Shown: positions 1 through 64,000, counted from the stretch's first letter. The stretch: DNA of 64,000 nt from Candidatus Marinacidobacterales bacterium (GCA_965237955.1 OZ250169.1:384001-448000), one strand, 5' to 3'. Program-made: numbers and translations. Notes: a model not told the origin generated them from the letters alone.

Positions 1-73
1 TGGACCAGACGGGGGCACCAGTACTTGGGAAAGGAAGCTTGCAAGCACAGGAAAGGTATGTTGAGGCATTCAG

Positions 74-106
74 TATTTCAAAAAGGCCGAGTTTTGGCAC
101 AGGACG
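74..106 (-). mobile_element. Solo terminal repeat of rve-IS lineage A (end A)
   Basis: TATTTCAAAAAGGCCGAGTTTTGGCACAGGACG, the reverse complement of the end seen at 60964, which leads into a transposase N-terminus. Confidence 0.85.
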
Positions 107-410
107 GGGTCGAGTTCGTACTTGAACCGGACGAAGGCCGCATCACCGTCAATTACAGCGACGGGAAACAGCGCTTTTCGGCTAAATTGTTTCTCTCCGT
201 AACTGGATCGTGCCGCTACAGGATCTCCAATGGTGGGGCATACGAAGGTGAATATTGCCGGTGGCAAGTGCTGCGGCGAGCCTTCGAGCGTATCTTCTTT
301 GACTCCTTGCCTCCAGGTGTACGCGTCCCCGGCGATTACGGAGTCACGATCTAGTCCTCTGCATGGGCTCACCTAACTGGGCCAACCAATCAAGGAGGTT
401 ATTTTAAATC

Positions 411-710
411 ATGGTTACTGTAGGCTTCTCAAAAGCTCAAAGGATCATACTTGCTATTGGTGTCATGCTCTTTACTTCTAGCTTTACCTTCGCATTTAGT
501 CCTTATGACTACAGCCATATCGCCGCAGCCGTGATAGCTGTAGGAGCGGGTCTGATCTCAGCCGTAGCAGTTCCTCCAAAACGGGAGGTCGAGAGAATTT
601 ACTTGCCTCGACCTTGTAACCTATCTCGCCGCAAGTTTGAGAAAGCTTTGAAGAACCTTGATGTCTGTTCAGCTCATATCCTTGATACCCTCGACAATAA
701 GGGAGAATGA
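411..710 (+). CDS. Small hypothetical membrane protein
   Basis: 99-aa ORF with two hydrophobic segments; AGGAGG upstream. Confidence 0.55.
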   Translation: MVTVGFSKAQRIILAIGVMLFTSSFTFAFSPYDYSHIAAAVIAVGAGLISAVAVPPKREVERIYLPRPCNLSRRKFEKALKNLDVCSAHILDTLDNKGE

Positions 711-751
711 ACGTGGCCCATGAGGCAAGCGGCTCCGGTACGTGGATCTAA

Positions 752-1046
752 CCGCGTGAGAATAGGAGATGGATGACATGAAAAGCCCCAAGGAAATTCC
801 TTTGCGCTCAGACTGGATGTAACTGGTCGCTGCAGACGCTTTCCGAGCTCGGCCAGAGACCGCCGTTCGCCATCGGTCAGGCACAGCGACCCTGGGTCTG
901 AATTCGAAGAACTGGATTCTTGGCCACAAGATACTCGTTGCGCAGGAGCAACTCCTCATCCACGGACCCTGGCCCGGTCGCAAACACAGACGCTAAGCTA
1001 CTGATTCATGGTCTATTTCAAAAAGGCCGAGTTTTGGCACAGGACG
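752..1046 (-). repeat. 295-bp composite unit (unknown DNA + lineage C transposase piece + end A), copy 1
   Basis: Near-identical to 62146-62440; 834-970 matches about 9714-9851; 968-1046 is end A. Confidence 0.85.
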
Positions 1047-1105
1047 GGCTCGAGTCCGTTCGCCTTAGCGGTCTCGATGAGCGAATGCAGCCGGGTGCTC
1101 GCGTT

Positions 1106-1271
1106 GGTGCTTGCGCTATTTACTGTTGGTGATGTGTACGCATCCCTTTGCAAAAAAAGCGCTTACGCTCCATTTAGCGCGCAGCGAAGGTCGTGAGCGC
1201 TATTTTGGCTGTAATTTAATGCACCGTAAAGTCTTAGCGTCATTCCACCAACACTTAATGACGGAAGCACC
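1106..1271. mobile_element. MITE-like element D with 26-bp imperfect TIRs
   Basis: GGTGCTTGCGCTATTTACTGTTGGTG...CACCAACACTTAATGACGGAAGCACC; partial copies at about 15481, 20368, 27121, 27510 and 34692. Confidence 0.7.
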
Positions 1272-1829
1272 CTTTGCCCCGCAAGCCGGCCGCCGTTGAC
1301 CACGACCATCTCGATACTGCTGGCGAACGGTCAAGCATCGTCGATCCGGGTTGCGGCGGAGCCACGCGGCGCGGCGATCGTGCGTCGACTCGAGACCGAG
1401 CCGACGCACGCCGCCCACAGTTCGTCGGACGGAGTGTGGGCTCACTTGCTCGTAGCCCCGACCGGCTTGACCTTAGATTCGTTGTTCACGTTCGCGATAC
1501 GCAGTCTCGGCACCATCCAACCGCCCTCCGGCGCGAAATCGTAGATCACCAGCTCCGGGTGGTAGCTGTCGAACGACTGTCCAAAGAACACGCACGCCGC
1601 GTTGGACGCGCACGGTAGCACGTGCACTCGCCGAACACCGTGCTCGTCCCCCAACCTGTCCATCATCATTATTAGTCCGGGACTGGACTCCAGGCCCGGA
1701 GCGCCCTCGATCCCAATGCTTGAGAGCGTGGTCAGCGCGCGAGGGAAGATGCTGAGGACGAACTTCTCGGCGACCAGCCGAGTAACGCGAGCGACCAAGC
1801 TGACTCAGGCTGCCTCTCGCCACTCGTAT

Positions 1830-2008
1830 CGATGGTGCAGTCCACTGCCTTGATGAACTCGATGACCGCAGCGTTAAAGATGAAGTCGCGGTCGAAGATG
1901 AGATATCTCGGAGCGGTGTCGTAGGGAAACGCCTCGCGTAGTTGCTGAATAACCCAAGCAGACGTCGGGTGGAACGTGGCGTTGAAGTGAACGATGTGCC
2001 GACGACCG
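1830..2008 (-). pseudogene. rve transposase internal fragment
   Basis: RRHIVHFNATFHPTSAWVIQQLREAFPYDTAPRYLIFDRD; begins exactly at end A (2009). Confidence 0.8.
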
Positions 2009-2043
2009 CGTCCTGTGCCAAAATTCGGCCCTTTTGAAATAGA
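2009..2043 (+). mobile_element. Solo end A
   Basis: CGTCCTGTGCCAAAATTCGGCCCTTTTGAAATAGA. Confidence 0.85.
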
Positions 2044-2309
2044 GTCCTGAGCGCCAGCGCGGTGTCTTGCCTCCAGGTCGAAGATTGGAACTCTTTTGAC
2101 CGGAGAGGGGCAGACCGGAGAGGGGCAGAAAACCATTCGTGGGCTTCGAATGGAACCCCTCACGTGCTGCTCTGAGATTCCCCCTATCGATAGTTACCAC
2201 ATGGGAAAACGGCCCGAACAGCCCCAAATGGCCCGTTGGTGGCCTATTTTTTCCCGTTTCTGATGGTTTCCAGCCAAGAACCCGGATAGCTCCACTCGCC
2301 CTCGCTTGA

Positions 2310-3253
2310 GCCTGCCGACTGCGATAGCCGGAAAGGTGTTCCCGTCGACGCCACGTCGGTCGATGAGGCGTAAGATCCTTTAATGGTAGTGATTTACGGC
2401 CTGGACCCGCCGCCGGAGAGTTTACGACACGGCCCTCTTTCAGGCGCCAAGGAGGTTGAGGTTGCCGTCGAGAAAAGCGTATTGAAGCCAATTCGAATTC
2501 CGGCTCGAATGGCCACCCGTCCATGAGATGTGCGAGGACCGAGCACGTGAAGGCAGCCGTTAAATCACTGTAGAAAAAGAGGATAAAATGATGTGGACAC
2601 CACGGCTTCTCTGAGTATTCGCTCCATTGCCCCAACACGCGCATGGCGAAAAGGGCGATATGACTCGCAAAACTCGCAAAACTCCCCGTATGGGCCAGGA
2701 CGTAGGTTCCGACCTGTGCTTCGGGGTTTCCAGCCGAGACCGGATAGCTCCGGACTTCACCATCCGCCACCCAGTCTGGCCAATTGTGGCACTGCAGAGA
2801 CGGGTGAGATTTTCCGCGCGGTTGGCGGGGTTTTGCAGGATCAGGTGTCACCAGAGACGCGCTAGAAAGGCTGAACTGGCCTCATTTTCGGTTTTGGTCT
2901 CTAATCTCGATTTTCGAGTGCCACGTTTGCGCCAAAGGGGGGGAGTGGGTCGCTGACAGGGCCGTGCAGCGTCGGAAAAGAGGCCGCCCGAGGGGTCCAG
3001 AATCAAGGCCAGGGCTACTGTGGCGTAGCCGGCTAGCACGTTCTGGCCCAGGTGCGGCCCGTGCCTGGATCCAGGTCTCCGCCCGGGAGCGTGGCATCCC
3101 GTTGCTGGACGGTGTTTTCCCTGCGCGTACGGGGAACCCGAATCGCCGACATCACCTCCGACAAGCCCCAGATCTGGGGCTCGCCATGGGTCGATGACGA
3201 TCGAAACGGCCCGGCGCGCCAGTCTTGAGTTCGTTTGTGTTTTTGGACAGGAC
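2310..3253. repeat. About 0.95-kb non-coding duplicated block ending in a lineage B IS end, copy 1
   Basis: Homologous to 41402-41480 joined to 44409-45232 once IS21 is removed; ends in TTTTTGGACAGGACG. Confidence 0.8.
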
Positions 3254-3421
3254 GGGGTCGCCACTTGATCTGATACCGTCACCATGAAGTGGAGTTGCGC
3301 TGTTCCTTTTCCACAGGATTGGGTACGCATCCTGCTGCTTTCCCTTTTGGATAATGGGTGACGCCTTCGGCAATGCCGTTACCACTAAAGCAGACCTCGC
3401 TGCTCTCAAATCGCCGTACGG

Positions 3422-3679
3422 TTAATTTCGTTCCCAAGTTCCGTATTCGTTCAGAGCACTCCACTCGTCGCCCCGCCGTGAACGTCCCTTGAGATTAGGA
3501 GAGAACGGAATCGTCGAAACGGCTTCGCTGAAACTGTGTGCCGTGGGGTTTCGCGGGTCGCTTCCATCAAGAGTGTAGTAGACCCTTTCCGCTCCCGCTG
3601 GGCGTCGGATGGTGATGCTGTCAGCAACTCGTTCGAACACCGGCGGGTCGAGGGTGGGATAGTAATCATGGTCTCGGAG
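3422..3679 (-). pseudogene. 3' part of the CotH-kinase gene split by IS21
   Basis: LRDHDYYPTLDPP...VYYTLDGSDPR...EWSALNE resembles the C-terminus of 36805-38838; continues the 8774-6623 frame across the TSD. Confidence 0.85.
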
Positions 3680-3899
3680 TGCGTATTCCGGGGCATCGTG
3701 AACGCAGATTCCAGCCGAAGGTGAACATCCATTCCAAAGCATCGTGAACACGGATTCCGGGGATCGTGAACATCGATTCCGGGGAAGGTGAACACGGATT
3801 CCAGGCAACGTGAACGCCGGTTCCGGCATCGCGAACGCTCATCGATAGCACGTTTCAAGGCAACTCTAGGTCGTACCCGGAAGGAGGACGATCTAGGAA

Positions 3900-5456
3900 A
3901 TGGCAGCTAAGAGGTTATCGATGAGAAAAATACGAGAGGTTCTAAGGTTAAAGTACGAGCTGGGTTTTACTCACCGCATGATCGCAAAGGCACTTCGCGT
4001 GGCGGTTGGAACGGTGAGTGAGTACCTGGCCAAGGCGAAGAAGGGTGGTCTGAGCTGGCCGCTCCCGGAGGAGCTGAGCGAAGGGGAGCTGGAGGCAGGG
4101 CTGTTTCCGCCGCCGGGCTCGTCTGGCGCACGGCCGGGTCTGGACTATGCCCACATCCACGAGGAGCTGAGGCGTCACCGAGAGCTGACGTTGCTGCAGC
4201 TGTGGGTGGAGTACGCGGAGAATAAGCCGGGAGCGTACGGCTACAGCCGTTATTGCGAGCTGTACGGTCAGTGGAAGAAGAAGCTGAACCCGACGATGCG
4301 TCAACGGCATCGAGCAGGCGAGAAGACATTCGTCTATTTTTCGGGGAAGAAGCCTCACATCGTCGATCCGAAAACGGGAGAGCTCGTCGAAATGGAGCTG
4401 TTCGTCGGGACGTTGGGCGCGAGCAGTTACACCTACGTCGAAGCGACACTGAACCAGTCGCTGGAATCGTGGGCGAAGGCCCATAAGGGGATGTCGGATT
4501 ACTTCGGTGGCAGTACGGAGATCTGGGTTCCGGACAACTTGAAGAGCGGCGTGGATTTGGTGGACCGTTACGAGCCAGGGATCAACCGGACGTACGAAGA
4601 GATGGCGACGCATTACGGTGCGGTTGTGGTCCCGGCTCGGGTGTTCAAGCCGAAAGACAAAGCGAAGGTGGAGTCGGCAGTGCAGGTGGCGCAGCGCTGG
4701 ATCCTGGCGGTGCTTCGTCATCGCACGTTCTTCAGCCTGGCGGAACTGAACGAAGCCATCTGGGAGAAGTTAGAGGTCCTGAATGCGCGTCCGATGCAGA
4801 AGCTCGGTGTGAGTCGGCGGGAGTTGTACGAAAGGCTAGACCGGCCCGTACTGAAACCGCTACCGCAGGAGAGCTACGAGTTATCGACGTGGAAGCGGTG
4901 CAGAGTGAACATCGACTACCACGTGGAGGTGGAGAACAACTTGTACAGCGTTCCCTATCAGCTCATTCACGAGAAAGTCGAGGCACGGGTGACGGCCTCG
5001 GTGGTGGAGGTCCTGTTCAAGGGAAAGCGCGTCGCGTCGCATCCCCGCAAGAAAGGAAAGGGGCACTACTCCACGAACCCGGAGCATATGCCACGTTCGC
5101 ATCGGGAGCACCTGGAGTGGACGCCGTCGCGGCTGCTCCACTGGGCGGAGCAGTCAGGTCGCGCCACGGGAAGGCTGGTTGCGGGGATTCTAGAGAGTCG
5201 GCCTCACCCGGAGCAGGGATTTCGCTCTTGCCTGGGAGTCATGCGACTAGGCAGCCGCTGGGGCAGTGAGCGTCTCGAGGCCGCTTGCGCACGAGCGGAA
5301 GCTTTGAGCTCTTACAGCTATCGCACGGTGAAAAACATTCTCTCGGCTGGTCTGGATCGTGTGGTGCTCGAATCGGACGCCGAAGCGAAACCGCGAGAGG
5401 AGCACGAGAACATCCGAGGCGCGGATCACTACGAAGGAGGAGAGTCCCGATGCTGA
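3900..5456 (+). CDS. istA: IS21 transposase IstA (first catalytic Asp replaced by Tyr)
   Basis: N-terminal HTH, VPDNLKS, PKDKAKVE; TFVYFSG here versus TFVDFSG in copy 2. Confidence 0.93.
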   Translation: MAAKRLSMRKIREVLRLKYELGFTHRMIAKALRVAVGTVSEYLAKAKKGGLSWPLPEELSEGELEAGLFPPPGSSGARPGLDYAHIHEELRRHRELTLLQLWVEYAENKPGAYGYSRYCELYGQWKKKLNPTMRQRHRAGEKTFVYFSGKKPHIVDPKTGELVEMELFVGTLGASSYTYVEATLNQSLESWAKAHKGMSDYFGGSTEIWVPDNLKSGVDLVDRYEPGINRTYEEMATHYGAVVVPARVFKPKDKAKVESAVQVAQRWILAVLRHRTFFSLAELNEAIWEKLEVLNARPMQKLGVSRRELYERLDRPVLKPLPQESYELSTWKRCRVNIDYHVEVENNLYSVPYQLIHEKVEARVTASVVEVLFKGKRVASHPRKKGKGHYSTNPEHMPRSHREHLEWTPSRLLHWAEQSGRATGRLVAGILESRPHPEQGFRSCLGVMRLGSRWGSERLEAACARAEALSSYSYRTVKNILSAGLDRVVLESDAEAKPREEHENIRGADHYEGGESRC

Positions 5457-6208
5457 CACCCGAAACGATAGAAAAGATGAACGCCATGAAGTTGTTCGGC
5501 TTGGTGTCCGCGTTCGAAACCCAGTTGAGCTCGAGCGAATACAAGGAGCTGAGCTTCGAGGAACGTGTGGGACTCCTGGTCGATGCCGAGTGGACCGCCC
5601 GCGAACAGCGTAAGCTTTCTCGACGACTGCGAGCGGCAAAGCTCCGCTATCCGGCATGTTTGGAGAACGTGAACTTCCAAGCGCCTCGAGGCTTAAACCG
5701 CGAACAGATCTTGAGCCTGGGCAACTGCCGCTTTGTCGGTGAGCGCCATAACCTGCTCATCACCGGCCCGACGGGGATTGGCAAATCGTTCTTGGCTTGC
5801 GCCTTCGTGGAGCGGGCCTGTCGTCGCGGCTTCACCGGATGCTACGTGCGAGCACCGCGCTTGCTCCACGAGCTCGCGGTCGCTCGTGGTGATGGTTCCT
5901 ACGCCCGGCTTTTGACGAAACTCGCCAAGCTGGACTTACTGGCTATCGATGATTGGCTGCTTCACCCGCTGAAAGAATCGGAGAGACGGGATCTAATGGA
6001 GGTCATCGAAGACCGCGCCGAGCGTGGCTCCACACTCATCGCGACCCAGATTCCGCTCAAGCAGTGGCACGAAGCGATTGGCGACCCAAACCAGGCAGAC
6101 GCTATCTGCGATCGCATTCTCCACAGCGCGCACCGCATCACTCTCAAAGGAGCTTCTCTGAGAAAGACCAAGGCTGCGCCAAAGGCATTTGACAACGCCG
6201 ATGCATGA
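5450..6208 (+). CDS. istB: IS21 helper AAA+ ATPase IstB
   Basis: Walker A GPTGIGKS, Walker B LLAIDDW, ADAICDRI; overlaps the istA stop. Confidence 0.93.
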   Translation: MLTPETIEKMNAMKLFGLVSAFETQLSSSEYKELSFEERVGLLVDAEWTAREQRKLSRRLRAAKLRYPACLENVNFQAPRGLNREQILSLGNCRFVGERHNLLITGPTGIGKSFLACAFVERACRRGFTGCYVRAPRLLHELAVARGDGSYARLLTKLAKLDLLAIDDWLLHPLKESERRDLMEVIEDRAERGSTLIATQIPLKQWHEAIGDPNQADAICDRILHSAHRITLKGASLRKTKAAPKAFDNADA

Positions 6209-6622
6209 GCGAGCGAGGGACCACAGCGTCGATGCGATAAAAACGGGTGAAACCGCCAAACCCGGGGTACCAGACGATGCGGCGCCAAAACGACGCGCGA
6301 GAATGCCTCAGGAAGCGTCTTCTCGAGCCAGGCCATACCCCAGCAACCCCCCGAAACCAGCCCCACATCGCCCGGGGTTCGGCCGCGGCAGGTCGCTGCC
6401 TACGGGAGCGGGAAGGTCGCTTCGCGTCTTTCCTTACGCCCGCTCCCTCCGGCACCGACCTGCCGCCCCTTGCTACACAACACGCAGGTAAGATAGGTTC
6501 ACGTTTTCAATCAGTGGAAAGGAGGTCACCCAACACTTCATCGCTTCGATGAGCGTTCGGCTTCACCGGATTCGCTGTTCAGCTTGCTCTGGATTCGGCG
6601 TTCACGATGGCTGGAATACGCA

Positions 6623-8774
6623 CTCGGAGCGCTCGAATGAACCTTTCGACGTTTCCGTCCATCAAATCTAGAACATAGTCCCGCGCCTGCTTCCAATGCA
6701 CATCCCGCGTGCGGGGACGATTCTCTCTTCCGGGGCTCGCGTCGCCCCAACGGGCCGACTCACAAAGCATCGCCGGCTCCACATAATCCGCTAGCCTTCG
6801 GAAATTGGCCTTGTTTACACTGTCCGTGAGCGGTCCGCCATCGTAGCAAGCACGGTAGACGCGATCTGCGAACTCCAGCCGGAACTCTGGGCTGTCCGCC
6901 AAGGCCGTCCATAGTTGGTGTAGCGCGGATGTCCCGCCCGACACAAACTTGGGAGGAACCCATGCCTCTGCATTGCTATCGAAGGCGGAATTGGCGAGGA
7001 GCCCGTAGGTAATCTCAGAATCCCATAAAAAATATGCCCCGGCTCCGGGAGGGCGTATCCGAATCCCGCCATACCAATTATTGAGGACCCAATCCCCCCT
7101 GCCGGCAAACCAATTGAGCAAAATGTAGTCACTAAACTGGTCAGTATCCAACAACGTTCTCATTTCCTGGTACTTCGCTGAATCCGCGAGGTCATTGTCA
7201 TGGGCATAACGGTGCATGGCGTACCATCGCTGGTTCGGGGTGCCGAGCACGTCGTTGTGATTGATGGCAAACCAGTCCGAGGCCGAATCGCCGCCATAGT
7301 ACGAAGCGAGAAAACGCTGGTCCGGACGCTCCACCGCGTTATACAAGCCCCAGTAAATCCCGTTCAGATAGAGATGCACGAAAATACCGTGCGCTGCCGT
7401 ACCGCTCAAAGAAAGCTGCACGTCGAAAGCGAGTTGTTCGCGGACATAGACCGCCAACTCGCTGACATCGCCTCTCGACCAGTTTTCTTGTCCCCCTGCC
7501 CGCAGAACTATGGTGTTAAACTCTTTCACCGCAGATTCGGCATGGTTCACGGCGCTCTCGAAAAAAGGGTATCTCAACATTCCAGGACCGAAGTCCTTTC
7601 TGAAGATCAGGCGAAACGAGCGCTTCTCTCTGAAGGGGTATGTTGCGCGATGTCCATGAATTCTAACTCCGCAATCGACCTGAAAGCCCTCGAAGTCGGA
7701 AAACTTACTGGGATAGAGGAGCTCAACCGAGGCGGGACGGGTCAGTGCACCGTTGTCAAAGTAGAGCCCTCGGCTCTCGTTAAAGAGATGGTCCACGTCC
7801 ATGACGATGGAGAGGGTAGGAATCGACGTCAGTCCTTCCACGAACTCCCGCTGGTTTCCCGTATTCACAACCTCGAGATCGATCCCGACATCGAGATCTG
7901 TGTACGGAGCCGTATTGGAAGGGCGAAATAGGGCCAGATAATCGAATGGCGGAGGCTCCTGCTCCTTCACCGTGGTTGGAAATATATAGGTATGGGTGTC
8001 AACATTCGTTCTCGTCGCACCAGGTTTGTGCGCCATGGCCCGAAGGACGGTCGTTTTAGCCACAAGAACTTTGTTACCGACGATTCCATGACTCACGCTA
8101 GGCTTACTACCGTCGGTGGTATAGACGATCGTTGCGCCGGGAGTGTCGGTGGTGAGGATCACTTCGAAAGGGGTCTCATAGAAGCCGCGGTCGTGGCTGA
8201 ACTTCGTATCGCCCACTGAGTCCATCCGGCGGGGTCGGCGATGCCAATCATTGAAGGACTCAACCGATTTCCCCAACCGGGCGTTCGCAGGCGTTCTCGC
8301 AAGAACCGGATCACCCCAAACCGGAACCAGTGACTGCCGATGCCCCGCGCCCGAGGCCTCCAGCACAGGCCGCGCCGTGAATATCAGCGAGACCGCTCTC
8401 CCCTCCCACGGAGTGAGATCAATCATGCGGTCGTTCCAACGATTCCCCTCCTGTGCGGCAAGGGTCTCGCGGAACGCACGGCTCCGCTTGCTATCGGCTT
8501 CGATCTCGATCAGGAACTCTGTCGCAGGCAGACCAGTACTGGGTGTGCCTAATACGGCGAACGAGAACTGGAGCACGGCGTTGTGCGGTACCTTTAGCGG
8601 GGACACCCACCTCGATCCGTCCGACGCTGATCGAGACTCTCCTTCCAACTCCACTTTCCTGGAAGGCTGAGAAGGAGCGAGAAGGGAAACAGAGCGCGCT
8701 CTCGATGAGTCGCTGCAAGCTGCGCCAAATGCTAGCAGCATCAGGACAAGCGTGTCGATTCGTCTCCCCATCAT
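6623..8774 (-). pseudogene. CotH-kinase family lipoprotein (Fn3-associated + CotH domain), interrupted by IS21
   Basis: Lipobox-like LAFGAAC, IVYTTDGSKP, FVHLYLNGIYWGLY, DW..NNWY, ESARWGD. Confidence 0.85.
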
Positions 8775-8799
8775 AACGTTGCGAGGGCCAGCTGGTGCC

Positions 8800-9950
8800 C
8801 GTGAGGTCAAAATACTCATGCGGCTTCCCGATGGTAGAAACGTAGTAACCCGCCAAGCCGTTCACGGGAGCGTACCTTGCGCTCAGACTGAGGTAACTGG
8901 TCGCTGGCTGGGAACAGCAGCAGATTCTCCTTGCCTTGATGATTCCTCTCGTGATGATAGTAGACGACGTACTCCCTAAGCGCATGACGGAGCGACTTCT
9001 CGCCGAACAGGATGAGCTTCGAGAGACATCCCTCTTTGACTGACTTCACCCAGCGCTCCGCGAACGAGTTCAAATCCGGGCTCCGTGCGGGCAGCTTGAC
9101 GGGCGCGACGCCAATCGCCTCGATGGTCCGGTGGAACGACTGGCAGAACTTCGTGTCTCGGTCGTGAATGAGGTATCGGCTCGAGGACAGAAAGCCGACA
9201 TCCGCCATGGTCACGTTGCGAGCCACTTGAGTCATCCACTGTTCGTTCGGATGCGGCGTGATGCCGGCAACGTGGACTCGACGGGTAGCCAGGTGTATGA
9301 AGAACAGAACGTAGTACGTCACCAACCCGCCCTGAGTCTACACTTGCGTGGTGAAAAAATCTGTTGCCGCGAGGACGTCCATGTGCGAGCGGATGAACTC
9401 CCTCCACGTCGTGGTCTTCCGACGCTCTGGTGCGAGCGGAATGCCGTGGCGTTTCAGAATGTTACCGACGGTTTGATCGGCTACTTCATGCCCGAGGTTG
9501 GCTAGCGCCCCGGCAATCCGGTCGTAACCCCAGGATTTGTTCTCCTTGGCGAGACGCACCACCAGCTCTTCGATGTCGGCGTCGATCCGCGGTCGCCCTG
9601 GATACTGACGGTTCTTGGAGCCATCGAACTTCTTCGCGACAAGCCTCCGGTGCCAACCTAGGATCGTGTCGGGGTTCACGATACTCGCGACCTCATCAAG
9701 GGCTTGCTTACCCAGACGCTTTCCGAGCTCGGCCAGAGACCGCCGTTCGCCATCGGTCAGACGCAAGCGACCCTGGATCTGATTTCGAAGAACTCGATTC
9801 TCTGCTACAAGATACTCGTTGCGCAGGAGCAACTCCTCTTCCACGGACCCTGAGATGTAGCTCAGCATGGTCTTCCAGTCCATCGCGACTCCTTCCGCTG
9901 AACTGGAATACGTATCCGACCACGATGGCGGATTCAAGCAGCCTTTGGAA
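8800..9950 (-). mobile_element. rve-IS lineage C; left end truncated by an IS6 end
   Basis: Right TIR CGTGAGGTCAAAATACTC matches the left TIR CGTCTGGTCAAAATACTC seen at 57140 and 32716-32733. Confidence 0.8.
8816..9882 (-). pseudogene. rve/integrase-core transposase (lineage C) with an in-frame stop
   Basis: MDWKTML...ATDFFTTQV* (TAG at 9338-9340), then VTYYVLFFI...HDRD...FAERWV...ERNHQG...RLGGLLRFYHREAA in the same frame. Confidence 0.88.
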
Positions 9951-10680
9951 GGTACTGTCAAGTTGGCGTCATTGTAGCCAGACTGGTCCCGGTTGGCTGT
10001 TGCGCTTCGAGATTTCGTCAGGCACACGTTACCTCGTGCCAGGCGATGAAAGCGCGACCTCTTAGCTCCCGATGATGGCGGGCTTGCAACAAATGCCGTC
10101 CAACGCGAAAGAGGTTTTGCACGAGTCCATGCACGGTCAAGAATTGTTGCGCTTGTCCCGGAGATTTAAACTTCCGCATCTGTCGTTCCTGTTGTCGCGT
10201 CGGCTCATGCGAGACTTCGGCTCTATTGTTTCCGTACTGGTCGGTGTCGTGGACGACGGAGGGCATGACCTCGCGGTGAGCGGCGCTGTAGCTTTTCAAC
10301 TTGTCGGTGACCAGCCGCCAGGGAGAGCGAGCTTGCCCCTTCAACAGCTTGCGGAAGAATCGTTTGGCGGCTTTTCGATCACGGCGAGGCTGGACGAGGA
10401 TATCGAGCACATCACCATCTTGATCTACCGCGCGCCAGAGGTATTGGCGTTTGCCTTGTATCTTTATGAAAACCTCGTCCAGGTGCCACGTGTCACCGAG
10501 ACGACCCTGTCGACGCTTCAGTCGCCGAGCGTATTCCGGCCCGAACTTGATACACCAAAGTCGGATCGCTTCATAGGAAACGGCGATGCTGCGTTGAGCC
10601 AGGAGATCCTCGACATCGCGAAAGCTCAAGCAAAATCGGTGGTACAGCCAGACCGCGTGGCTGATGATTTCGGGAGGAGG
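9951..10680 (-). mobile_element. IS6-family element, 5' end lost
   Basis: GGTACTGTCAAGTT end; PPEIISHAVWLYHRF, WHLDEVFIKI, YLWRAVDQDG, VTDKLKSY, NNRAEVSH. Confidence 0.88.
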
Positions 10681-10819
10681 GAGCTCAACCTTATGCCTAG
10701 CTATGAACACAAAAAACTGATCGAACGCATATCTCAGCTTAACGAGTTATCAGAGGCAGTAAAGACCTCTTGAGCGTTCGAGCATGTCGATCTGTGCGCG
10801 CGATGTCACTTAGGCCACG

Positions 10820-11521
10820 TCAGGAGTCGCTCTGGATGAGCACCCGCACCATCTCGAGCTGGATGGGATCGTCGATGTGGAGCGATTTCTTCCCGCCAAA
10901 GACGACGGCGCGCACGTCCTCTCCCATACAGAAGTCGTTCCCACTCCAGTTCTCCAGCAACTTCCGCTTCCGGGCAAAAACGCCGCCGTCGAAGATGTGA
11001 GCCGGTGGAAGTTCCTGCCGCTGCAGAAACGACTCGTTGGTGTACTCATTGAATGGCCGCAATCGATCCCCTTCCAGCTTTTTCACCCAATAGGGATGCT
11101 CATGGGCGATAGGCTCCACGGACGCGGCTGAGTCAGCATCCGTCTCCAGAAGCTTGTCCACAACCCGGTCGATATCCTTTGCTTCGATGAAGGGCGACGT
11201 CGCCTGAATCGAGACCACGATGTCCGACGGGTAGCCGAACTCATCCATGGCGCGCATGGCGTGCTGCACCACGGGAACGAGACCCACCTCGTCCTCCGCG
11301 AGCTCGGCCGGGCGCATGAAAGGTGTTTCCGCACCCCACTTCCGCCCCACGGCCGCAATCTCTTCGTCTTCGGTGGTGAGAATGACCCGGTCGAGGGTTC
11401 TGGTGTTCTTCGCCGCCTCCACGATGAAGGACAACAAAGGCCGTCCATGTACGTCCGACAGGTTCTTGCGCGGGATCGATTTCGATCCACCCCGCGCGGG
11501 AATGACACCGAGTATTTTCAA
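10820..11521 (-). CDS. neuA: Acylneuraminate (nonulosonate) cytidylyltransferase, NeuA-like
   Basis: IPARGGSKSIPRKNL, IQATSPF, RQELP, SLHIDDP; TTG start at 11521. Confidence 0.88.
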   Translation of the reverse strand: MKILGVIPARGGSKSIPRKNLSDVHGRPLLSFIVEAAKNTRTLDRVILTTEDEEIAAVGRKWGAETPFMRPAELAEDEVGLVPVVQHAMRAMDEFGYPSDIVVSIQATSPFIEAKDIDRVVDKLLETDADSAASVEPIAHEHPYWVKKLEGDRLRPFNEYTNESFLQRQELPPAHIFDGGVFARKRKLLENWSGNDFCMGEDVRAVVFGGKKSLHIDDPIQLEMVRVLIQSDS

Positions 11522-12849
11522 ATTGATTCCCTGTGGAAGAAGTTCAGCGCATCGTAGAGACCCCGCTCGAAAACATTGGGCCTGCGTTCCCAGTGCAGGT
11601 TGAAGGAGATCATCGCATTGTTCCAATGCGAGCTTCCCCGCAGCAGCGCGGCGAGATAGTTCGCTTCGCATTTGCAAGTCAGAACCGGACGGTCTGCGGG
11701 CGGTGAGCCATCGATGCTGCGCTCGCGCAGATCGACGTACACCGGCCGCCAGCCGGGATCATCCAAGGCAATCGCGAGAATCCATTCACTTTTCAAACGG
11801 TGACGGTCCATCCTCTGGAACATGTGCTCTGTGGCCCGCTCGATTAGCGACTTCGTTTCGCTCTCCTCCACCGGAGGGTAGAGCGCCCGAGTATTTGGAA
11901 TCTCGGAGTAGAGCTCGTCCACAACCGAGCTGAGCGGCTTCGCTTCGAGATGAGCTTCATGGAGGTGAGCGCCCTCCGGCTCGAGTGTCAAAACGTCTCC
12001 CTCGGAGAGCGCGAACACCGGCAGTCCGGTATGAGCGCGGTACCGTCTCACTACTTCTTGCTTGTCCGCCCACCAGGACCCGGAGCACCACTTCGCGAAC
12101 GCCCGTGCCATGGGACCGCGCAATGCGAACTCGGAGGAGTAGGGCACCAACGCCTTGGGCTGCACCATCTCGATGAGAGCGCGGTTCACTGTCTCGCGCT
12201 TGGCCTCACGCTCTTCGGCGATGGAAAGTTTCTCCTCGTCGGTGAGGTTGTCGTAGCAGAGCGGATAATCCGATGCGGCGCCGTTGTACGAGAACGCCAG
12301 CAAGTCGCACCCTTTCATGTGCTCGATGGCTTCTCCGGCATCGGCCGGCTGATAGGGCACGTTGTCCGCCAGGAACACGAGCTTGAAGCCGTCCACTGTC
12401 ACGATGACGCCGGTATCGATCACGAGCGAGACCACGTCGGAGTCTTCGTACTGTTCGAGCTCCTGACCGTAGGCGTTCATCCGGGGGACGACTTCCAGGC
12501 TGAGGCCCGGCGCCACTTCCACGGACTGCTCGAGCGCGAGCATCGAGGGCTGGCGAAAGCCCATCTGCTTCAGCGTGCCTGCCATCAGATGATTCGGATA
12601 CACGTCCGGCACGAGCAGGTGCACGTCTCGCGATAGCTTGTCCAACGTAGCAACGTCGTAGTGATCTTCGTGGATGTGCGAGATGAAGCTATGGGTCACG
12701 CCGTCGAGCAGAGCCCCTTCATCCACGATGGCCGGATAGGGCATCCAGGCGCCGTCGAAAATACCCTTGCTGAGCCACGGGTCACAGACCAGTACATAGT
12801 CGTTCGACTCCACACGGACGAACCCGTTCGTCGGGTTCTGTATCTTCAT
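11518..12849 (-). CDS. MBL-fold metalloprotein, CMP-Neu5Ac hydroxylase-like without a Rieske domain
   Basis: DPWLSKGIFDGAW, SHIHEDHYD, HWNNA...RRPNVF...FFH; ATG at 12849 overlaps the upstream stop. Confidence 0.75.
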   Translation of the reverse strand: MKIQNPTNGFVRVESNDYVLVCDPWLSKGIFDGAWMPYPAIVDEGALLDGVTHSFISHIHEDHYDVATLDKLSRDVHLLVPDVYPNHLMAGTLKQMGFRQPSMLALEQSVEVAPGLSLEVVPRMNAYGQELEQYEDSDVVSLVIDTGVIVTVDGFKLVFLADNVPYQPADAGEAIEHMKGCDLLAFSYNGAASDYPLCYDNLTDEEKLSIAEEREAKRETVNRALIEMVQPKALVPYSSEFALRGPMARAFAKWCSGSWWADKQEVVRRYRAHTGLPVFALSEGDVLTLEPEGAHLHEAHLEAKPLSSVVDELYSEIPNTRALYPPVEESETKSLIERATEHMFQRMDRHRLKSEWILAIALDDPGWRPVYVDLRERSIDGSPPADRPVLTCKCEANYLAALLRGSSHWNNAMISFNLHWERRPNVFERGLYDALNFFHRESI

Positions 12850-14861
12850 TCCCTCGCTGCTCGTTCTTGTTTTTCTCCGGCGAGCCGCCGGATGGCCTTG
12901 AGGATGCGCTCGGTCGACCGACCATCCGCACCGAAAGCAAACTCCATGATATAGGCACGCCGCCGAGTCTCGAGCACCTCGGCAAACGCCTCGTCGAAAA
13001 GGAGTTTTTGGAGCGCCTCCTTGATGGATTCGCCGTGGGCCGCGCCGAGCGCCACGCCCCGTCTGACCAGAGCGCTCAGGTTGCTGGGAAGGTTCACCAC
13101 CAACACGGGCTTTCCCAGAACGAGCGATTCGGACGAAGCAAAGGAGTCTACCGTCACCAGGCCGTCCGAAGCAAAGAGAAACTCGAGAAGGTTTTCTTTG
13201 GCGCTGGAAAAACGCACGGCCCTGGCCCGCTCCTGTTTCACCACCTCTTCGTACGGAGCGACTAGCTCGGCCTGATGCGGTTTGACCAGCAAGCACACAC
13301 CCGGCGTGTCCTCCACGGCGCGCACCAGCTCGGTGAAGACCGGACCGACCGCGGAAAATCGAGAGGCCAGGACGAGCAGGTTGGTCCCCTCGTCGACACC
13401 GAGGCGCCGTCGCGTCGCCCGGCGATCGAAGCGCTTTCCCGCACTTACGAGAGCATCGAACTTTGGGCTTCCGGTAACGACGAGCTGCTCCGCCCGGTAG
13501 TGTCCCCGCTGCATCAGAATGTCCTTCGCCATGCTGCCGAAAACCGCGGTACGGGTCGGAATAGGAACACAGTCCCTGCCGTCCGCGGCCGGCCCGACTT
13601 CCTCCGCGCTGTGCTCGGCTCCGTACAGCCGCGGATAGAGAATGCCGTGCTGGACGGCAAAAGAAACAACACCCACTCTCGCTGCCGCAGCGATCGCCGC
13701 CCTTCCCAGACCGCTGTACTCGGCATAGAGAACCAGCACGTCGGGCCTCTCCCATGCCAGCGCAGCTTCGACTTCATGAAAAGAGCGAATGGCCCAGGGA
13801 AGCTGCAGCAGCATCGTATCTCGAAACGACGGCAGCGCCAGGGCTCCGAGTGGCACACCATGATGACTGAGCGCCCGGTCCAGGTCCGGCTGCGCGCGAA
13901 ACGCGCGCCACATACACCAGCACCGGAGGGACGCCGGGATGAGTCGTAGGGCCATCCCCAGTGTGGTGTAGTTGCGCGCGGGGGTGTAGGGGTGACCGGC
14001 ACTGTCGTCCAGCTCCAGAATCTCTTTCAGCACGCCGGTGGGACCGCGCTGCTTGAACGGCACGGTGGGACCGAAGGCCACCATCCCCACGGCATCACCG
14101 CCGGCCGCGAGCCGCAACGGCAGCTGGTCGAAGTACATATCGACGAGCTCGGTAGCTCCCGTCTCTTCGTTCTCCCGTTGCCGCCACATGGAGGCATGCG
14201 TGAGGAACAAGATCCGTCGACTGCTCGAGCTCGCCTCCGCCTGCTTCCGCTTTCGCGCGAAGACGTTCTTGAGGCCCGTTCCCAGCATCTTGAGCTGCGC
14301 GATCTTGAATCGTATCGACGTTCTGAGAAAGTTGGATGGCAGGCTGTTGAAACGACCGCGCAGCTCAACGTGGGTTAACCGCCGGCGAGCTGCAGCCGCC
14401 AGTACTCGGGCCGTCCCGAAGATGAACAGGCGCGAGGGCCTCTCCTGGTCGATCAAACGCGACAAGGCCTCGATGTCGCGCACAAATAGTCGCAAAGGTG
14501 TGTCGTGATATAAAAACAGCTCCGCCCACCACCAGAGAGCGAGACCTTGGTGCCGAAACTGATCTCGAAAGCTTCCTGCGGGGCCGAGAGGCTTGCGGCC
14601 AAACTCTTTGAGCCAGGCAATGACCGCATCGTCGATCTCTGCGCCGGCGGATTCGCCCAGAGCCGCCTCGAGCGGCGTGCTAGAGATACCTTGGCCAGTC
14701 AGATAGCCCGCCACATCCGGACTTCGGAAACGCTCCTGAACGATGGACGGGTGTTGCCAGGCGACGATTCGGGCTCCACTCTGAGCGAGCTTTCGAAGCT
14801 CGCTCACCTCGCCGGGCTTGAGGGAGGCACTGGCGACGAGCACCAGCGGCTCAGCCGGCAC
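12846..14861 (-). CDS. Surface polysaccharide biosynthesis protein, GT-B-like glycosyltransferase
   Basis: AVQHG, VTGSPKFD, LVKPHQAE, ESLVLGKPV motifs; coupled to neuA-like operon. Confidence 0.7.
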   Translation of the reverse strand: MPAEPLVLVASASLKPGEVSELRKLAQSGARIVAWQHPSIVQERFRSPDVAGYLTGQGISSTPLEAALGESAGAEIDDAVIAWLKEFGRKPLGPAGSFRDQFRHQGLALWWWAELFLYHDTPLRLFVRDIEALSRLIDQERPSRLFIFGTARVLAAAARRRLTHVELRGRFNSLPSNFLRTSIRFKIAQLKMLGTGLKNVFARKRKQAEASSSSRRILFLTHASMWRQRENEETGATELVDMYFDQLPLRLAAGGDAVGMVAFGPTVPFKQRGPTGVLKEILELDDSAGHPYTPARNYTTLGMALRLIPASLRCWCMWRAFRAQPDLDRALSHHGVPLGALALPSFRDTMLLQLPWAIRSFHEVEAALAWERPDVLVLYAEYSGLGRAAIAAAARVGVVSFAVQHGILYPRLYGAEHSAEEVGPAADGRDCVPIPTRTAVFGSMAKDILMQRGHYRAEQLVVTGSPKFDALVSAGKRFDRRATRRRLGVDEGTNLLVLASRFSAVGPVFTELVRAVEDTPGVCLLVKPHQAELVAPYEEVVKQERARAVRFSSAKENLLEFLFASDGLVTVDSFASSESLVLGKPVLVVNLPSNLSALVRRGVALGAAHGESIKEALQKLLFDEAFAEVLETRRRAYIMEFAFGADGRSTERILKAIRRLAGEKQERAARE

Positions 14862-14937
14862 GGCTGCCCCGCACGCTCATGCTCAACCTGTCTTCGAGCT
14901 TTCCATCGGACCAATCCGGACCGCCACTTGTGAGCCG

Positions 14938-15443
14938 TACCTCGACGGTGAACAGGTCTGTCGCAGCGATGGCGCCCCAATGAGCCTTGATGAAGGTGCT
15001 CCACGACATGCTCTTGCCCCGCTCCGGCGCAGGAGCGATACCGTGGTCGGCGAGGATCCTCTTGATAGTGTTGCGTCCGAGTTCATGTCCTAGGTTCTTG
15101 AGTGCGCCTCGCAGGCGCGTATATCCCCACGTCGGGTTCTCCTGCGCCACGCGCACAATGAGCTCACGGATGTCCTTCGCCGTCGGAGATCGGCCTGGGC
15201 TCCGGTTCTTGCTGCCATCGTACTTGGCTGCGACGAGGCAGCGGTACCAACGCAGAAGCGTAGCGGGTGTGGCAACGGACGCAATCTGGGCCAGCGCCTC
15301 GCGGCCCAAAGCCTGGGCCTTGACGGCGAGCCTGCGCCGCTCGTCGTCCGAGAGCCTGAGACGCTTGCCCCGAAGCCCGGCTCGGAGCACACGGTTCTCC
15401 TCTTGCTGGTAGTCGATCACATCCTGCTGCTGGCGGTTGACCC
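14938..15443 (-). pseudogene. rve transposase N-terminal fragment (lineage A)
   Basis: VNRQQQDVIDY.QEENRVLR...ENPTWGYTRLRGAL...ATDLFTVEV, then breaks off. Confidence 0.85.
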
Positions 15444-15480
15444 CGTCCTGTGCCAACACTCGGCCCTTTTGAAAGACCAT
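15444..15480 (+). mobile_element. Solo end A abutting its own transposase gene
   Basis: CGTCCTGTGCCAACACTCGGCCCTTTTGAAA next to GGGTCAACC. Confidence 0.8.
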
Positions 15481-15600
15481 GGCTGTAATTTAATGCACCG
15501 TAAAGTCTTAGCGTCATTTTACCAACACTTAATGGCGGAAGCACCCATGAGGTCTGTGTGAGCAGCAAGGGCTGCCCGATCGAACAACGGCTGCCTGACC

Positions 15601-15761
15601 AACAGTAGGAATTGCACATGGTACGTCATGATGGATCCGAAGATAACACCCTCGAGCCAGACGATTGTAAAGCCCACAGCCCTTGGCACCGTCGCAAAAC
15701 ACAGACGCTAAGCTGCTGATTTATCGGCTATTTCAAGAGGGCCGAGTTTTGGCACAGGACG
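15601..15761 (-). mobile_element. End A plus transposase leader, diverged
   Basis: Reverse complement aligns to about 60964-61125. Confidence 0.8.
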
Positions 15762-15795
15762 GGGTCTCCTCGGTATCATCGCCACCATAGTTCTC

Positions 15796-17400
15796 GTGGC
15801 CATGGTTCTCGTACGCCAATCCCGCGCATTCGACAGTGCCGCCGGCACGGTGCGCGACGAGCTCAGGATGGGCCGCGAGGAAGCGCAGCAGACCGCCGCC
15901 CGGCTCCGCGAGGAACTGGTTGCCGGCCTCAAAGCCAGCAACGAGACGCTTGTCCACTCGCTGAAGAGCATGGGCGCTCTTCAGCAGACCCAGCTCACCG
16001 GCATGACCACGCAGTTGAAGGATTTGACCGACTCGAGCCAGGCATCGCTCGAGCGCATCCGCGCGGCCGCCGAGTCTCAGGCCAAAGCACTCCAGGAGAG
16101 CAACGAAAAGAAGCTCTCGGAGATCCGCGCCAGCCTCGATGAGCGACTCGGCGCAATGACAACCCAGCTGAAAGAGACGGCCGATGCAAACCACGCCACG
16201 CTGGAGCAGCTGCGCGGCCTGCTTGATGCGCGTGTCAAGGAACTGCAGCAAGGCAACGAGAAGAAGCTCTCCGAGATTCGGACAAGCCTGGATGAGAAGC
16301 TCGGCACGATGACAGCGCAGCTCAAGGAGATGACCGACTCCAACCACGCCGGCATGCGTCAGGTGCGCGATCTGCTAGATACACGCGTCAAGGAGTTGCA
16401 GGAGGGCAACGAAAGAAAGCTCGGTGAAATGCGCAAGACCGTCGATGAGAAACTCCACGACACACTTGAAAAGCGGCTTGGCGAATCCTTCAAGTTGGTC
16501 AGCGAGCGCCTCGAATCAGTCCATAAGGGCCTCGGTGAAATGCAGACCCTGGCAAGCGGCGTGGGCGACCTGAAAAGAGTCCTGAGCAACGTCAAGGCGC
16601 GCGGCACATGGGGTGAAGTCCAACTCGGCGCAATTCTTGCGCAGTTCCTCGCTCCGGGTCAGTATGAAAAGAATGTTCGTCCCGCACCCGACTCAACCGA
16701 GACCGTCGAATACGCCGTGCGCCTGCCAGGCCCGCAGGACGATCCAACCTCCTGTGTCTGGCTTCCCATCGACTCCAAGTTCCCGCAGGAAGACTATCTG
16801 CGCTTACAGGATGCTGCAGAAGCGGCCGACGCCGATGCAACGCTTAGAGCCATAGACGCACTCTCGCGTACGGTCAGAGCGGCGGCGAAGGCCATCAACG
16901 AGAAGTACTTGAAACCACCAGCCACGACCGACTTTGGGATCATGTTCCTTGCCACTGAAGGTCTTTACGCCGAAGTCCTCCGCCAGCCCGATCTCGTTGA
17001 TGAGCTCCAGCAACGCTATCGCGTTATAGTCGCCGGACCGACGACGCTGGCGGCGATCCTCACCAGCTTGCAGATGGGTTTTCAGACCCTGGCCATCGAG
17101 CAGCGCGCCGCGCAGGTGTGGAGAATCCTGGGCGCCGTGAGAACCGAGTTCGACAAGTTCGGCGGCGTTCTCGATAAAGTCAGGCGCCAGCTCAACAGCG
17201 CCAGCCGCACGATCGAGCAGACGGGCGTTCGCAGCCGCGCGATGGAGCGAAAGCTTCGTACCGTCGAGCGGATGCCCGACGGCGAGGCCGCACGAATTCT
17301 CGAGCTCCCGGCGCTCACCGAAGAGATTGAAGCCGAGGACGCGGAACTCTCCGCCGAACTCGAACCACTCGACGATGAGGACGGCGCGGAGTCGACGTAG
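15796..17400 (+). CDS. rmuC: DNA recombination protein RmuC family (extreme 5' end probably clipped)
   Basis: NVKARGTWGEVQL, LPIDSKFPQEDY, TTDFGIMFLATEGLYAEV, GPTTLAA; frame is open back to end A. Confidence 0.92.
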   Translation: MAMVLVRQSRAFDSAAGTVRDELRMGREEAQQTAARLREELVAGLKASNETLVHSLKSMGALQQTQLTGMTTQLKDLTDSSQASLERIRAAAESQAKALQESNEKKLSEIRASLDERLGAMTTQLKETADANHATLEQLRGLLDARVKELQQGNEKKLSEIRTSLDEKLGTMTAQLKEMTDSNHAGMRQVRDLLDTRVKELQEGNERKLGEMRKTVDEKLHDTLEKRLGESFKLVSERLESVHKGLGEMQTLASGVGDLKRVLSNVKARGTWGEVQLGAILAQFLAPGQYEKNVRPAPDSTETVEYAVRLPGPQDDPTSCVWLPIDSKFPQEDYLRLQDAAEAADADATLRAIDALSRTVRAAAKAINEKYLKPPATTDFGIMFLATEGLYAEVLRQPDLVDELQQRYRVIVAGPTTLAAILTSLQMGFQTLAIEQRAAQVWRILGAVRTEFDKFGGVLDKVRRQLNSASRTIEQTGVRSRAMERKLRTVERMPDGEAARILELPALTEEIEAEDAELSAELEPLDDEDGAEST

Positions 17401-17639
17401 AAGCCGCACCCTCGCGCGGTCTCAGCGCCGCGGCGCGCCGCAGCAGGGACAGCGGGTCAGCGCCTGGTGCTCGAAGCCGCAGGACTCGCATATGGTCGCC
17501 GGCCGCGACACTGGCCGCGTCGAACTCCCCGCCGGCGGCAGTGGGGCAGCGTCGGCTTTCCCGGCCCGCTGCCGGGCCTTTTCGATCGCACTTCGCCGTA
17601 TCGGCCGGAAGAGGACCGTCCTCCGGTCTCCAGCAGCCT

Positions 17640-17785
17640 GTGCCTTCTATTTATTCATCCGCCAGCCCATGGGTCGGAAGTCAGCCCTGCGGCGCGAAAT
17701 ACCCTGGATTCTGCGCGGATTCCAAGGGCGTCTAAGCTGCTGATTTGTGGTCTATTTCTAAAGGGCCGAGTTTTGGCACAGGACG
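17640..17785 (-). mobile_element. End A, variant A2 interior
   Basis: End A followed by CCCTTGGAATCCGCGCAGAATCCAGGGTATTTCGCG, also at 32478-32548 and 34562-34620. Confidence 0.8.
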
Positions 17786-18529
17786 GGGTCCGTTCAAGAT
17801 ACCCAACACGTTCGAGGCACGAGCGGCGGTAGGCCCGGTTCAGGATCGAATCCGCGATCAGCGGATTACGATCATTGGCCTGGGCGGAACGGGCGCCTAC
17901 GTCCTGGACCTTGTTGCCAAAACGCCCGTGATGGAAATCCATCTTTTGGATTCCGACGACGTTAACTGGCACAACTTCATACGGGCGCCCGGCGCACCTA
18001 CTGCCGAGGAGATTGAGTCGCGTCACAAGGGACGTCTACGCAAAGTGGACTACTACTATTCCAAGTACGCGTCCCTCCGGGAAGGCATCCACCCCCACGC
18101 TGTCCGAGTGGACAGCCCGTCCATGTTCGGCGAGTTTCTGTCGGCTCATCCAATCGACTATGCCTTCGTGTGTATTGACCAGTTGGCCGACGGCGATTCG
18201 CCGCGTCAGGATGTCGTCTACTGTGCGCTCTCGGAGGCGGCGGTTCCGTTCATAGATTCGGGCGTGAGCATAACGCTGGACGACCGCGCCGTTAGAGGCG
18301 TCGTAACGACAAGCGCCTATGCCGCAGGCTCTGTGGCGTGGAAGGAGGCCATACCAAATGCTAGAGTCGAGGGCAACGTCCCCGGGTATCGCAACGTCCA
18401 GTTGCCCGAAGTGAACGCGTTGGCGGCGTCACTCGCCGTGATGGAGTGGCGGCGCCGCACGGAGCAGTATGTTTCTGAGTCCGCTTCGTTCCTCCATAAG
18501 TTCCGACTCGAGACGCCGCGCATTGTCAG
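17786..18529 (+). pseudogene. ThiF/E1-like adenylyltransferase, 5'-truncated at end A and 3'-interrupted by IS3
   Basis: ITIIGLGGTGAYVLDLVAKTPV.EIHLLD.D, HNFIRAPGA, Y..N.Q..EVNAL; native end RIVRAD* resumes at 19793-19805. Confidence 0.85.
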
Positions 18530-18589
18530 TGACCTTGCCCAGGAAAAGTGGACGGGTTGATTATCTCGCATGAGCAGTTTTGAGATCAT

Positions 18590-19439
18590 GAATCCGTTCG
18601 AACACCATTGGGCTGTTGTAATCGAGTGACGAGTGGAGTCGATACGGATTGTAGAACCCCTCGATGTAGCTCGCGACCGCGTCTTTGGCCATACGTCGTG
18701 TTGGCCAACTACGTCGGTGGAGGAGTTCGGTCTTGAGTGTGCCGAAGAAGCTCTTCGGTCACGGCGTTGTCCCAGCAATCACCCTTGCGGCTCATCGAGC
18801 ACACGATGCCGTACTCATCGAGCACGGCCTGGTAGGTCGCAGCCGCGTATTGAGTACCACGGTCTGAATGATGCACCAAGCCACTTTCCGGCAGGCGGCG
18901 CCCCAAGGCTATGTGAGCGCCTCGAGAGCAAGCTCCGCGCGCAGGTGGGGCTGCATCGCCCAGCCGACGACACGACGCGAGAACAGATCGAGGATGACCG
19001 CCAAGTAGAGCCAGCCTTCCCAAGTCCGGATGAAGGTTATGTCCGTCACCCAGAACTGGTTCGGTCGTTCGGCTTCGAAGTTCCGACCGAGCACGTTGGG
19101 TGCGACAGGACGATCGTGCTTGCTGTCGGTCGTGCGGCGAAAACGCTTGCTGGGCAGGCCCTGCAGACCCATCTCACGCATCAGCCGTGCCACTCGCTGC
19201 TTGCCCACCTCGACGTTCTCCCCGTCAAGCTGGCGACGTACACGCTCCCTGCCGTAGGTACCACGGCTATGGGCGTGGACCGCTTGGATGCGCAGCTTCA
19301 GCTTCCCATCCTCACACTGTCGCTTGCTGGGCGAGCGCTTCATCTGAGCGTAGTAGCCGCTGGTCGATACCCTCAGGACTCGGCACATCACCCGCACCGG
19401 GTAGTTGGCCCGCTCCGCGTGAATGAAATTGAATCTCAT
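18590..19439 (-). pseudogene. IS3 OrfB with frameshifts
   Basis: WVTDITFI, YLAVILDLFSRRVVGW, then HHSDRGTQY and CWDNAV in another frame. Confidence 0.85.
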
Positions 19440-19729
19440 TCGCTTTCTTTCGCGAAGAAGGCCGCCGCCTTTTTTAATATTTCTCGCTCTTGCTCCAACG
19501 TGCGCACTCGACGTCGTAGCGAACCCAGCTCATCACGTTCCGCCGTCGTCAGAGCCTCGCGTGGACCTTCACCGTGATCAATTTTGTATTGTTTCACCCA
19601 GTTTCGAAGGGCTGATTCCGTCAGGTCCAGTTCCTTAGCGACCTGGCCGATGCTGCGCTCGCCTTCCCTGAACAGCCGGACCGCTTCCTTCTTGAACTCC
19701 CCCGTGAACTTCCTGCGTCGTCGTTTTCC
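19436..19729 (-). CDS. IS3 OrfA
   Basis: RRKFTGEFKKEAV...LEQEREILKKAAAFFAKE; start approximate. Confidence 0.85.
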   Translation of the reverse strand, partial: GKRRRRKFTGEFKKEAVRLFREGERSIGQVAKELDLTESALRNWVKQYKIDHGEGPREALTTAERDELGSLRRRVRTLEQEREILKKAAAFFAKESE

Positions 19730-19814
19730 CACGGACGCCTCCAGGCGCATTGTCGCGCCTCGGTTGGTGTCCACAAAACCCGGGCAGGGCCACAGAGCGG
19801 ACTAACTCGCAGGA

Positions 19815-20240
19815 GTGGCACCCGTGAAACTCCGTCCCATCTTCGTAGACGTACTGCCCAAGTTCGACGCAATCAAAGCCGGCGAGCTCTGGATCAGCCA
19901 CAAGTATCGGACCGTCAACCTGCGCTGTCCCTGCGGTTGCGGGGATCTGACGGTGCTGTCCCTCCACCCCAGCCGGTGGCACGTTCGCTTCGATGGGAAG
20001 TCGGTCTCCTTGGACGGTCCTACGGGTGGGTCCGTGTGGGCCAATTCCGGCTGCGGCAGCCACTACGCTATACGGGACAACGCCGTGATTTGGTTGGATA
20101 GGATCGATCCAGGTCGTCATTCGGAGTATGCCGACGTCGAGCAGGCCCGCCTGCTCGGCTCAACACCGAGCCGTCAGACTCTTCGTTCACGGCTCGGACG
20201 CGTATGGCGTAGTCTGTCGTTAGGAAGTTGGCGCAAGTAG
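19815..20240 (+). CDS. DUF6527-like protein
   Basis: GELWIS, CPCGCG, W...DG..VSL...SVW..GC.SHYAIR; directly follows ThiF once IS3 is removed. Confidence 0.75.
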   Translation: MAPVKLRPIFVDVLPKFDAIKAGELWISHKYRTVNLRCPCGCGDLTVLSLHPSRWHVRFDGKSVSLDGPTGGSVWANSGCGSHYAIRDNAVIWLDRIDPGRHSEYADVEQARLLGSTPSRQTLRSRLGRVWRSLSLGSWRK

Positions 20241-20417
20241 AGTGCTGGATGAGTTCGAGGTTTGGCCAATTCGAATTCCGCTCTTGGCTTCTCCTCAGGC
20301 GCGATCTAGGTGTAGAGTGTCTTCTCATCGGGTGGGCTATTAGCTGAAAACCCCGGCCGATCAGCCCGGTGCTTGCGCTGTTTTCTGTTGGTGATGTGTA
20401 CGCATCCATTTAGCGCG

Positions 20418-20750
20418 TTTTCCCCCGCATGCGCGGGGATGGACCTATTACCGAGCCGCTTCCAGATCAGGTCGAGAAGTTTCCCCCGCATGCGCGGGGA
20501 TGGACCCAACTATTCCCGGAAACGGCTGGAGGATTTGAAGTTTCCCCCGCATGCGCGGGGATGGACCCAAGTCCGACTGGGCTTGGAAGCGTTTTGTAAT
20601 GTTTCCCCCGCATGCGCGGGGATGGACCCAGAGATACTACCAGACGCTGCGGCGTTCGTCTGTTTCCCCCGCATGCGCGGGGATGGACCTCATCGCTGCG
20701 CGTCCTAACATGAAGCGTTACTGTTTCCCCCGCATGCGCGGGGATGGACC
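20418..20750 (+). CRISPR. CRISPR array 1, type I-E-like, 6 repeats
   Basis: GTTTCCCCCGCATGCGCGGGGATGGACC at 20418, 20479, 20540, 20601, 20662 and 20723; exact 61-bp period. Confidence 0.95.
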
Positions 20751-20787
20751 CCATGCGCGGACAGAACGAAGCCGGAACCTCGACCAC

Positions 20788-21252
20788 GTCTCCCCTCGCT
20801 TCGGCGGGGGGAGTGGATTGAAACCTCAAAGGCCTGCTCAACACATTGACTACCCCGGGGCTCCCCTCGCTTCGGCGGGGGGAGTGGATTGAAACCTCAA
20901 AGGCCTGCTCAACACATTGACTACCCCGGGTCTCCCCTCGCTTCGGCAGGGGAGTGGATTGAAACGTCACGGAAGTCGTGACCGCCGGGAACCTGGCGGC
21001 GTCTCCCCTCGCTTCGGCGGGGGGAGTGGATTGAAACATCAACACTCAGGGCGACTTCATCCACGACATCATGTCTCCCCTCGCTTCGGCGGGGGGAGTG
21101 GATTGAAACCCGTACATCGATCCGTACGGCGGCGATTCGATCATGTCTCCCCTCGCTTCGGCGGGGGGAGTGGATTGAAACGCTTGTTCAGCCTGTTGGC
21201 CGAATTGAAACGGCGGTCTCCCCTCGCTTCGGCGGGGGGAGTGGATTGAAAC
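20788..21252 (+). CRISPR. CRISPR array 2, 37-bp ATTGAAAC-ending repeat, 7 repeats
   Basis: GTCTCCCCTCGCTTCGGCGGGGGGAGTGGATTGAAAC at 20788, 20859, 20930, 21001, 21073, 21145 and 21216; spacers 34-35 bp. Confidence 0.95.
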
Positions 21253-21280
21253 AAACAGCTTCCAGGCACCGTGCCGACCG

Positions 21281-21336
21281 CGTCCTGTGCCAAAACTCGG
21301 CCCTTTTGAAATAGACCATAAATCAGTAGCTTAGTG
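21281..21336 (+). mobile_element. Solo end A truncating CRISPR array 2
   Basis: Follows a 28-bp partial spacer. Confidence 0.88.
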
Positions 21337-21666
21337 CCCCCCGTGAGTATAGATTCATCCGTATTCCGACCACTCCCCAGGCTTCGTGCTGCGATGCAGC
21401 AAACCTGCAAGATGTGCGGCCAGCCAGAAAAATTTGACTTTCATGTTCCCGATGAGGTGTGGCGTTCGGTCGTTCCACCAGAGTATCAGACCCTCGCCGT
21501 CTGCCTGTATTGCTTCGACGAAGAGGCCGCCACGAAGGGTGTAGACTTCACGGCGGCCCTGACCGAGCTATGTTTCGCTGGGCGCGCCGTCTCTCTTGGT
21601 TTCAAGATTACGCGCGCAGTCAGTGTGGTAGATCAAGAGCAATTGCTAGCGCGCTCTTTATCTTGA
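21334..21666 (+). CDS. Hypothetical protein with two CxxC pairs
   Basis: CKMC...CLYC; likely start near 21394. Confidence 0.5.
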   Translation: MPPVSIDSSVFRPLPRLRAAMQQTCKMCGQPEKFDFHVPDEVWRSVVPPEYQTLAVCLYCFDEEAATKGVDFTAALTELCFAGRAVSLGFKITRAVSVVDQEQLLARSLS

Positions 21667-21809
21667 CACTGGTTACATAACTCACCAGACGTCGGATTAC
21701 TCCACTTTTCTTCGTAGTTGCGCGTCGGCCAGTTCGAGCAATTGGTGCAGAAGTGCCAAGTGTCATAGGCTGGTGGGTCTAATCAAGTCAAGTGTTATAT
21801 ATAATCCCC

Positions 21810-21841
21810 ATTTCAAAAGGGCCGAGTTTTGGCACAGGACG
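21810..21841 (-). mobile_element. Solo end A
   Basis: TTTCAAAAGGGCCGAGTTTTGGCACAGGACG. Confidence 0.85.
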
Positions 21842-22019
21842 CGGTGCCTCACCCGTTCGAAGCAAACAAGATTCCATTGTTACTGAGAATATTGCGTGAG
21901 TACGTTCACAATGAGCCGCTGTACCGACCAAGTTCAACAGGGCGCGGGACATCCTCTTGATAGGACACGATCAGTGCTACGCTCAGTAAACCTTCAGCCT
22001 CAGCCGCCTAAAGTTTCCA

Positions 22020-22100
22020 AAGCGCTCGCCCCCCGCCCCCCTCTCAAGTGGGCCGGCGGCAAGAGATGGCAGGTTCGCCACCTGATTGACGTCTGGCGCG
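22020..22100 (+). pseudogene. N-terminal scrap of a Dam-like DNA adenine methylase
   Basis: PRPPLKWAGGKRWQVRHL, then unrelated sequence. Confidence 0.6.
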
Positions 22101-22267
22101 CCGAAAGCCGTGAGCACAATCCCGGAAAGCGCACCATCGGCTGTGATGGAACCTTGCTCGTCGAAACGACGCACGAGAATGGCCAGAAATTTCAGGGATG
22201 CCGCACTGCCCGGTTGGTGGGAGCCTTTCTCTGAGTTGATGCAGTGCGGCATCCCCGTCGCCACCAA

Positions 22268-22783
22268 TCAGAGGGAATCGGGGTTTCGGTTTTGGTGGCG
22301 TTCGAGTCTTTCTTTCATGTGCTGCCGGCGCTCTTCCATCTTGGCTTTGCGCTCGGCTTTCAACTGGGCGAGCTTTTGCCGTTGCTCGTCCGTCAAAACG
22401 CTCTCGATCTTCTGCTGCAGTTGCTTCCGTTCAATGGCGGCCGCTGCCTCGGCTTCACCGAGTTGATAGGCGAGATTCTGGATCTCTCCGTCGTCCGCAA
22501 GGATTTCGACGGCATCATTGAGCGCTTTGCGGCGCTCCGCGACACGCTTCATGTTTCCGGTCGCGCGCACCTCCTCGAAGAGCGCACGCACATCGCCACG
22601 CTGTGCCTCCGAGAGGTCGAGCTCCCTTAGCGCTCGCATGTCGCCGCCCCGGCCTCCGTGGCCCCGACGACCAAGACTGCGACCTTCGCCCGACTGCGCC
22701 AGGCCCAGGCAGGGCAGCGCGAACAGGCTTCCGACGAGAGCGATCCAGACTAACTTCTGACTAACGTTTTTCTTTTGCATCAT
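22268..22783 (-). CDS. Spy/CpxP-family periplasmic protein
   Basis: Signal peptide, LDLSEAQR and VLTDEQR (LTxxQ) motifs; divergent from a histidine kinase. Confidence 0.85.
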   Translation of the reverse strand: MMQKKNVSQKLVWIALVGSLFALPCLGLAQSGEGRSLGRRGHGGRGGDMRALRELDLSEAQRGDVRALFEEVRATGNMKRVAERRKALNDAVEILADDGEIQNLAYQLGEAEAAAAIERKQLQQKIESVLTDEQRQKLAQLKAERKAKMEERRQHMKERLERHQNRNPDSL

Positions 22784-22928
22784 CTTCCTTCTCTCCGGCT
22801 CCACACCCGGTCTTGTCACGGTTCAATACTAGCGAATCGCGAGCTCCGAGTTATCAAGTCGGCGAAAAGGATTTGTTAAGGATGTAAAAGCTCGGGGGGC
22901 GGGCCCCAGGGCTGTTCTATAATGGGTC

Positions 22929-24291
22929 ATGGGAAGCTTCAAGGGGTGCAGGGCGTACATTCTACCCCTCGGCCTCCTCGTGCTTCTGGCTATTCTGGCT
23001 ACGCTCCAGTACCGCTGGACGGGTCAGATCAGTGCCGCGGAGAGGGAGCGTGTACAGGCGAGTCTGCGGTCCTCGACGTTCCTGTTTTCGAGAGACGTCA
23101 ACGAGCAGCTCATTGGCCTGTTCCGCGCTTTTCATGTGGAGAGCGATCGGGAGCTCGGCGCGAACTTGTTCGCGCGACTGGATCGATGGCGCACAGAGTC
23201 GAACTATCCCGATCTCGTACATCACGTCTACGTCGTCCGCCCTGACGAGGGCGAGCCTAGCTTGCTCGAGCTCCAGGGAGATGAGCTTCGTTCGACGACG
23301 TGGCCGGACGAGCTCTCGCGACTGCGCGCTCAGGTGGAGCATGTCGAAGACCGCGACGCGGATGGGCCCAGGCGGCGCCTGGCTCACCTGCCGGTACTCC
23401 TGGACGAACCTCCGTGCCTCGGTTTTCCCATCGGGTCACCACGAGACGGCTGGCCTCGAACGGCTCCTCGTGGACACGTCCTCGTCCTGTTACGTGAAGA
23501 CGTTCTGCGAGAGGACATTCTCCCCGAGCTCTGGGCCCGATACTTCGGTCCCGAGTTCGACGTCGTCGTCCTCAATCGGGACGACAAGGTGGTCTTCGCG
23601 TCATCTGAGGTCGAGGCGTCCACCTTGGTTGCTTCGGCAGACGCCGAAGCGCCGCTGTTCTCGCCTAGAAGCTACTTCGCGGACCTAGCTCCCGGAGAAG
23701 GCCCAGAGCCTCGGCGCCCGCGGGCGGGAGCGCGGGAGCGGCGGAGACCTTCTGCCGGATTTCGCGCGTCCTTTAGAGACGCCGGACGGGAGCTCATGGA
23801 AGGCCGATGGCGCCTGTTCGTCCGACACCGAGCCGGCTCCCTCGATGCGGCAGTCGCAGCGGCACGTTACCGAAATCTAGCCGTGAGCTTTGCTGTCATG
23901 GGGCTCCTAGTCCCCTGGATCTTTGATTACTATACAAAGTTAGGCTTTTCGCCAGCCCATAAGATTCATAAGATTCATGCACTTAGAAGGGTTTCGGCAA
24001 GCTCTGCTTTATCTAGTTTGTTCTGATACAGGGGACTAGCGGCAAGCGTCGTGCTTGCCAGCATTTCTTCACAGAGGGCGACGGAGCTCACCGAGCGCAA
24101 GATGGAGTTCGTCGCTGGCGTGTCGCACGAGCTGCGAACGCCCGTCGCCGTCATTCGCTCGGCGGGGCAGAACTTGGCAGATGGTTCCGTCTCCGAGCCG
24201 TCGCGGGTCGCGCACTATGGGAGCGTCATTGAGTCGGAGGGACGACGACTCGAAGATCTTCTCGAGCAAGTGCTGGAGCTTGCCGGGATCC
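22929..24291 (+). pseudogene. Sensor histidine kinase interrupted by a MITE and 3'-truncated at end A
   Basis: Two TM segments, H-box FVAGVSHELRTPV; frame restored by removing 23911-24039; HATPase domain absent. Confidence 0.88.
23907..24039. mobile_element. AT-rich MITE E bounded by CTAG, copy 1
   Basis: CTAGTCCCCTGGATC...GATACAGGGGACTAG; inverted copy at 62573-62705. Confidence 0.88.
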
Positions 24292-24414
24292 CGTCCTGTG
24301 CCAAAACTCGGCCCTTTTGAAATAGACCATAAATCAGCAGTTTAGTGTCTGTGTTTGCGACCGGGCCAAGGCGGCGCAAGGGTCGTGAGTTCGTTTGTGT
24401 TTTTGGACACGACG
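24292..24414. mobile_element. Hybrid miniature element: end A + inverted lineage B end
   Basis: CGTCCTGTGCCAAAA...TTTTTGGACACGACG, 123 bp. Confidence 0.75.
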
Positions 24415-24549
24415 GGCAACACCGCGCTCCAAGAGATGAGCGAATCCGCGACAACGAATCCAGGAAGTCCGCAACGGACGCCACAGGAAACCCGGTACAG
24501 CAGGAAACCCGGAACTCGGGAAACCCAGAGAGTGAAGGGAGAGCCTATA

Positions 24550-24741
24550 TCAGAAGAGCGTATAGATGAAGGGCGCAGCTCCGCTTCCGCTGAGAAAGAC
24601 GAGAAAGCCGAGTCCGAGGATGACGACGAGGATGGGCAGCAGCCACCACTTCTTGTTGTATTTCAGGAAGTCCCGAAACTCGGAGGCGAGACTCTGGCGG
24701 TCTTCCTGAGCGAGCTGAGCCAGATCGTCGTCTTTTGGCAC
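24550..24741 (-). CDS. DUF5989/SxtK-like small membrane protein
   Basis: FLKYNKKWWLLPI...APFIYTLF. Confidence 0.85.
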   Translation of the reverse strand: MPKDDDLAQLAQEDRQSLASEFRDFLKYNKKWWLLPILVVILGLGFLVFLSGSGAAPFIYTLF

Positions 24742-24760
24742 CAACGTGTCCTCCCGTCCG

Positions 24761-25201
24761 CTAAAACTGACGGAAATAGTCCTTTTTGTCAAAAGCCTCC
24801 GGCAGATCGACCCAGTAGCTTTTCTGTTCGGGTTTCCACCGGCGCGTGAGGGGATCGCGACCGATCAGCCGAAAGAACAGTGCGATGGGCGTCAGTAGCC
24901 CGTAGAAAAGACCCGCGAGCACAACGTGCGAGAGGACCCATCCGATGGGAAAGGTCACGACCCCGAGAAGGACGAACAGCGGTCGGTTGGCGGCGGGCTT
25001 CAGCAGGGAGAACGTACCCGAAAGCAATCCGAGCCCCCACAAAACGTACGCCGTCGGCCGCGCCGCAGAGCCAAGCGCCACGCCGAAGATACTTCCCTTC
25101 CAGAGGATCAGGCCACCGAGGAGCGCAAAAGCTCCCAGAGCGATGAACCCGAACTGCCGTAGTTGCCGGCTCGATGGGTCGAGAGTTAGCTGGACGATCA
25201 T
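24761..25201 (-). CDS. SxtJ-family membrane protein
   Basis: LRQFG, FYGLLTPI...GRDPL, SYW...YFRQF. Confidence 0.85.
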   Translation of the reverse strand: MIVQLTLDPSSRQLRQFGFIALGAFALLGGLILWKGSIFGVALGSAARPTAYVLWGLGLLSGTFSLLKPAANRPLFVLLGVVTFPIGWVLSHVVLAGLFYGLLTPIALFFRLIGRDPLTRRWKPEQKSYWVDLPEAFDKKDYFRQF

Positions 25202-25204
25202 GAT

Positions 25205-27037
25205 CTAGTCCAGCTGGAACCGTGCCAGATACATGTCGATTTCGTGCCGGGTGGCTTGCGGCTGGTCGTCCTTCTCAAGGAGGACGTTCCCGATGACGAG
25301 CGCATCCATGTTGGTGGCCATGAAGCAACGATAGGCGTCCTCCGGCGTACACACGATCGGCTCTCCCCTCACGTTGAAGCTTGTATTGATGATCACCGGG
25401 CACCCCGTCCTCCCATGGAACCGCTCCAGCAGGCGATAGAAACGAGGGTGGCGCTTCGGATCGACGGTCTGGACTCGCGCCGAATAGTCCACATGGGTGA
25501 CCGCGGGAACCACCGAGCGCGCCTGCTTCAACTTCTCGAGCCCTTGTGCGCCGTCTCCGTTGACCGGGAACCGTTTGTCGGCGCGAACCGGGGCGACTAG
25601 CAGCATATAGGGGCTGTCTTCGTCGGGACGCGTTTCGAAGTACTCATCGACTTTGTCTCTAAGCACGGACGGAGCAAAGGGCCGAAACGACTCGCGGAAC
25701 TTGATCTTCAGGTTCATGAGCGACTGCATCTCGCGAGAGCGGGCATCGCCGAGGATGGACCGGCTTCCCAGTGCCCGTGGCCCGAACTCCATCCGGCCTT
25801 CCATGTGCCCGACCACCTGCTCCGAGTCGACCAGCGCGACCAGCGTCTCTACCAGCTCGTCCTCGGATTCGAAGTAGCGGTAGACGGCACCGGCACTGTC
25901 CAGAAACGTCTCTATCTCGTCCCGGGAGTAGCTCGGGCCGAGTAGCGAGCCCTTCTGGTAGTCACCCTCCTGCAGAGGCTCCCGTGCCTTGTCGAGAAGC
26001 TGGTGCCAGACGAAGAGTGCCGCGCCGAGCGCCCCACCGGCGTCGCCCGCGGCCGGCTGGATCCAAACGTTCTCGAAGGGGCCCTCCCGCAGAATCCGGC
26101 CGTTGCCCACGCAATTGAGCGCGACGCCGCCCGCCATGACCAGATTCGGCAGGCCGGTCAGCTCGTGCGCGTAGCGTGCCGCCCGAAGCATGATGTCCTC
26201 CGTGACCTCCTGGATGGAGGCCGCGATGTCCATCTCGCGCTGAGTGAGCGGACCCTCCGCCGCTCTCGGTGGCCCGCCAAGGAGCCGATCCATCTTCGAG
26301 GAGGTCATCACCCCCTTGTAGCAGAAGGCAAAGTAGGACATGTTCATCCGGAAGGATCCGTCGGGCCTGAGGTCGATCAACTTCTCACGCATCAGATCGG
26401 CATAGCGAGGCTCGCCGTAGGGAGCCAGCCCCATGAGCTTGTACTCGCCGCTGTTCACTCTGAACCCGCAGAAGTACGTGAAGGCCGAGTAGAGCAGTCC
26501 GAGAGAGTGCGGAAAGCGAAGCTCCTTCAGGAGTCGAATCCGGTTCCCGTCGCCGATCCCGATACTGCCCGTCGACCACTCGCCGACGCCGTCGAGTGTC
26601 AGGATGGCCGCTTGCTCGAAGGGAGAGGGAAAGAAAGCACTCGCGGCGTGGGATTCGTGGTGCCGCGTGAACAGATACCGCTTCCGATAGCGCCCCTCGA
26701 GCCCCCGGTCGAGCTCGTGAGGCGTTCGCAGCTTCTGTTTCAGCCACAGCGGGAGACCCTTGAGGAACAGCTTGAACCCTCGCGGCGCATAGGCAAGATA
26801 CGTCTCCAGGATACGGTCGAATTTCAACAGAGGCTTGTCGTAGAAAACGACCAGGTCCATGTCCGCTGCCGAAAGTCCACCTTCCTTCAGGCAGTAGTCG
26901 ACCGCGTGTTTCGGAAAGCTGTAGTCGTGCTTTCTTCGCGTGAATCGCTCCTCCTGAGCGGCGGCCACGATGTCGCCATCCTGCACGAGGCAGGCGGCGC
27001 TGTCATGATAGAAGGCTGAGATTCCGAGTATGTTCAT
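25205..27037 (-). CDS. Carbamoyltransferase, NodU/CmcH family
   Basis: ILGISAFYHDSAA, QEERFTR, HHESHAASAF, GEYKLMGLAPYG, FGPRALGSRS, NTSFNVRGEP. Confidence 0.95.
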   Translation of the reverse strand: MNILGISAFYHDSAACLVQDGDIVAAAQEERFTRRKHDYSFPKHAVDYCLKEGGLSAADMDLVVFYDKPLLKFDRILETYLAYAPRGFKLFLKGLPLWLKQKLRTPHELDRGLEGRYRKRYLFTRHHESHAASAFFPSPFEQAAILTLDGVGEWSTGSIGIGDGNRIRLLKELRFPHSLGLLYSAFTYFCGFRVNSGEYKLMGLAPYGEPRYADLMREKLIDLRPDGSFRMNMSYFAFCYKGVMTSSKMDRLLGGPPRAAEGPLTQREMDIAASIQEVTEDIMLRAARYAHELTGLPNLVMAGGVALNCVGNGRILREGPFENVWIQPAAGDAGGALGAALFVWHQLLDKAREPLQEGDYQKGSLLGPSYSRDEIETFLDSAGAVYRYFESEDELVETLVALVDSEQVVGHMEGRMEFGPRALGSRSILGDARSREMQSLMNLKIKFRESFRPFAPSVLRDKVDEYFETRPDEDSPYMLLVAPVRADKRFPVNGDGAQGLEKLKQARSVVPAVTHVDYSARVQTVDPKRHPRFYRLLERFHGRTGCPVIINTSFNVRGEPIVCTPEDAYRCFMATNMDALVIGNVLLEKDDQPQATRHEIDMYLARFQLD

Positions 27038-27120
27038 GACTTTGGCAATCTTCGAGCATAAATCACGGCGCCGGACCGAGCGGTTGTGATCCACAAAAAG
27101 GAAGATCGCGTCCTGTGCGG

Positions 27121-27240
27121 TGCCGCCGCCATTGAGTGTTGGTGAGATAACGCTAAGACTTTACGCTGCATTAAATTACAGCCAAAATAGCGCTCGCGAC
27201 CTTCGCCGCGCACTAAATGGAGCGTAAGCGCTTTTTTTGG
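27121..27240 (-). mobile_element. Partial MITE D, preceded by a 10-bp stub of end A (27109-27118)
   Basis: Reverse complement of about 1151-1268. Confidence 0.7.
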
Positions 27241-27306
27241 GTACTTTCGAGTGAACGAACGATTTCGGTCACTCCCCGATGACCTCCGCCCGCACGGGCG
27301 GTGCCA

Positions 27307-27425
27307 TTGCTGTCAAGTTGAGGCATTCAGGGCCGATCCGACCCCAAGATGTTGGCAACACCGTGCGCTCAAGCCCCATCATCTAGCGGCCCGCTTCGAG
27401 CTTGAGACTTCAACTTGACAATACC
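27307..27425. mobile_element. Miniature IS6-end element
   Basis: TGTCAAGTTGAG...CAACTTGACAATACC matches the IS6 TIRs at 35960 and 36765. Confidence 0.55.
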
Positions 27426-27591
27426 TCCGACATTCTTAATTGGACGCGATGGTGTTTGCCGGCACACGCAGGCCAACTGACACTAGCATTCAAATGCCTC
27501 TAGCAGTGTAGCAATACTTGATGGCAGAAGCACCGCGATCGCTCGGGTCGAAGGCCTCGCCTGGAACACCGTCCTGCGCACGAGCACGCGT

Positions 27592-28824
27592 TCAGCTCTC
27601 GTCGTTGAGAACCGTCACACGCGTTCTCGATTCCTTCGAGAGGCGCTTCCGATTCTTCACGCAGCAGCGAAACCAGTCTGCCATGCGTTGACCGACGATC
27701 TCGTGCCCCCGATTGTTGAGGTGGGTGTCCCCGGCCACAAACAAACGCTCGTTGGTGTCCCTGACATGTGCGCGTAGAATCGGGAGCAGGTCGAGATAGG
27801 GGATATCCCGGGCGCGCGCAAATACCTGAAGGTACGCCTGCGGGAAGCCGATATCGTAGTCGGATCCGGTTTCCGCCCGTGCGTGGACCTGCTCCGACAT
27901 GGGGAGGGTGACGATGGCCAGGTGGGCACGATGTTCCCACAGAAGGGAATCCATGCGCGCCAGCGTCGCGACAACCGCATCCTTGGCTGCAAGCGCCGGT
28001 TCGGGATACGGGTATTGGGACCAGAACGTATACATGGTGAAATTCCGATTCACGGAGAACTCGATACACAGGTTCTCAAGCCCGAGCCACGGGGACATCA
28101 AGCGAAAAGAGCTGAGCCCCTGGAGCCACCGCTGCGGTCCCGGCGCAAGTGCACAAGGAGCGGACACCGTCGTATCATTGACGAGAGCTTCGGCCGGAAC
28201 AAGAGCTCGTACCTTTGTGTCTTGGAGCTCGGCGGCGCCGTCGACGATCGACTCCTTGTCGATGCCGAGATAGGTGTCTCGGAAATCGTTTCCCGCGAAC
28301 ACGACGACGATGACGTAACTGGGAGAGAAATCCAACACCTGCTCCCGAAGAAGCAGCTCTTCTTCGGCAAGGCCGTAGCCGCCGACACCGAAGTTCAATA
28401 CCTCCCAGCGCTCCGGTGAAACGTTCTTGTCGAACGTGCCCACAAAACTCTCTTCGTAGCCATCCGCCCATGAACCAAACGTGAACGAGTCTCCCAGGAA
28501 GGCGATCCGACGCCGTCCATCGTTCTTTCGGATGGTCACGTCGCGCCAATGCATGCCGTGACGGTTGGTTCGGATGCGGACCTCTCGCCCGTCGATGCGT
28601 GTGACCAAGTCGATGTCTGGTTTGAGTCTGTAGGAGCCGATCCCGTTGGGATTGGTTGTCAATAGATCCAACCGTTCCCGCCGTTGGGGTCTGTCGCTTC
28701 GTTGGCTTTCGATGATCCGAGCTCCAAACTCGAACAGGACGAGTGACACGAACAGGCTTGCTCCGAGCGAGACGGCGATGAACGCCATGCGCCGCGCTCT
28801 CGGAATATTGCTGGGTTCAGCCAT
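27592..28824 (-). CDS. SGNH/GDSL-fold (AlgJ/AlgX-like) O-acyltransferase or esterase
   Basis: N-terminal TM, LGDSFTFG, LNFGVGGYG, GND, DTHLN. Confidence 0.85.
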   Translation of the reverse strand: MAEPSNIPRARRMAFIAVSLGASLFVSLVLFEFGARIIESQRSDRPQRRERLDLLTTNPNGIGSYRLKPDIDLVTRIDGREVRIRTNRHGMHWRDVTIRKNDGRRRIAFLGDSFTFGSWADGYEESFVGTFDKNVSPERWEVLNFGVGGYGLAEEELLLREQVLDFSPSYVIVVVFAGNDFRDTYLGIDKESIVDGAAELQDTKVRALVPAEALVNDTTVSAPCALAPGPQRWLQGLSSFRLMSPWLGLENLCIEFSVNRNFTMYTFWSQYPYPEPALAAKDAVVATLARMDSLLWEHRAHLAIVTLPMSEQVHARAETGSDYDIGFPQAYLQVFARARDIPYLDLLPILRAHVRDTNERLFVAGDTHLNNRGHEIVGQRMADWFRCCVKNRKRLSKESRTRVTVLNDES

Positions 28825-29030
28825 GGGTAGTTGAAACGAATAGGCAATTCTATCCTTCGTGAGTTCGAGAAACGAATCCAGTTCTACGCTGTGATGACGA
28901 GCCGACCGTGAGAGTGGGGGCCCACGCCGTTGGGCACCTCGTCCTGTGCCAAAACTCGGCTGTGCCTTCTATTTATTCATCCGCGCGCACCGAACTTGAT
29001 TAATCTCCGGTCTGCCAGCACCATGCCGGT

Positions 29031-29371
29031 ATGATTTCGTCGTTTGTTCCCGCTCTCATCTCTGCCTTCAAGGCTCGTCGCGAGCTGGCTCTCGAGAATG
29101 TCGCTCTTCGGCAGCAGCTCGCCGTCCTCCGCCGTTCGGTGAAACGGTCGCGGCTCTCGAATGTCGACCGCGGGTTTTGGGTGCTGTTGCGCAGAATCTG
29201 GACTGATTGGGCGAGCGTCCTCGTCATCGTGAAACCTGAGACGGTCGTCCGCTGGCACCGTTGTGGGTTCAGACGATATTGGACTTGGAAGAGCCGACGG
29301 CGTAGGCCCGGACGACCAGGCGTCGCTCCCGAAATACGTGAGCTGATACGGAACATGAGCAGGGCCAACCC
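29031..29371 (+). pseudogene. rve transposase N-terminal fragment (ENxALRQQL type), cut by the lineage B IS
   Basis: LALENVALRQQL...VKPETVVRWHR...MSRANP, then TIR; preceded by an end A stub at 28940-28960. Confidence 0.82.
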
Positions 29372-30719
29372 CGTCCTGTCCGAAAACGCGAACGGAGCGG
29401 CAAGGTCGAATCCTAGAGGCGTTCTCAAAACTCGAGGAGACCAGCCGACGCGGTACTGGCTCTGCGATAGGCGACCCCGAGCAGACCTCTCCTCCAGACC
29501 ATCCGTTCCGTCCAACTGGCGCGCCCGAACTCCTATGCGGCGTCGCGGTGGTAATAGCTGAGCAAGCCGCCCAATCGCTTACGACATCGCACCTTCCCGT
29601 GAGGACTGCCGACGCATTCTTCCGCTTCGAGCAACGCGTTCCCGAGCCCTTGATGGTTGCGCTCTCCGTGATAATGATGGATGAACTCAGCGACGGCACG
29701 GCGCAGCGATTGCTCACTGAAGAAGATCATCCGCTCCAAGCACTCGCTCTTGATCGACAAAACAAACCTTTCGACATAAGCGTTCAGATTCGGCGAACGG
29801 TGCGGCAGCCGAATGACGTCCGTTCCGGCGTGCTCGAGCAAATCGCGAAACTCCGTGGTGAACTTCTTGTCGCGGTCCAGGATGAGGAATCGCTTGCCGC
29901 GCAGAAAGCCGTCGAATGGGTCGGTGAGATTCCGACCGACCTGCATCATAAACGGGCCATCTGGTCCCGGAGTGATTCCGGCAATGTGTACTTTTCGCGA
30001 AGACAGCTCGATGACGACAAGCACATAGTAGGTCACGAGCCTGCGAACTGTGGCGACCTCGACGGTGAAGAAGTCGGTCGCAGCAACGGTTTCCCAATGG
30101 GCGGCGAGAAACGTGCGCCATGGCGTTCGCTTACTTCGCTCCGGCGCGGGCTCGATGCCATGTTCTCGCAGAATATTGGCGATGGTGCTCCTGGCTACCG
30201 TATGGCCGAGATTCGAGAGGGCGCCGCGAATGCGTGTATACCCCCACCTCGGATTCGACTTCGCCATCCCTACGACAAGCTTGCTAATCTCGGCCATGAC
30301 CCGGGGCCGTCCGGGCTGTTTCCGCCGCTCGCTGTAGTCCCACTTCCGCGCAATCAGCCTTCGGTGCCAAGCCAGCAGGGTTTCCGGTGTGACGATACCG
30401 GCGACTTCTGCCAAGAGTTTCCGGCCAAGCGCCTTACCCTTTACCGCGAGCCGACGTCGCTCGGCGTCCGTCAGGCGAAGCTTCTTCCCGCGAAGCCGAG
30501 CTTTGAGGACTCTGTTCTCCTCGAGCAAGTAGACGATAGCAGCCTGTTGGTCACGCTGGAGCCAACCAGCGATGGCGACGACCAACAAGGTCAAGGGCTG
30601 GATCGGCGTGCTCATGACCGAGGATTCTAGCTCCCATTGGCCAATCAAGCGTAGATACGTCTATTCCGAAACGTCCCGGCGAGCCGGTCTTGAGTTCGTT
30701 TGTATTTTTGGACACGACG
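29372..30719 (-). mobile_element. Complete rve-IS, lineage B
   Basis: TIRs CGTCCTGTCCGAAAA and CGTCGTGTCCAAAAA enclose one intact transposase; no TSD. Confidence 0.88.
29533..30615 (-). CDS. rve/integrase-core DDE transposase (IS481/IS3-like)
   Basis: [44 protein letters not shown]. Confidence 0.92.
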
Positions 30720-30766
30720 GGTTTCCACCATTCCCGGAAGGGACACTAACATGGTTCTCGTTTCAG

Positions 30767-31130
30767 ATGTCGACCCATCACACGCGAGATCGATTGTCAT
30801 GAGTCCGATCGGGGAGCGGTGGTCCGCCGTCGGCCGCTGGTGCGTCGCGGCTTTCATCGTCGGCGCGGCTTCGTTCGTCATGCTGCTCGGCACCTTGCGT
30901 ACCGAACGTCTGAACGTGGACGTCGGCCCGGGAGACGCCGACTACGCGCAAGGCCTCTCCGATTTCTGGCGCTACGACGGCGAACGTACGTGGCGCGAGA
31001 TGGGGCGAAGGGCCCGGGTACACCTACCGGTGACAATGGAAGGACCGTGGCGACCTCGACGGTGAAGAAGTCGGTCGCAGGGCCGGGCCAGTTGTTGCTA
31101 TCGGTAGCACAACCCGAGTCGCGGCAGCCC
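30767..31130 (+). pseudogene. Membrane protein 5' fragment carrying a 34-bp insertion
   Basis: TM segment, then VDVGPGDADY...; frame broken at 31047. Confidence 0.5.
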
Positions 31131-31473
31131 GTTCGATGCGCTCGCGAGCGACGGCGACGAAGTCGGCCGACGGCTCGATACCGTCGACGTCGTAGCCGAG
31201 GAGCATCAGAAGCTCGCTCACCCACCCGGGTCCGCTCCCGACTTCGAGGATACGGCCGCCGTGGCGGATATCCATCGCGCGCACGAGGTTCATGACCGCG
31301 TAGGCTTGGAGATAGAACTGCTCGTTCCCGGGACGGTTGTCGTAGGGTTTGCGGTACAGCCAGTCGAACTCGAATCTGGACATCGCGCCCATGTAATTGC
31401 GCGCGGCGTCGAGGAAGGCTTTTTCTTCTTTCTTGGCGCGCTCGCTCAAGAAACGTTTGTGGGGGTTCGACAT
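31130..31473 (-). pseudogene. Class I SAM methyltransferase, 3'-truncated
   Basis: RILEVGSGPGW...VDGIEPS. Confidence 0.75.
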
Positions 31474-31770
31474 CGTGCCAGGGGTTGCGGCGTTATTCTA
31501 GCGTTGAGGTGAAGTGGGGTGCAAGAATTGGCGTGAGCCCATCGCCGGTTTAGCGAACCACCGTCCACACCGCGTCAACTGCTCGCTTGTAACGTTGCCA
31601 GTGGATCAAATTTTGGCACAGGACGCGACGGGCTTGAGAATGCCGACGTCGTATTCGCGACTACACCAGCAAGAAATCGGACTAACAATGGTACCAACTC
31701 CGTTGGTACGGTCCAATGGGGCGGCATCCTGTGGCGAGCGCTACTCGCTCTCTGCTAAGATTTTGCCCGG

Positions 31771-32424
31771 ATGAGCCCAACCGCTCCCGCTCTTACGGTC
31801 ATTCTGCCGGCGTTCAACGAAGAGGGCAGTATCGAGCAAGCCGTGCGGCGTGCGTCGGAAGCGGTCGCGCCCCTCGTTGCCTCCTATGAGATCGTCGTCG
31901 TCGATGACGGGAGCCGAGACGAGACCCCGAAGATCCTTCACGAGCTCAAACGCGAGCTGGGAGCGGCGCTCGTCGTCGTCACTCGAGAGACGAACCTGGG
32001 CTACGGCGGAGCGCTGCGTACCGGCTTCGATGCGGCCCGAGGGCGTCTCGTCTTCTACACGGACGCGGACAATCAGTTCGATCTTCGCGAGCTATCCGAG
32101 TTCCTCCCTTTGATGGAGAGCCAGGACGCCATTCTGGGTTATCGAGTCGGGCGGCAGGACGGTGGATTCCGCCTCTTCGTCTCCAACGGGTACAACGCTC
32201 TCGCGTCGCTCGCCTTTGGGATGTCGGTCAGGGATTTGAACTGCTCGTTCAAGCTCTTCCGCCGCGAAGCCCTGACCTCGCTCCACCTCCAGGAAGACTA
32301 CTTCTTCATCGATACCGAAATCGTGGTCCAGCTTCACCGGGCTGGATTCCGCTACGTTCAGAAAGGCGTTCGCCACTACCCCCGCACGGCGGGGAAGTCG
32401 ACGGTCGGCCCAACCGACGTTCCC
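31771..32424 (+). pseudogene. Glycosyltransferase family 2 (DPM1-like), clipped at end A
   Basis: VILPAFNEE, VVDDGSRD, YTDADNQF, DLNCSFKLF; junction at 32425. Confidence 0.88.
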
Positions 32425-32548
32425 CGTCCTGTGCCAAAACTCGGCCCTTTTGAAATAGACCGCAAATCAACAGCTTAGAGGCCCTTGGAATCCGCGCAGA
32501 ATCCAGGGTATTTCGCGCCGCAGGGCTGGCTTCCGACCCCTGGGCTGC
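32425..32548 (+). mobile_element. End A, variant A2
   Basis: Matches the reverse complement of about 17665-17785. Confidence 0.82.
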
Positions 32549-32640
32549 GGGTGGCGGGCGACAGGCCCACCGGGGGTGCGCACGGCCGGCTCAAATCGGC
32601 TGCGGGGCGAGCTTGCAGGCAACGAACTACGCACCCGGAA

Positions 32641-32769
32641 GGAATACGTATCCGACCGCGATGCCGGATTCAAGCAGCCCTTGGAAAGGTGCAAACTGCT
32701 GACCCGCTGGGCGTTCGAGTATTTTGACCAGACGGGATGTCGTGGCTGTCCGAGTTTTGGCACAGGACG
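32641..32769 (-). mobile_element. Lineage C left end followed by an end A stub
   Basis: GAGTATTTTGACCAGACG, then CCGAGTTTTGGCACAGGACG. Confidence 0.75.
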
Positions 32770-32946
32770 CCGTCGGAACGTGTCAACGACATTGAGACAC
32801 CCGCGTGTTGCATTTAGTGAGCCTCGATTGGTGTCGCCGGGCTCATGACGACGTCGCGGTCTACGTCCGCTTCGACCGCGAACGCGCCACAAGGAGTGGA
32901 AACAGGGGGTAGCTCAGGTATGGACCACCCCGAGCAAGTCGCTGTT

Positions 32947-33565
32947 TCAGCCTCCTGGTGCGTTTGTTTTTTCCGGCGGAGGGTTGATCCAGGCCTGAGG
33001 GGGCAAAACGGGAGGTTGAGGAGTTCCGCGAACGAATCGTTCGGGGTGAGCCCGCTGAGCTTGGACGAGGGTCTGGCGTCGAGCCGAGGTGAGTTTTTCC
33101 GCGCGCCCATGATGAACGACGGCTGGAGTCATGAGACCGATTCCCGAGTGCCGGTGTTCGTGGTTGTAGTAGCCGAAGAAGTTACGGCAGAACAGGCGAG
33201 CATCCTCGATGGAACCGAAACGCTGCGGGAACTGAGGGCAATACTTCAGCATCTTGAATTGAGACTCGGAATAGGGATTGTCGTTCGAGACATGAGGTCG
33301 CGAGTGAGTCTTGGTCACGCCGAGGTCGGCTAGGAGCAAGGCTACGGGCTTGCTTTGTATCGAGCTGCCGCGATCCGCGTGGAGGGTGAGCTCACCCGGT
33401 TCAATGTCCTGCTTGCGACAGCTCTCGGCGATGAGGCGGCGTGCGAGCTCGGCACTTTCGCGGTGAGCCAGCATCCAGCCCGTCACGTAGCGGGAGAAGA
33501 TGTCGAGGATGACGTACAGGTAGTAGTAGGTCCACTTGACGGGGCCACGAAGCTTCGTGATGTCC
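32947..33565 (-). pseudogene. IS3/IS481-like transposase, C-terminal half
   Basis: DITKLRGP, YLYVILDIFSRY, HADRGS, SRPHVSNDNPYSE. Confidence 0.85.
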
Positions 33566-33566
33566 C

Positions 33567-34550
33567 TCACTCCATCGAGTAGGTGAGGCCCCACTGGCCT
33601 CGGATCCGGTCCGCGAGATGCATGAGAGCCAGGGACTCATCGAGGGGCATCACGGCGCTCTCTTTGTCGCCTGCCCGCAGGCAACGACCGACCTCGTCCG
33701 CCTCGTAGTTATAGCCGTTCCCCCGCAGGGGTAACTCGACCAGTTCCTGATTACGGCCACGGCTCACGGTGAGGCCGGCGCTCTTGAAGAAGGGGCTGTG
33801 GAGGCGAATCGAGCCGTCCGTACCGAAGAGTGTGGCCTCGACGGTGGTGCGGGTGCGTACAGCGCAGGAGAGCACGGCGAGTTCGCCTCCGGCATACTTG
33901 AGTAGCACCGCGGACTGCTCGTCGACGCCCGTTTCACCGAGCTGGGCGGTGGACACGACCTCCTGCGGTTTCGGGCCCAGGACCATGCTCGCGAGGGACA
34001 GGACATAGATACCGACGTCGAGGAGGGCGCCTCCACCAAGGGCCTTGTTGAAGAGTCGTGACTCGGGATTCATGCTGGCACGGAAGCCGAAGTCGGCCTG
34101 CACCATTCGCACGTCACCGATCGCGCCCTCGGCAATGAGTTCGCGCGCACGGACCACGGCGGGGATGTAGCGCGTCCACATCGCTTCCATCAGGAACATT
34201 CCTTGCTTGCGGGCCACGCCGATGACCGTCTGAGCCTGCTCGGCGTTCATGGTGAAGGGCTTCTCGCACAGGACGGCCTTGCCCTGCTCGAGGAGCAAGA
34301 TGCTGTTGTCCTTGTGGAAGGGATGAGGCGTCGACACGTAGACGGCATCAACGTCAGGATCGGCGGCGAGGGCCTCGTAACTGGCGTGGCTCCGCGGGAT
34401 GTCGAACTCGTCAGCGAATGCATCCGCGGTCTCGCCGCTGCGCGAGCCGACGGCGACCAGGGAGACGTCATGGGCGTCGGCGAGACCCTGAGCAAACTGA
34501 TGGGCGATGTTGCCGGTGCCGAGAATGCCCCAGCGGATCGAGTCGGTCAT
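33567..34550 (-). CDS. Gfo/Idh/MocA oxidoreductase
   Basis: IRWGILGTGNIA, VLCEKP, MEAMWTR, GGGALLDVGIY. Confidence 0.92.
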   Translation of the reverse strand: MTDSIRWGILGTGNIAHQFAQGLADAHDVSLVAVGSRSGETADAFADEFDIPRSHASYEALAADPDVDAVYVSTPHPFHKDNSILLLEQGKAVLCEKPFTMNAEQAQTVIGVARKQGMFLMEAMWTRYIPAVVRARELIAEGAIGDVRMVQADFGFRASMNPESRLFNKALGGGALLDVGIYVLSLASMVLGPKPQEVVSTAQLGETGVDEQSAVLLKYAGGELAVLSCAVRTRTTVEATLFGTDGSIRLHSPFFKSAGLTVSRGRNQELVELPLRGNGYNYEADEVGRCLRAGDKESAVMPLDESLALMHLADRIRGQWGLTYSME

Positions 34551-34737
34551 GTCTTCTCCTTTCAGCAGCTTAGACACCCTTGGAATCCGCGCAGAATCGA
34601 GGGTATTTCGTGCCGCAGGCCTGGCTTCCAAGAAAATCGTGAATCGAATGTCCCCGTGGCCGTATCCTAGCAATTGACGCGGCCACGCGGGTACATCTCA
34701 CCAACACTTGATGGCGGAAACATCTCAAGGAGTAAGG

Positions 34738-35959
34738 TCAGGGCTCCGCCGGCGGCCAAGATTGGCCGGACGCGAGATCGGGGTGACGCAGTTCACGTGT
34801 TGGCCTGCCATGCTCAAGGCGCCACTCCTCGATCTCTCCTAGAAGCATGAGGGCGGATTTTCGACGCTTTGGATCCTGAAGGGTCATTCTGAACAGCCGC
34901 AAGCGCAGCTCGTTTGACGCGCGCGGGTGCTCAGTAAAGACATTGGGATTTTGCCCGTAGGGTCGTCGCTCGACGAAAGCGCTTTCGAGTTGCTCCCAGG
35001 TGCCTTGCGGAACCGGCGAGGGTTTGGCGTCGTCGATAAGGTTCAGACTCGCGGCAAGGGCTTCGGGCGTTCCGAGACAGCCCATGACACTCGAAAGGAC
35101 GTGTCGATTGAGTTCCGGTAGGTCGCGTTCGCACAATTGCTGCAGCCGCGCGGCCACCTCCGGCTTACGCTGGGCCAGTTCTGTGATCCGGGCAACCAGC
35201 ACGTCCTCGCGGTCAGGACGGCGCGTCAGCGCGATTCCGCGGACATCCGGGTCGACAAAACCCAAGAGCAGTTCGCATGCGCGCGGCGTATCGAGCGCGG
35301 CGACCGCGTTGATAAGACTTTCCTCGCATTGCTCGAACGTCTGCGCATCGGAGGCGAGCTCGTACAGAAGATCGATGGCGGCAGCCGAGCGGCTCTCGCT
35401 GAGAGCGGTGATAAGCTCGCACAGTTCGTATCCCCAGAACCGCCACTTTCGGAGCACATCACGAACCTTGGCGATCCCTGCTGCAGGGTCGTCAACGAAG
35501 GGGCAGAGCGCGAGGATGCGACGCAGAAGGTCTTTATCTGAATCCTGCATCCACCCCTCTGTCCGCTCAAGGATGGAATCAGCCAGAGCGAACGCGGTGG
35601 TCGCGGGCAAAACGCCACCAGCCATCAACAAGCGCTCGGCGGCGGCGAGACAGACGTATTGATCCCATTGGCCTGGCATGGCAATCACGTCGAGCACCGC
35701 TGCCGCAGAACCGCGGCCGTCAATGGCGGCAAGCGCATTTGCGAGCTCTTTCAGGCCGGCGGCTGATTTCCCGTCTTCATTCTGCTCTCGCAGGCGTTTG
35801 ATTTCGGCTTTGAGTGCGGCGACGAACCGTGTGCGTCGCTGGTTGTTGCCGGATGGCGGCGTACGGTCTTCGCGCGCGGCCCACATCAAATCGTAGCGGA
35901 ACGTCATGTCGAAGGAGCGCTCCGGCTTTGGCACGAAGTCTTGCGCCATCGCAGCCGCG
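34738..35959 (-). pseudogene. C-terminal helical part of a large protein (possibly NACHT/STAND-associated), cut by IS6
   Basis: Open frame of about 400 codons ending RHPDLASGQSWP; family assignment is inference. Confidence 0.55.
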
Positions 35960-36765
35960 GGTATTGTCAAATTGAGCTGGTGACTGACAGAATGGTCCAA
36001 TGAAGACCGATGCGCCAAGCTACCACGGCTATCGATTTCCACCGGAAATCATCAGCCACGCCGTCTGGCTCTACCACCGATTCTGCGTGAGCTTTCGAAA
36101 CGTCGAGGAGTTGCTCGCTCAGCGAGGCATCACGGTTTCTTACGAAGCGGTCCGACTGTGGTGCATAAAGTTCGGGCCGGAATACGCTCGACGACTGAAG
36201 CGTCGGCAGGGTCGTCTCGGTGACACATGGCACCTGGACGAGGTCTTCATAAAGATACAAGGTGAACGCCAATACCTCTGGCGCGCGGTAGACCAAGATG
36301 GTGATGTAATCGATATCCTCGTCCAGCCTCGCCGTGATCAGAAAGCCGCCAAACGATTCTTCCGCAAGCTGTTGAAGGGGCAAGGCCGTCCGCCCTGGCA
36401 GCTGGTCACCGACAAACTGAGAAGCTACAGCGCCGCTCACCGCGAGGTCATGCCGTCCGTCGTCCACGACACTGACCAGTACAGAAACAACCTAGCCGAA
36501 GTCTCGCACGAACCGACGCGACAACGGGAACGACAGATGCGGAAGTTTAAAGCTCCTGGGCAGGCGCAACGATTCTTGACCGTGCATGGACTCGTGCAAA
36601 ATATCTTTCGCGTCGGACGGCATTTGTTGCAAGCGCATCATCATCGGGAGCTACGAGACCGCGCTTTCATCGTCTGGCAGGAGGTAACCTGTGCCGTCCG
36701 ATGAGAGCAAAGGAAGTCAGCTCGACGCGATAGGTTCGCTCGCTCAACGTCAACTTGACAATACC
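35960..36765 (+). mobile_element. Complete IS6-family element
   Basis: GGTATTGTCAAATTGA...CAACTTGACAATACC TIRs; no TSD. Confidence 0.92.
36000..36704 (+). CDS. IS6 transposase
   Basis: YRFPPEII, WHLDEVF, VTDKLRSY, NNLAEVSH. Confidence 0.93.
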   Translation: MKTDAPSYHGYRFPPEIISHAVWLYHRFCVSFRNVEELLAQRGITVSYEAVRLWCIKFGPEYARRLKRRQGRLGDTWHLDEVFIKIQGERQYLWRAVDQDGDVIDILVQPRRDQKAAKRFFRKLLKGQGRPPWQLVTDKLRSYSAAHREVMPSVVHDTDQYRNNLAEVSHEPTRQRERQMRKFKAPGQAQRFLTVHGLVQNIFRVGRHLLQAHHHRELRDRAFIVWQEVTCAVR

Positions 36766-36804
36766 AGTCAAAGGATATAATTCACTAATGATCCGGAATT
36801 ATGG

Positions 36805-38838
36805 ATGTCACTATTTCGGGCTTCTTCGCGGAAGCCACTTCGGATCTGTTTAGTGAAGCCGATTCTCCTGCTCCTCGTCGCCTGCGCCGCGTTTCTGTCG
36901 CCGGGGCCCGCGGCAGCGGAGAAAGTCAAGGACACGCGCTTCAAGTATCGACGCGGGTTCTACTCGGCACCTTTCCTCCAGCTCGTTCGATCGAAGACCC
37001 CGGGTGCGAAGGTCCGATATACGACGGATGGCAGCGCCCCCAGCGAGACTCACGGGCTCGGGGACTCGAACCCCGTTGCCGTCCGCATCGAGACGACGAC
37101 GACGCTCCGCGCCACAGCCTACAAGGAGGGGTTGGAGCCGACCAACGTCGACACCCAGACCTACATTTTTATCGCCGATGTCTTGAAACAGCCACGCGAG
37201 ATCGAAGGCTACCCCATCATCGATATCGAGGGACGTGCGGGCTGGGTGCAGATGGACTACGGAATGGATCCGGCGATCGTCAATCACCCGGCTTATCGCG
37301 ATGAGATCGCACCGGCACTGAAGTCCATACCCACGATATCGATCGTGACCGACAAGGAGCACCTGTTCCGGCAGGTGATGACGCCCGACGGTCGCCGGCA
37401 TGACTACGAGAAAAGCGGCGTGTATTTCGGCAGACCTGGGGTCGGCACGACGCGGCCCGCCTCGGTGGAGCTGATTTATCCCGGACAGCCCGGCAGGGGG
37501 TTTCAGATCGATTGCGCCCTCCAGCCCCACGGCACGTACAGCGCCAAGCGGGCCTTGAGGCTGAAATTCCAGAAAGAGTACGGCCCCGGCAAGCTCGAAT
37601 CGTCCATCTTCAGAGATGCGCCACTGAACGGTGATTCTGCGATCACGGAGTTCGACCGCATCGTATTGCGCTCGGGAAACACGCGTTCCTGGGCGAAGCA
37701 AGATCCTGCTCACGTCACCTTCACTCGCGACCAGTGGTTTCGCGACTCCCAGATCGCGATGAGTGGCGTCGGGTCTCACGGCACCTTTGTGCACTTGTAC
37801 CTCAACGGTCTCTATTGGGGGCTCTATAACGCCGTCGAGCGTCCTGATGCGTCGTTTACGTCTGGTCATCTCGGTGGAGAGAGAGGGGACTGGCATGCTG
37901 TGAGTCATCACGGCACCCTCTCCGGCGACAGCCGCCGCTGGGACTATCTGCGCGGGGAGCTGAAGAACAAAGACATGCGCGATCCGGAGAACTACCGCGA
38001 GCTGACGGAGTATCTCGACGTCACCCAGTTCTCCGACTACTTGATCCTTGCCTGGTACGGGAGGCTGGACGATTGGGCGCCGGACAGAAACTGGTACGCC
38101 GGGCACCGTACCCAGCCCCCCGAGCCGGCCCTGTTTTTCATGTGGGACACCGAGTACAGCTGGAACGCGGGTCCTGAGCCCTCGGCGTTAATCCACAAGT
38201 TTTTTCGCCCCGATGCGTTCTCCAAATCCCCGGGAATGATTGGAATCTGGCACTCTCTTACGCGGAATCGCGATTTCATGACGCTGTTCGCGGATCGCGT
38301 GAATAAACACTGTTTCCACGGTGGCGCGCTCACGGACGAGAGCTCGATCGCTCGCTGGCGGCGCCTCGTTGATGTCATCGATTCCGCCGTCATCGCCGAG
38401 TCAGCACGCTGGGGAGATACGCTGGCGCCTGTCGGACAGCCGACGCAAACGCGTGACAGAAGCTTTCGAGTCGAAGTCGAGCGTGTCATCCGCATGATGA
38501 CCGGCAACGCCGAGCATTTCATCAACGTCTTGAGACAAGCAGGCTACTACCCCACGAGCGATCCCCCCGAGATAGACGGAGCCGAGGGTGGGGATGCACA
38601 ACCGCGCGCGGTCAATCCGAATCGCGCCGGCGTCATTTACTACACCCTCGAAGGAACCGATCCACGATCGCCGGGCGGTGCAGTCGCACCGTCAGCCCTC
38701 ACCGTCGTGGATGGCGGCGCCATCGAGGCGGAAGCAGGACAAGTGCTCAAGGCGCGCATCCGCACCGACGACGAGTGGAGCGCGCTTCATGAAACCGCCA
38801 TAAGTGGCCGCTGGACGCTGAACAATCTGTCGAAATAG
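36805..38838 (+). CDS. CotH-kinase family secreted protein
   Basis: Signal peptide, VRYTTDGSAP, FVHLYLNGLYWGLYNAVER, ESARWGD, YYTLEGTDPR. Confidence 0.88.
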   Translation: MSLFRASSRKPLRICLVKPILLLLVACAAFLSPGPAAAEKVKDTRFKYRRGFYSAPFLQLVRSKTPGAKVRYTTDGSAPSETHGLGDSNPVAVRIETTTTLRATAYKEGLEPTNVDTQTYIFIADVLKQPREIEGYPIIDIEGRAGWVQMDYGMDPAIVNHPAYRDEIAPALKSIPTISIVTDKEHLFRQVMTPDGRRHDYEKSGVYFGRPGVGTTRPASVELIYPGQPGRGFQIDCALQPHGTYSAKRALRLKFQKEYGPGKLESSIFRDAPLNGDSAITEFDRIVLRSGNTRSWAKQDPAHVTFTRDQWFRDSQIAMSGVGSHGTFVHLYLNGLYWGLYNAVERPDASFTSGHLGGERGDWHAVSHHGTLSGDSRRWDYLRGELKNKDMRDPENYRELTEYLDVTQFSDYLILAWYGRLDDWAPDRNWYAGHRTQPPEPALFFMWDTEYSWNAGPEPSALIHKFFRPDAFSKSPGMIGIWHSLTRNRDFMTLFADRVNKHCFHGGALTDESSIARWRRLVDVIDSAVIAESARWGDTLAPVGQPTQTRDRSFRVEVERVIRMMTGNAEHFINVLRQAGYYPTSDPPEIDGAEGGDAQPRAVNPNRAGVIYYTLEGTDPRSPGGAVAPSALTVVDGGAIEAEAGQVLKARIRTDDEWSALHETAISGRWTLNNLSK

Positions 38839-38864
38839 ACCACGGGGCAATCCAAGGACGAGGC

Positions 38865-39949
38865 GGCGTTGTTGCACGGCCCGGAGCAAATCGCTGACCT
38901 CCCTGTGCCGGTTGCAGAGTCACCCGGCGCAGTACGTATCGGGCATCCCGAGCGCAGCCATCTTGTTGAGTATCTCGCACCCAATTCGGTGTTCAACTCG
39001 TTGCCTCGCCAACGTTCGAGCCCGCATCTCCGGCCCGATGATCGCCTTGTAACGATAGACCGCGTTCTCCACCATGCTTCGCTTGGTGTAGCCTGAGAGC
39101 TTGTACCATTCACGTCGGCCGTGTCTTTCGATTGCACGAATATGGCGATCGCGCTCCTGCATGGCGGTGTTCGAATTCTGACTGAGCGTCGCGTTTCGTT
39201 GCGGCGGAATCACCACGCGCGTCCTTCGTCCAGGACTGTGCGCTTCGATGGCTTCGTAGACCGCTTCCTTGTCGTATGCACTGTCCGCCGCCACCGACAC
39301 TAGAGGTGCTTGAATCTGTGTTAGCAAAGCGGGGACTCGGGTTGCGTCGCGAGCTCGTGACGCCGTCAGTTTGGACGCAACAATGTTCCCTGTCTCGCGA
39401 TCAACGGCGATGTGCAACTTGCGCCATGCGCGCTGCTTTGGCGGTTTGCGAGCGTTTCCAACATGAATCCTCAAGCCCGTGCTATCGATCATCAGGTGGA
39501 TGGGTTGAGTGCTCGCGGCTTTCGGAATCCGCAGCTTCTTGCGGAGCAACCTCGAGCGCCGACACAACGTCGAGTAGTCCGGGATCTCGATACCGAGTCC
39601 GAGAAGCGAGGCGATCGAGTGCAAGAAGCCTTCGGTTTGTCGGTAGGCGAGCTTGTACACCATCCGGACAACCAGGCCCGTTTCAATCGCCATGTCTGAA
39701 TAGACCCGTTGACCGCCAGGCTTACCGGTCTTGTCGGCCTTCCAGTTCGCGATTGCCTCCTCGTCAAACCAGACTGTCAAATCGCCCCGGCGGCGCAGCC
39801 CTTCGTTGTATTCCGCCCAGTTGCGAACGTGGTACTTCTTCTGCTTCGCGTGCTTGTACTGGCAGCGCTTGGGATACTTCATGCTCGAACATACCTCGGC
39901 CACCACCATAGGCGGAATTCGCTCTCAGCCAGAGCGGTGCAACAACGCC
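38865..39949 (-). mobile_element. IS5-family (IS903-like) element, copy 1
   Basis: GGCGTTGTTGCAC...GTGCAACAACGCC TIRs; no TSD. Confidence 0.92.
38920..39882 (-). CDS. IS5 transposase
   Basis: NWAEYNEGLRRRG, PDYSTL, IDSTG, WRKLH, ADSAYD, GY.KRS.VE. Confidence 0.92.
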   Translation of the reverse strand: MKYPKRCQYKHAKQKKYHVRNWAEYNEGLRRRGDLTVWFDEEAIANWKADKTGKPGGQRVYSDMAIETGLVVRMVYKLAYRQTEGFLHSIASLLGLGIEIPDYSTLCRRSRLLRKKLRIPKAASTQPIHLMIDSTGLRIHVGNARKPPKQRAWRKLHIAVDRETGNIVASKLTASRARDATRVPALLTQIQAPLVSVAADSAYDKEAVYEAIEAHSPGRRTRVVIPPQRNATLSQNSNTAMQERDRHIRAIERHGRREWYKLSGYTKRSMVENAVYRYKAIIGPEMRARTLARQRVEHRIGCEILNKMAALGMPDTYCAG

Positions 39950-39950
39950 G

Positions 39951-41015
39951 GTGAAGGCCGAGGCGGACCGTCTGAGACTGCGTACCAAGCAACGCTTCAC
40001 CGCGGATGGAACCCGAACGGGCGGGCTGCCGTTCCGTCGCGGACACCTCCACTGCCTGCTGACCAATCCTCTCTACGCCGGCCGCATCCGGCACCAGAGG
40101 CGTGTCTACGAGGGCCAGCATCCATCGATCATTGCTCCGGAGCTCTGGGACGCGGTCCAAACGCAGCTGCAGGCAGGGGCTGCCAAACCAAGGAGACGCA
40201 TGACGAAGGGCCGTGCAGCCCGTTCCCCACTGGCAGGCAAGCTCTTCGACGAGACCGGGGACCGGCTGACGCCGAGCCACACCAAAAAGAAAAACGGGCA
40301 ACGGCTCCGCTACTACGTCTCCCGGCGCCTCATCCAGCACAGTGGCCAAAAGGACCTCTCCGGCTGGCGACTGCCCGCCCCGATGCTGGAACAGACCGTC
40401 GTGCATCTCATCCGACAGCATGCGGATGCCACGACCTTCTCGGCCTCGTTGATCCACACTCCGACGATGCAAGAGCTCGCCTCGGTGCGTCGCTTTTTAG
40501 ACGGGCTGTGTTCCGATACTAATAATGATGATAGTGCCTCGGCAGCCCCCCTGCTCCGTCTCATCCGGCGGGTCGATATCAGCCCCGGCTCTGTGTCCAT
40601 CCTGCTCGACCGCAATACGTTCGCTGCTTGCCTCTCTATGGGGCCCGAGCGCATTCGCGAGGATGCACTCCGCATCCTCGCACCGTTCCGCTTGCGTCGA
40701 CGCGGCGTCGAGACCAAGCTCGTTCTGGGCAACCCCACGAAATCCGTCGACCGCACACTCCTGCGCAATATCGCCAACGCCCTCTCCTGGCTCAACCGAA
40801 TCAAAGCAGGCAAAACCTATGAGCAGATTGCCACCGAAAACGCCATCCCAACGGACCGCGTGCGCAAGGCAATCCGTTATGCCTTCCTGGCTCCCGACAT
40901 CGTCCGCGCCATTGTCGAAGGCCGCCAGCCCGTTGGGCTGACCTCGAGCTACCTCTTGCATCATCCGCTTCCCGACGATTGGGAGAAACAGCGAGTGCTC
41001 GTCAAAACGCTGTGA
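39951..41015 (+). pseudogene. Large serine recombinase, catalytic N-terminus removed by IS5
   Basis: LLTNPLYAG, GQHPSII, PLAGKLFD, RYYVS, AFLAPDIV.AIVEGRQP. Confidence 0.82.
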
Positions 41016-41678
41016 GCCTCCAGCGCCCACTTCGTGAATGGCCTCGGTTAGCAGCAAGCTGCTCTCCGACACTGGCCTCCACCAATCAGCCTCAAACTGG
41101 CCCAAATTCCCTTTTCCAGACTCGGATAGCTCCTTGTACTGGACCGTCTGCGGAGTCATCTTCGTTTCCTCCGTAAAACTCCGCTGGATGAATTCGAGGT
41201 TTGGCCAATTCGAATTCCACTATTCGCCCTCTCCTCAGGCGCGATCTAGGCATTGAGCGTCTTCTCATTGTCTGCGCGATTAAGTGCAAAAAACGACACC
41301 ATAAGCCCCAAAATCGCACAAAATTGCACGCTAAGGGCCTCTTTTGCTCTGTTTCTGATCGTTTTTAGCCTAGAACCAGAAGCTCCAGTCGCCCCCACTC
41401 GAGCCTGCCGACTGCGATAGCCGGAAAGGTGTTCCCGTCGACGAACATTCGCTGATGAGACGTAAAGCCGTTTATAACAATGCGTATTCCGGGGCATCGT
41501 GAACGCAGATTCCAGCCGAAGGTGAACATCCATTCCAAAGCATCGTGAACACGGATTCCGGGGAAGGTGAACACGGATTCCAGGCAACGTGAACGCCGGT
41601 TCCGGCATCGCGAACGCTCATCGATAGCACGTTTCAAGGCAACTCTAGGTCGTACCCGGAAGGAGGACGATCTAGGAA

Positions 41679-43235
41679 ATGGCAGCTAAGAGGTTATCGA
41701 TGAGAAAAATACGAGAGGTTCTAAGGTTAAAGTACGAGCTGGGTTTTACTCACCGCATGATCGCAAAGGCACTTCGCGTGGCGGTTGGAACGGTGAGTGA
41801 GTACCTGGCCAAGGCGAAGAAGGGTGGTCTGAGCTGGCCGCTCCCGGAGGAGCTGAGCGACGGGGAGCTGGAGGCAGGGCTGTTTCCGCCGCCGGGCTCG
41901 TCTGGCGCACGGCCGGGTCTGGACTATGCCCACATCCACGAGGAGCTGAGGCGTCACCGAGAGATGACGTTGCTGCAGCTGTGGGTGGAGTACGCGGAGA
42001 ATAAGCCGGGAGCGTACGGCTACAGCCGTTATTGCGAGCTGTACGGTCAGTGGAAGAAGAAGCTGAACCCGACGATGCGTCAACGGCATCGAGCAGGCGA
42101 GAAGACATTTGTCGATTTTTCGGGGAAGAAGCCTCACATCGTCGATCCGAAAACGGGAGAGCTCGTCGAAATGGAGCTGTTCGTCGGGACGTTGGGCGCG
42201 AGCAGTTACACCTACGTCGAAGCGACACTGAACCAGTCGCTGGAATCGTGGGCGAAGGCCCATAAGGGGATGTCGGATTACTTCGGTGGCAGTACGGAGA
42301 TCTGGGTTCCGGACAACTTGAAGAGCGGCGTGGATTTGGTGGACCGTTACGAGCCAGGGATCAACCGGACGTACGAAGAGCTGGCGACGCATTACGGTGC
42401 GGTTGTGGTCCCGGCTCGGGTGTTCAAGCCGAAAGACAAAGCGAAGGTGGAGTCGGCAGTGCAGGTGGCGCAGCGCTGGATCCTGGCGGTGCTTCGTCAT
42501 CGCACGTTCTTCAGCCTGGCGGAACTGAACGAAGCCATCTGGGAGAAGTTAGAGGTCCTGAATGCGCGTCCGATGCAGAAGCTCGGTGTGAGTCGGCGGG
42601 AGTTGTACGAAAGGCTAGACCGGCCCGTACTGAAACCGCTACCGCAGGAGAGCTACGAGTTATCGACGTGGAAGCGGTGCAGAGTGAACATCGACTACCA
42701 CGTGGAGGTGGAGAACAACTTGTACAGCGTTCCCTATCAGCTCATTCACGAGAAAGTCGAGGCACGGGTGACGGCCTCGGTGGTGGAGGTCCTGTTCAAG
42801 GGAAAGCGCGTCGCGTCGCATCCCCGCAAGAAAGGAAAGGGGCACTACTCCACGAACCCGGAGCATATGCCACGTTCGCATCGGGAGCACCTGGAGTGGA
42901 CGCCGTCGCGGCTGCTCCACTGGGCGGAGCAGTCAGGTCGCGCCACGGGAAGGCTGGTTGCGGGGATTCTAGAGAGTCGGCCTCACCCGGAGCAGGGATT
43001 TCGCTCTTGCCTGGGAGTCATGCGACTAGGCAGCCGCTGGGGCAGTGAGCGTCTCGAGGCCGCTTGCGCACGAGCGGAAGCTTTGAGCTCTTACAGCTAT
43101 CGCACGGTGAAAAACATTCTCTCGGCTGGTCTAGATCGTGTGGTGCTCGAATCGGACGCCGAAGCGAAACCGCGAGAGGAGCACGAGAACATCCGAGGCG
43201 CGGATCACTACGAAGGAGGAGAGTCCCGATGCTGA
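41679..43235 (+). CDS. istA: IS21 transposase IstA, intact DDE
   Basis: TFVDFSG, VPDNLKS, KAKVE. Confidence 0.95.
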   Translation: MAAKRLSMRKIREVLRLKYELGFTHRMIAKALRVAVGTVSEYLAKAKKGGLSWPLPEELSDGELEAGLFPPPGSSGARPGLDYAHIHEELRRHREMTLLQLWVEYAENKPGAYGYSRYCELYGQWKKKLNPTMRQRHRAGEKTFVDFSGKKPHIVDPKTGELVEMELFVGTLGASSYTYVEATLNQSLESWAKAHKGMSDYFGGSTEIWVPDNLKSGVDLVDRYEPGINRTYEELATHYGAVVVPARVFKPKDKAKVESAVQVAQRWILAVLRHRTFFSLAELNEAIWEKLEVLNARPMQKLGVSRRELYERLDRPVLKPLPQESYELSTWKRCRVNIDYHVEVENNLYSVPYQLIHEKVEARVTASVVEVLFKGKRVASHPRKKGKGHYSTNPEHMPRSHREHLEWTPSRLLHWAEQSGRATGRLVAGILESRPHPEQGFRSCLGVMRLGSRWGSERLEAACARAEALSSYSYRTVKNILSAGLDRVVLESDAEAKPREEHENIRGADHYEGGESRC

Positions 43236-43987
43236 CACCCGAAACGATAGAAAAGATGAACGCCATGAAGTTGTTCGGCTTGGTGTCCGCGTTCGAAACC
43301 CAGTTGAGCTCGAGCGAATACAAGGAGCTGAGCTTCGAGGAACGTGTGGGACTCCTGGTCGATGCCGAGTGGACCGCCCGCGAACAGCGTAAGCTTTCTC
43401 GACGACTGCGAGCGGCAAAGCTCCGCTATCCGGCATGTTTGGAGAACGTGAACTTCCAAGCGCCTCGAGGCTTAAACCGCGAACAGATCTTGAGCCTGGG
43501 CAACTGCCGCTTTGTCGGTGAGCGCCATAACCTGCTCATCACCGGCCCGACGGGGATTGGCAAATCGTTCTTGGCTTGCGCCTTCGTGGAGCGGGCCTGT
43601 CGTCGCGGCTTCACCGGATGCTACGTGCGAGCACCGCGCTTGCTCCACGAGCTCGCGGTCGCTCGTGGTGATGGTTCCTACGCCCGGCTTTTGACGAAAC
43701 TCGCCAAGCTGGACTTACTGGCTATCGATGATTGGCTGCTTCACCCGCTGAAAGAATCGGAGAGACGGGATCTAATGGAGGTCATCGAAGACCGCGCCGA
43801 GCGTGGCTCCACACTCATCGCGACCCAGATTCCGCTCAAGCAGTGGCACGAAGCGATTGGCGACCCAAACCAGGCAGACGCTATCTGCGATCGCATTCTC
43901 CACAGCGCGCACCGCATCACTCTCAAAGGAGCTTCTCTGAGAAAGACCAAGGCTGCGCCAAAGGCATTTGACAACGCCGATGCATGA
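43229..43987 (+). CDS. istB: IS21 ATPase IstB
   Basis: GPTGIGKS, LLAIDDW. Confidence 0.95.
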   Translation: MLTPETIEKMNAMKLFGLVSAFETQLSSSEYKELSFEERVGLLVDAEWTAREQRKLSRRLRAAKLRYPACLENVNFQAPRGLNREQILSLGNCRFVGERHNLLITGPTGIGKSFLACAFVERACRRGFTGCYVRAPRLLHELAVARGDGSYARLLTKLAKLDLLAIDDWLLHPLKESERRDLMEVIEDRAERGSTLIATQIPLKQWHEAIGDPNQADAICDRILHSAHRITLKGASLRKTKAAPKAFDNADA

Positions 43988-44408
43988 GCGAGCGAGGGAT
44001 CACAGCGTCGATGCGATAAAAACGGGTGAAACCGCCAAACCCGGGGTACCAGACGATGCGGTGCCAAAACGACGCGCGAGAATGCCTCAGGAAGCGTCTT
44101 CTCGAGCCAGGCCATACCCCAGCAACCCCCCGAAACCAGCCCCACATCGCCCGGGGTTCGGCCGCGGCAGGTCGCTGCCTACGGGAGCGGGAAGGTCGCT
44201 TCGCGTCTTTCCTTACGCCCGCTCCCTCCGGCACCGACCTGCCGCCCCTTGCTACACAACACGCAGGTAAGATAGGTTCACGTTTTCAATCAGTGGGAAG
44301 GAGGTCACCCAACACTTCATCGCTTCGATGAGCGTTCGGCTTCACCGGATTCGCTGTTCAGCTTGCTCTGGATTCGGCGTTCACGATGGCTGGAATACGC
44401 AATAACAA

Positions 44409-45232
44409 TGAGTAACGGCCGTAGGTGGCGCCGGAGGGGTTACGACACGGCCCTCTTTCAGGCATCCGGGAGGTTGAAATTGCCGTATAGAAAATTTGAT
44501 TGAAGCAAATTCGATTCCGGCTCGAACGACCACCCGTCGATGATGCGTGCGGGGACCAGCACGTGGTGGCTTCCGTTAAGTCACTGTAAAAAAAACAGGA
44601 TAGAACGCTGTGGGCATCAGGGCTTCTCTGAGTTTTCGCCTACATTGCCCCAACCACGCGCACGGCCAAAAGTTCGATCCTGACTCCCAAAATCGCCAAA
44701 ATACCTTTTGCCGAGACCGGATGGCTCGAGACTGCACCATCCGCCACCCAGTCTTGCAAATTGTGGCACTGCAGAGACGGGTGATATTTTCCGTGCGGTG
44801 GGCGGGGTTTTGCAGAGATAGGTGTCACCAGAGACGCGCTCGAAGGGCTGAACTGGCCTCATTTTCGGTTTTGGTCTCTAACCTCGATTTTCGAGTGCCA
44901 CGTTTGCGCCAAATAGGGGAGCGGGCCGCTGACCGGGGGCCGTACGGCGGCCGAAAAGAGGCCACCCGAGAGGCCCAGGATCGAGGCCGGGGCTACCGGG
45001 GCGTAGCAGGCTAGCACGTTCTGGTCCAGGTGCGGCCCGGGCCTGGATCCAGGTCTCCGCCCGGGAGCGTGGCATCCCGTTGCTCGACGGTGTTTTCCCT
45101 GCGCGTACGGAGAAGCCGAATCGCCGACATCGCCTCCGACACGCCCCAGATCTGGGGCTTGCCACGGGGCGATGACGATCGAAACGGCCCGGCGCGCCAG
45201 TCTTGAGTTCGTTTGTGTTTTTGGACAGGACG
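44409..45232. repeat. Non-coding duplicated block, copy 2, ending in a lineage B IS end
   Basis: Aligns with about 2386-3253. Confidence 0.8.
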
Positions 45233-45419
45233 GGTCCAGAATCGTGGCTGGGGCTACCCGCGGCACAGCGTTCTGGCACGTTCTGGTCCAGGTGGGCCTG
45301 GGCCTCCTTGGTGTCCTTACTTGCCTCGGATTCGGTCTCAATCAGGGTCCGGCAATGCTTGAGAGGGTCCGCGCACCCTCCCTCGTCAGCCACCTCGGGA
45401 GCCCGAGCCCCCGCACCCC

Positions 45420-46322
45420 CTACGCGGCCTCGTAGGTGATCGAGAAGATCGTGTCTGTCAGCCACCGCCGGAACGACTCGTTGTCGCTGAACTGCTTGAA
45501 CAACTCCGTGTCGTCCTGCAGCAGCGCCGTCATCACCCGCCGGAGCGCCTTGTCGTGCTCGATCCGCGCGTTCTGCTTGTCGGAGTTCTGCTTGGCGTTC
45601 TGGTAGGCTCTGTCGGCCGCCACGCGGTTCGGAATTTCCTCCGTGATGAGTCGGTGAACGCGGTCGCCGTCGGTCCAGGGGATGTTACCGAACTGATCGT
45701 TGAAAGCCTTGAGGATGTCCGAGAGCCGGTCGAGTTCGGGTGGCGGCCTGTGGCCGCCACCGTTAGTCGGAACCGGCTCGATCTCAGCGTCCTCGTCCGC
45801 CAGTTGGACGTGTATCGCCGCCTTCTTCTCGACCCGGTAGCTGTCCATATCGATGGACTCAAGGATGCCTTTGGACAGATCCTCTTCCACAGGCGCGGGA
45901 AGCTTCGGCACAAGGAAGTTCAGGAAGATCGAGAGCTTCTCCCACTCGGCGTGCGTGTATGGCAGGATTGAGGCGAGGAAGCCGTACGCGCGCTCGAACG
46001 CCTTGGCCTTGCCCTTGAAGTCCACCTGCCCGTCCTCGTCGAGTCGCTCCTTGTAGACCGCGACGCAGGCGTCGAGGATGGGGTCGAGCTGGTCGCGGTC
46101 GGCCCCACCCAGGTAGAGCGTCACGAGCTGGTCGCTCTCCGCGTCGGCATATACTTGATAGCCGTCGAGCGCGGCCTTGAGGTCGTGCAACTTGTTGGGA
46201 TCGGTCTCCTCGCTGAGGACCGTCGTCCGGTAGTAGTCAGCGAACGCCTCTTGGATGGTGTCGGCATCGTTCATGAAGTCGAGCACGAATGCGTCGTGTT
46301 TCTGCGGGTGCGCTCGATTGAG
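45420..46322 (-). pseudogene. hsdR: Type I restriction enzyme R subunit, C-terminal fragment
   Basis: LNRAHPQKHD.FVLDF.N, ETDPNKLHDLK, FKGKAKAF.R.YGFL, ELFKQFSDNESF. Confidence 0.85.
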
Positions 46323-46565
46323 ACCAATGCTCTGGAGAATCTCAACCGCGAGTTTCGACGCCGGACGAAAACCCAAGCGTCGTTCTCCAGCGAGGAGTCC
46401 GCGCGGTCGCCTCTGGCCAGATTCAACTACGACGCATCGACGGCTACCAACGTCTGAGCGAGGTTCTCGAACACGCGCAGGTTGCCGCCTGATCTGATAC
46501 CCTGATGACGGAGTGGAGGGCGCTGTTCTTTTTCCACGGACCTCGGGACACATCCCGAGTACGAG

Positions 46566-47273
46566 ATGAACTACTATCGGTCGCAAGAAGGCTCGCTAGA
46601 GATGGCGAGACTCTTGCTTCCCGCTTGGAATGTACATCTAGTTCCCGAATCTGTGCGCCGCGCCTTTCATTTTCGTTACCTCAGTCCCTTCCTCACCGAA
46701 TACGAGATGTGGAGAGTCCCACCCAATCATTTTAGTGACAGAAGGGAAGAAGCTCTAGCGCTGAAAGCGCATTTTACGCCGAGTGATAGCATCGTTCTCG
46801 GGAAGATCGGGATCATCGGGTACTACTCTGGCTTACACATCTACGACCGCAGCGGTCTAGTCGACCGGCGCGTTTCGATGCGCCCTCGCAAGGGCGACCA
46901 GCTCCGCATGCCGGGGCACGATAGCAAGGTTTCTACCGATTTCTTTCTTGCGGACGAGCCTACCATCGTGCTTCACGAGAGGGTAGACGGACCGCCACCT
47001 CATCGAAAGCATCCCGAATACCCGTTGCTTCGGCGCATTAGAATGAAAGCTGAGTCCTGGAGGAAATTGTAGGTCTGGCCACGCTACGTGCCGGAGGTTC
47101 TACCGCTGAACGCCTCGGAGCAAGGCAGCCCTAATGTACTCATGGTCCTGCAGTTGATCGAAGAAAAACCCAACATCACTACATTACCCCTTCCACAGCA
47201 ACGTGCCATGCGCGAGGAGTGGGCCCGGGAAGCATGGGCTCACTTTTTTGGGCGATGGCCGCCTAACCCATGA
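46566..47273 (+). pseudogene. Fragment of a membrane glycosyltransferase-like protein with an in-frame stop
   Basis: IGIIGYYSGLHIYDRSGLVD, PGHDSK; TAG at 47070-47072 with the frame continuing. Confidence 0.5.
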
Positions 47274-47493
47274 GTTCGGAGCTCGGTCAAATTGCCCAGC
47301 TCCGAACTTCCCAGAGAAATGAACTCTTCGGCTGCGGGAGAGCGAGCTAATCGTGATCACCGAAGCAGATCTAGATGACGACCACATCGAAGTCAAGGAT
47401 GTGCGGAAATTGCACGCCGATCGCGGGCGGTCCGGTGGTGATAGACGAAAGACGTGCAGGAGCAACAGCGAGCGCGACGGGGTATCTTCAGTG

Positions 47494-49317
47494 ATGAAGT
47501 GGGTGAGGTGGTTTCTCCCAGTGTTGTGCTTCGTTTCGAGTTGCGCGTCACCTCCGGAGAATCCCTCCTTACCCGTTCTCTTCGCGCGGCAGGTCAACAA
47601 AGCAGAAAAAGACTATGACGAGGCCCTTTTTCTCTCCTATCGTAAGGATGGATTGCTGTCGGCGCCGGTCACTTTGGGAAAGGAGACCCGTCGCTCTCTC
47701 ACGCCTCCCGTTCCCTCGCGCCTTACCTTTACGATTCCAATTCCTGCCGAGCCGCTGCTGAGTTTCTCCATCGGCATCTCCACCCTTGGAGAGCAAACGC
47801 TCGTCCAGCCCGTCCGCTTCACCATCTATGTGGACGAAGACATCGCCTTCGAGGAGACGGTGCGCAACCAACCGAATATCTGGCTCCCTCGTACGGTGGA
47901 CTTGTCCAAATGGTCTGGAAGAACAGTTCGCCTCGGCTTCCAGACTGTCGTGCGCGGAAGGAGCCCGGAGGGCACCGGTAGCGCATTCCTTCCGGCTTGG
48001 GGGAATCCGATGCTGGATGGATCTCCGGCGAATGAAGACGGAACGAATCTGGTGCTGATATCGGTGGATTGTCTTCGCGCCGATCATGTCAGCACCTACG
48101 GGTACGCGAGGAATACCACCCCCAATATCGATCGCTTCGGCACTGAAGGAGTTGTCTTCCCCAACGCCACCAGCGTCTCCTCTTGGACACTCCCCACTCA
48201 CATGTCCATGATGACCGGCCTGATGCCGTCCCTTCACGGAGTCAGTCAAAAGTACAAGCTAAGCTCTTCCGTTCCCTACCTTCCCGAGATACTCGCGGAC
48301 AACGGCTACCAGACGTTTGGTGTCGCTGCCGGCGACTACGTCTCGCAGGAGTGGGGCTTCGAGCGTGGCTTCGATGTTTACCGCATGCTCATCAGGCGTC
48401 GCGCCAGCGAGATCGTCGATGAGGCACTTGAGCTAGTACGAGGGACTCGAAGCGCAAAGAAATTCTTGTTCGTGCACCTGTTCGATGCTCACTGGCCTTA
48501 TGTTCCGCCGCGAGGCTTCCTCGATCGGTTCGACGAGCGCCCACCGGATATCTCCGATATCCTGACCAAGGTGCGTGATGGCGTGCCGCCCTCCGGGCCA
48601 GAGGAAATCCATCAGCTTGTAAATCTATACGATGGGGAGATCGCGTACCTCGATCAAGAGCTGGGAAGATTCTTTGCCGGACTCAAGGAAGCAGGCATTT
48701 ACCGCCGATCCCTGATCATTCTCACCGCCGACCACGGCGAATCTTTTTACGAACACAATGCATGGGAACACATGGGTTCACTTTTCGAGGAGGTTACACA
48801 CATTCCGCTGATCGTGAAATGGCCTGGAGAGTCTCCCACCGGGACCGCCGAGTCCCTGGTAAGTCAGCTCAACATCTTCCCCACCCTGCTCGAGGAATCA
48901 GGACTCGTTCCCCCATACGACCACGTCTCGCTCGCCCGATTCCTTGGAGAAAGCCCGGCTCCTTCGAAGAACGCCCTGAGCGAGTTTACCTGGGATGCCA
49001 AAGAAGGCCAGGGAGCGATGATGAAGATTGCCGTCAAGGATAACCGGCTCAAGTATATTTTGATGCTTGCCGGAGAGGTCGAAGACGAGCTTTTTGTCTC
49101 GGACGTGGTGAACGAGGAGCTCTACGATCTCATCGAGGACCCCGGCGAGCAAAAGAACTTGCTTCCCGAGACGACGGCCGATATCGGCCCGTTGCGGAGC
49201 GATGCCCGCTTGCTGCTGGAAAAGGCCCGGGCCCTACAGGCCAAGCGACGGGGCCAGGAAGTCGTTCTGGATAAAGAGCTCTCGGAGCGTCTCAAGGCCC
49301 TGGGCTACATCAATTAG
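47494..49317 (+). CDS. Sulfatase/alkaline-phosphatase superfamily lipoprotein
   Basis: Lipobox-like FVSSC, ISVDCLRADH, TPNID, WTLPTH, YDGEI, TADHGE, ELYDL..DPGE, LKALGYI. Confidence 0.9.
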   Translation: MKWVRWFLPVLCFVSSCASPPENPSLPVLFARQVNKAEKDYDEALFLSYRKDGLLSAPVTLGKETRRSLTPPVPSRLTFTIPIPAEPLLSFSIGISTLGEQTLVQPVRFTIYVDEDIAFEETVRNQPNIWLPRTVDLSKWSGRTVRLGFQTVVRGRSPEGTGSAFLPAWGNPMLDGSPANEDGTNLVLISVDCLRADHVSTYGYARNTTPNIDRFGTEGVVFPNATSVSSWTLPTHMSMMTGLMPSLHGVSQKYKLSSSVPYLPEILADNGYQTFGVAAGDYVSQEWGFERGFDVYRMLIRRRASEIVDEALELVRGTRSAKKFLFVHLFDAHWPYVPPRGFLDRFDERPPDISDILTKVRDGVPPSGPEEIHQLVNLYDGEIAYLDQELGRFFAGLKEAGIYRRSLIILTADHGESFYEHNAWEHMGSLFEEVTHIPLIVKWPGESPTGTAESLVSQLNIFPTLLEESGLVPPYDHVSLARFLGESPAPSKNALSEFTWDAKEGQGAMMKIAVKDNRLKYILMLAGEVEDELFVSDVVNEELYDLIEDPGEQKNLLPETTADIGPLRSDARLLLEKARALQAKRRGQEVVLDKELSERLKALGYIN

Positions 49318-49630
49318 TCATGCGCGGTCTGCCGTGACCGACCGCTTTCGGGATCTCATCAGAAACCGCGGATTTTCCTTCGCTAGACGTAGGACGAGCT
49401 CCGTGATCTCGACCATCAACTCTAGGCGCGTATGGTGCAAATAGTACGTCGAGCTCGACGTCGGCCTGTGGAGGGTCGATGACCGGATCTGCGCGAACGC
49501 GAGGATTCGATGGGCCGCCAGCCGAGGTCAATGCCACGACGATACGAAACCCACGGGGCGGCTCGGACGGCACTCGAACGTATCTACTCAGGCAGCCGCA
49601 CGATAGTAATAGCGAAGTAGGCCGCCGAGT

Positions 49631-50873
49631 TGCCTTGGTGCACAACTCGCGATCTCGGTCCACAATTGTCCTGTACTCGCGGATTCGAGGTTCCCCATGA
49701 GCATTTTCAAACGCACTCAGCGGAAGTATGTGAAGAAGGCCTATCGCGTGAGGAATTGGCGTGAATATGAGGCGGGTCTACGCAACCGCGGTAGCCTGAC
49801 CGTCTGGATCTCGCTCACCGCCGGCAAGCTTGTGAACTGGGACGCGCCCCGGCCAAGGAGGAGGAAACCGGGCCGTCAACGCAAGTACTCGAACCACGCC
49901 ATCGAGACGGCTGTCACCCTGGGCATGGTGTTTCATCTGTCGTCTAGGCAGAGCGAGGGATTGCTGCGATCGTTGTTCGCTCTGATGAAGCTAGACAATG
50001 ATGTGCCCGATCACACCACGATCTCGAGGCGCAAGCAGAAGCTGGGTAAGGTCCCCTTCTACCAAGACAAGCAGAAGACGCCGTTGCACATCTTGATCGA
50101 CAGCATCGACGAGCAGAGTGGCGAAGTCGTCGCCTGCGAGCTGACGAGCAAAAGAGCCCGCGATTCATCGCGGGTTGCATCGCTTGTCGGACAGATCGAC
50201 AGTCCCATCTCATCGGCCAGAGCTGACACCGCATACGACGCCAGCAGCGTCTATGAGGCGATCGAGAATCACAGCGCTCATCGCTCGCCGAGGGTGCTGA
50301 TACCGCCGCGCAAGGGCGCCCTGCTCGCATCGGAGCCGGCGAGCAGCCGACAGCGTAATCGCAACATTGCAGCAGAAGCTTGGCTCGGCAAACGAAAGTG
50401 GCACACAGAATCGGGCTACAGCAAACGGAGCAAAGTCGAGACAACGTTCCATCGCTACAAGGCTATCGTGGGCTCAGCAATGCGAGCGAGAGGGTTGGCG
50501 TGCACAGAGAGTCGAGGCAAGGATCGGGTGCAAGATTCTCAACACCATGACGGTGTTGTTTTTTATATTGAATCGCGAAGATTTCTCATTCGTGATTCAC
50601 CTCGACCGGCAACCACGTACGAGCAGAAGACGGGAGGCGCAGACGGGGTCAAGGGCGCGTAGCGGCTCGCGTAGCGAGCGAACCCTTGACGCCGTCGAGC
50701 ACTCCCGTACCCTCATGGAGTGGTGGCCGTTCTTGATATTTCATCGCGGTGGATTACGGATTAAAGTGATAAACAACAGACGGCGCTCGGGATGCCTGAT
50801 AGCGAGATGATCGGATGATGGGAGTCGGGGCCAAGCGAGCTCTCGGCCTCTATCGGAGTTGTGCACCAAGGCA
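49631..50873 (+). mobile_element. Degenerate IS5 (IS903-like) element
   Basis: GCCTTGGTGCACAAC...TTGTGCACCAAGGC; ORF from 49697 has an internal deletion, a frameshift and a MITE. Confidence 0.85.
50554..50778. mobile_element. 225-bp MITE F with TGT...ACA ends, copy 1
   Basis: TGTTGTTT...AAACAACA; 5-bp TSD GACGG; host frame resumes ALGMPDSEMIG*. Confidence 0.88.
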
Positions 50874-50993
50874 GCTGATCGATGCAACCGCACCTGCCCC
50901 CCAAGATACTGGGCTTGAGCCCGTCGTGAACCCACCATGCTGAGCATCAGAAACGACCGTCAGCCTCAACTTGACCAATGCCAGCCTGAGTGT

Positions 50994-52223
50994 TCACCGC
51001 GAAAAGAGGTTCAGATCGCCGAGCTGGCGGACGATCTCGTGAGCGGCAACATCGTGACCGCGTGGCGTCCAGTGGATGTCTTTCCGGTAGTAGAGCTCGG
51101 GACCCTCGCGGGCTGCGTCTCTGAGCGCACCCCGCACGTCGATCACCGGAACACCTAGCTCCTCGCCGATCTTCGAGACGAGGCGTTGCGGCTTGTCGAG
51201 ATCGAAATCCGTGGGGTCCAGCCCGTAAAGGCTCTGAGTGTGCTCCCACATGGCTGGATAGATCTGCTCGCCGATGGGGATGGCCACGATCACTAGGCGG
51301 GCGCCGCGTTCGTGGGTCCACGCGTCCATTTGCGCCAGGATCCCTCGAACCTGGTCCCACGCGTTATCTAGCTCGGGTGGGTACTTCTTCAACAGGAGCG
51401 CCTCCATGTTGAAGACGGTGAACTCCTTGAGCGCACCCTCGGTAGCGGGTCGGAGCCGCGCGCGGAGTGCGTCGTAGCGACGCTGCAGGAAGAGATAGCT
51501 ATGCAGGTTGCGCTTGAGGACGTCCTTGAACGGAATCGGGAGTGCCCCAGTCGATTGGATTCCCTGGCGCTCCGGCAGGGTGCCGTCGCGCACGATCTCG
51601 CCGGACCGGAGCGGGTGCCAGTAGCGGTTGATGATCTCGTCCTTCCAATGCAGAAAGCCGTCGCGATCGACTACGAAGCGATCCCATCCGCACATCACAT
51701 CGCGTACGTCGTTGCCGACATAGAAGCCGACGATCACGAGATCGGGCTGCAGGACTCCGCCGTCTGTCTCTAGAAGGCGAGCCTCATTGCCGAGGCCCAT
51801 CCCACCGGCTCCGGCGTTGACGACCTGGACGGGGCGTCCTGGTGAACCTGTGTCGCGGAGCAGATCTTCGATCCGTTCGAGGTAGACCTCCTCGGCTTCG
51901 ACGCCGCTGCCGAACGTGAACGAGTCGCCGAGGCCGACGACGCGGTAGGCGTCGGCAGCGCGGGCTTCGGGCTCAGCCGGGACTCTGTAGCCGCGCTCGT
52001 CGATGAAGACGAGCGTGTCGTACTCGGGATTTCGCTCGTGGCCGACGAAGCCTGGGCGATGGCGGAATCCAACCTCGGAATCCGAGATGTAGAGACCTTT
52101 GAGCGTGAGCACTGTCTGAGGTGCGAGGGTGCGGACACCCACCTCGAAGAGAACGCCGATGGCCACGAGACTGGCGGTGAGCATCAGCAGGTTCAGCAGC
52201 AGCTCGCGACGTGTGATGGACAC
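50994..52223 (-). CDS. SGNH/GDSL-fold (AlgJ/AlgX-like) protein
   Basis: N-terminal TM, LGDSFTFG, VGND, DIHWT. Confidence 0.85.
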   Translation of the reverse strand: MSITRRELLLNLLMLTASLVAIGVLFEVGVRTLAPQTVLTLKGLYISDSEVGFRHRPGFVGHERNPEYDTLVFIDERGYRVPAEPEARAADAYRVVGLGDSFTFGSGVEAEEVYLERIEDLLRDTGSPGRPVQVVNAGAGGMGLGNEARLLETDGGVLQPDLVIVGFYVGNDVRDVMCGWDRFVVDRDGFLHWKDEIINRYWHPLRSGEIVRDGTLPERQGIQSTGALPIPFKDVLKRNLHSYLFLQRRYDALRARLRPATEGALKEFTVFNMEALLLKKYPPELDNAWDQVRGILAQMDAWTHERGARLVIVAIPIGEQIYPAMWEHTQSLYGLDPTDFDLDKPQRLVSKIGEELGVPVIDVRGALRDAAREGPELYYRKDIHWTPRGHDVAAHEIVRQLGDLNLFSR

Positions 52224-52334
52224 GGAGCGGTGAGATTAGCACATTCTTGAAGTAGCCTGCGGCGGCGTGTCAAAAGCAACAATAGTGAGTAAACGGGGTT
52301 TGACGGTAACAGACACCCAAAATGACCTACCCCG

Positions 52335-52591
52335 GTAGGGTCGAGGGCTGGCGCGGTGCTCCGTAGGCGCGGCCTATCTGTTTCTCCCCGTTTCCTGTGG
52401 GAGTGCCTCACTAGCCGCACCGTAAGTCCGTTTCCAGCCCCCGCCACATCGCACGCAGCGTGCGGCTTTCCCGCACTACGCGCTCCTGCACACTTCCCGC
52501 GAAGGGTTATGTGACCTATCGAGCCGGGGCGTCTTTCGGCGAATCTACGAGATATCGAACTCGGTAATCTGTGAACAGTCCGACAGTCGCG
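52335..52591 (-). ncRNA. Group II intron 3' remnant (domain V + long domain VI)
   Basis: GAGCGCGTAGTGCGGGAAAGCCGCACGCTGCGTGC (D5), then GATGTGGCGGGGGCTGG...CCAGCCCTCGACCCTAC. Confidence 0.78.
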
Positions 52592-52812
52592 TGTTGTTTT
52601 TTATATTGAATCGCGAAGATTTCTCATTCGTGATTCACCTCGACCGGCAACCACGTACGAGCAGAAGACGGGAGGCGCAGACGGGGTCAAGGGCGCGTAG
52701 CGGCTCGCGTAGCGAGCGAACCCCCCCGTCGAGCACTCCCGTACCCTCATGGAGTGGTGGCCGTTCTTGATATTTCATCGCGGTGGATTACGGATTAAAG
52801 TGATAAACAACA
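52592..52812. mobile_element. MITE F, copy 2
   Basis: Near-identical to 50554-50778; no TSD. Confidence 0.85.
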
Positions 52813-52814
52813 AT

Positions 52815-53020
52815 ATGCGAGCGGATGAACTCCCTCCACGTCGTGGTCTTCCGACGCTCTGGTGCGAGCGGAATGCCGTGGCGTTTCAGAATGTTACCGA
52901 CGGTTTGGTCGGCCACTTCATGCCCGAGGTTGGCTAGCGCCCCGGCAATCCGGTCGTAACCCCCAGGATTTGTTCTCCTTGGCGAGACGCACCACCAGCT
53001 CTTCGATGTCGGCGTCGATC
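52815..53020 (-). pseudogene. Lineage C transposase fragment
   Basis: Matches about 9381-9587. Confidence 0.85.
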
Positions 53021-54105
53021 GGCGTTGTTGCACGGCCCGGAGCAAATCGCTGACCTCCCTGTGCCGGTTGCAGAGTCACCCGGCGCAGTACGTATCGGGC
53101 ATCCCGAGCGCAGCCATCTTGTTGAGTATCTCGCACCCAATTCGGTGTTCAACTCGTTGCCTCTCCAACGTTCGAGCCCGCATCTCCGGCCCGATGATCG
53201 CCTTGTAACGATAGACCGCGTTCTCCACCATGCTTCGCTTGGTGTAGCCTGAGAGCTTGTACCATTCACGTCGGCCGTGTCTTTCGATTGCATGAATATG
53301 GCGATCGCGCTCCTGCATGGCGGTGTTCGAATTCTGACTGAGCGTCGCGTTTCGTTGCGGCGGAATCACCACGCGCGTCCTTCGTCCAGGACTGTGCGCT
53401 TCGATGGCTTCGTAGACCGCTTCCTTGTCGTATGCACTGTCCGCCGCCACCGACACTAGAGGTGCTTGAATCTGTGTTAGCAAAGCGGGGACTCGCGTTG
53501 CGTCGCGAGCTCGTGACGCCGTCAGTTCGGACGCAACAATGTTCCCTGTCTCGCGATCAACGGCGATGTGCAACTTGCGCCATGCGCGCTGCTTTGGCGG
53601 TTTGCGAGCGTTTCCAACATGAATCCTCAAGCCCGTGCTATCGATCATCAGGTGGATGGGTTGAGTGCTCGCGGCTTTCGGAATCCGCAGCTTCTTGCGG
53701 AGCAACCTCGAGCGCCGAGACAACGTCGAGTAGTCCGGGATCTCGATACCGAGCCCGAGAAGCGAGGCGATCGAGTGCAAGAAGCCTTCGGTTTGGCGGT
53801 AGGCGAGCTTGTACACCATCCGGACAACCAGGCCCGTTTCAATCGCCATGTCTGAATAGACCTGTTGACCGCCAGGCTTACCGGTCTTGTCGGCCTTCCA
53901 GTTCGCGATTGCCTCCTCGTCAAACCAGACTGTCAAATCGCCCCGGCGGCGCAGCCCTTCGTTGTATTCCGCCCAGTTGCGAACGTGGTACTTCTTCTGC
54001 TTCGCGTGCTTGTACTGGCAGCGCTTGGGATACTTCATGCTCGAACATACCTCGGCCACCACCATAGGCGGATTTCGCTCTCAGCCAGAGCGGTGCAACA
54101 ACGCC
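53021..54105 (-). mobile_element. IS5-family element, copy 2
   Basis: Near-identical to 38865-39949; abuts a half CRISPR repeat. Confidence 0.92.
53076..54038 (-). CDS. IS5 transposase
   Basis: Same motifs as copy 1. Confidence 0.92.
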   Translation of the reverse strand: MKYPKRCQYKHAKQKKYHVRNWAEYNEGLRRRGDLTVWFDEEAIANWKADKTGKPGGQQVYSDMAIETGLVVRMVYKLAYRQTEGFLHSIASLLGLGIEIPDYSTLSRRSRLLRKKLRIPKAASTQPIHLMIDSTGLRIHVGNARKPPKQRAWRKLHIAVDRETGNIVASELTASRARDATRVPALLTQIQAPLVSVAADSAYDKEAVYEAIEAHSPGRRTRVVIPPQRNATLSQNSNTAMQERDRHIHAIERHGRREWYKLSGYTKRSMVENAVYRYKAIIGPEMRARTLERQRVEHRIGCEILNKMAALGMPDTYCAG

Positions 54106-56943
54106 GGTTGATGCCCCGGCCTTCGTTGAGCGACTGACCTCATGATGATAGAAATCGAGACCAGGATCAAGTGTCGCCGGGGTTGATGCCCCGGCCTTCG
54201 TTGAGCGCATTGGTCCTTCGCCCAAAGCTCCAATAGTTTCGCGTGTCGCCGGGGTTGATGCCCCGGCCTTCGTTGAGCGGCGGTCGCAACGATCAAGTGG
54301 TGCGTGCCATGGCGCTGGTGTCGCCGGGGTTGATGCCCCGGCCTTCGTTGAGCGGGGATCTACTCCGAGCGCTGGGCCTGGCACCGCGGCATGTGTCGCC
54401 GGGGTTGATGCCCCGGCCTTCGTTGAGCGCGTTACTAGTAGTCAAGAGAATAAGGGCGGAAATCGAGTGTCGCCGGGGTTGATGCCCCGGCCTTCGTTGA
54501 GCGTGCTGCCATCTGTACCTGCGAGCAAGTAGTATGACCACGTGTCGCCGGGGTTGATGCCCCGGCCTTCGTTGAGCGCCGCGCTCGCCTTCGGCCAGCC
54601 GCAGATCCCCGAGTGTCGCCGGGGTTGATGCCCCGGCCTTCGTTGAGCGGGTAAAGTACCGACACTCGCTCTTGGGTACGGGGGAGCCGTGTCGCCGGGG
54701 TTGATGCCCCGGCCTTCGTTGAGCGGAGGCGTTCAGCGACAAGCTGATCGCGCTGGAGCGAGGTGTCGCCGGGGTTGATGCCCCGGCCTTCGTTGAGCGT
54801 CGCAGTAGCGCAACTGGACGTACGGCGCGGGCGGATGTGTCGCCGGGGTTGATGCCCCGGCCTTCGTTGAGCGTGTCCCAGTTCGAGGAGCCTAAGGGCG
54901 GCGATCTCGCGGGTGTCGCCGGGGTTGATGCCCCGGCCTTCGTTGAGCGAGGCACGCCAGAAGAGAAGGCCGAGCACGAGTAGTGGGTGTCGCCGGGGTT
55001 GATGCCCCGGCCTTCGTTGAGCGCGGCCACGCGCCCATCTGAGCGACGCGGTCGATCCGCGCGTGTCGCCGGGGTTGATGCCCCGGCCTTCGTTGAGCGT
55101 CCTATTCCTCTCGCCGGACCGACCATTTGGGCAAACGTGTCGCCGGGGTTGATGCCCCGGCCTTCGTTGAGCGAGGGTCGGTCGCGATTGCGATCCAGGC
55201 GGGTCTCGAGGTGTCGCCGGGGTTGATGCCCCGGCCTTCGTTGAGCGTCTGCCGCGGTCGGGCAACTGCACGACTAAAACAGGAGTGTCGCCGGGGTTGA
55301 TGCCCCGGCCTTCGTTGAGCGTGGGCTGCCCGGGCGGTCGGCATTCCCGTCGTCGGACTGGTGTCGCCGGGGTTGATGCCCCGGCCTTCGTTGAGCGCAT
55401 CTCTGCTACTGGCGGGGGCGCGGGGGACGGCGTCGCGTGTCGCCGGGGTTGATGCCCCGGCCTTCGTTGAGCGGTTATATCGGCGAGGGAAAGATCGTCG
55501 AGCTCGTCGTGTCGCCGGGGTTGATGCCCCGGCCTTCGTTGAGCGCTGTTCGAGTCGCAGAGCGGCGATTACTACGTCGGCGTGTGTCGCCGGGGTTGAT
55601 GCCCCGGCCTTCGTTGAGCGGACTACAGCGATCGCGAGCTCGGCAGATCGATGCTGGTGTCGCCGGGGTTGATGCCCCGGCCTTCGTTGAGCGAAGCTGG
55701 CGCCCATCCGGTGCCGGAAAAGGAGTAGAATGTGTCGCCGGGGTTGATGCCCCGGCCTTCGTTGAGCGTATCTGCGGCCAGGGACGTTCGCTGCGTCAGA
55801 ACGGCGGTGTCGCCGGGGTTGATGCCCCGGCCTTCGTTGAGCGGACGTGCAGGTCGGGCTTGAGTTCATCGAGTTCCCGTGTCGCCGGGGTTGATGCCCC
55901 GGCCTTCGTTGAGCGCCGCCGTCGTGCACTCCCCCGCAGACTCCCCACGGGCCGTGTCGCCGGGGTTGATGCCCCGGCCTTCGTTGAGCGGACGGAACGG
56001 GCACCATGATCGACCTCGCCAATCGAGGTGTCGCCGGGGTTGATGCCCCGGCCTTCGTTGAGCGTACCGAACCGGCAACTTCACGCTGTTCGACGATCAC
56101 GTGTGTCGCCGGGGTTGATGCCCCGGCCTTCGTTGAGCGCAGTCCTGCACGGTGGGGCTTGGGTTCGCCGCGCGGTGTCGCCGGGGTTGATGCCCCGGCC
56201 TTCGTTGAGCGGAATTCGTGCGTACTTGATCATGCGCACGCGCGAGTGTCGCCGGGGTTGATGCCCCGGCCTTCGTTGAGCGGCGTCCTTCACCTTCTCG
56301 TCGAGGCGGAGCAGCTCGAGTGTCGCCGGGGTTGATGCCCCGGCCTTCGTTGAGCGTGTTCGCCGGAGTGTGAGCGCGAGGCGCGGAAGGCCCGTGTCGC
56401 CGGGGTTGATGCCCCGGCCTTCGTTGAGCGCGAAAGAAGTTTGCCGAAAGTGCGGTGGGCGTGGCGTGTGTCGCCGGGGTTGATGCCCCGGCCTTCGTTG
56501 AGCGCGCCGCGTCGCTACCATTTCTGACAGTGAGATCACGAAGTGTCGCCGGGGTTGATGCCCCGGCCTTCGTTGAGCGCTCGAAGTACTCGGCGAGCCC
56601 GGATTTGAGGACGAGTGTCGCCGGGGTTGATGCCCCGGCCTTCGTTGAGCGCTCTTCACCACGAACGCGATGAACTGCACTATGACCGTGTCGCCGGGGT
56701 TGATGCCCCGGCCTTCGTTGAGCGCAGACATGGTTGAGGGCGGTGGCGTCGGCGAGGCCTGTGTCGCCGGGGTTGATGCCCCGGCCTTCGTTGAGCGCAG
56801 ACATGGTTGAGGGCGGTGGCGTCGGCGAGGCCTGTGTCGCCGGGGTTGATGCCCCGGCCTTCGTTGAGCGTCATGCCGAACACCCGCACATTCCCTCCTC
56901 GGCCTCGTGTCGCCGGGGTTGATGCCCCGGCCTTCGTTGAGCG
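54106..56943 (+). CRISPR. CRISPR array 3, type I-G (I-U)-like 37-bp repeat, about 39 repeats
   Basis: GTGTCGCCGGGGTTGATGCCCCGGCCTTCGTTGAGCG; I counted 38 full repeats plus one 5'-truncated; spacers about 34-40 bp; subtype inferred from repeat resemblance. Confidence 0.97.
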
Positions 56944-56956
56944 TCCTCGGGATCGC

Positions 56957-57139
56957 TGCCCCGCGCCAAAACTCGGCCTTTTTGAAATAGACCATAAATC
57001 GGCAGCTTAGTGTCTGTGTTTGCGACCGGGCCAAGGGCCGTGGGCTTTACAATTGTCTGGCCCGAGGGTGTTATCTTCAGAACCATGATGACGTACCACG
57101 TGCAATTCTTACTGCTCGTTCTGGCTGGCTGGGTCAACC
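56957..57139 (+). mobile_element. End A with transposase start, mutated tip
   Basis: GCCCCGCGCCAAAACTCGGCC...MMTYHVQFLLLVLAGWVN. Confidence 0.82.
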
Positions 57140-57275
57140 CGTCTGGTCAAAATACTCGAACGCCCAGCGGGTCAGCGGTTTGCACCTTCCCAAAGGCCGC
57201 TTGAATCCGCCATCGCGGTCGGATACGTATTCTCAAGTTCAGCGGAAGGAGTCGCGATGGACTGGAAGACCATAC
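57140..57275 (+). mobile_element. Lineage C left end with transposase start
   Basis: CGTCTGGTCAAAATACTC...ATGGACTGGAAGACC (MDWKT). Confidence 0.82.
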
Positions 57276-57455
57276 TGGCCTTCGTGAGCATCACCAGCGA
57301 TATATTTGGGTCCAACTTCTACGATTTCTTCTACGACTGGGAAGTGTCCTGGCAGTAGTTGACGGAGGCGTTGGGTCGCAGCTACTCCGAACGATTCTTC
57401 CGCAAGCTGTTGAAGGGGCAAGGCCACCCGCCCTGGCGGCTGGTCACCGACAAGC

Positions 57456-57572
57456 GGCGTTGTTGCACGGCCCGGAGCAAATGGCTGACCTCCCTGTGCC
57501 GGTCGCAGAGTCACCCGGCGCAGCTGCTGATTCATGGTCTATTTCAAAAAGGCCGAGTTTTGGCACAGGACG
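57456..57572. mobile_element. IS5 end fused to end A
   Basis: GGCGTTGTTGCACGGCCC...CCGGCGCAG joined to CTGCTGATTCATGG...GGCACAGGACG. Confidence 0.8.
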
Positions 57573-57653
57573 ACCACCAACACCGCTCTACCGAGCCATT
57601 CGCTCGCCGTATCCTTACAGAACCATCCGGCTGGAAAAGTTTTTGTCCACACC

Positions 57654-57719
57654 CGTCGTGTCCGATAATACGAACGGAGCCCAAAAGCTCGAATCCTAGA
57701 GGTGTTCTCGGACACGACG
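57654..57719. mobile_element. 66-bp minimal lineage B element
   Basis: CGTCGTGTCCGATAA...TTCTCGGACACGACG; interior resembles 29372-29427. Confidence 0.7.
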
Positions 57720-57750
57720 AGTCTGGACTCCTTTTTTTGAGCTTGTTCGC

Positions 57751-59064
57751 CTACTTGAAGGAGGTGGCCGCGCGCCTGCCAAAGTGCTTCTGGTAAAGGA
57801 AGGAGACAAACATCAAAACCAGTCCTAGCACGAGGAACGATAGGATGCGATAACCCCGTTCCAAAAAGGATATATCAATCAGGAACGCCTTCAGCACAAC
57901 CACACCAATGAGAGCCAGCCCCTGCCGGCGCAAGGCCGCGGAACCACGCTGCACTCCCAACACAATGTGTACGGATGAGTAAAGAATCCACAACAGCGAG
58001 AGTGCCAGTTGTTGGGATAGCCGCGGCTCAATGATAGTCGTTTCCACCCGGCCAAATGCCTCCCAGATTTCCATGGAAAGGGCCGAGAGGATTAACACAT
58101 TTGCAGCAAGACCGACAGCTTTGAAGATGCGCTCTTCGTAGCCCGAAAGTGCACCCTCACCTTCATGGTGTTCCCTTGCCAGAAAGAAGGCTACAGCGAA
58201 ACAGGCCGCCGCAACCGCAAAGGTGGCAAAACGAGGATTGGAAAGGAAGCGGTCAGCTTGAATCGGCAGGGCCCACAGTCGAATTGCCACCAGGACGAAA
58301 AGCGAAAGTCCGAACCATCGCAGCAGATAATGTCTGATGCGTAGTCCGGTCCACACCAGTACGGTTCCTTCAATCGCCCACGCCATCGTGACCCATTTAC
58401 CGTCGAACTGGGTGAGTACAGCGAGGGTTATCAGCGTGAGCCCCAGTCCCGTGTAGAGCAATGCCGTCGGAGAAGTCGTCCCCCTCTCATCTTGTGCGGC
58501 CAACCAGGCCACACTCAAGTGGATCGCCACCAACACCAACAGCCACAAAGTAAGAGACCCTCGGTAATGCTCGTAGAGCATGGCGTTAAGTGCCGCCAGG
58601 TACCAGGTCACGTTTGCCAGCACGACGACCATCTGTGCGGCACGCAATTTCGGTCCCCGACGCGCTTGCAAAAGTGGAATGACTCCGAACTCGGTGAAGA
58701 AAGCGGTCGCAAAGAAGAAAGTCAGAAGAAGTTTTTCCGAGGTGTAGTATTGGTCGTACCAGGTGGTGAAATAACCGATTGTCCAGACCAGGCAGACAAT
58801 TTCCAGAGCGCGCCAGGTGCGCCACCGCGACAGCACCAGCAGGCCCGCGTTGAGCACTGCCAGATAGCTGAACAACGTACGCTGTGAGTCTTCTCCAGTA
58901 CTCAACAACGCGGGAGTCAGAAAGCCACCCAGCATCGCCAGAAATGCGACCGACTGCGAGTTACGCCGAATGGCCACCGTAAGCATTCCCGCAGTAACCG
59001 CCAACATTGCGATAAACGCCACGCCTTGCTCCGCCAGCAGTGGTGCAACGAACCCACCGTGCAC
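57751..59064 (-). pseudogene. DUF2339-like multi-pass membrane protein, 5'-truncated
   Basis: GGFLTPALLSTG, YLAVLNAG, WAIEG, KAFLIDI...RILSF..LG. Confidence 0.78.
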
Positions 59065-59261
59065 GGCGGTAAATCGACACGGCCATCGGCGTGAGGTTCA
59101 GACTGTCGCGCTGGTATTGTCAAGTTTTCCACGGCCTGACGGCCACCCCGAATGAATGAAACGCGGCAGTCTCTGGAGGTGGCACCGGCTCAACACAACG
59201 CCTGAGGGAGCTCGGTTTTGACGTCACTGCCCCCAAACGCTACACCCTGAGTTTCTTATTA

Positions 59262-59937
59262 GTTGACGTTAAGCGAGCGAACCTATCGTGTCGAGCTGAC
59301 TTTCTTTGCTCTCGTCATGCGGCACACGTTACCTCGTGCCAAACGATGAAAGCGCGGTCTCGTAGCTCCCGATGATGACGCGCTTGCAACAAATGCCGTC
59401 CGACGCGAAAGAGGTTTTGCACGAGTCCATGCACGGTCAAGAATCGTTGCGCCTGCCCAGGAGTTTTAAACTTCCGCATCTGTCGTTCCCGTTGTCGCGT
59501 CGGTTCGTGCGAGACTTCGGCTAGGTTGTTTCTGTACTGGTCAGTGTCGTGGACGACGGACGGCATGACCTCGCGGTGAGCGGCGCTGTAGCTTCTCAGC
59601 TTGTCGGTGACCAGCTGCCAGGGCGGGCGGCCTTGCCCCTTCAACAGCTTGCGGAAGAATCGTTTGGCGGCTTTCTGATCACGGCGAGGCTGGACGAGGA
59701 TATCAATCACATCACCATCTTGGTCTACCGCGCGCCAGAGGTATTGGCGTTCACCTTGTATCTTTATGAAGACCTCGTCTAGGTGCCACGTGTCACCGAG
59801 ACGACCCTGCCGACGCTTCAGTCGCCGAGCGTATTCCGGCCCGAACTTGATGCACCACAGTCGGATCGCTTCGTAAGAGACCGTGATGCCTCGCTGAGCA
59901 AGCAGCTCTTCGACGTTTCGAAAGCTCACGCAGAATC
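59262..59937 (-). pseudogene. IS6 element lacking its 5' end
   Basis: RFCVSFRNVEELL...WHEVTCAA; upstream replaced by an intron end. Confidence 0.88.
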
Positions 59938-60043
59938 GTTGAGTAGGCCGGGGAGTCACACCCCCAGCCTCTCGCAGAACGGTACGTGAACCTCTCGACT
60001 CATACCGCTCCAATCAGGCGAACACACCTGTCATCCCGAGGTG
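59938..60043 (-). ncRNA. Group II intron 3' remnant (domains V-VI)
   Basis: GAGCGGTATGAGTCGAGAGGTTCACGTACCGTTC (D5) + TGCGAGAGGCTGGGGGTGTGACTCCCCGGCCTACTCAAC. Confidence 0.85.
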
Positions 60044-60230
60044 CCCTCTACACTAATTTCAAGGAGCGGATTGTCTCAAGGATGTTGGCACAGAGGGTCA
60101 CAACACGGTTCTCCTCCTGCAGATACTCAAGAATCTTCTGCTGCTCCTAGTTCAACCAACCAGCCAGGAACGAAACCAGGAAGATTCGTGGCGGCACGGC
60201 ACACGAGCGGGAGCATCCAGACTTGGGAAC

Positions 60231-60523
60231 CTACTCCTGAAGAAGCCGGATCACGTATCCCAAGATGCCAGAGCCGAGTCCGATTCCAGCTTTCACGATA
60301 TGGGATTCGTTGCGTCTAAAGAAGTTTGCATGTTCGTGGCGCTTCTTTAAGAAGAGTAGATTGCGGCGAATCTTAATCCGCCCGCTGGCGAAAATATAGA
60401 CGCCAAGCGCGGCCAAGAAGAGGAGCCACGCCGCAGCGTTATTGTGGTAGCGCGACAAAACAAAACCGTACATTATCAAGACTGGCAGGGCGAAACAGGC
60501 GGTCCGCACTAAAAACCAGAGCG
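60231..60523 (-). pseudogene. Membrane protein 3' fragment, clipped at end A
   Basis: Hydrophobic frame starting exactly at the junction. Confidence 0.5.
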
Positions 60524-60750
60524 CGTCCTGTGCCAAAACTCGGCCCTTTTGAAATAGCCCATAAATCAGCAGTTTAGCGTCTGTGTTTGCGACCGGGCCA
60601 AGGGCCGTAGGCTTTACGGTCGTCTGGACCGAAGGTGTTATCTTCAGCTCCATCATAATGTACCACGTGCAATTCCTACTGCTCGTTCTAGCTGGCTGAG
60701 GCAACCGCCATCAGCAGGATATGATCGACTACCTCCGAAAGGAGAACTGT
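60524..60750 (+). mobile_element. End A with degenerate transposase start
   Basis: Aligns with about 60964-61185. Confidence 0.85.
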
Positions 60751-60779
60751 GATGCAAATCAACGCTGCATCGAGTTTTT

Positions 60780-60963
60780 GCGGAGCACCGGTACGGGAAG
60801 GTGAATGAACACAACGGCCTGGTGCCGCGGGATCACTGGATCGAAGAATGGGAGCGCCAGTCCGTGATCGACTACTTCGACTGCCACCCACTGGACGGGT
60901 ATCGCCGACTCACGTTCATGATGCTGGACGAAGACGTGGTGGCAGTTAGCCCCTCGACGACGT
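60780..60963 (+). pseudogene. IS3-like transposase fragment
   Basis: EHNGLVPRDHW...GYRRLTFMMLDEDVVAVSPST, clipped at end A. Confidence 0.7.
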
Positions 60964-61315
60964 CGTCCTGTGCCAAAACTCGGCCCTTTTGAAATAGACC
61001 ATAAATCAGCAGCTTAGTGTCTGTGTTTGCGACCGGGCCAAGGGCCGTAGGCTGTACAATCGTCTGGCCGAGGGTGTTATCTTCAGTTCCATGATGACGT
61101 ACCACGTGCAATTTCTACTGCTCGTTCTGGCTGGGTCAACCGCCAGCAGCAGGATGTGATCGACTACCTGCAAGAGGAGAACCGTGTGCTCCGAGCCAGG
61201 CTTCGGGGCAAGCGTCTCAGGCTCTCTGACGACGATCGGCGCAGGCTCGCCGTCAAGGCCCAGGCTTTGGGCCGCGAGGCGCTGGCCCAGATTGCGTCCG
61301 TTGCCACACCCTCTA
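60964..61315 (+). mobile_element. Longest end A copy with transposase N-terminus
   Basis: TIR, leader, MMTYHVQF (frameshift) VNRQQQDVIDYLQEENRVLR...VATP. Confidence 0.88.
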
Positions 61316-61490
61316 CGCTTGTGCGCTACAGCCATGAGAGCGACGTCCTGCGAACTCGTCTTCGACCCGGTGGAAATCCTGCACGCTGTCGCCGCCGGGC
61401 GACCGACGCCTACTCGGCACGTCACGCCAGAACGCTAAGCATCGGGTTGCGAATCTGAGGGACCGGACGTCATACTTAAAGGGCACCCGC

Positions 61491-62153
61491 ATGAATGTCA
61501 CCAAGCTCGACCAACTCCTCCAGTACGCTCTTGTGGTAGCCGCTCAAGCCCGGCACGGCGTAACCCTTACACAGCTAGTGAAATACGCCTACTTGGGAGA
61601 CCTTGAGTTCGCAAGATGCCACGAAGGGCAGACGTACACCGAGACAGAATGGAAGTTCTTACACTTTGGACCTTGGGCAGCGAGCGTCCAAGATCGCGTG
61701 CCAGATTCAATGGACGCGATCGGTGCTCGCGCGGACGAGTTTGAGGTTGAGGACGGTGGACACGGGGTTTCCTACTCCCTGGACGGCCAGTTCGACGATT
61801 CCCTCCTGACAAGATTCGAGCGCGAGCTCCCCGTAGAGATCGCACGGACTATCAAGTACGCTGTTCACAAATATGTCCATAATGCCAATTCACTGCTGCA
61901 CTTCGTCTACGCAACCGAGCCAATTCTGAACGCCGCGCCTGGCGAGGTCCTCGAGTTTTGCACGGCGCGCCCGCCCGAAACGCCGTCGTCCCAAGAGGCG
62001 CTGACGGCTTCACCCCCCATGAGTAGGAAAGCGCTCCGAGAACGGCGCGCGAAGTTTGCGGAAGTCCGCGAGGAGGCACGGCATCGCATGCACGAATATC
62101 TCGAGCGTCGCCATGCTCTTCAGAAGCAGGCGGCGGTGACGCCGCCCGCGTGA
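61491..62153 (+). CDS. Panacea/DUF4065 (SocA-like) antitoxin-domain protein, probably 3'-clipped
   Basis: LTQLVKYAYLGDL...GQTYTETEWKFLHFGPW; stop lies inside the duplicated unit. Confidence 0.7.
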   Translation: MNVTKLDQLLQYALVVAAQARHGVTLTQLVKYAYLGDLEFARCHEGQTYTETEWKFLHFGPWAASVQDRVPDSMDAIGARADEFEVEDGGHGVSYSLDGQFDDSLLTRFERELPVEIARTIKYAVHKYVHNANSLLHFVYATEPILNAAPGEVLEFCTARPPETPSSQEALTASPPMSRKALRERRAKFAEVREEARHRMHEYLERRHALQKQAAVTPPA

Positions 62154-62440
62154 GAATAGGAGATGGATGACATGAACAGCCCCAAGGAAATTCCTTTGCG
62201 CTCAGACTGGATGTAACTGGTCGCTGCAGACGCTTTCCGAGCTCGGCCAGAGACCGCCGTTCGCCATCGGTCAGGCACAGCGACCCTGGGTCTGAATTCG
62301 AAGAACTGGATTCTTGGCCACAAGATACTCGTTGCGCAGGAGCAACTCCTCATCCACGGACCCTGGCCCGGTCGCAAACACAGACGCTAAGCTACTGATT
62401 CATGGTCTATTTCAAAAAGGCCGAGTTTTGGCACAGGACG
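62146..62440 (-). repeat. 295-bp composite unit, copy 2
   Basis: Near-identical to 752-1046. Confidence 0.85.
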
Positions 62441-62572
62441 GCCACGGCGGACTCGGTAGTACCGCGTCGCCCCGGCCGTCAGGCGGGTATAGGAGTAGGC
62501 GGTGGCGGGGGTGCCGGTGTTTGTTGCCAGAATGTCCAGGGTTCCGCCGCCATCGATGGACATCTCGATCCG

Positions 62573-62705
62573 CTAGTCCCCTGTATCAGAACAAACTAGA
62601 TAAAGCAGAGCTTGCCGAAACCCTTCTAAGTGCATGAATCTTATGAATCTTATGGGCTGGCGAAAAGCCTAACTTTGTATACTAATCAAAGATCCAGGGG
62701 ACTAG
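62573..62705. mobile_element. MITE E, copy 2 (inverted)
   Basis: Reverse complement of 23907-24039; abuts a lineage B end at 62708. Confidence 0.88.
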
Positions 62706-62774
62706 CCCGTCGTGTCCAAAAATACAAATGCGTTGCAAGCCCTTGATGGTCGTGCTCTTCTTGATAATGAGAAG

Positions 62775-63329
62775 CAGCCGTAGCGACGCCGTCGGTACGG
62801 CGAACAGATCCATCGCGGCGATGTCGTCCTTGTGGTTCCGCAAGAACGCAATCCATCGCTTCACTTCGTCGGGTTCGGCTCGGCGGTGCGGCATGTATCG
62901 CGACACCGTCATCTCGCTGACAACGAATCCGAGCTTCGTCAGCTCAGCGTGGATACGAGGTGCACCCCAGCCGTCTTGGGCCATCGTGCGGACGAGACGA
63001 CGAATCTCGGCATCAATCCGAGGTCGACCTGGATAGCGCGGACGGGAGATCCGAGCCCAGTATCGGCGGAACCGATCTCGATTCCACCGGGCGACCGTGT
63101 CGGCGTTCACGATAACGAGCCGGCTCGCCCACGCTGGCCACGAGCTTCGGAGCGCAACCCAGAATGCTCGGTCCGTGTCCTCGAGCGGTGGCCGGGGGCG
63201 CTCCTTCTTCAACGCCGTAACTTGCTGCCGCAGGGCCAGGTTTTCAATCACGAGGTCGGCTCGGCACCGACACATCGCCCGGATCGCACGGGCGCCGAGT
63301 GAGACGAGGAAGATGAGGACACGGAGCAT
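62775..63329 (-). pseudogene. rve transposase N-terminal half (ENLALRQQ type)
   Basis: VIENLALRQQV, WGAPRIHAELTKLG, FLRNH...AMDLFAV, then breaks off. Confidence 0.85.
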
Positions 63330-63484
63330 GGCGGCAGAGTTTGCCGTCTCAAGACCGGGATCTCAAGCGGGAGATGCGCTCGTTGGCCGAGGCGTGAACG
63401 GTGCGTAAGTCCTTGATTTCAGGAGCGGACGGATATTGATGATGCACAGGTTGCGCTATCGGGACTTGATGGCCCAATCCGTAA

Positions 63485-63763
63485 TCAGCCGTCGTCATCG
63501 CCGTGTTCGCCTAGAAGTACCTCCAATGCCTCGTTGAATTCCTTTGTTGAGATCTTTCCTAATGCATTGTTGCTAATCGAGAACTGTATTAGAACTCCAC
63601 CACCATCTTGCACGAACTTTCGCGTAACCTTAGATACGGAGATGTCTTCAAAGTCCGTTCCAATCAGGTTATTCTGCCCGAAAATCGCGCGACCGATTCT
63701 CTGTAGTTGCATCCCTTTCGTCATCTGCCGTCTCCTATTCCGCACACCGAAATCATCTGCCAA
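63485..63763 (-). CDS. Hypothetical protein
   Basis: 92-aa ORF in a lower-GC segment; no recognised motif. Confidence 0.35.
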   Translation of the reverse strand: MADDFGVRNRRRQMTKGMQLQRIGRAIFGQNNLIGTDFEDISVSKVTRKFVQDGGGVLIQFSISNNALGKISTKEFNEALEVLLGEHGDDDG

Positions 63764-64000
63764 GGATTTAGTGGAGAGAGATCAAACTAAAGCTTTGCAA
63801 TCGGCGGTCTGGTGTTGAACAACAACCGCTCCGACTTTGTTGTTCACAGTTCCACTCCAAGAAAGCTGCCATACAGTATGCGTTCCAAGCTTCAGACGTT
63901 CCAGTTCCAGATGCGCTACTGGCCTCTTCTTGGATGACCACCGCGTTCCCAACCACATTCGGAGGCCATCGCGTTCAAAGAGCTTCTTTCGTTTTAACTG

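Follow-up and report, generated by a model that had tools for sequence, protein, structure and literature searches.

One-ended transposition is established for IS91 and the ISCR elements, in which a fixed tip, a variable inner extent and a short target motif go together with the absence of a target-site duplication (TSD). In IS3, IS30 and IS911, the first step is a one-ended single-strand transfer that is resolved by the host, as outlined in PMC9333248. Elements of the IS481 family are described as generating TSDs of 2-15 bp, mostly 6 bp (PMC10045372), and a TSD-less IS481 copy has been reported at a rearrangement junction in a study that ascribes missing TSDs usually to adjacent deletion and IS-IS recombination (PMC11708052). 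Mosaics without TSDs, formed near existing copies, are described for IS26 of the IS6 family (PMC4196232). IS1549 and IS1634 produce direct repeats of 8-514 bp, for which, according to PMC2266710, nobody had yet put forward a mechanistic model.

Here we analyse a 64,000-nt stretch of DNA from a Candidatus Marinacidobacterales bacterium (GCA_965237955.1, OZ250169.1:384001-448000), hereafter the window, in which a first-pass annotation had noticed about 19 copies of one IS end, end A, stitching together fragments of captured DNA.

End A, its element and the tip zones

End A had been taken for a solo end without a complete element; it is the terminal inverted repeat (TIR) of a 1,428-bp DDE (rve) insertion sequence, IS-A. 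The copy number proposed for the window stands, with 16 matches to a 22-mer at no more than three mismatches (0.01 expected by chance) and three further tips, namely a 16-bp one at 31625 (minus), a 10-bp one at 27109 (plus) and one with four changes at 56957 (plus). The outer tip is invariant and the inner extent varies, as annotated, although the range of 10 to about 350 bp does not hold genome-wide, where it reaches full length. The window itself contains a complete 318-bp derivative, and the genome carries 22 complete IS-A copies, 18 of them with an intact ORF, among which is the element at genome 168673-170100, together with about 500 tips; one complete 1,428-bp copy starts 590 bp beyond the window's end. 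The features of the window, in its own coordinates, are as follows.

73-106, minus: A tip, 34 bp of the IS-A TIR
752-1046, minus: A tip (87 bp of TIR) fused to a piece of B-type transposase; 99.7% copy of 62146-62440
2009-3254: inward pair, A (plus, 2009) and B (minus, 3254), around scrambled element fragments
10780-14939, minus: sugar-nucleotide cargo (cytidylyltransferase, epimerase-like), 99-100% identical in G013, G015, G021 and G023; it meets the interior of an IS-A fragment at 14939, with no tip at the join
14940-15443, minus: IS-A transposase fragment, cut by the tip at 15444
15444-15761: non-autonomous IS-A derivative of 318 bp (a MITE), complete with an A tip at either end; no TSD
15762-17638, plus: RmuC cargo between outward tips, A at 15761 and a TGTG-type sister at 17639
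17663-17785, minus: 123-bp A tip of the recombinase-passenger variant, truncating ThiF at its 5' end
20780-21280, plus: CRISPR array, spacer cut 28 bp in by the tip at 21281
21281-21841: inward A pair, ends of 56 and 35 bp with unrelated DNA between
21842-24291, plus: cargo of LTXXQ and a histidine kinase flanked by outward tips; the cut in the kinase is at 24291
24292-24414: 123-bp A...B mini-unit
24415-27094, minus: carbamoyltransferase / SxtJ-family cargo, 99% identical in G295 and partly in G008
27109-27118, plus: 10-bp A tip remnant
28940-28960, plus: 21-bp A tip, followed directly by a TGTG-type sister tip at 28961
29372-30719, minus: complete B-type sister IS, 1,348 bp, with a 371-codon rve_3/HTH transposase ORF (29533-30648)
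31610-31625, minus: 16-bp A tip
31626-32424, plus: GT2 cargo truncated at its 3' end, with outward tips on both sides
32425-32769: inward A pair, 345 bp
45212-45232, minus: B tip
54096-56956, plus: long CRISPR array, spacer cut 13 bp in by the degenerate tip at 56957
56957-57572: degenerate A tip (plus, 56957) and A tip (minus, 57572)
57654-57719: 66-bp B...B mini-unit
57720-59110, minus: DUF2339 cargo, 95% identity in four tip-rich relatives
60524-60751, plus: A tip plus 228 bp of IS-A
60964-62440: inward A pair, 1,477 bp, with 364 bp of IS-A, a unique ORF (61491-62153) and 87 bp of TIR
62708-62728, plus: B tip

The termini of IS-A, CGTCC..GGACG, are near-identical inverted repeats, and the terminal CG belongs to the element, since empty sites show it to be so. 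Tip A holds TGT at positions 6-8, and TGTG begins the sister ends. IS-A carries one ORF, with no OrfA/OrfB frameshift; its product matches rve_3 and HTH domains and has invariant D193, D259 and E294, in agreement with the proposal that an rve-family IS is the driver. It is a selfish multi-copy IS whose transposase family is unclassified, lying below the NCBIfam cut-offs of IS481, IS3 and IS630. The best match is IS481 (NF033577; 99.7 for the A type and 104.2 for the B type against a cut-off of 224), while the A type scores 81.5 against 160 for IS3 (NF033516) and 48.5 against 100 for IS630 (NF033545), and does not match the IS1634 profile. The protein used for the homologue search and later protein work begins 17 residues ahead of the likely ATG and stops 16 residues short of the C-terminus, and family matches end before this missing C-terminal part. 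All 7,999 of 7,999 scored candidates match, including proteins from Streptomyces, Leptospira and rhizobial plasmids, and these homologues, which number in the thousands, are labelled only 'integrase core domain' or 'InsO'. A structure model with a mean pLDDT of 55 (42 without an alignment) suggests a fold like those of TnsB, IstA, Mos1 and retroviral integrases; a sequence search of the PDB gave one weak match. In the open-access literature covered, we found no description of this IS family or of the zones it occupies. The analysis assigns ends, a target motif and a behaviour to this very large unclassified group of transposases.

The window is not a special array, as first thought, but a small part of the 1.76 Mb that such zones occupy. 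Tips are far from evenly spread through the genome: 891 of the 928 A and sister ends fall within 14 zones that make up 1.76 of 8.13 Mb (22% of the chromosome). The target motif described below occurs at 1.64 versus 1.86 per kb, so clustering is not explained by scarcity of targets outside the zones. A habitat label, 'sponge metagenome', was set aside, as it came from a single RNA run with a share of 0.07.

Junctions without clean insertions

A tips had been said to lack TSDs, and none was found in our junction tests. In 137 two-ended units, none of the 155 informative sides rejoins its partner flank within -30 to +38 bp; a separate rejoining test found clean insertion in 0 of 83, and no TSD of 4-6,000 bp occurs among 184 adjacent inward pairs. 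Relatives behave similarly, with 36 of 39 two-ended copies devoid of a direct repeat and the other three having only 2-3 bp of C, and distant low-copy relatives keep the CGT tips and CC-rich flanks, with the TSD absent. Low-copy relatives include G161 and G045. Control elements in the same zones retain their TSDs in 8 of 15 copies (IS21) and in 4 of 4 copies (an IS with an 8-bp TSD). We set aside discrete TSDs of about 15 and 25 bp, of the IS481EU/IS1202 type, for want of a length peak; the continuations at empty sites ruled out both a 2-bp TSD of CG and a blunt insertion at a CCC|GGG palindrome. Among the 42 units informative on both sides, same-locus target deletion did not emerge above chance, and two of these units mapped repeatedly to one element; the one checked, L043, was rejected as a target deletion on the mismatched TSDs of the host IS.

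The target motif is one-sided, GACCC|NST (consensus G49 A67 C61 C88 C76 | C43 G66 T60), and complete IS-A copies have the same ACCC-type flank at each end. Palindromic-stagger correlations peak at 0.32 (A) and 0.28 (B), whereas three control IS elements reach 0.77 (n=9), 0.52 (n=6) and 0.92 (n=8). Higher values for the TGTG-type sister ends, r=0.57 (n=0) and r=0.52 (n=3), count against the single-end reading set out below. No partner-site peak appears at staggers of 8-109 in 701 flanks.

Long duplications are rare, with a single case of 88 bp. It flanks a B-type composite (genome 2545797-2548639) situated in a core locus behind an Omp85 and SurA-like gene pair, and no third copy of the repeat occurs in the genome. 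Since the two copies show 3 mismatches over 88 positions, a Campbell-type import from a related strain could also account for the duplication. We rejected as a TSD an 869-bp repeat on either side of the composite at 1110991-1125796, as it lies in a 31-copy IS whose outer TSDs mismatch, so that its halves come from different IS copies; candidate duplications of 937 and 87 bp lie inside multi-copy elements and are uninformative.

On balance we lean, without great assurance, towards a mosaic built by single-end strand transfers together with host end-joining and recombination. The IS-A transposase would likely join one end at a time to the one-sided GACCC|NST, and each event would likely leave a deletion, a rearrangement or a long duplication rather than a clean insertion. 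If dispensable DNA alone tolerates deleting events, this would explain why the family is confined to zones, and such zones would enlarge themselves. Were single-end joining true, this would be a DDE element with rearrangement as its normal product, and the model would bear on the long variable target duplications described in PMC2266710 and on the TSD-less junctions of the kind noted in PMC11708052.

IS-A may also be an ordinary concerted DDE element with a stagger of about 1 bp (AC-NNN-GT), its clean insertions all overwritten by repeated adjacent deletion and by recombination among some 500 ends; the flank bias would then reflect surviving ACCC junctions that are unreactive, and the zones would be an IS graveyard of the IS903/IS26 kind. 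We regard this as unlikely, though it deserves serious weight: flank position -4 complements +3 and -3 complements +2, an AC-NNN-GT half-palindrome lies within the motif, and an IS5/IS903-like element in the same zones shows equally total TSD loss and confinement (TSD in 0 of 49; 122 of 122 ends inside zones), so that these two traits alone need no unusual chemistry. However, the 9-bp logo of the IS903-like element is still symmetric, where A and B show no such symmetry, flank position -1 is C in 74% and G in 15%, the distant low-copy relatives are also without TSDs, and the 88-bp duplication is left unexplained.

Captured cargo and its source

The annotated cuts into cargo hold for the histidine kinase (24291), GT2 (32424), ThiF (17786) and both CRISPR arrays. 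The histidine kinase is intact elsewhere, as a 577-aa copy at genome position ~563100-564840, and the LTXXQ/histidine-kinase block has a 100% copy in another zone of the same genome and occurs also in G008. That the mosaic holds captured DNA is borne out by the sugar-nucleotide cargo: four genomes from other genera, two belonging to another family, carry window positions 10780 to ~14930 at 99-100% identity, with the cargo truncated at a different point in every one and, in two, exactly at an A tip. A core locus reaches only 66-69% identity in two of these four genomes and went undetected in the remaining two; overall, it compares at 65-76% across genera, versus 99-100% for window cargo. Very recent cross-genus gene flow is documented, confined to the IS-built zones, which is relevant to estimates of MAG contamination and to pangenome work.

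Cargo blocks are frequently flanked by two outward tips and are common to several genera, as might be expected of a domesticated, integron-like sampling system with ordered cassettes. We give this idea almost no credence, and nothing points to an adaptive cassette system. Tip orientations in the genome show no polarity (++163, --148, +-201, -+195), cargo is mostly broken, with cuts in mid-gene and a long-ORF cover of 0.66 in zones versus 0.97 in quiet regions, and there is neither a recurring site nor an integrase, no tyrosine recombinase being found among the 133 scanned of the window's 262 ORFs (80 aa or longer), and IS-A itself is a selfish element. The 'cassette-like array' of the first-pass annotation is not supported.

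The same shared cargo bears on whether assembly or binning joined the DNA of different organisms at IS repeats. These are MAGs, with 6.2% contamination in G000; short-read contigs differ in depth between neighbouring cargo and give no formal bridge across a tip, and the contig at 15740-17112 carries 22 letters on the tip side. Such a chimera is nevertheless highly improbable: the junctions lie at exact tips with a strong motif, and at microhomologies, and not at random points in repeats, eight other separately assembled genomes carry 27-426 tips each and cut shared cargo at differing places, and the IS21 and IS3 elements of the window still have their TSDs.

Inner breaks have a mean microhomology of 2.3 versus 0.39 nt, with at least 3 nt in 23 of 73 versus about one expected, and 297 of 500 lie away from a recognised IS tip, an upper estimate because the master IS set is incomplete. 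The genome has Ku and LigD, and host end-joining with these proteins would produce such tip-less breaks. Homology-facilitated illegitimate recombination offers a further possibility, in which the host builds the mosaic: DNA arriving from the community would recombine wherever it shares an IS copy with the host, illegitimate joining would seal its free end, and the tips would be passengers brought along from junctions of the donors. The tip-less breaks and their microhomology are in its favour, as are a 450-bp piece of RmuC cargo that is 100% identical in G012, where both junctions are tip-less, and the presence of ComEC and DprA-family genes, VirB4 and VirD4 not being found in G000. Nor was an IEE-like primase domain (PF22548) found in G000. 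As a complete account it is improbable, leaving unexplained the one-sided motif and the cutting of the same cargo by A tips at differing sites, and it is more a partner than a substitute for single-end joining. In the reading that we favour, near-identical IS copies in co-occurring genera would be the recombination anchors by which foreign fragments enter the zones.

Put most broadly, and tentatively, IS-A may represent a new and widespread CG-ended IS family whose DDE enzyme is never concerted, its ends joined independently at GACCC|NST, so that the element would work as a capture-and-delete engine and, with host end-joining, build megabase zones that serve as a DNA pool shared by marine acidobacterial genera and families; we suspect that this overstates the case.

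Comparison with known systems

The integron/CALIN comparison fails on polarity and on a tyrosine recombinase in the scanned ORFs, and IS630 on its TA duplication, the flanks of IS-A being of the ACCC type. IS-A resembles the IS481/IS1202 group in its single ORF with HTH and rve DDE domains, its length of 1.4 kb and its TIRs. In contrast to IS481, its ends are CG..CG and not TG..CA, and the 2-15-bp TSD is absent.

Nine back-to-back tips, with spacers of 7-55 bp, resemble relaxed-spacing junctions of the IS3/IS30/IS911 kind. However, the single-end step of IS30 is aimed at a partner IR with a fixed 2-bp spacing, and a concerted insertion that generates a TSD comes next, whereas IS-A has one ORF and no concerted product was found for it in our junction tests. 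The TG..CA ends and 3-5-bp TSD typical of IS3 are likewise not those of IS-A. The 88-bp duplication would fit the long variable direct repeats of IS1549 and IS1634, although their transposases are of a different family and long duplications amount to one case here. The zones also resemble the IS-interspersed, TSD-less mosaics that IS26 and IS903 form near existing copies, and an IS903-like element shares them; unlike IS26, IS-A copies are not in direct orientation, are mostly truncated and have a one-sided flank motif. In behaviour IS-A also resembles IS91 and ISCR, with which it shares a fixed tip, a variable inner extent, a short one-sided motif and the lack of a TSD. Their HUH (Y2) enzymes and ori/ter ends are replaced in IS-A by a probable DDE/RNase-H fold and by two near-identical inverted repeat ends.

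End A and its parent element

End A is a terminal inverted repeat of about 87 bp belonging to a 1,428-bp insertion sequence, IS-A. A search of the window for its 22-mer, at up to three mismatches, gives 16 matches where 0.01 are expected by chance, and three shorter or degenerate tips complete the 19 counted in the first-pass annotation. The accompanying statement that neither a complete element nor a target site duplication (TSD) exists stands for the TSD, none having been found, and falls for the element: the genome holds 22 complete copies at 93-100% identity, of which 18 retain an intact ORF, one copy starting 590 bp beyond the window end, and the window itself contains a MITE. Derivatives include MITEs of 317 and 395 bp and an A-ended passenger of about 3 kb with a large serine recombinase. 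Some 25 full or partial copies of this passenger (a recombinase of about 560 aa plus a small upstream ORF) lie inside the tip-rich zones, and it could contribute rearrangements of its own.

Elements in the window (window coordinates) and passenger examples in the genome holding it (G000)
15444-15761: complete IS-A MITE
29372-30719: complete B element
38865-39949 and 53021-54105: IS5/IS903-like element of 1,085 bp
39951-41015: recombinase passenger, partial
G000 870870-874200: recombinase passenger
G000 7827020-7830300: recombinase passenger

The IS-A ORF spans 371 codons counted from GTG; judged by the start site of homologs, the transposase probably begins at ATG and has about 354. It carries HTH and rve_3 domains with invariant D193, D259 and E294, in agreement with the rve-type IS proposed earlier, and its predicted structure (a moderate model, pLDDT 55) matches TnsB, IstA, Mos1 and retroviral integrases. 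Profile scores fall under the cut-offs for IS481 (99.7 against 224), IS3 (81.5 against 160) and IS630 (48.5 against 100). Related rve elements carry two sister ends, B with CGTCG/CTGTCC and T with TGTG. The family is extensive, all 7,999 scored candidates as well as 104 plasmid records matching it; distant acidobacterial members retain CGT tips and CC-rich flanks, unlike the Streptomyces member examined, which has a TGTG end.

Clustering of tips in zones

Exact copies of the 22-mer number 344 in the genome and near copies 488. Solo ends are not spread at uniform density, the pattern that the first-pass annotation named as refuting its reading: 14 zones totalling 1.76 Mb hold 891 of the 928 A, B and T tips, a total that includes a few false singles from the loose B pattern. 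Outside the zones the target motif is equally common, and the remaining IS families do not cluster but are dispersed. Multi-copy sequence makes up 53% of the zones vs 14% elsewhere, and long ORFs are scarcer in them. Among 31 genomes searched the exact tip was present in 10, spanning two families, with 27-426 copies in eight relatives. A possible alternative cause of the clustering is that foreign DNA captures transposition events, in the H-NS-type manner described in PMC11335895. Three tRNA genes (Ser, Ala and Ser, at G000 126836, 923088 and 2008447) lie 0.5-6 kb from the edge of a zone, hence tRNA-linked islands may have been the starting point of some zones; an ARAGORN tRNA-Glu call within a duplicated CotH-kinase ORF (window ~37050, that is G000 421050, and G000 2884722) is probably spurious. 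Neighbouring tips show no polarity, contrary to the cassette-like array suggested earlier, and we give next to no credence to a domesticated cassette system.

Joining of tips to targets

The tips share a one-sided target consensus, GACCC|NST. When the flank was continued from an uninterrupted copy elsewhere, the continuation matched the partner flank at none of 83 sides in the genome, and at none of 155, from 137 two-ended units, once 88 loci were pooled with it. A search of 184 adjacent inward tip pairs for a TSD between 4 and 6,000 bp long found none. An 869-bp duplication candidate failed its test. The palindromic-stagger correlation reached at most 0.32 for A ends and 0.28 for B ends, while the same test on three control IS recovered 9 bp (0.77), 6 bp (0.52) and 8 bp (0.92); for T ends it was 0.57 with a stagger of 0 bp and 0.52 with one of 3 bp. 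No partner site was found at staggers 8-109, and the elevated scores at staggers 6-7 overlap the target motif itself. Of the IS21 copies, 8 of 15 in zones and 9 of 18 in quiet regions still have their TSD. Inside the mosaic, an IS21 (7-bp TSD, window 3680-6622) and an IS3 (3-bp TSD, 18530-19792) likewise retain theirs.

We lean, by a modest measure, towards a mechanism in which each IS-A end undergoes strand transfer independently, at its own GACCC|NST site, and host repair completes the product. Core DNA would tolerate long duplications, which recombination could revert, whereas only dispensable DNA would keep deletions, and foreign DNA may be imported by recombination at shared IS copies, which are 95-97% identical in amino acids among genomes. 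There are precedents: PMC9333248 describes a one-ended, host-resolved single-strand transfer as the first step of IS30 and IS911 transposition; PMC2266710 gives duplications of 8-514 bp for IS1549 and IS1634, for which it states that no model was on offer, and PMC11708052 places TSD-less IS481 and IS5 at rearrangement junctions.

A rather unlikely reading is that insertions were concerted, with a short stagger, and later erased by adjacent deletions. It is kept alive by the IS903-like IS5 element, which has no TSD in 49 complete copies and all 122 ends in zones, the strongest caution against over-reading missing TSDs; that element nonetheless shows a symmetric 9-bp target logo.

One informative exception lies in the core, where a B-type composite with membrane-protein cargo (2545797-2548639) is flanked by an 88-bp repeat. 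The repeat derives from the 3' end of a SurA-like gene and has only two copies in the genome, 96.6% identical. Back-to-back tips with 7-55-bp spacers (G000 326432/326457, 7838746/7838772, 7854559/7854587 and six more) resemble circle or dimer junctions of variable spacing, and several of the spacers are also present at other places as ordinary sequence.

The 500 A tips divide into 89 that are part of complete units, 10 that are part of long passengers, 104 that end at another recognised IS tip and 297, an upper estimate, that end elsewhere. Of 190 tip-less inner junctions examined, both parents were readable for 73, where microhomology averaged 2.3 nt vs 0.39 and reached at least 3 nt in 23. 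Ku, LigD, ComEC and DprA-family genes are present; Ku occurs in 28 of 31 genomes and is thus not specific to tip-rich ones. Host recombination anchored at shared IS copies, acting alone, would fit such microhomology and leave the one-sided motif unexplained; we consider it improbable, and an assembly chimera very improbable. The best DprA-family match (among G000 3155859, 2800989 and 2621343) lies within a zone and those in quiet regions are only partial matches, which means that the competence system may not be complete. Searches for PF22548, VirB4 and VirD4 found none.

Cargo and comparison with known systems

As first noted, tips cut a histidine kinase (at 24291), GT2, ThiF and two CRISPR spacers; an intact 577-aa copy of the kinase lies in another zone. 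Window 10780-14930, sought in 55 genomes with only five candidates scored per genome, is 99-100% identical in four tip-rich genomes (G013, G015, G021 and G023), whose copies are nested in their left truncation (384, 566, 1114 and 1967), two of the four exactly at an IS-A tip. For window 24500-27100, G295 has a copy of 99% identity and G008 a partial one; 21850-23900 is 100% identical in G008, 57720-59110 is 95% identical in four tip-rich genomes, and 450 bp of RmuC cargo is 100% identical in G012. The core Omp85-SurA locus shows 65-76% identity among members of the family, and a search of the other families did not find it. Together with the differing cuts, these sequence identities indicate that the genomes came to share the cargo recently and that each cut it independently. 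Sequence unique in the genome amounts to 15.7 kb of the window; the remainder matches, in low or high copy number, sequence that lies mostly in other zones.

The window (384001-448000) lies on a single contig of 8,134,597 bp. In short-read contigs from four studies several cargo pieces run tip-less beyond the window junctions at differing depths; those contigs gave no formal bridge across any tip.

Three CRISPR arrays with differing repeats (20415-20753, 20780-21252 and 54096-56943), the first two with duplicated spacers, occur in the window, and no cas gene was found among its 133 ORFs scanned. A gene fragment with a SAVED (CBASS-type sensor) domain lies between tips at 1442-1798. Window 24761-27094 encodes a carbamoyltransferase and an SxtJ-family gene; among 55 genomes of the order, 21 had matches to such modules, most of them at 70-74%, and it is therefore likely a generic O-carbamoylation module.

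In the openly accessible literature that was searched, we found no description of the family or the zones. IS-A is probably a new IS family: on the features tested it fails membership of IS481, IS3, IS630, IS91 and integrons, while it works in the manner of IS3/IS481-clan DDE elements and its products resemble the mosaics built by IS26 and IS91.
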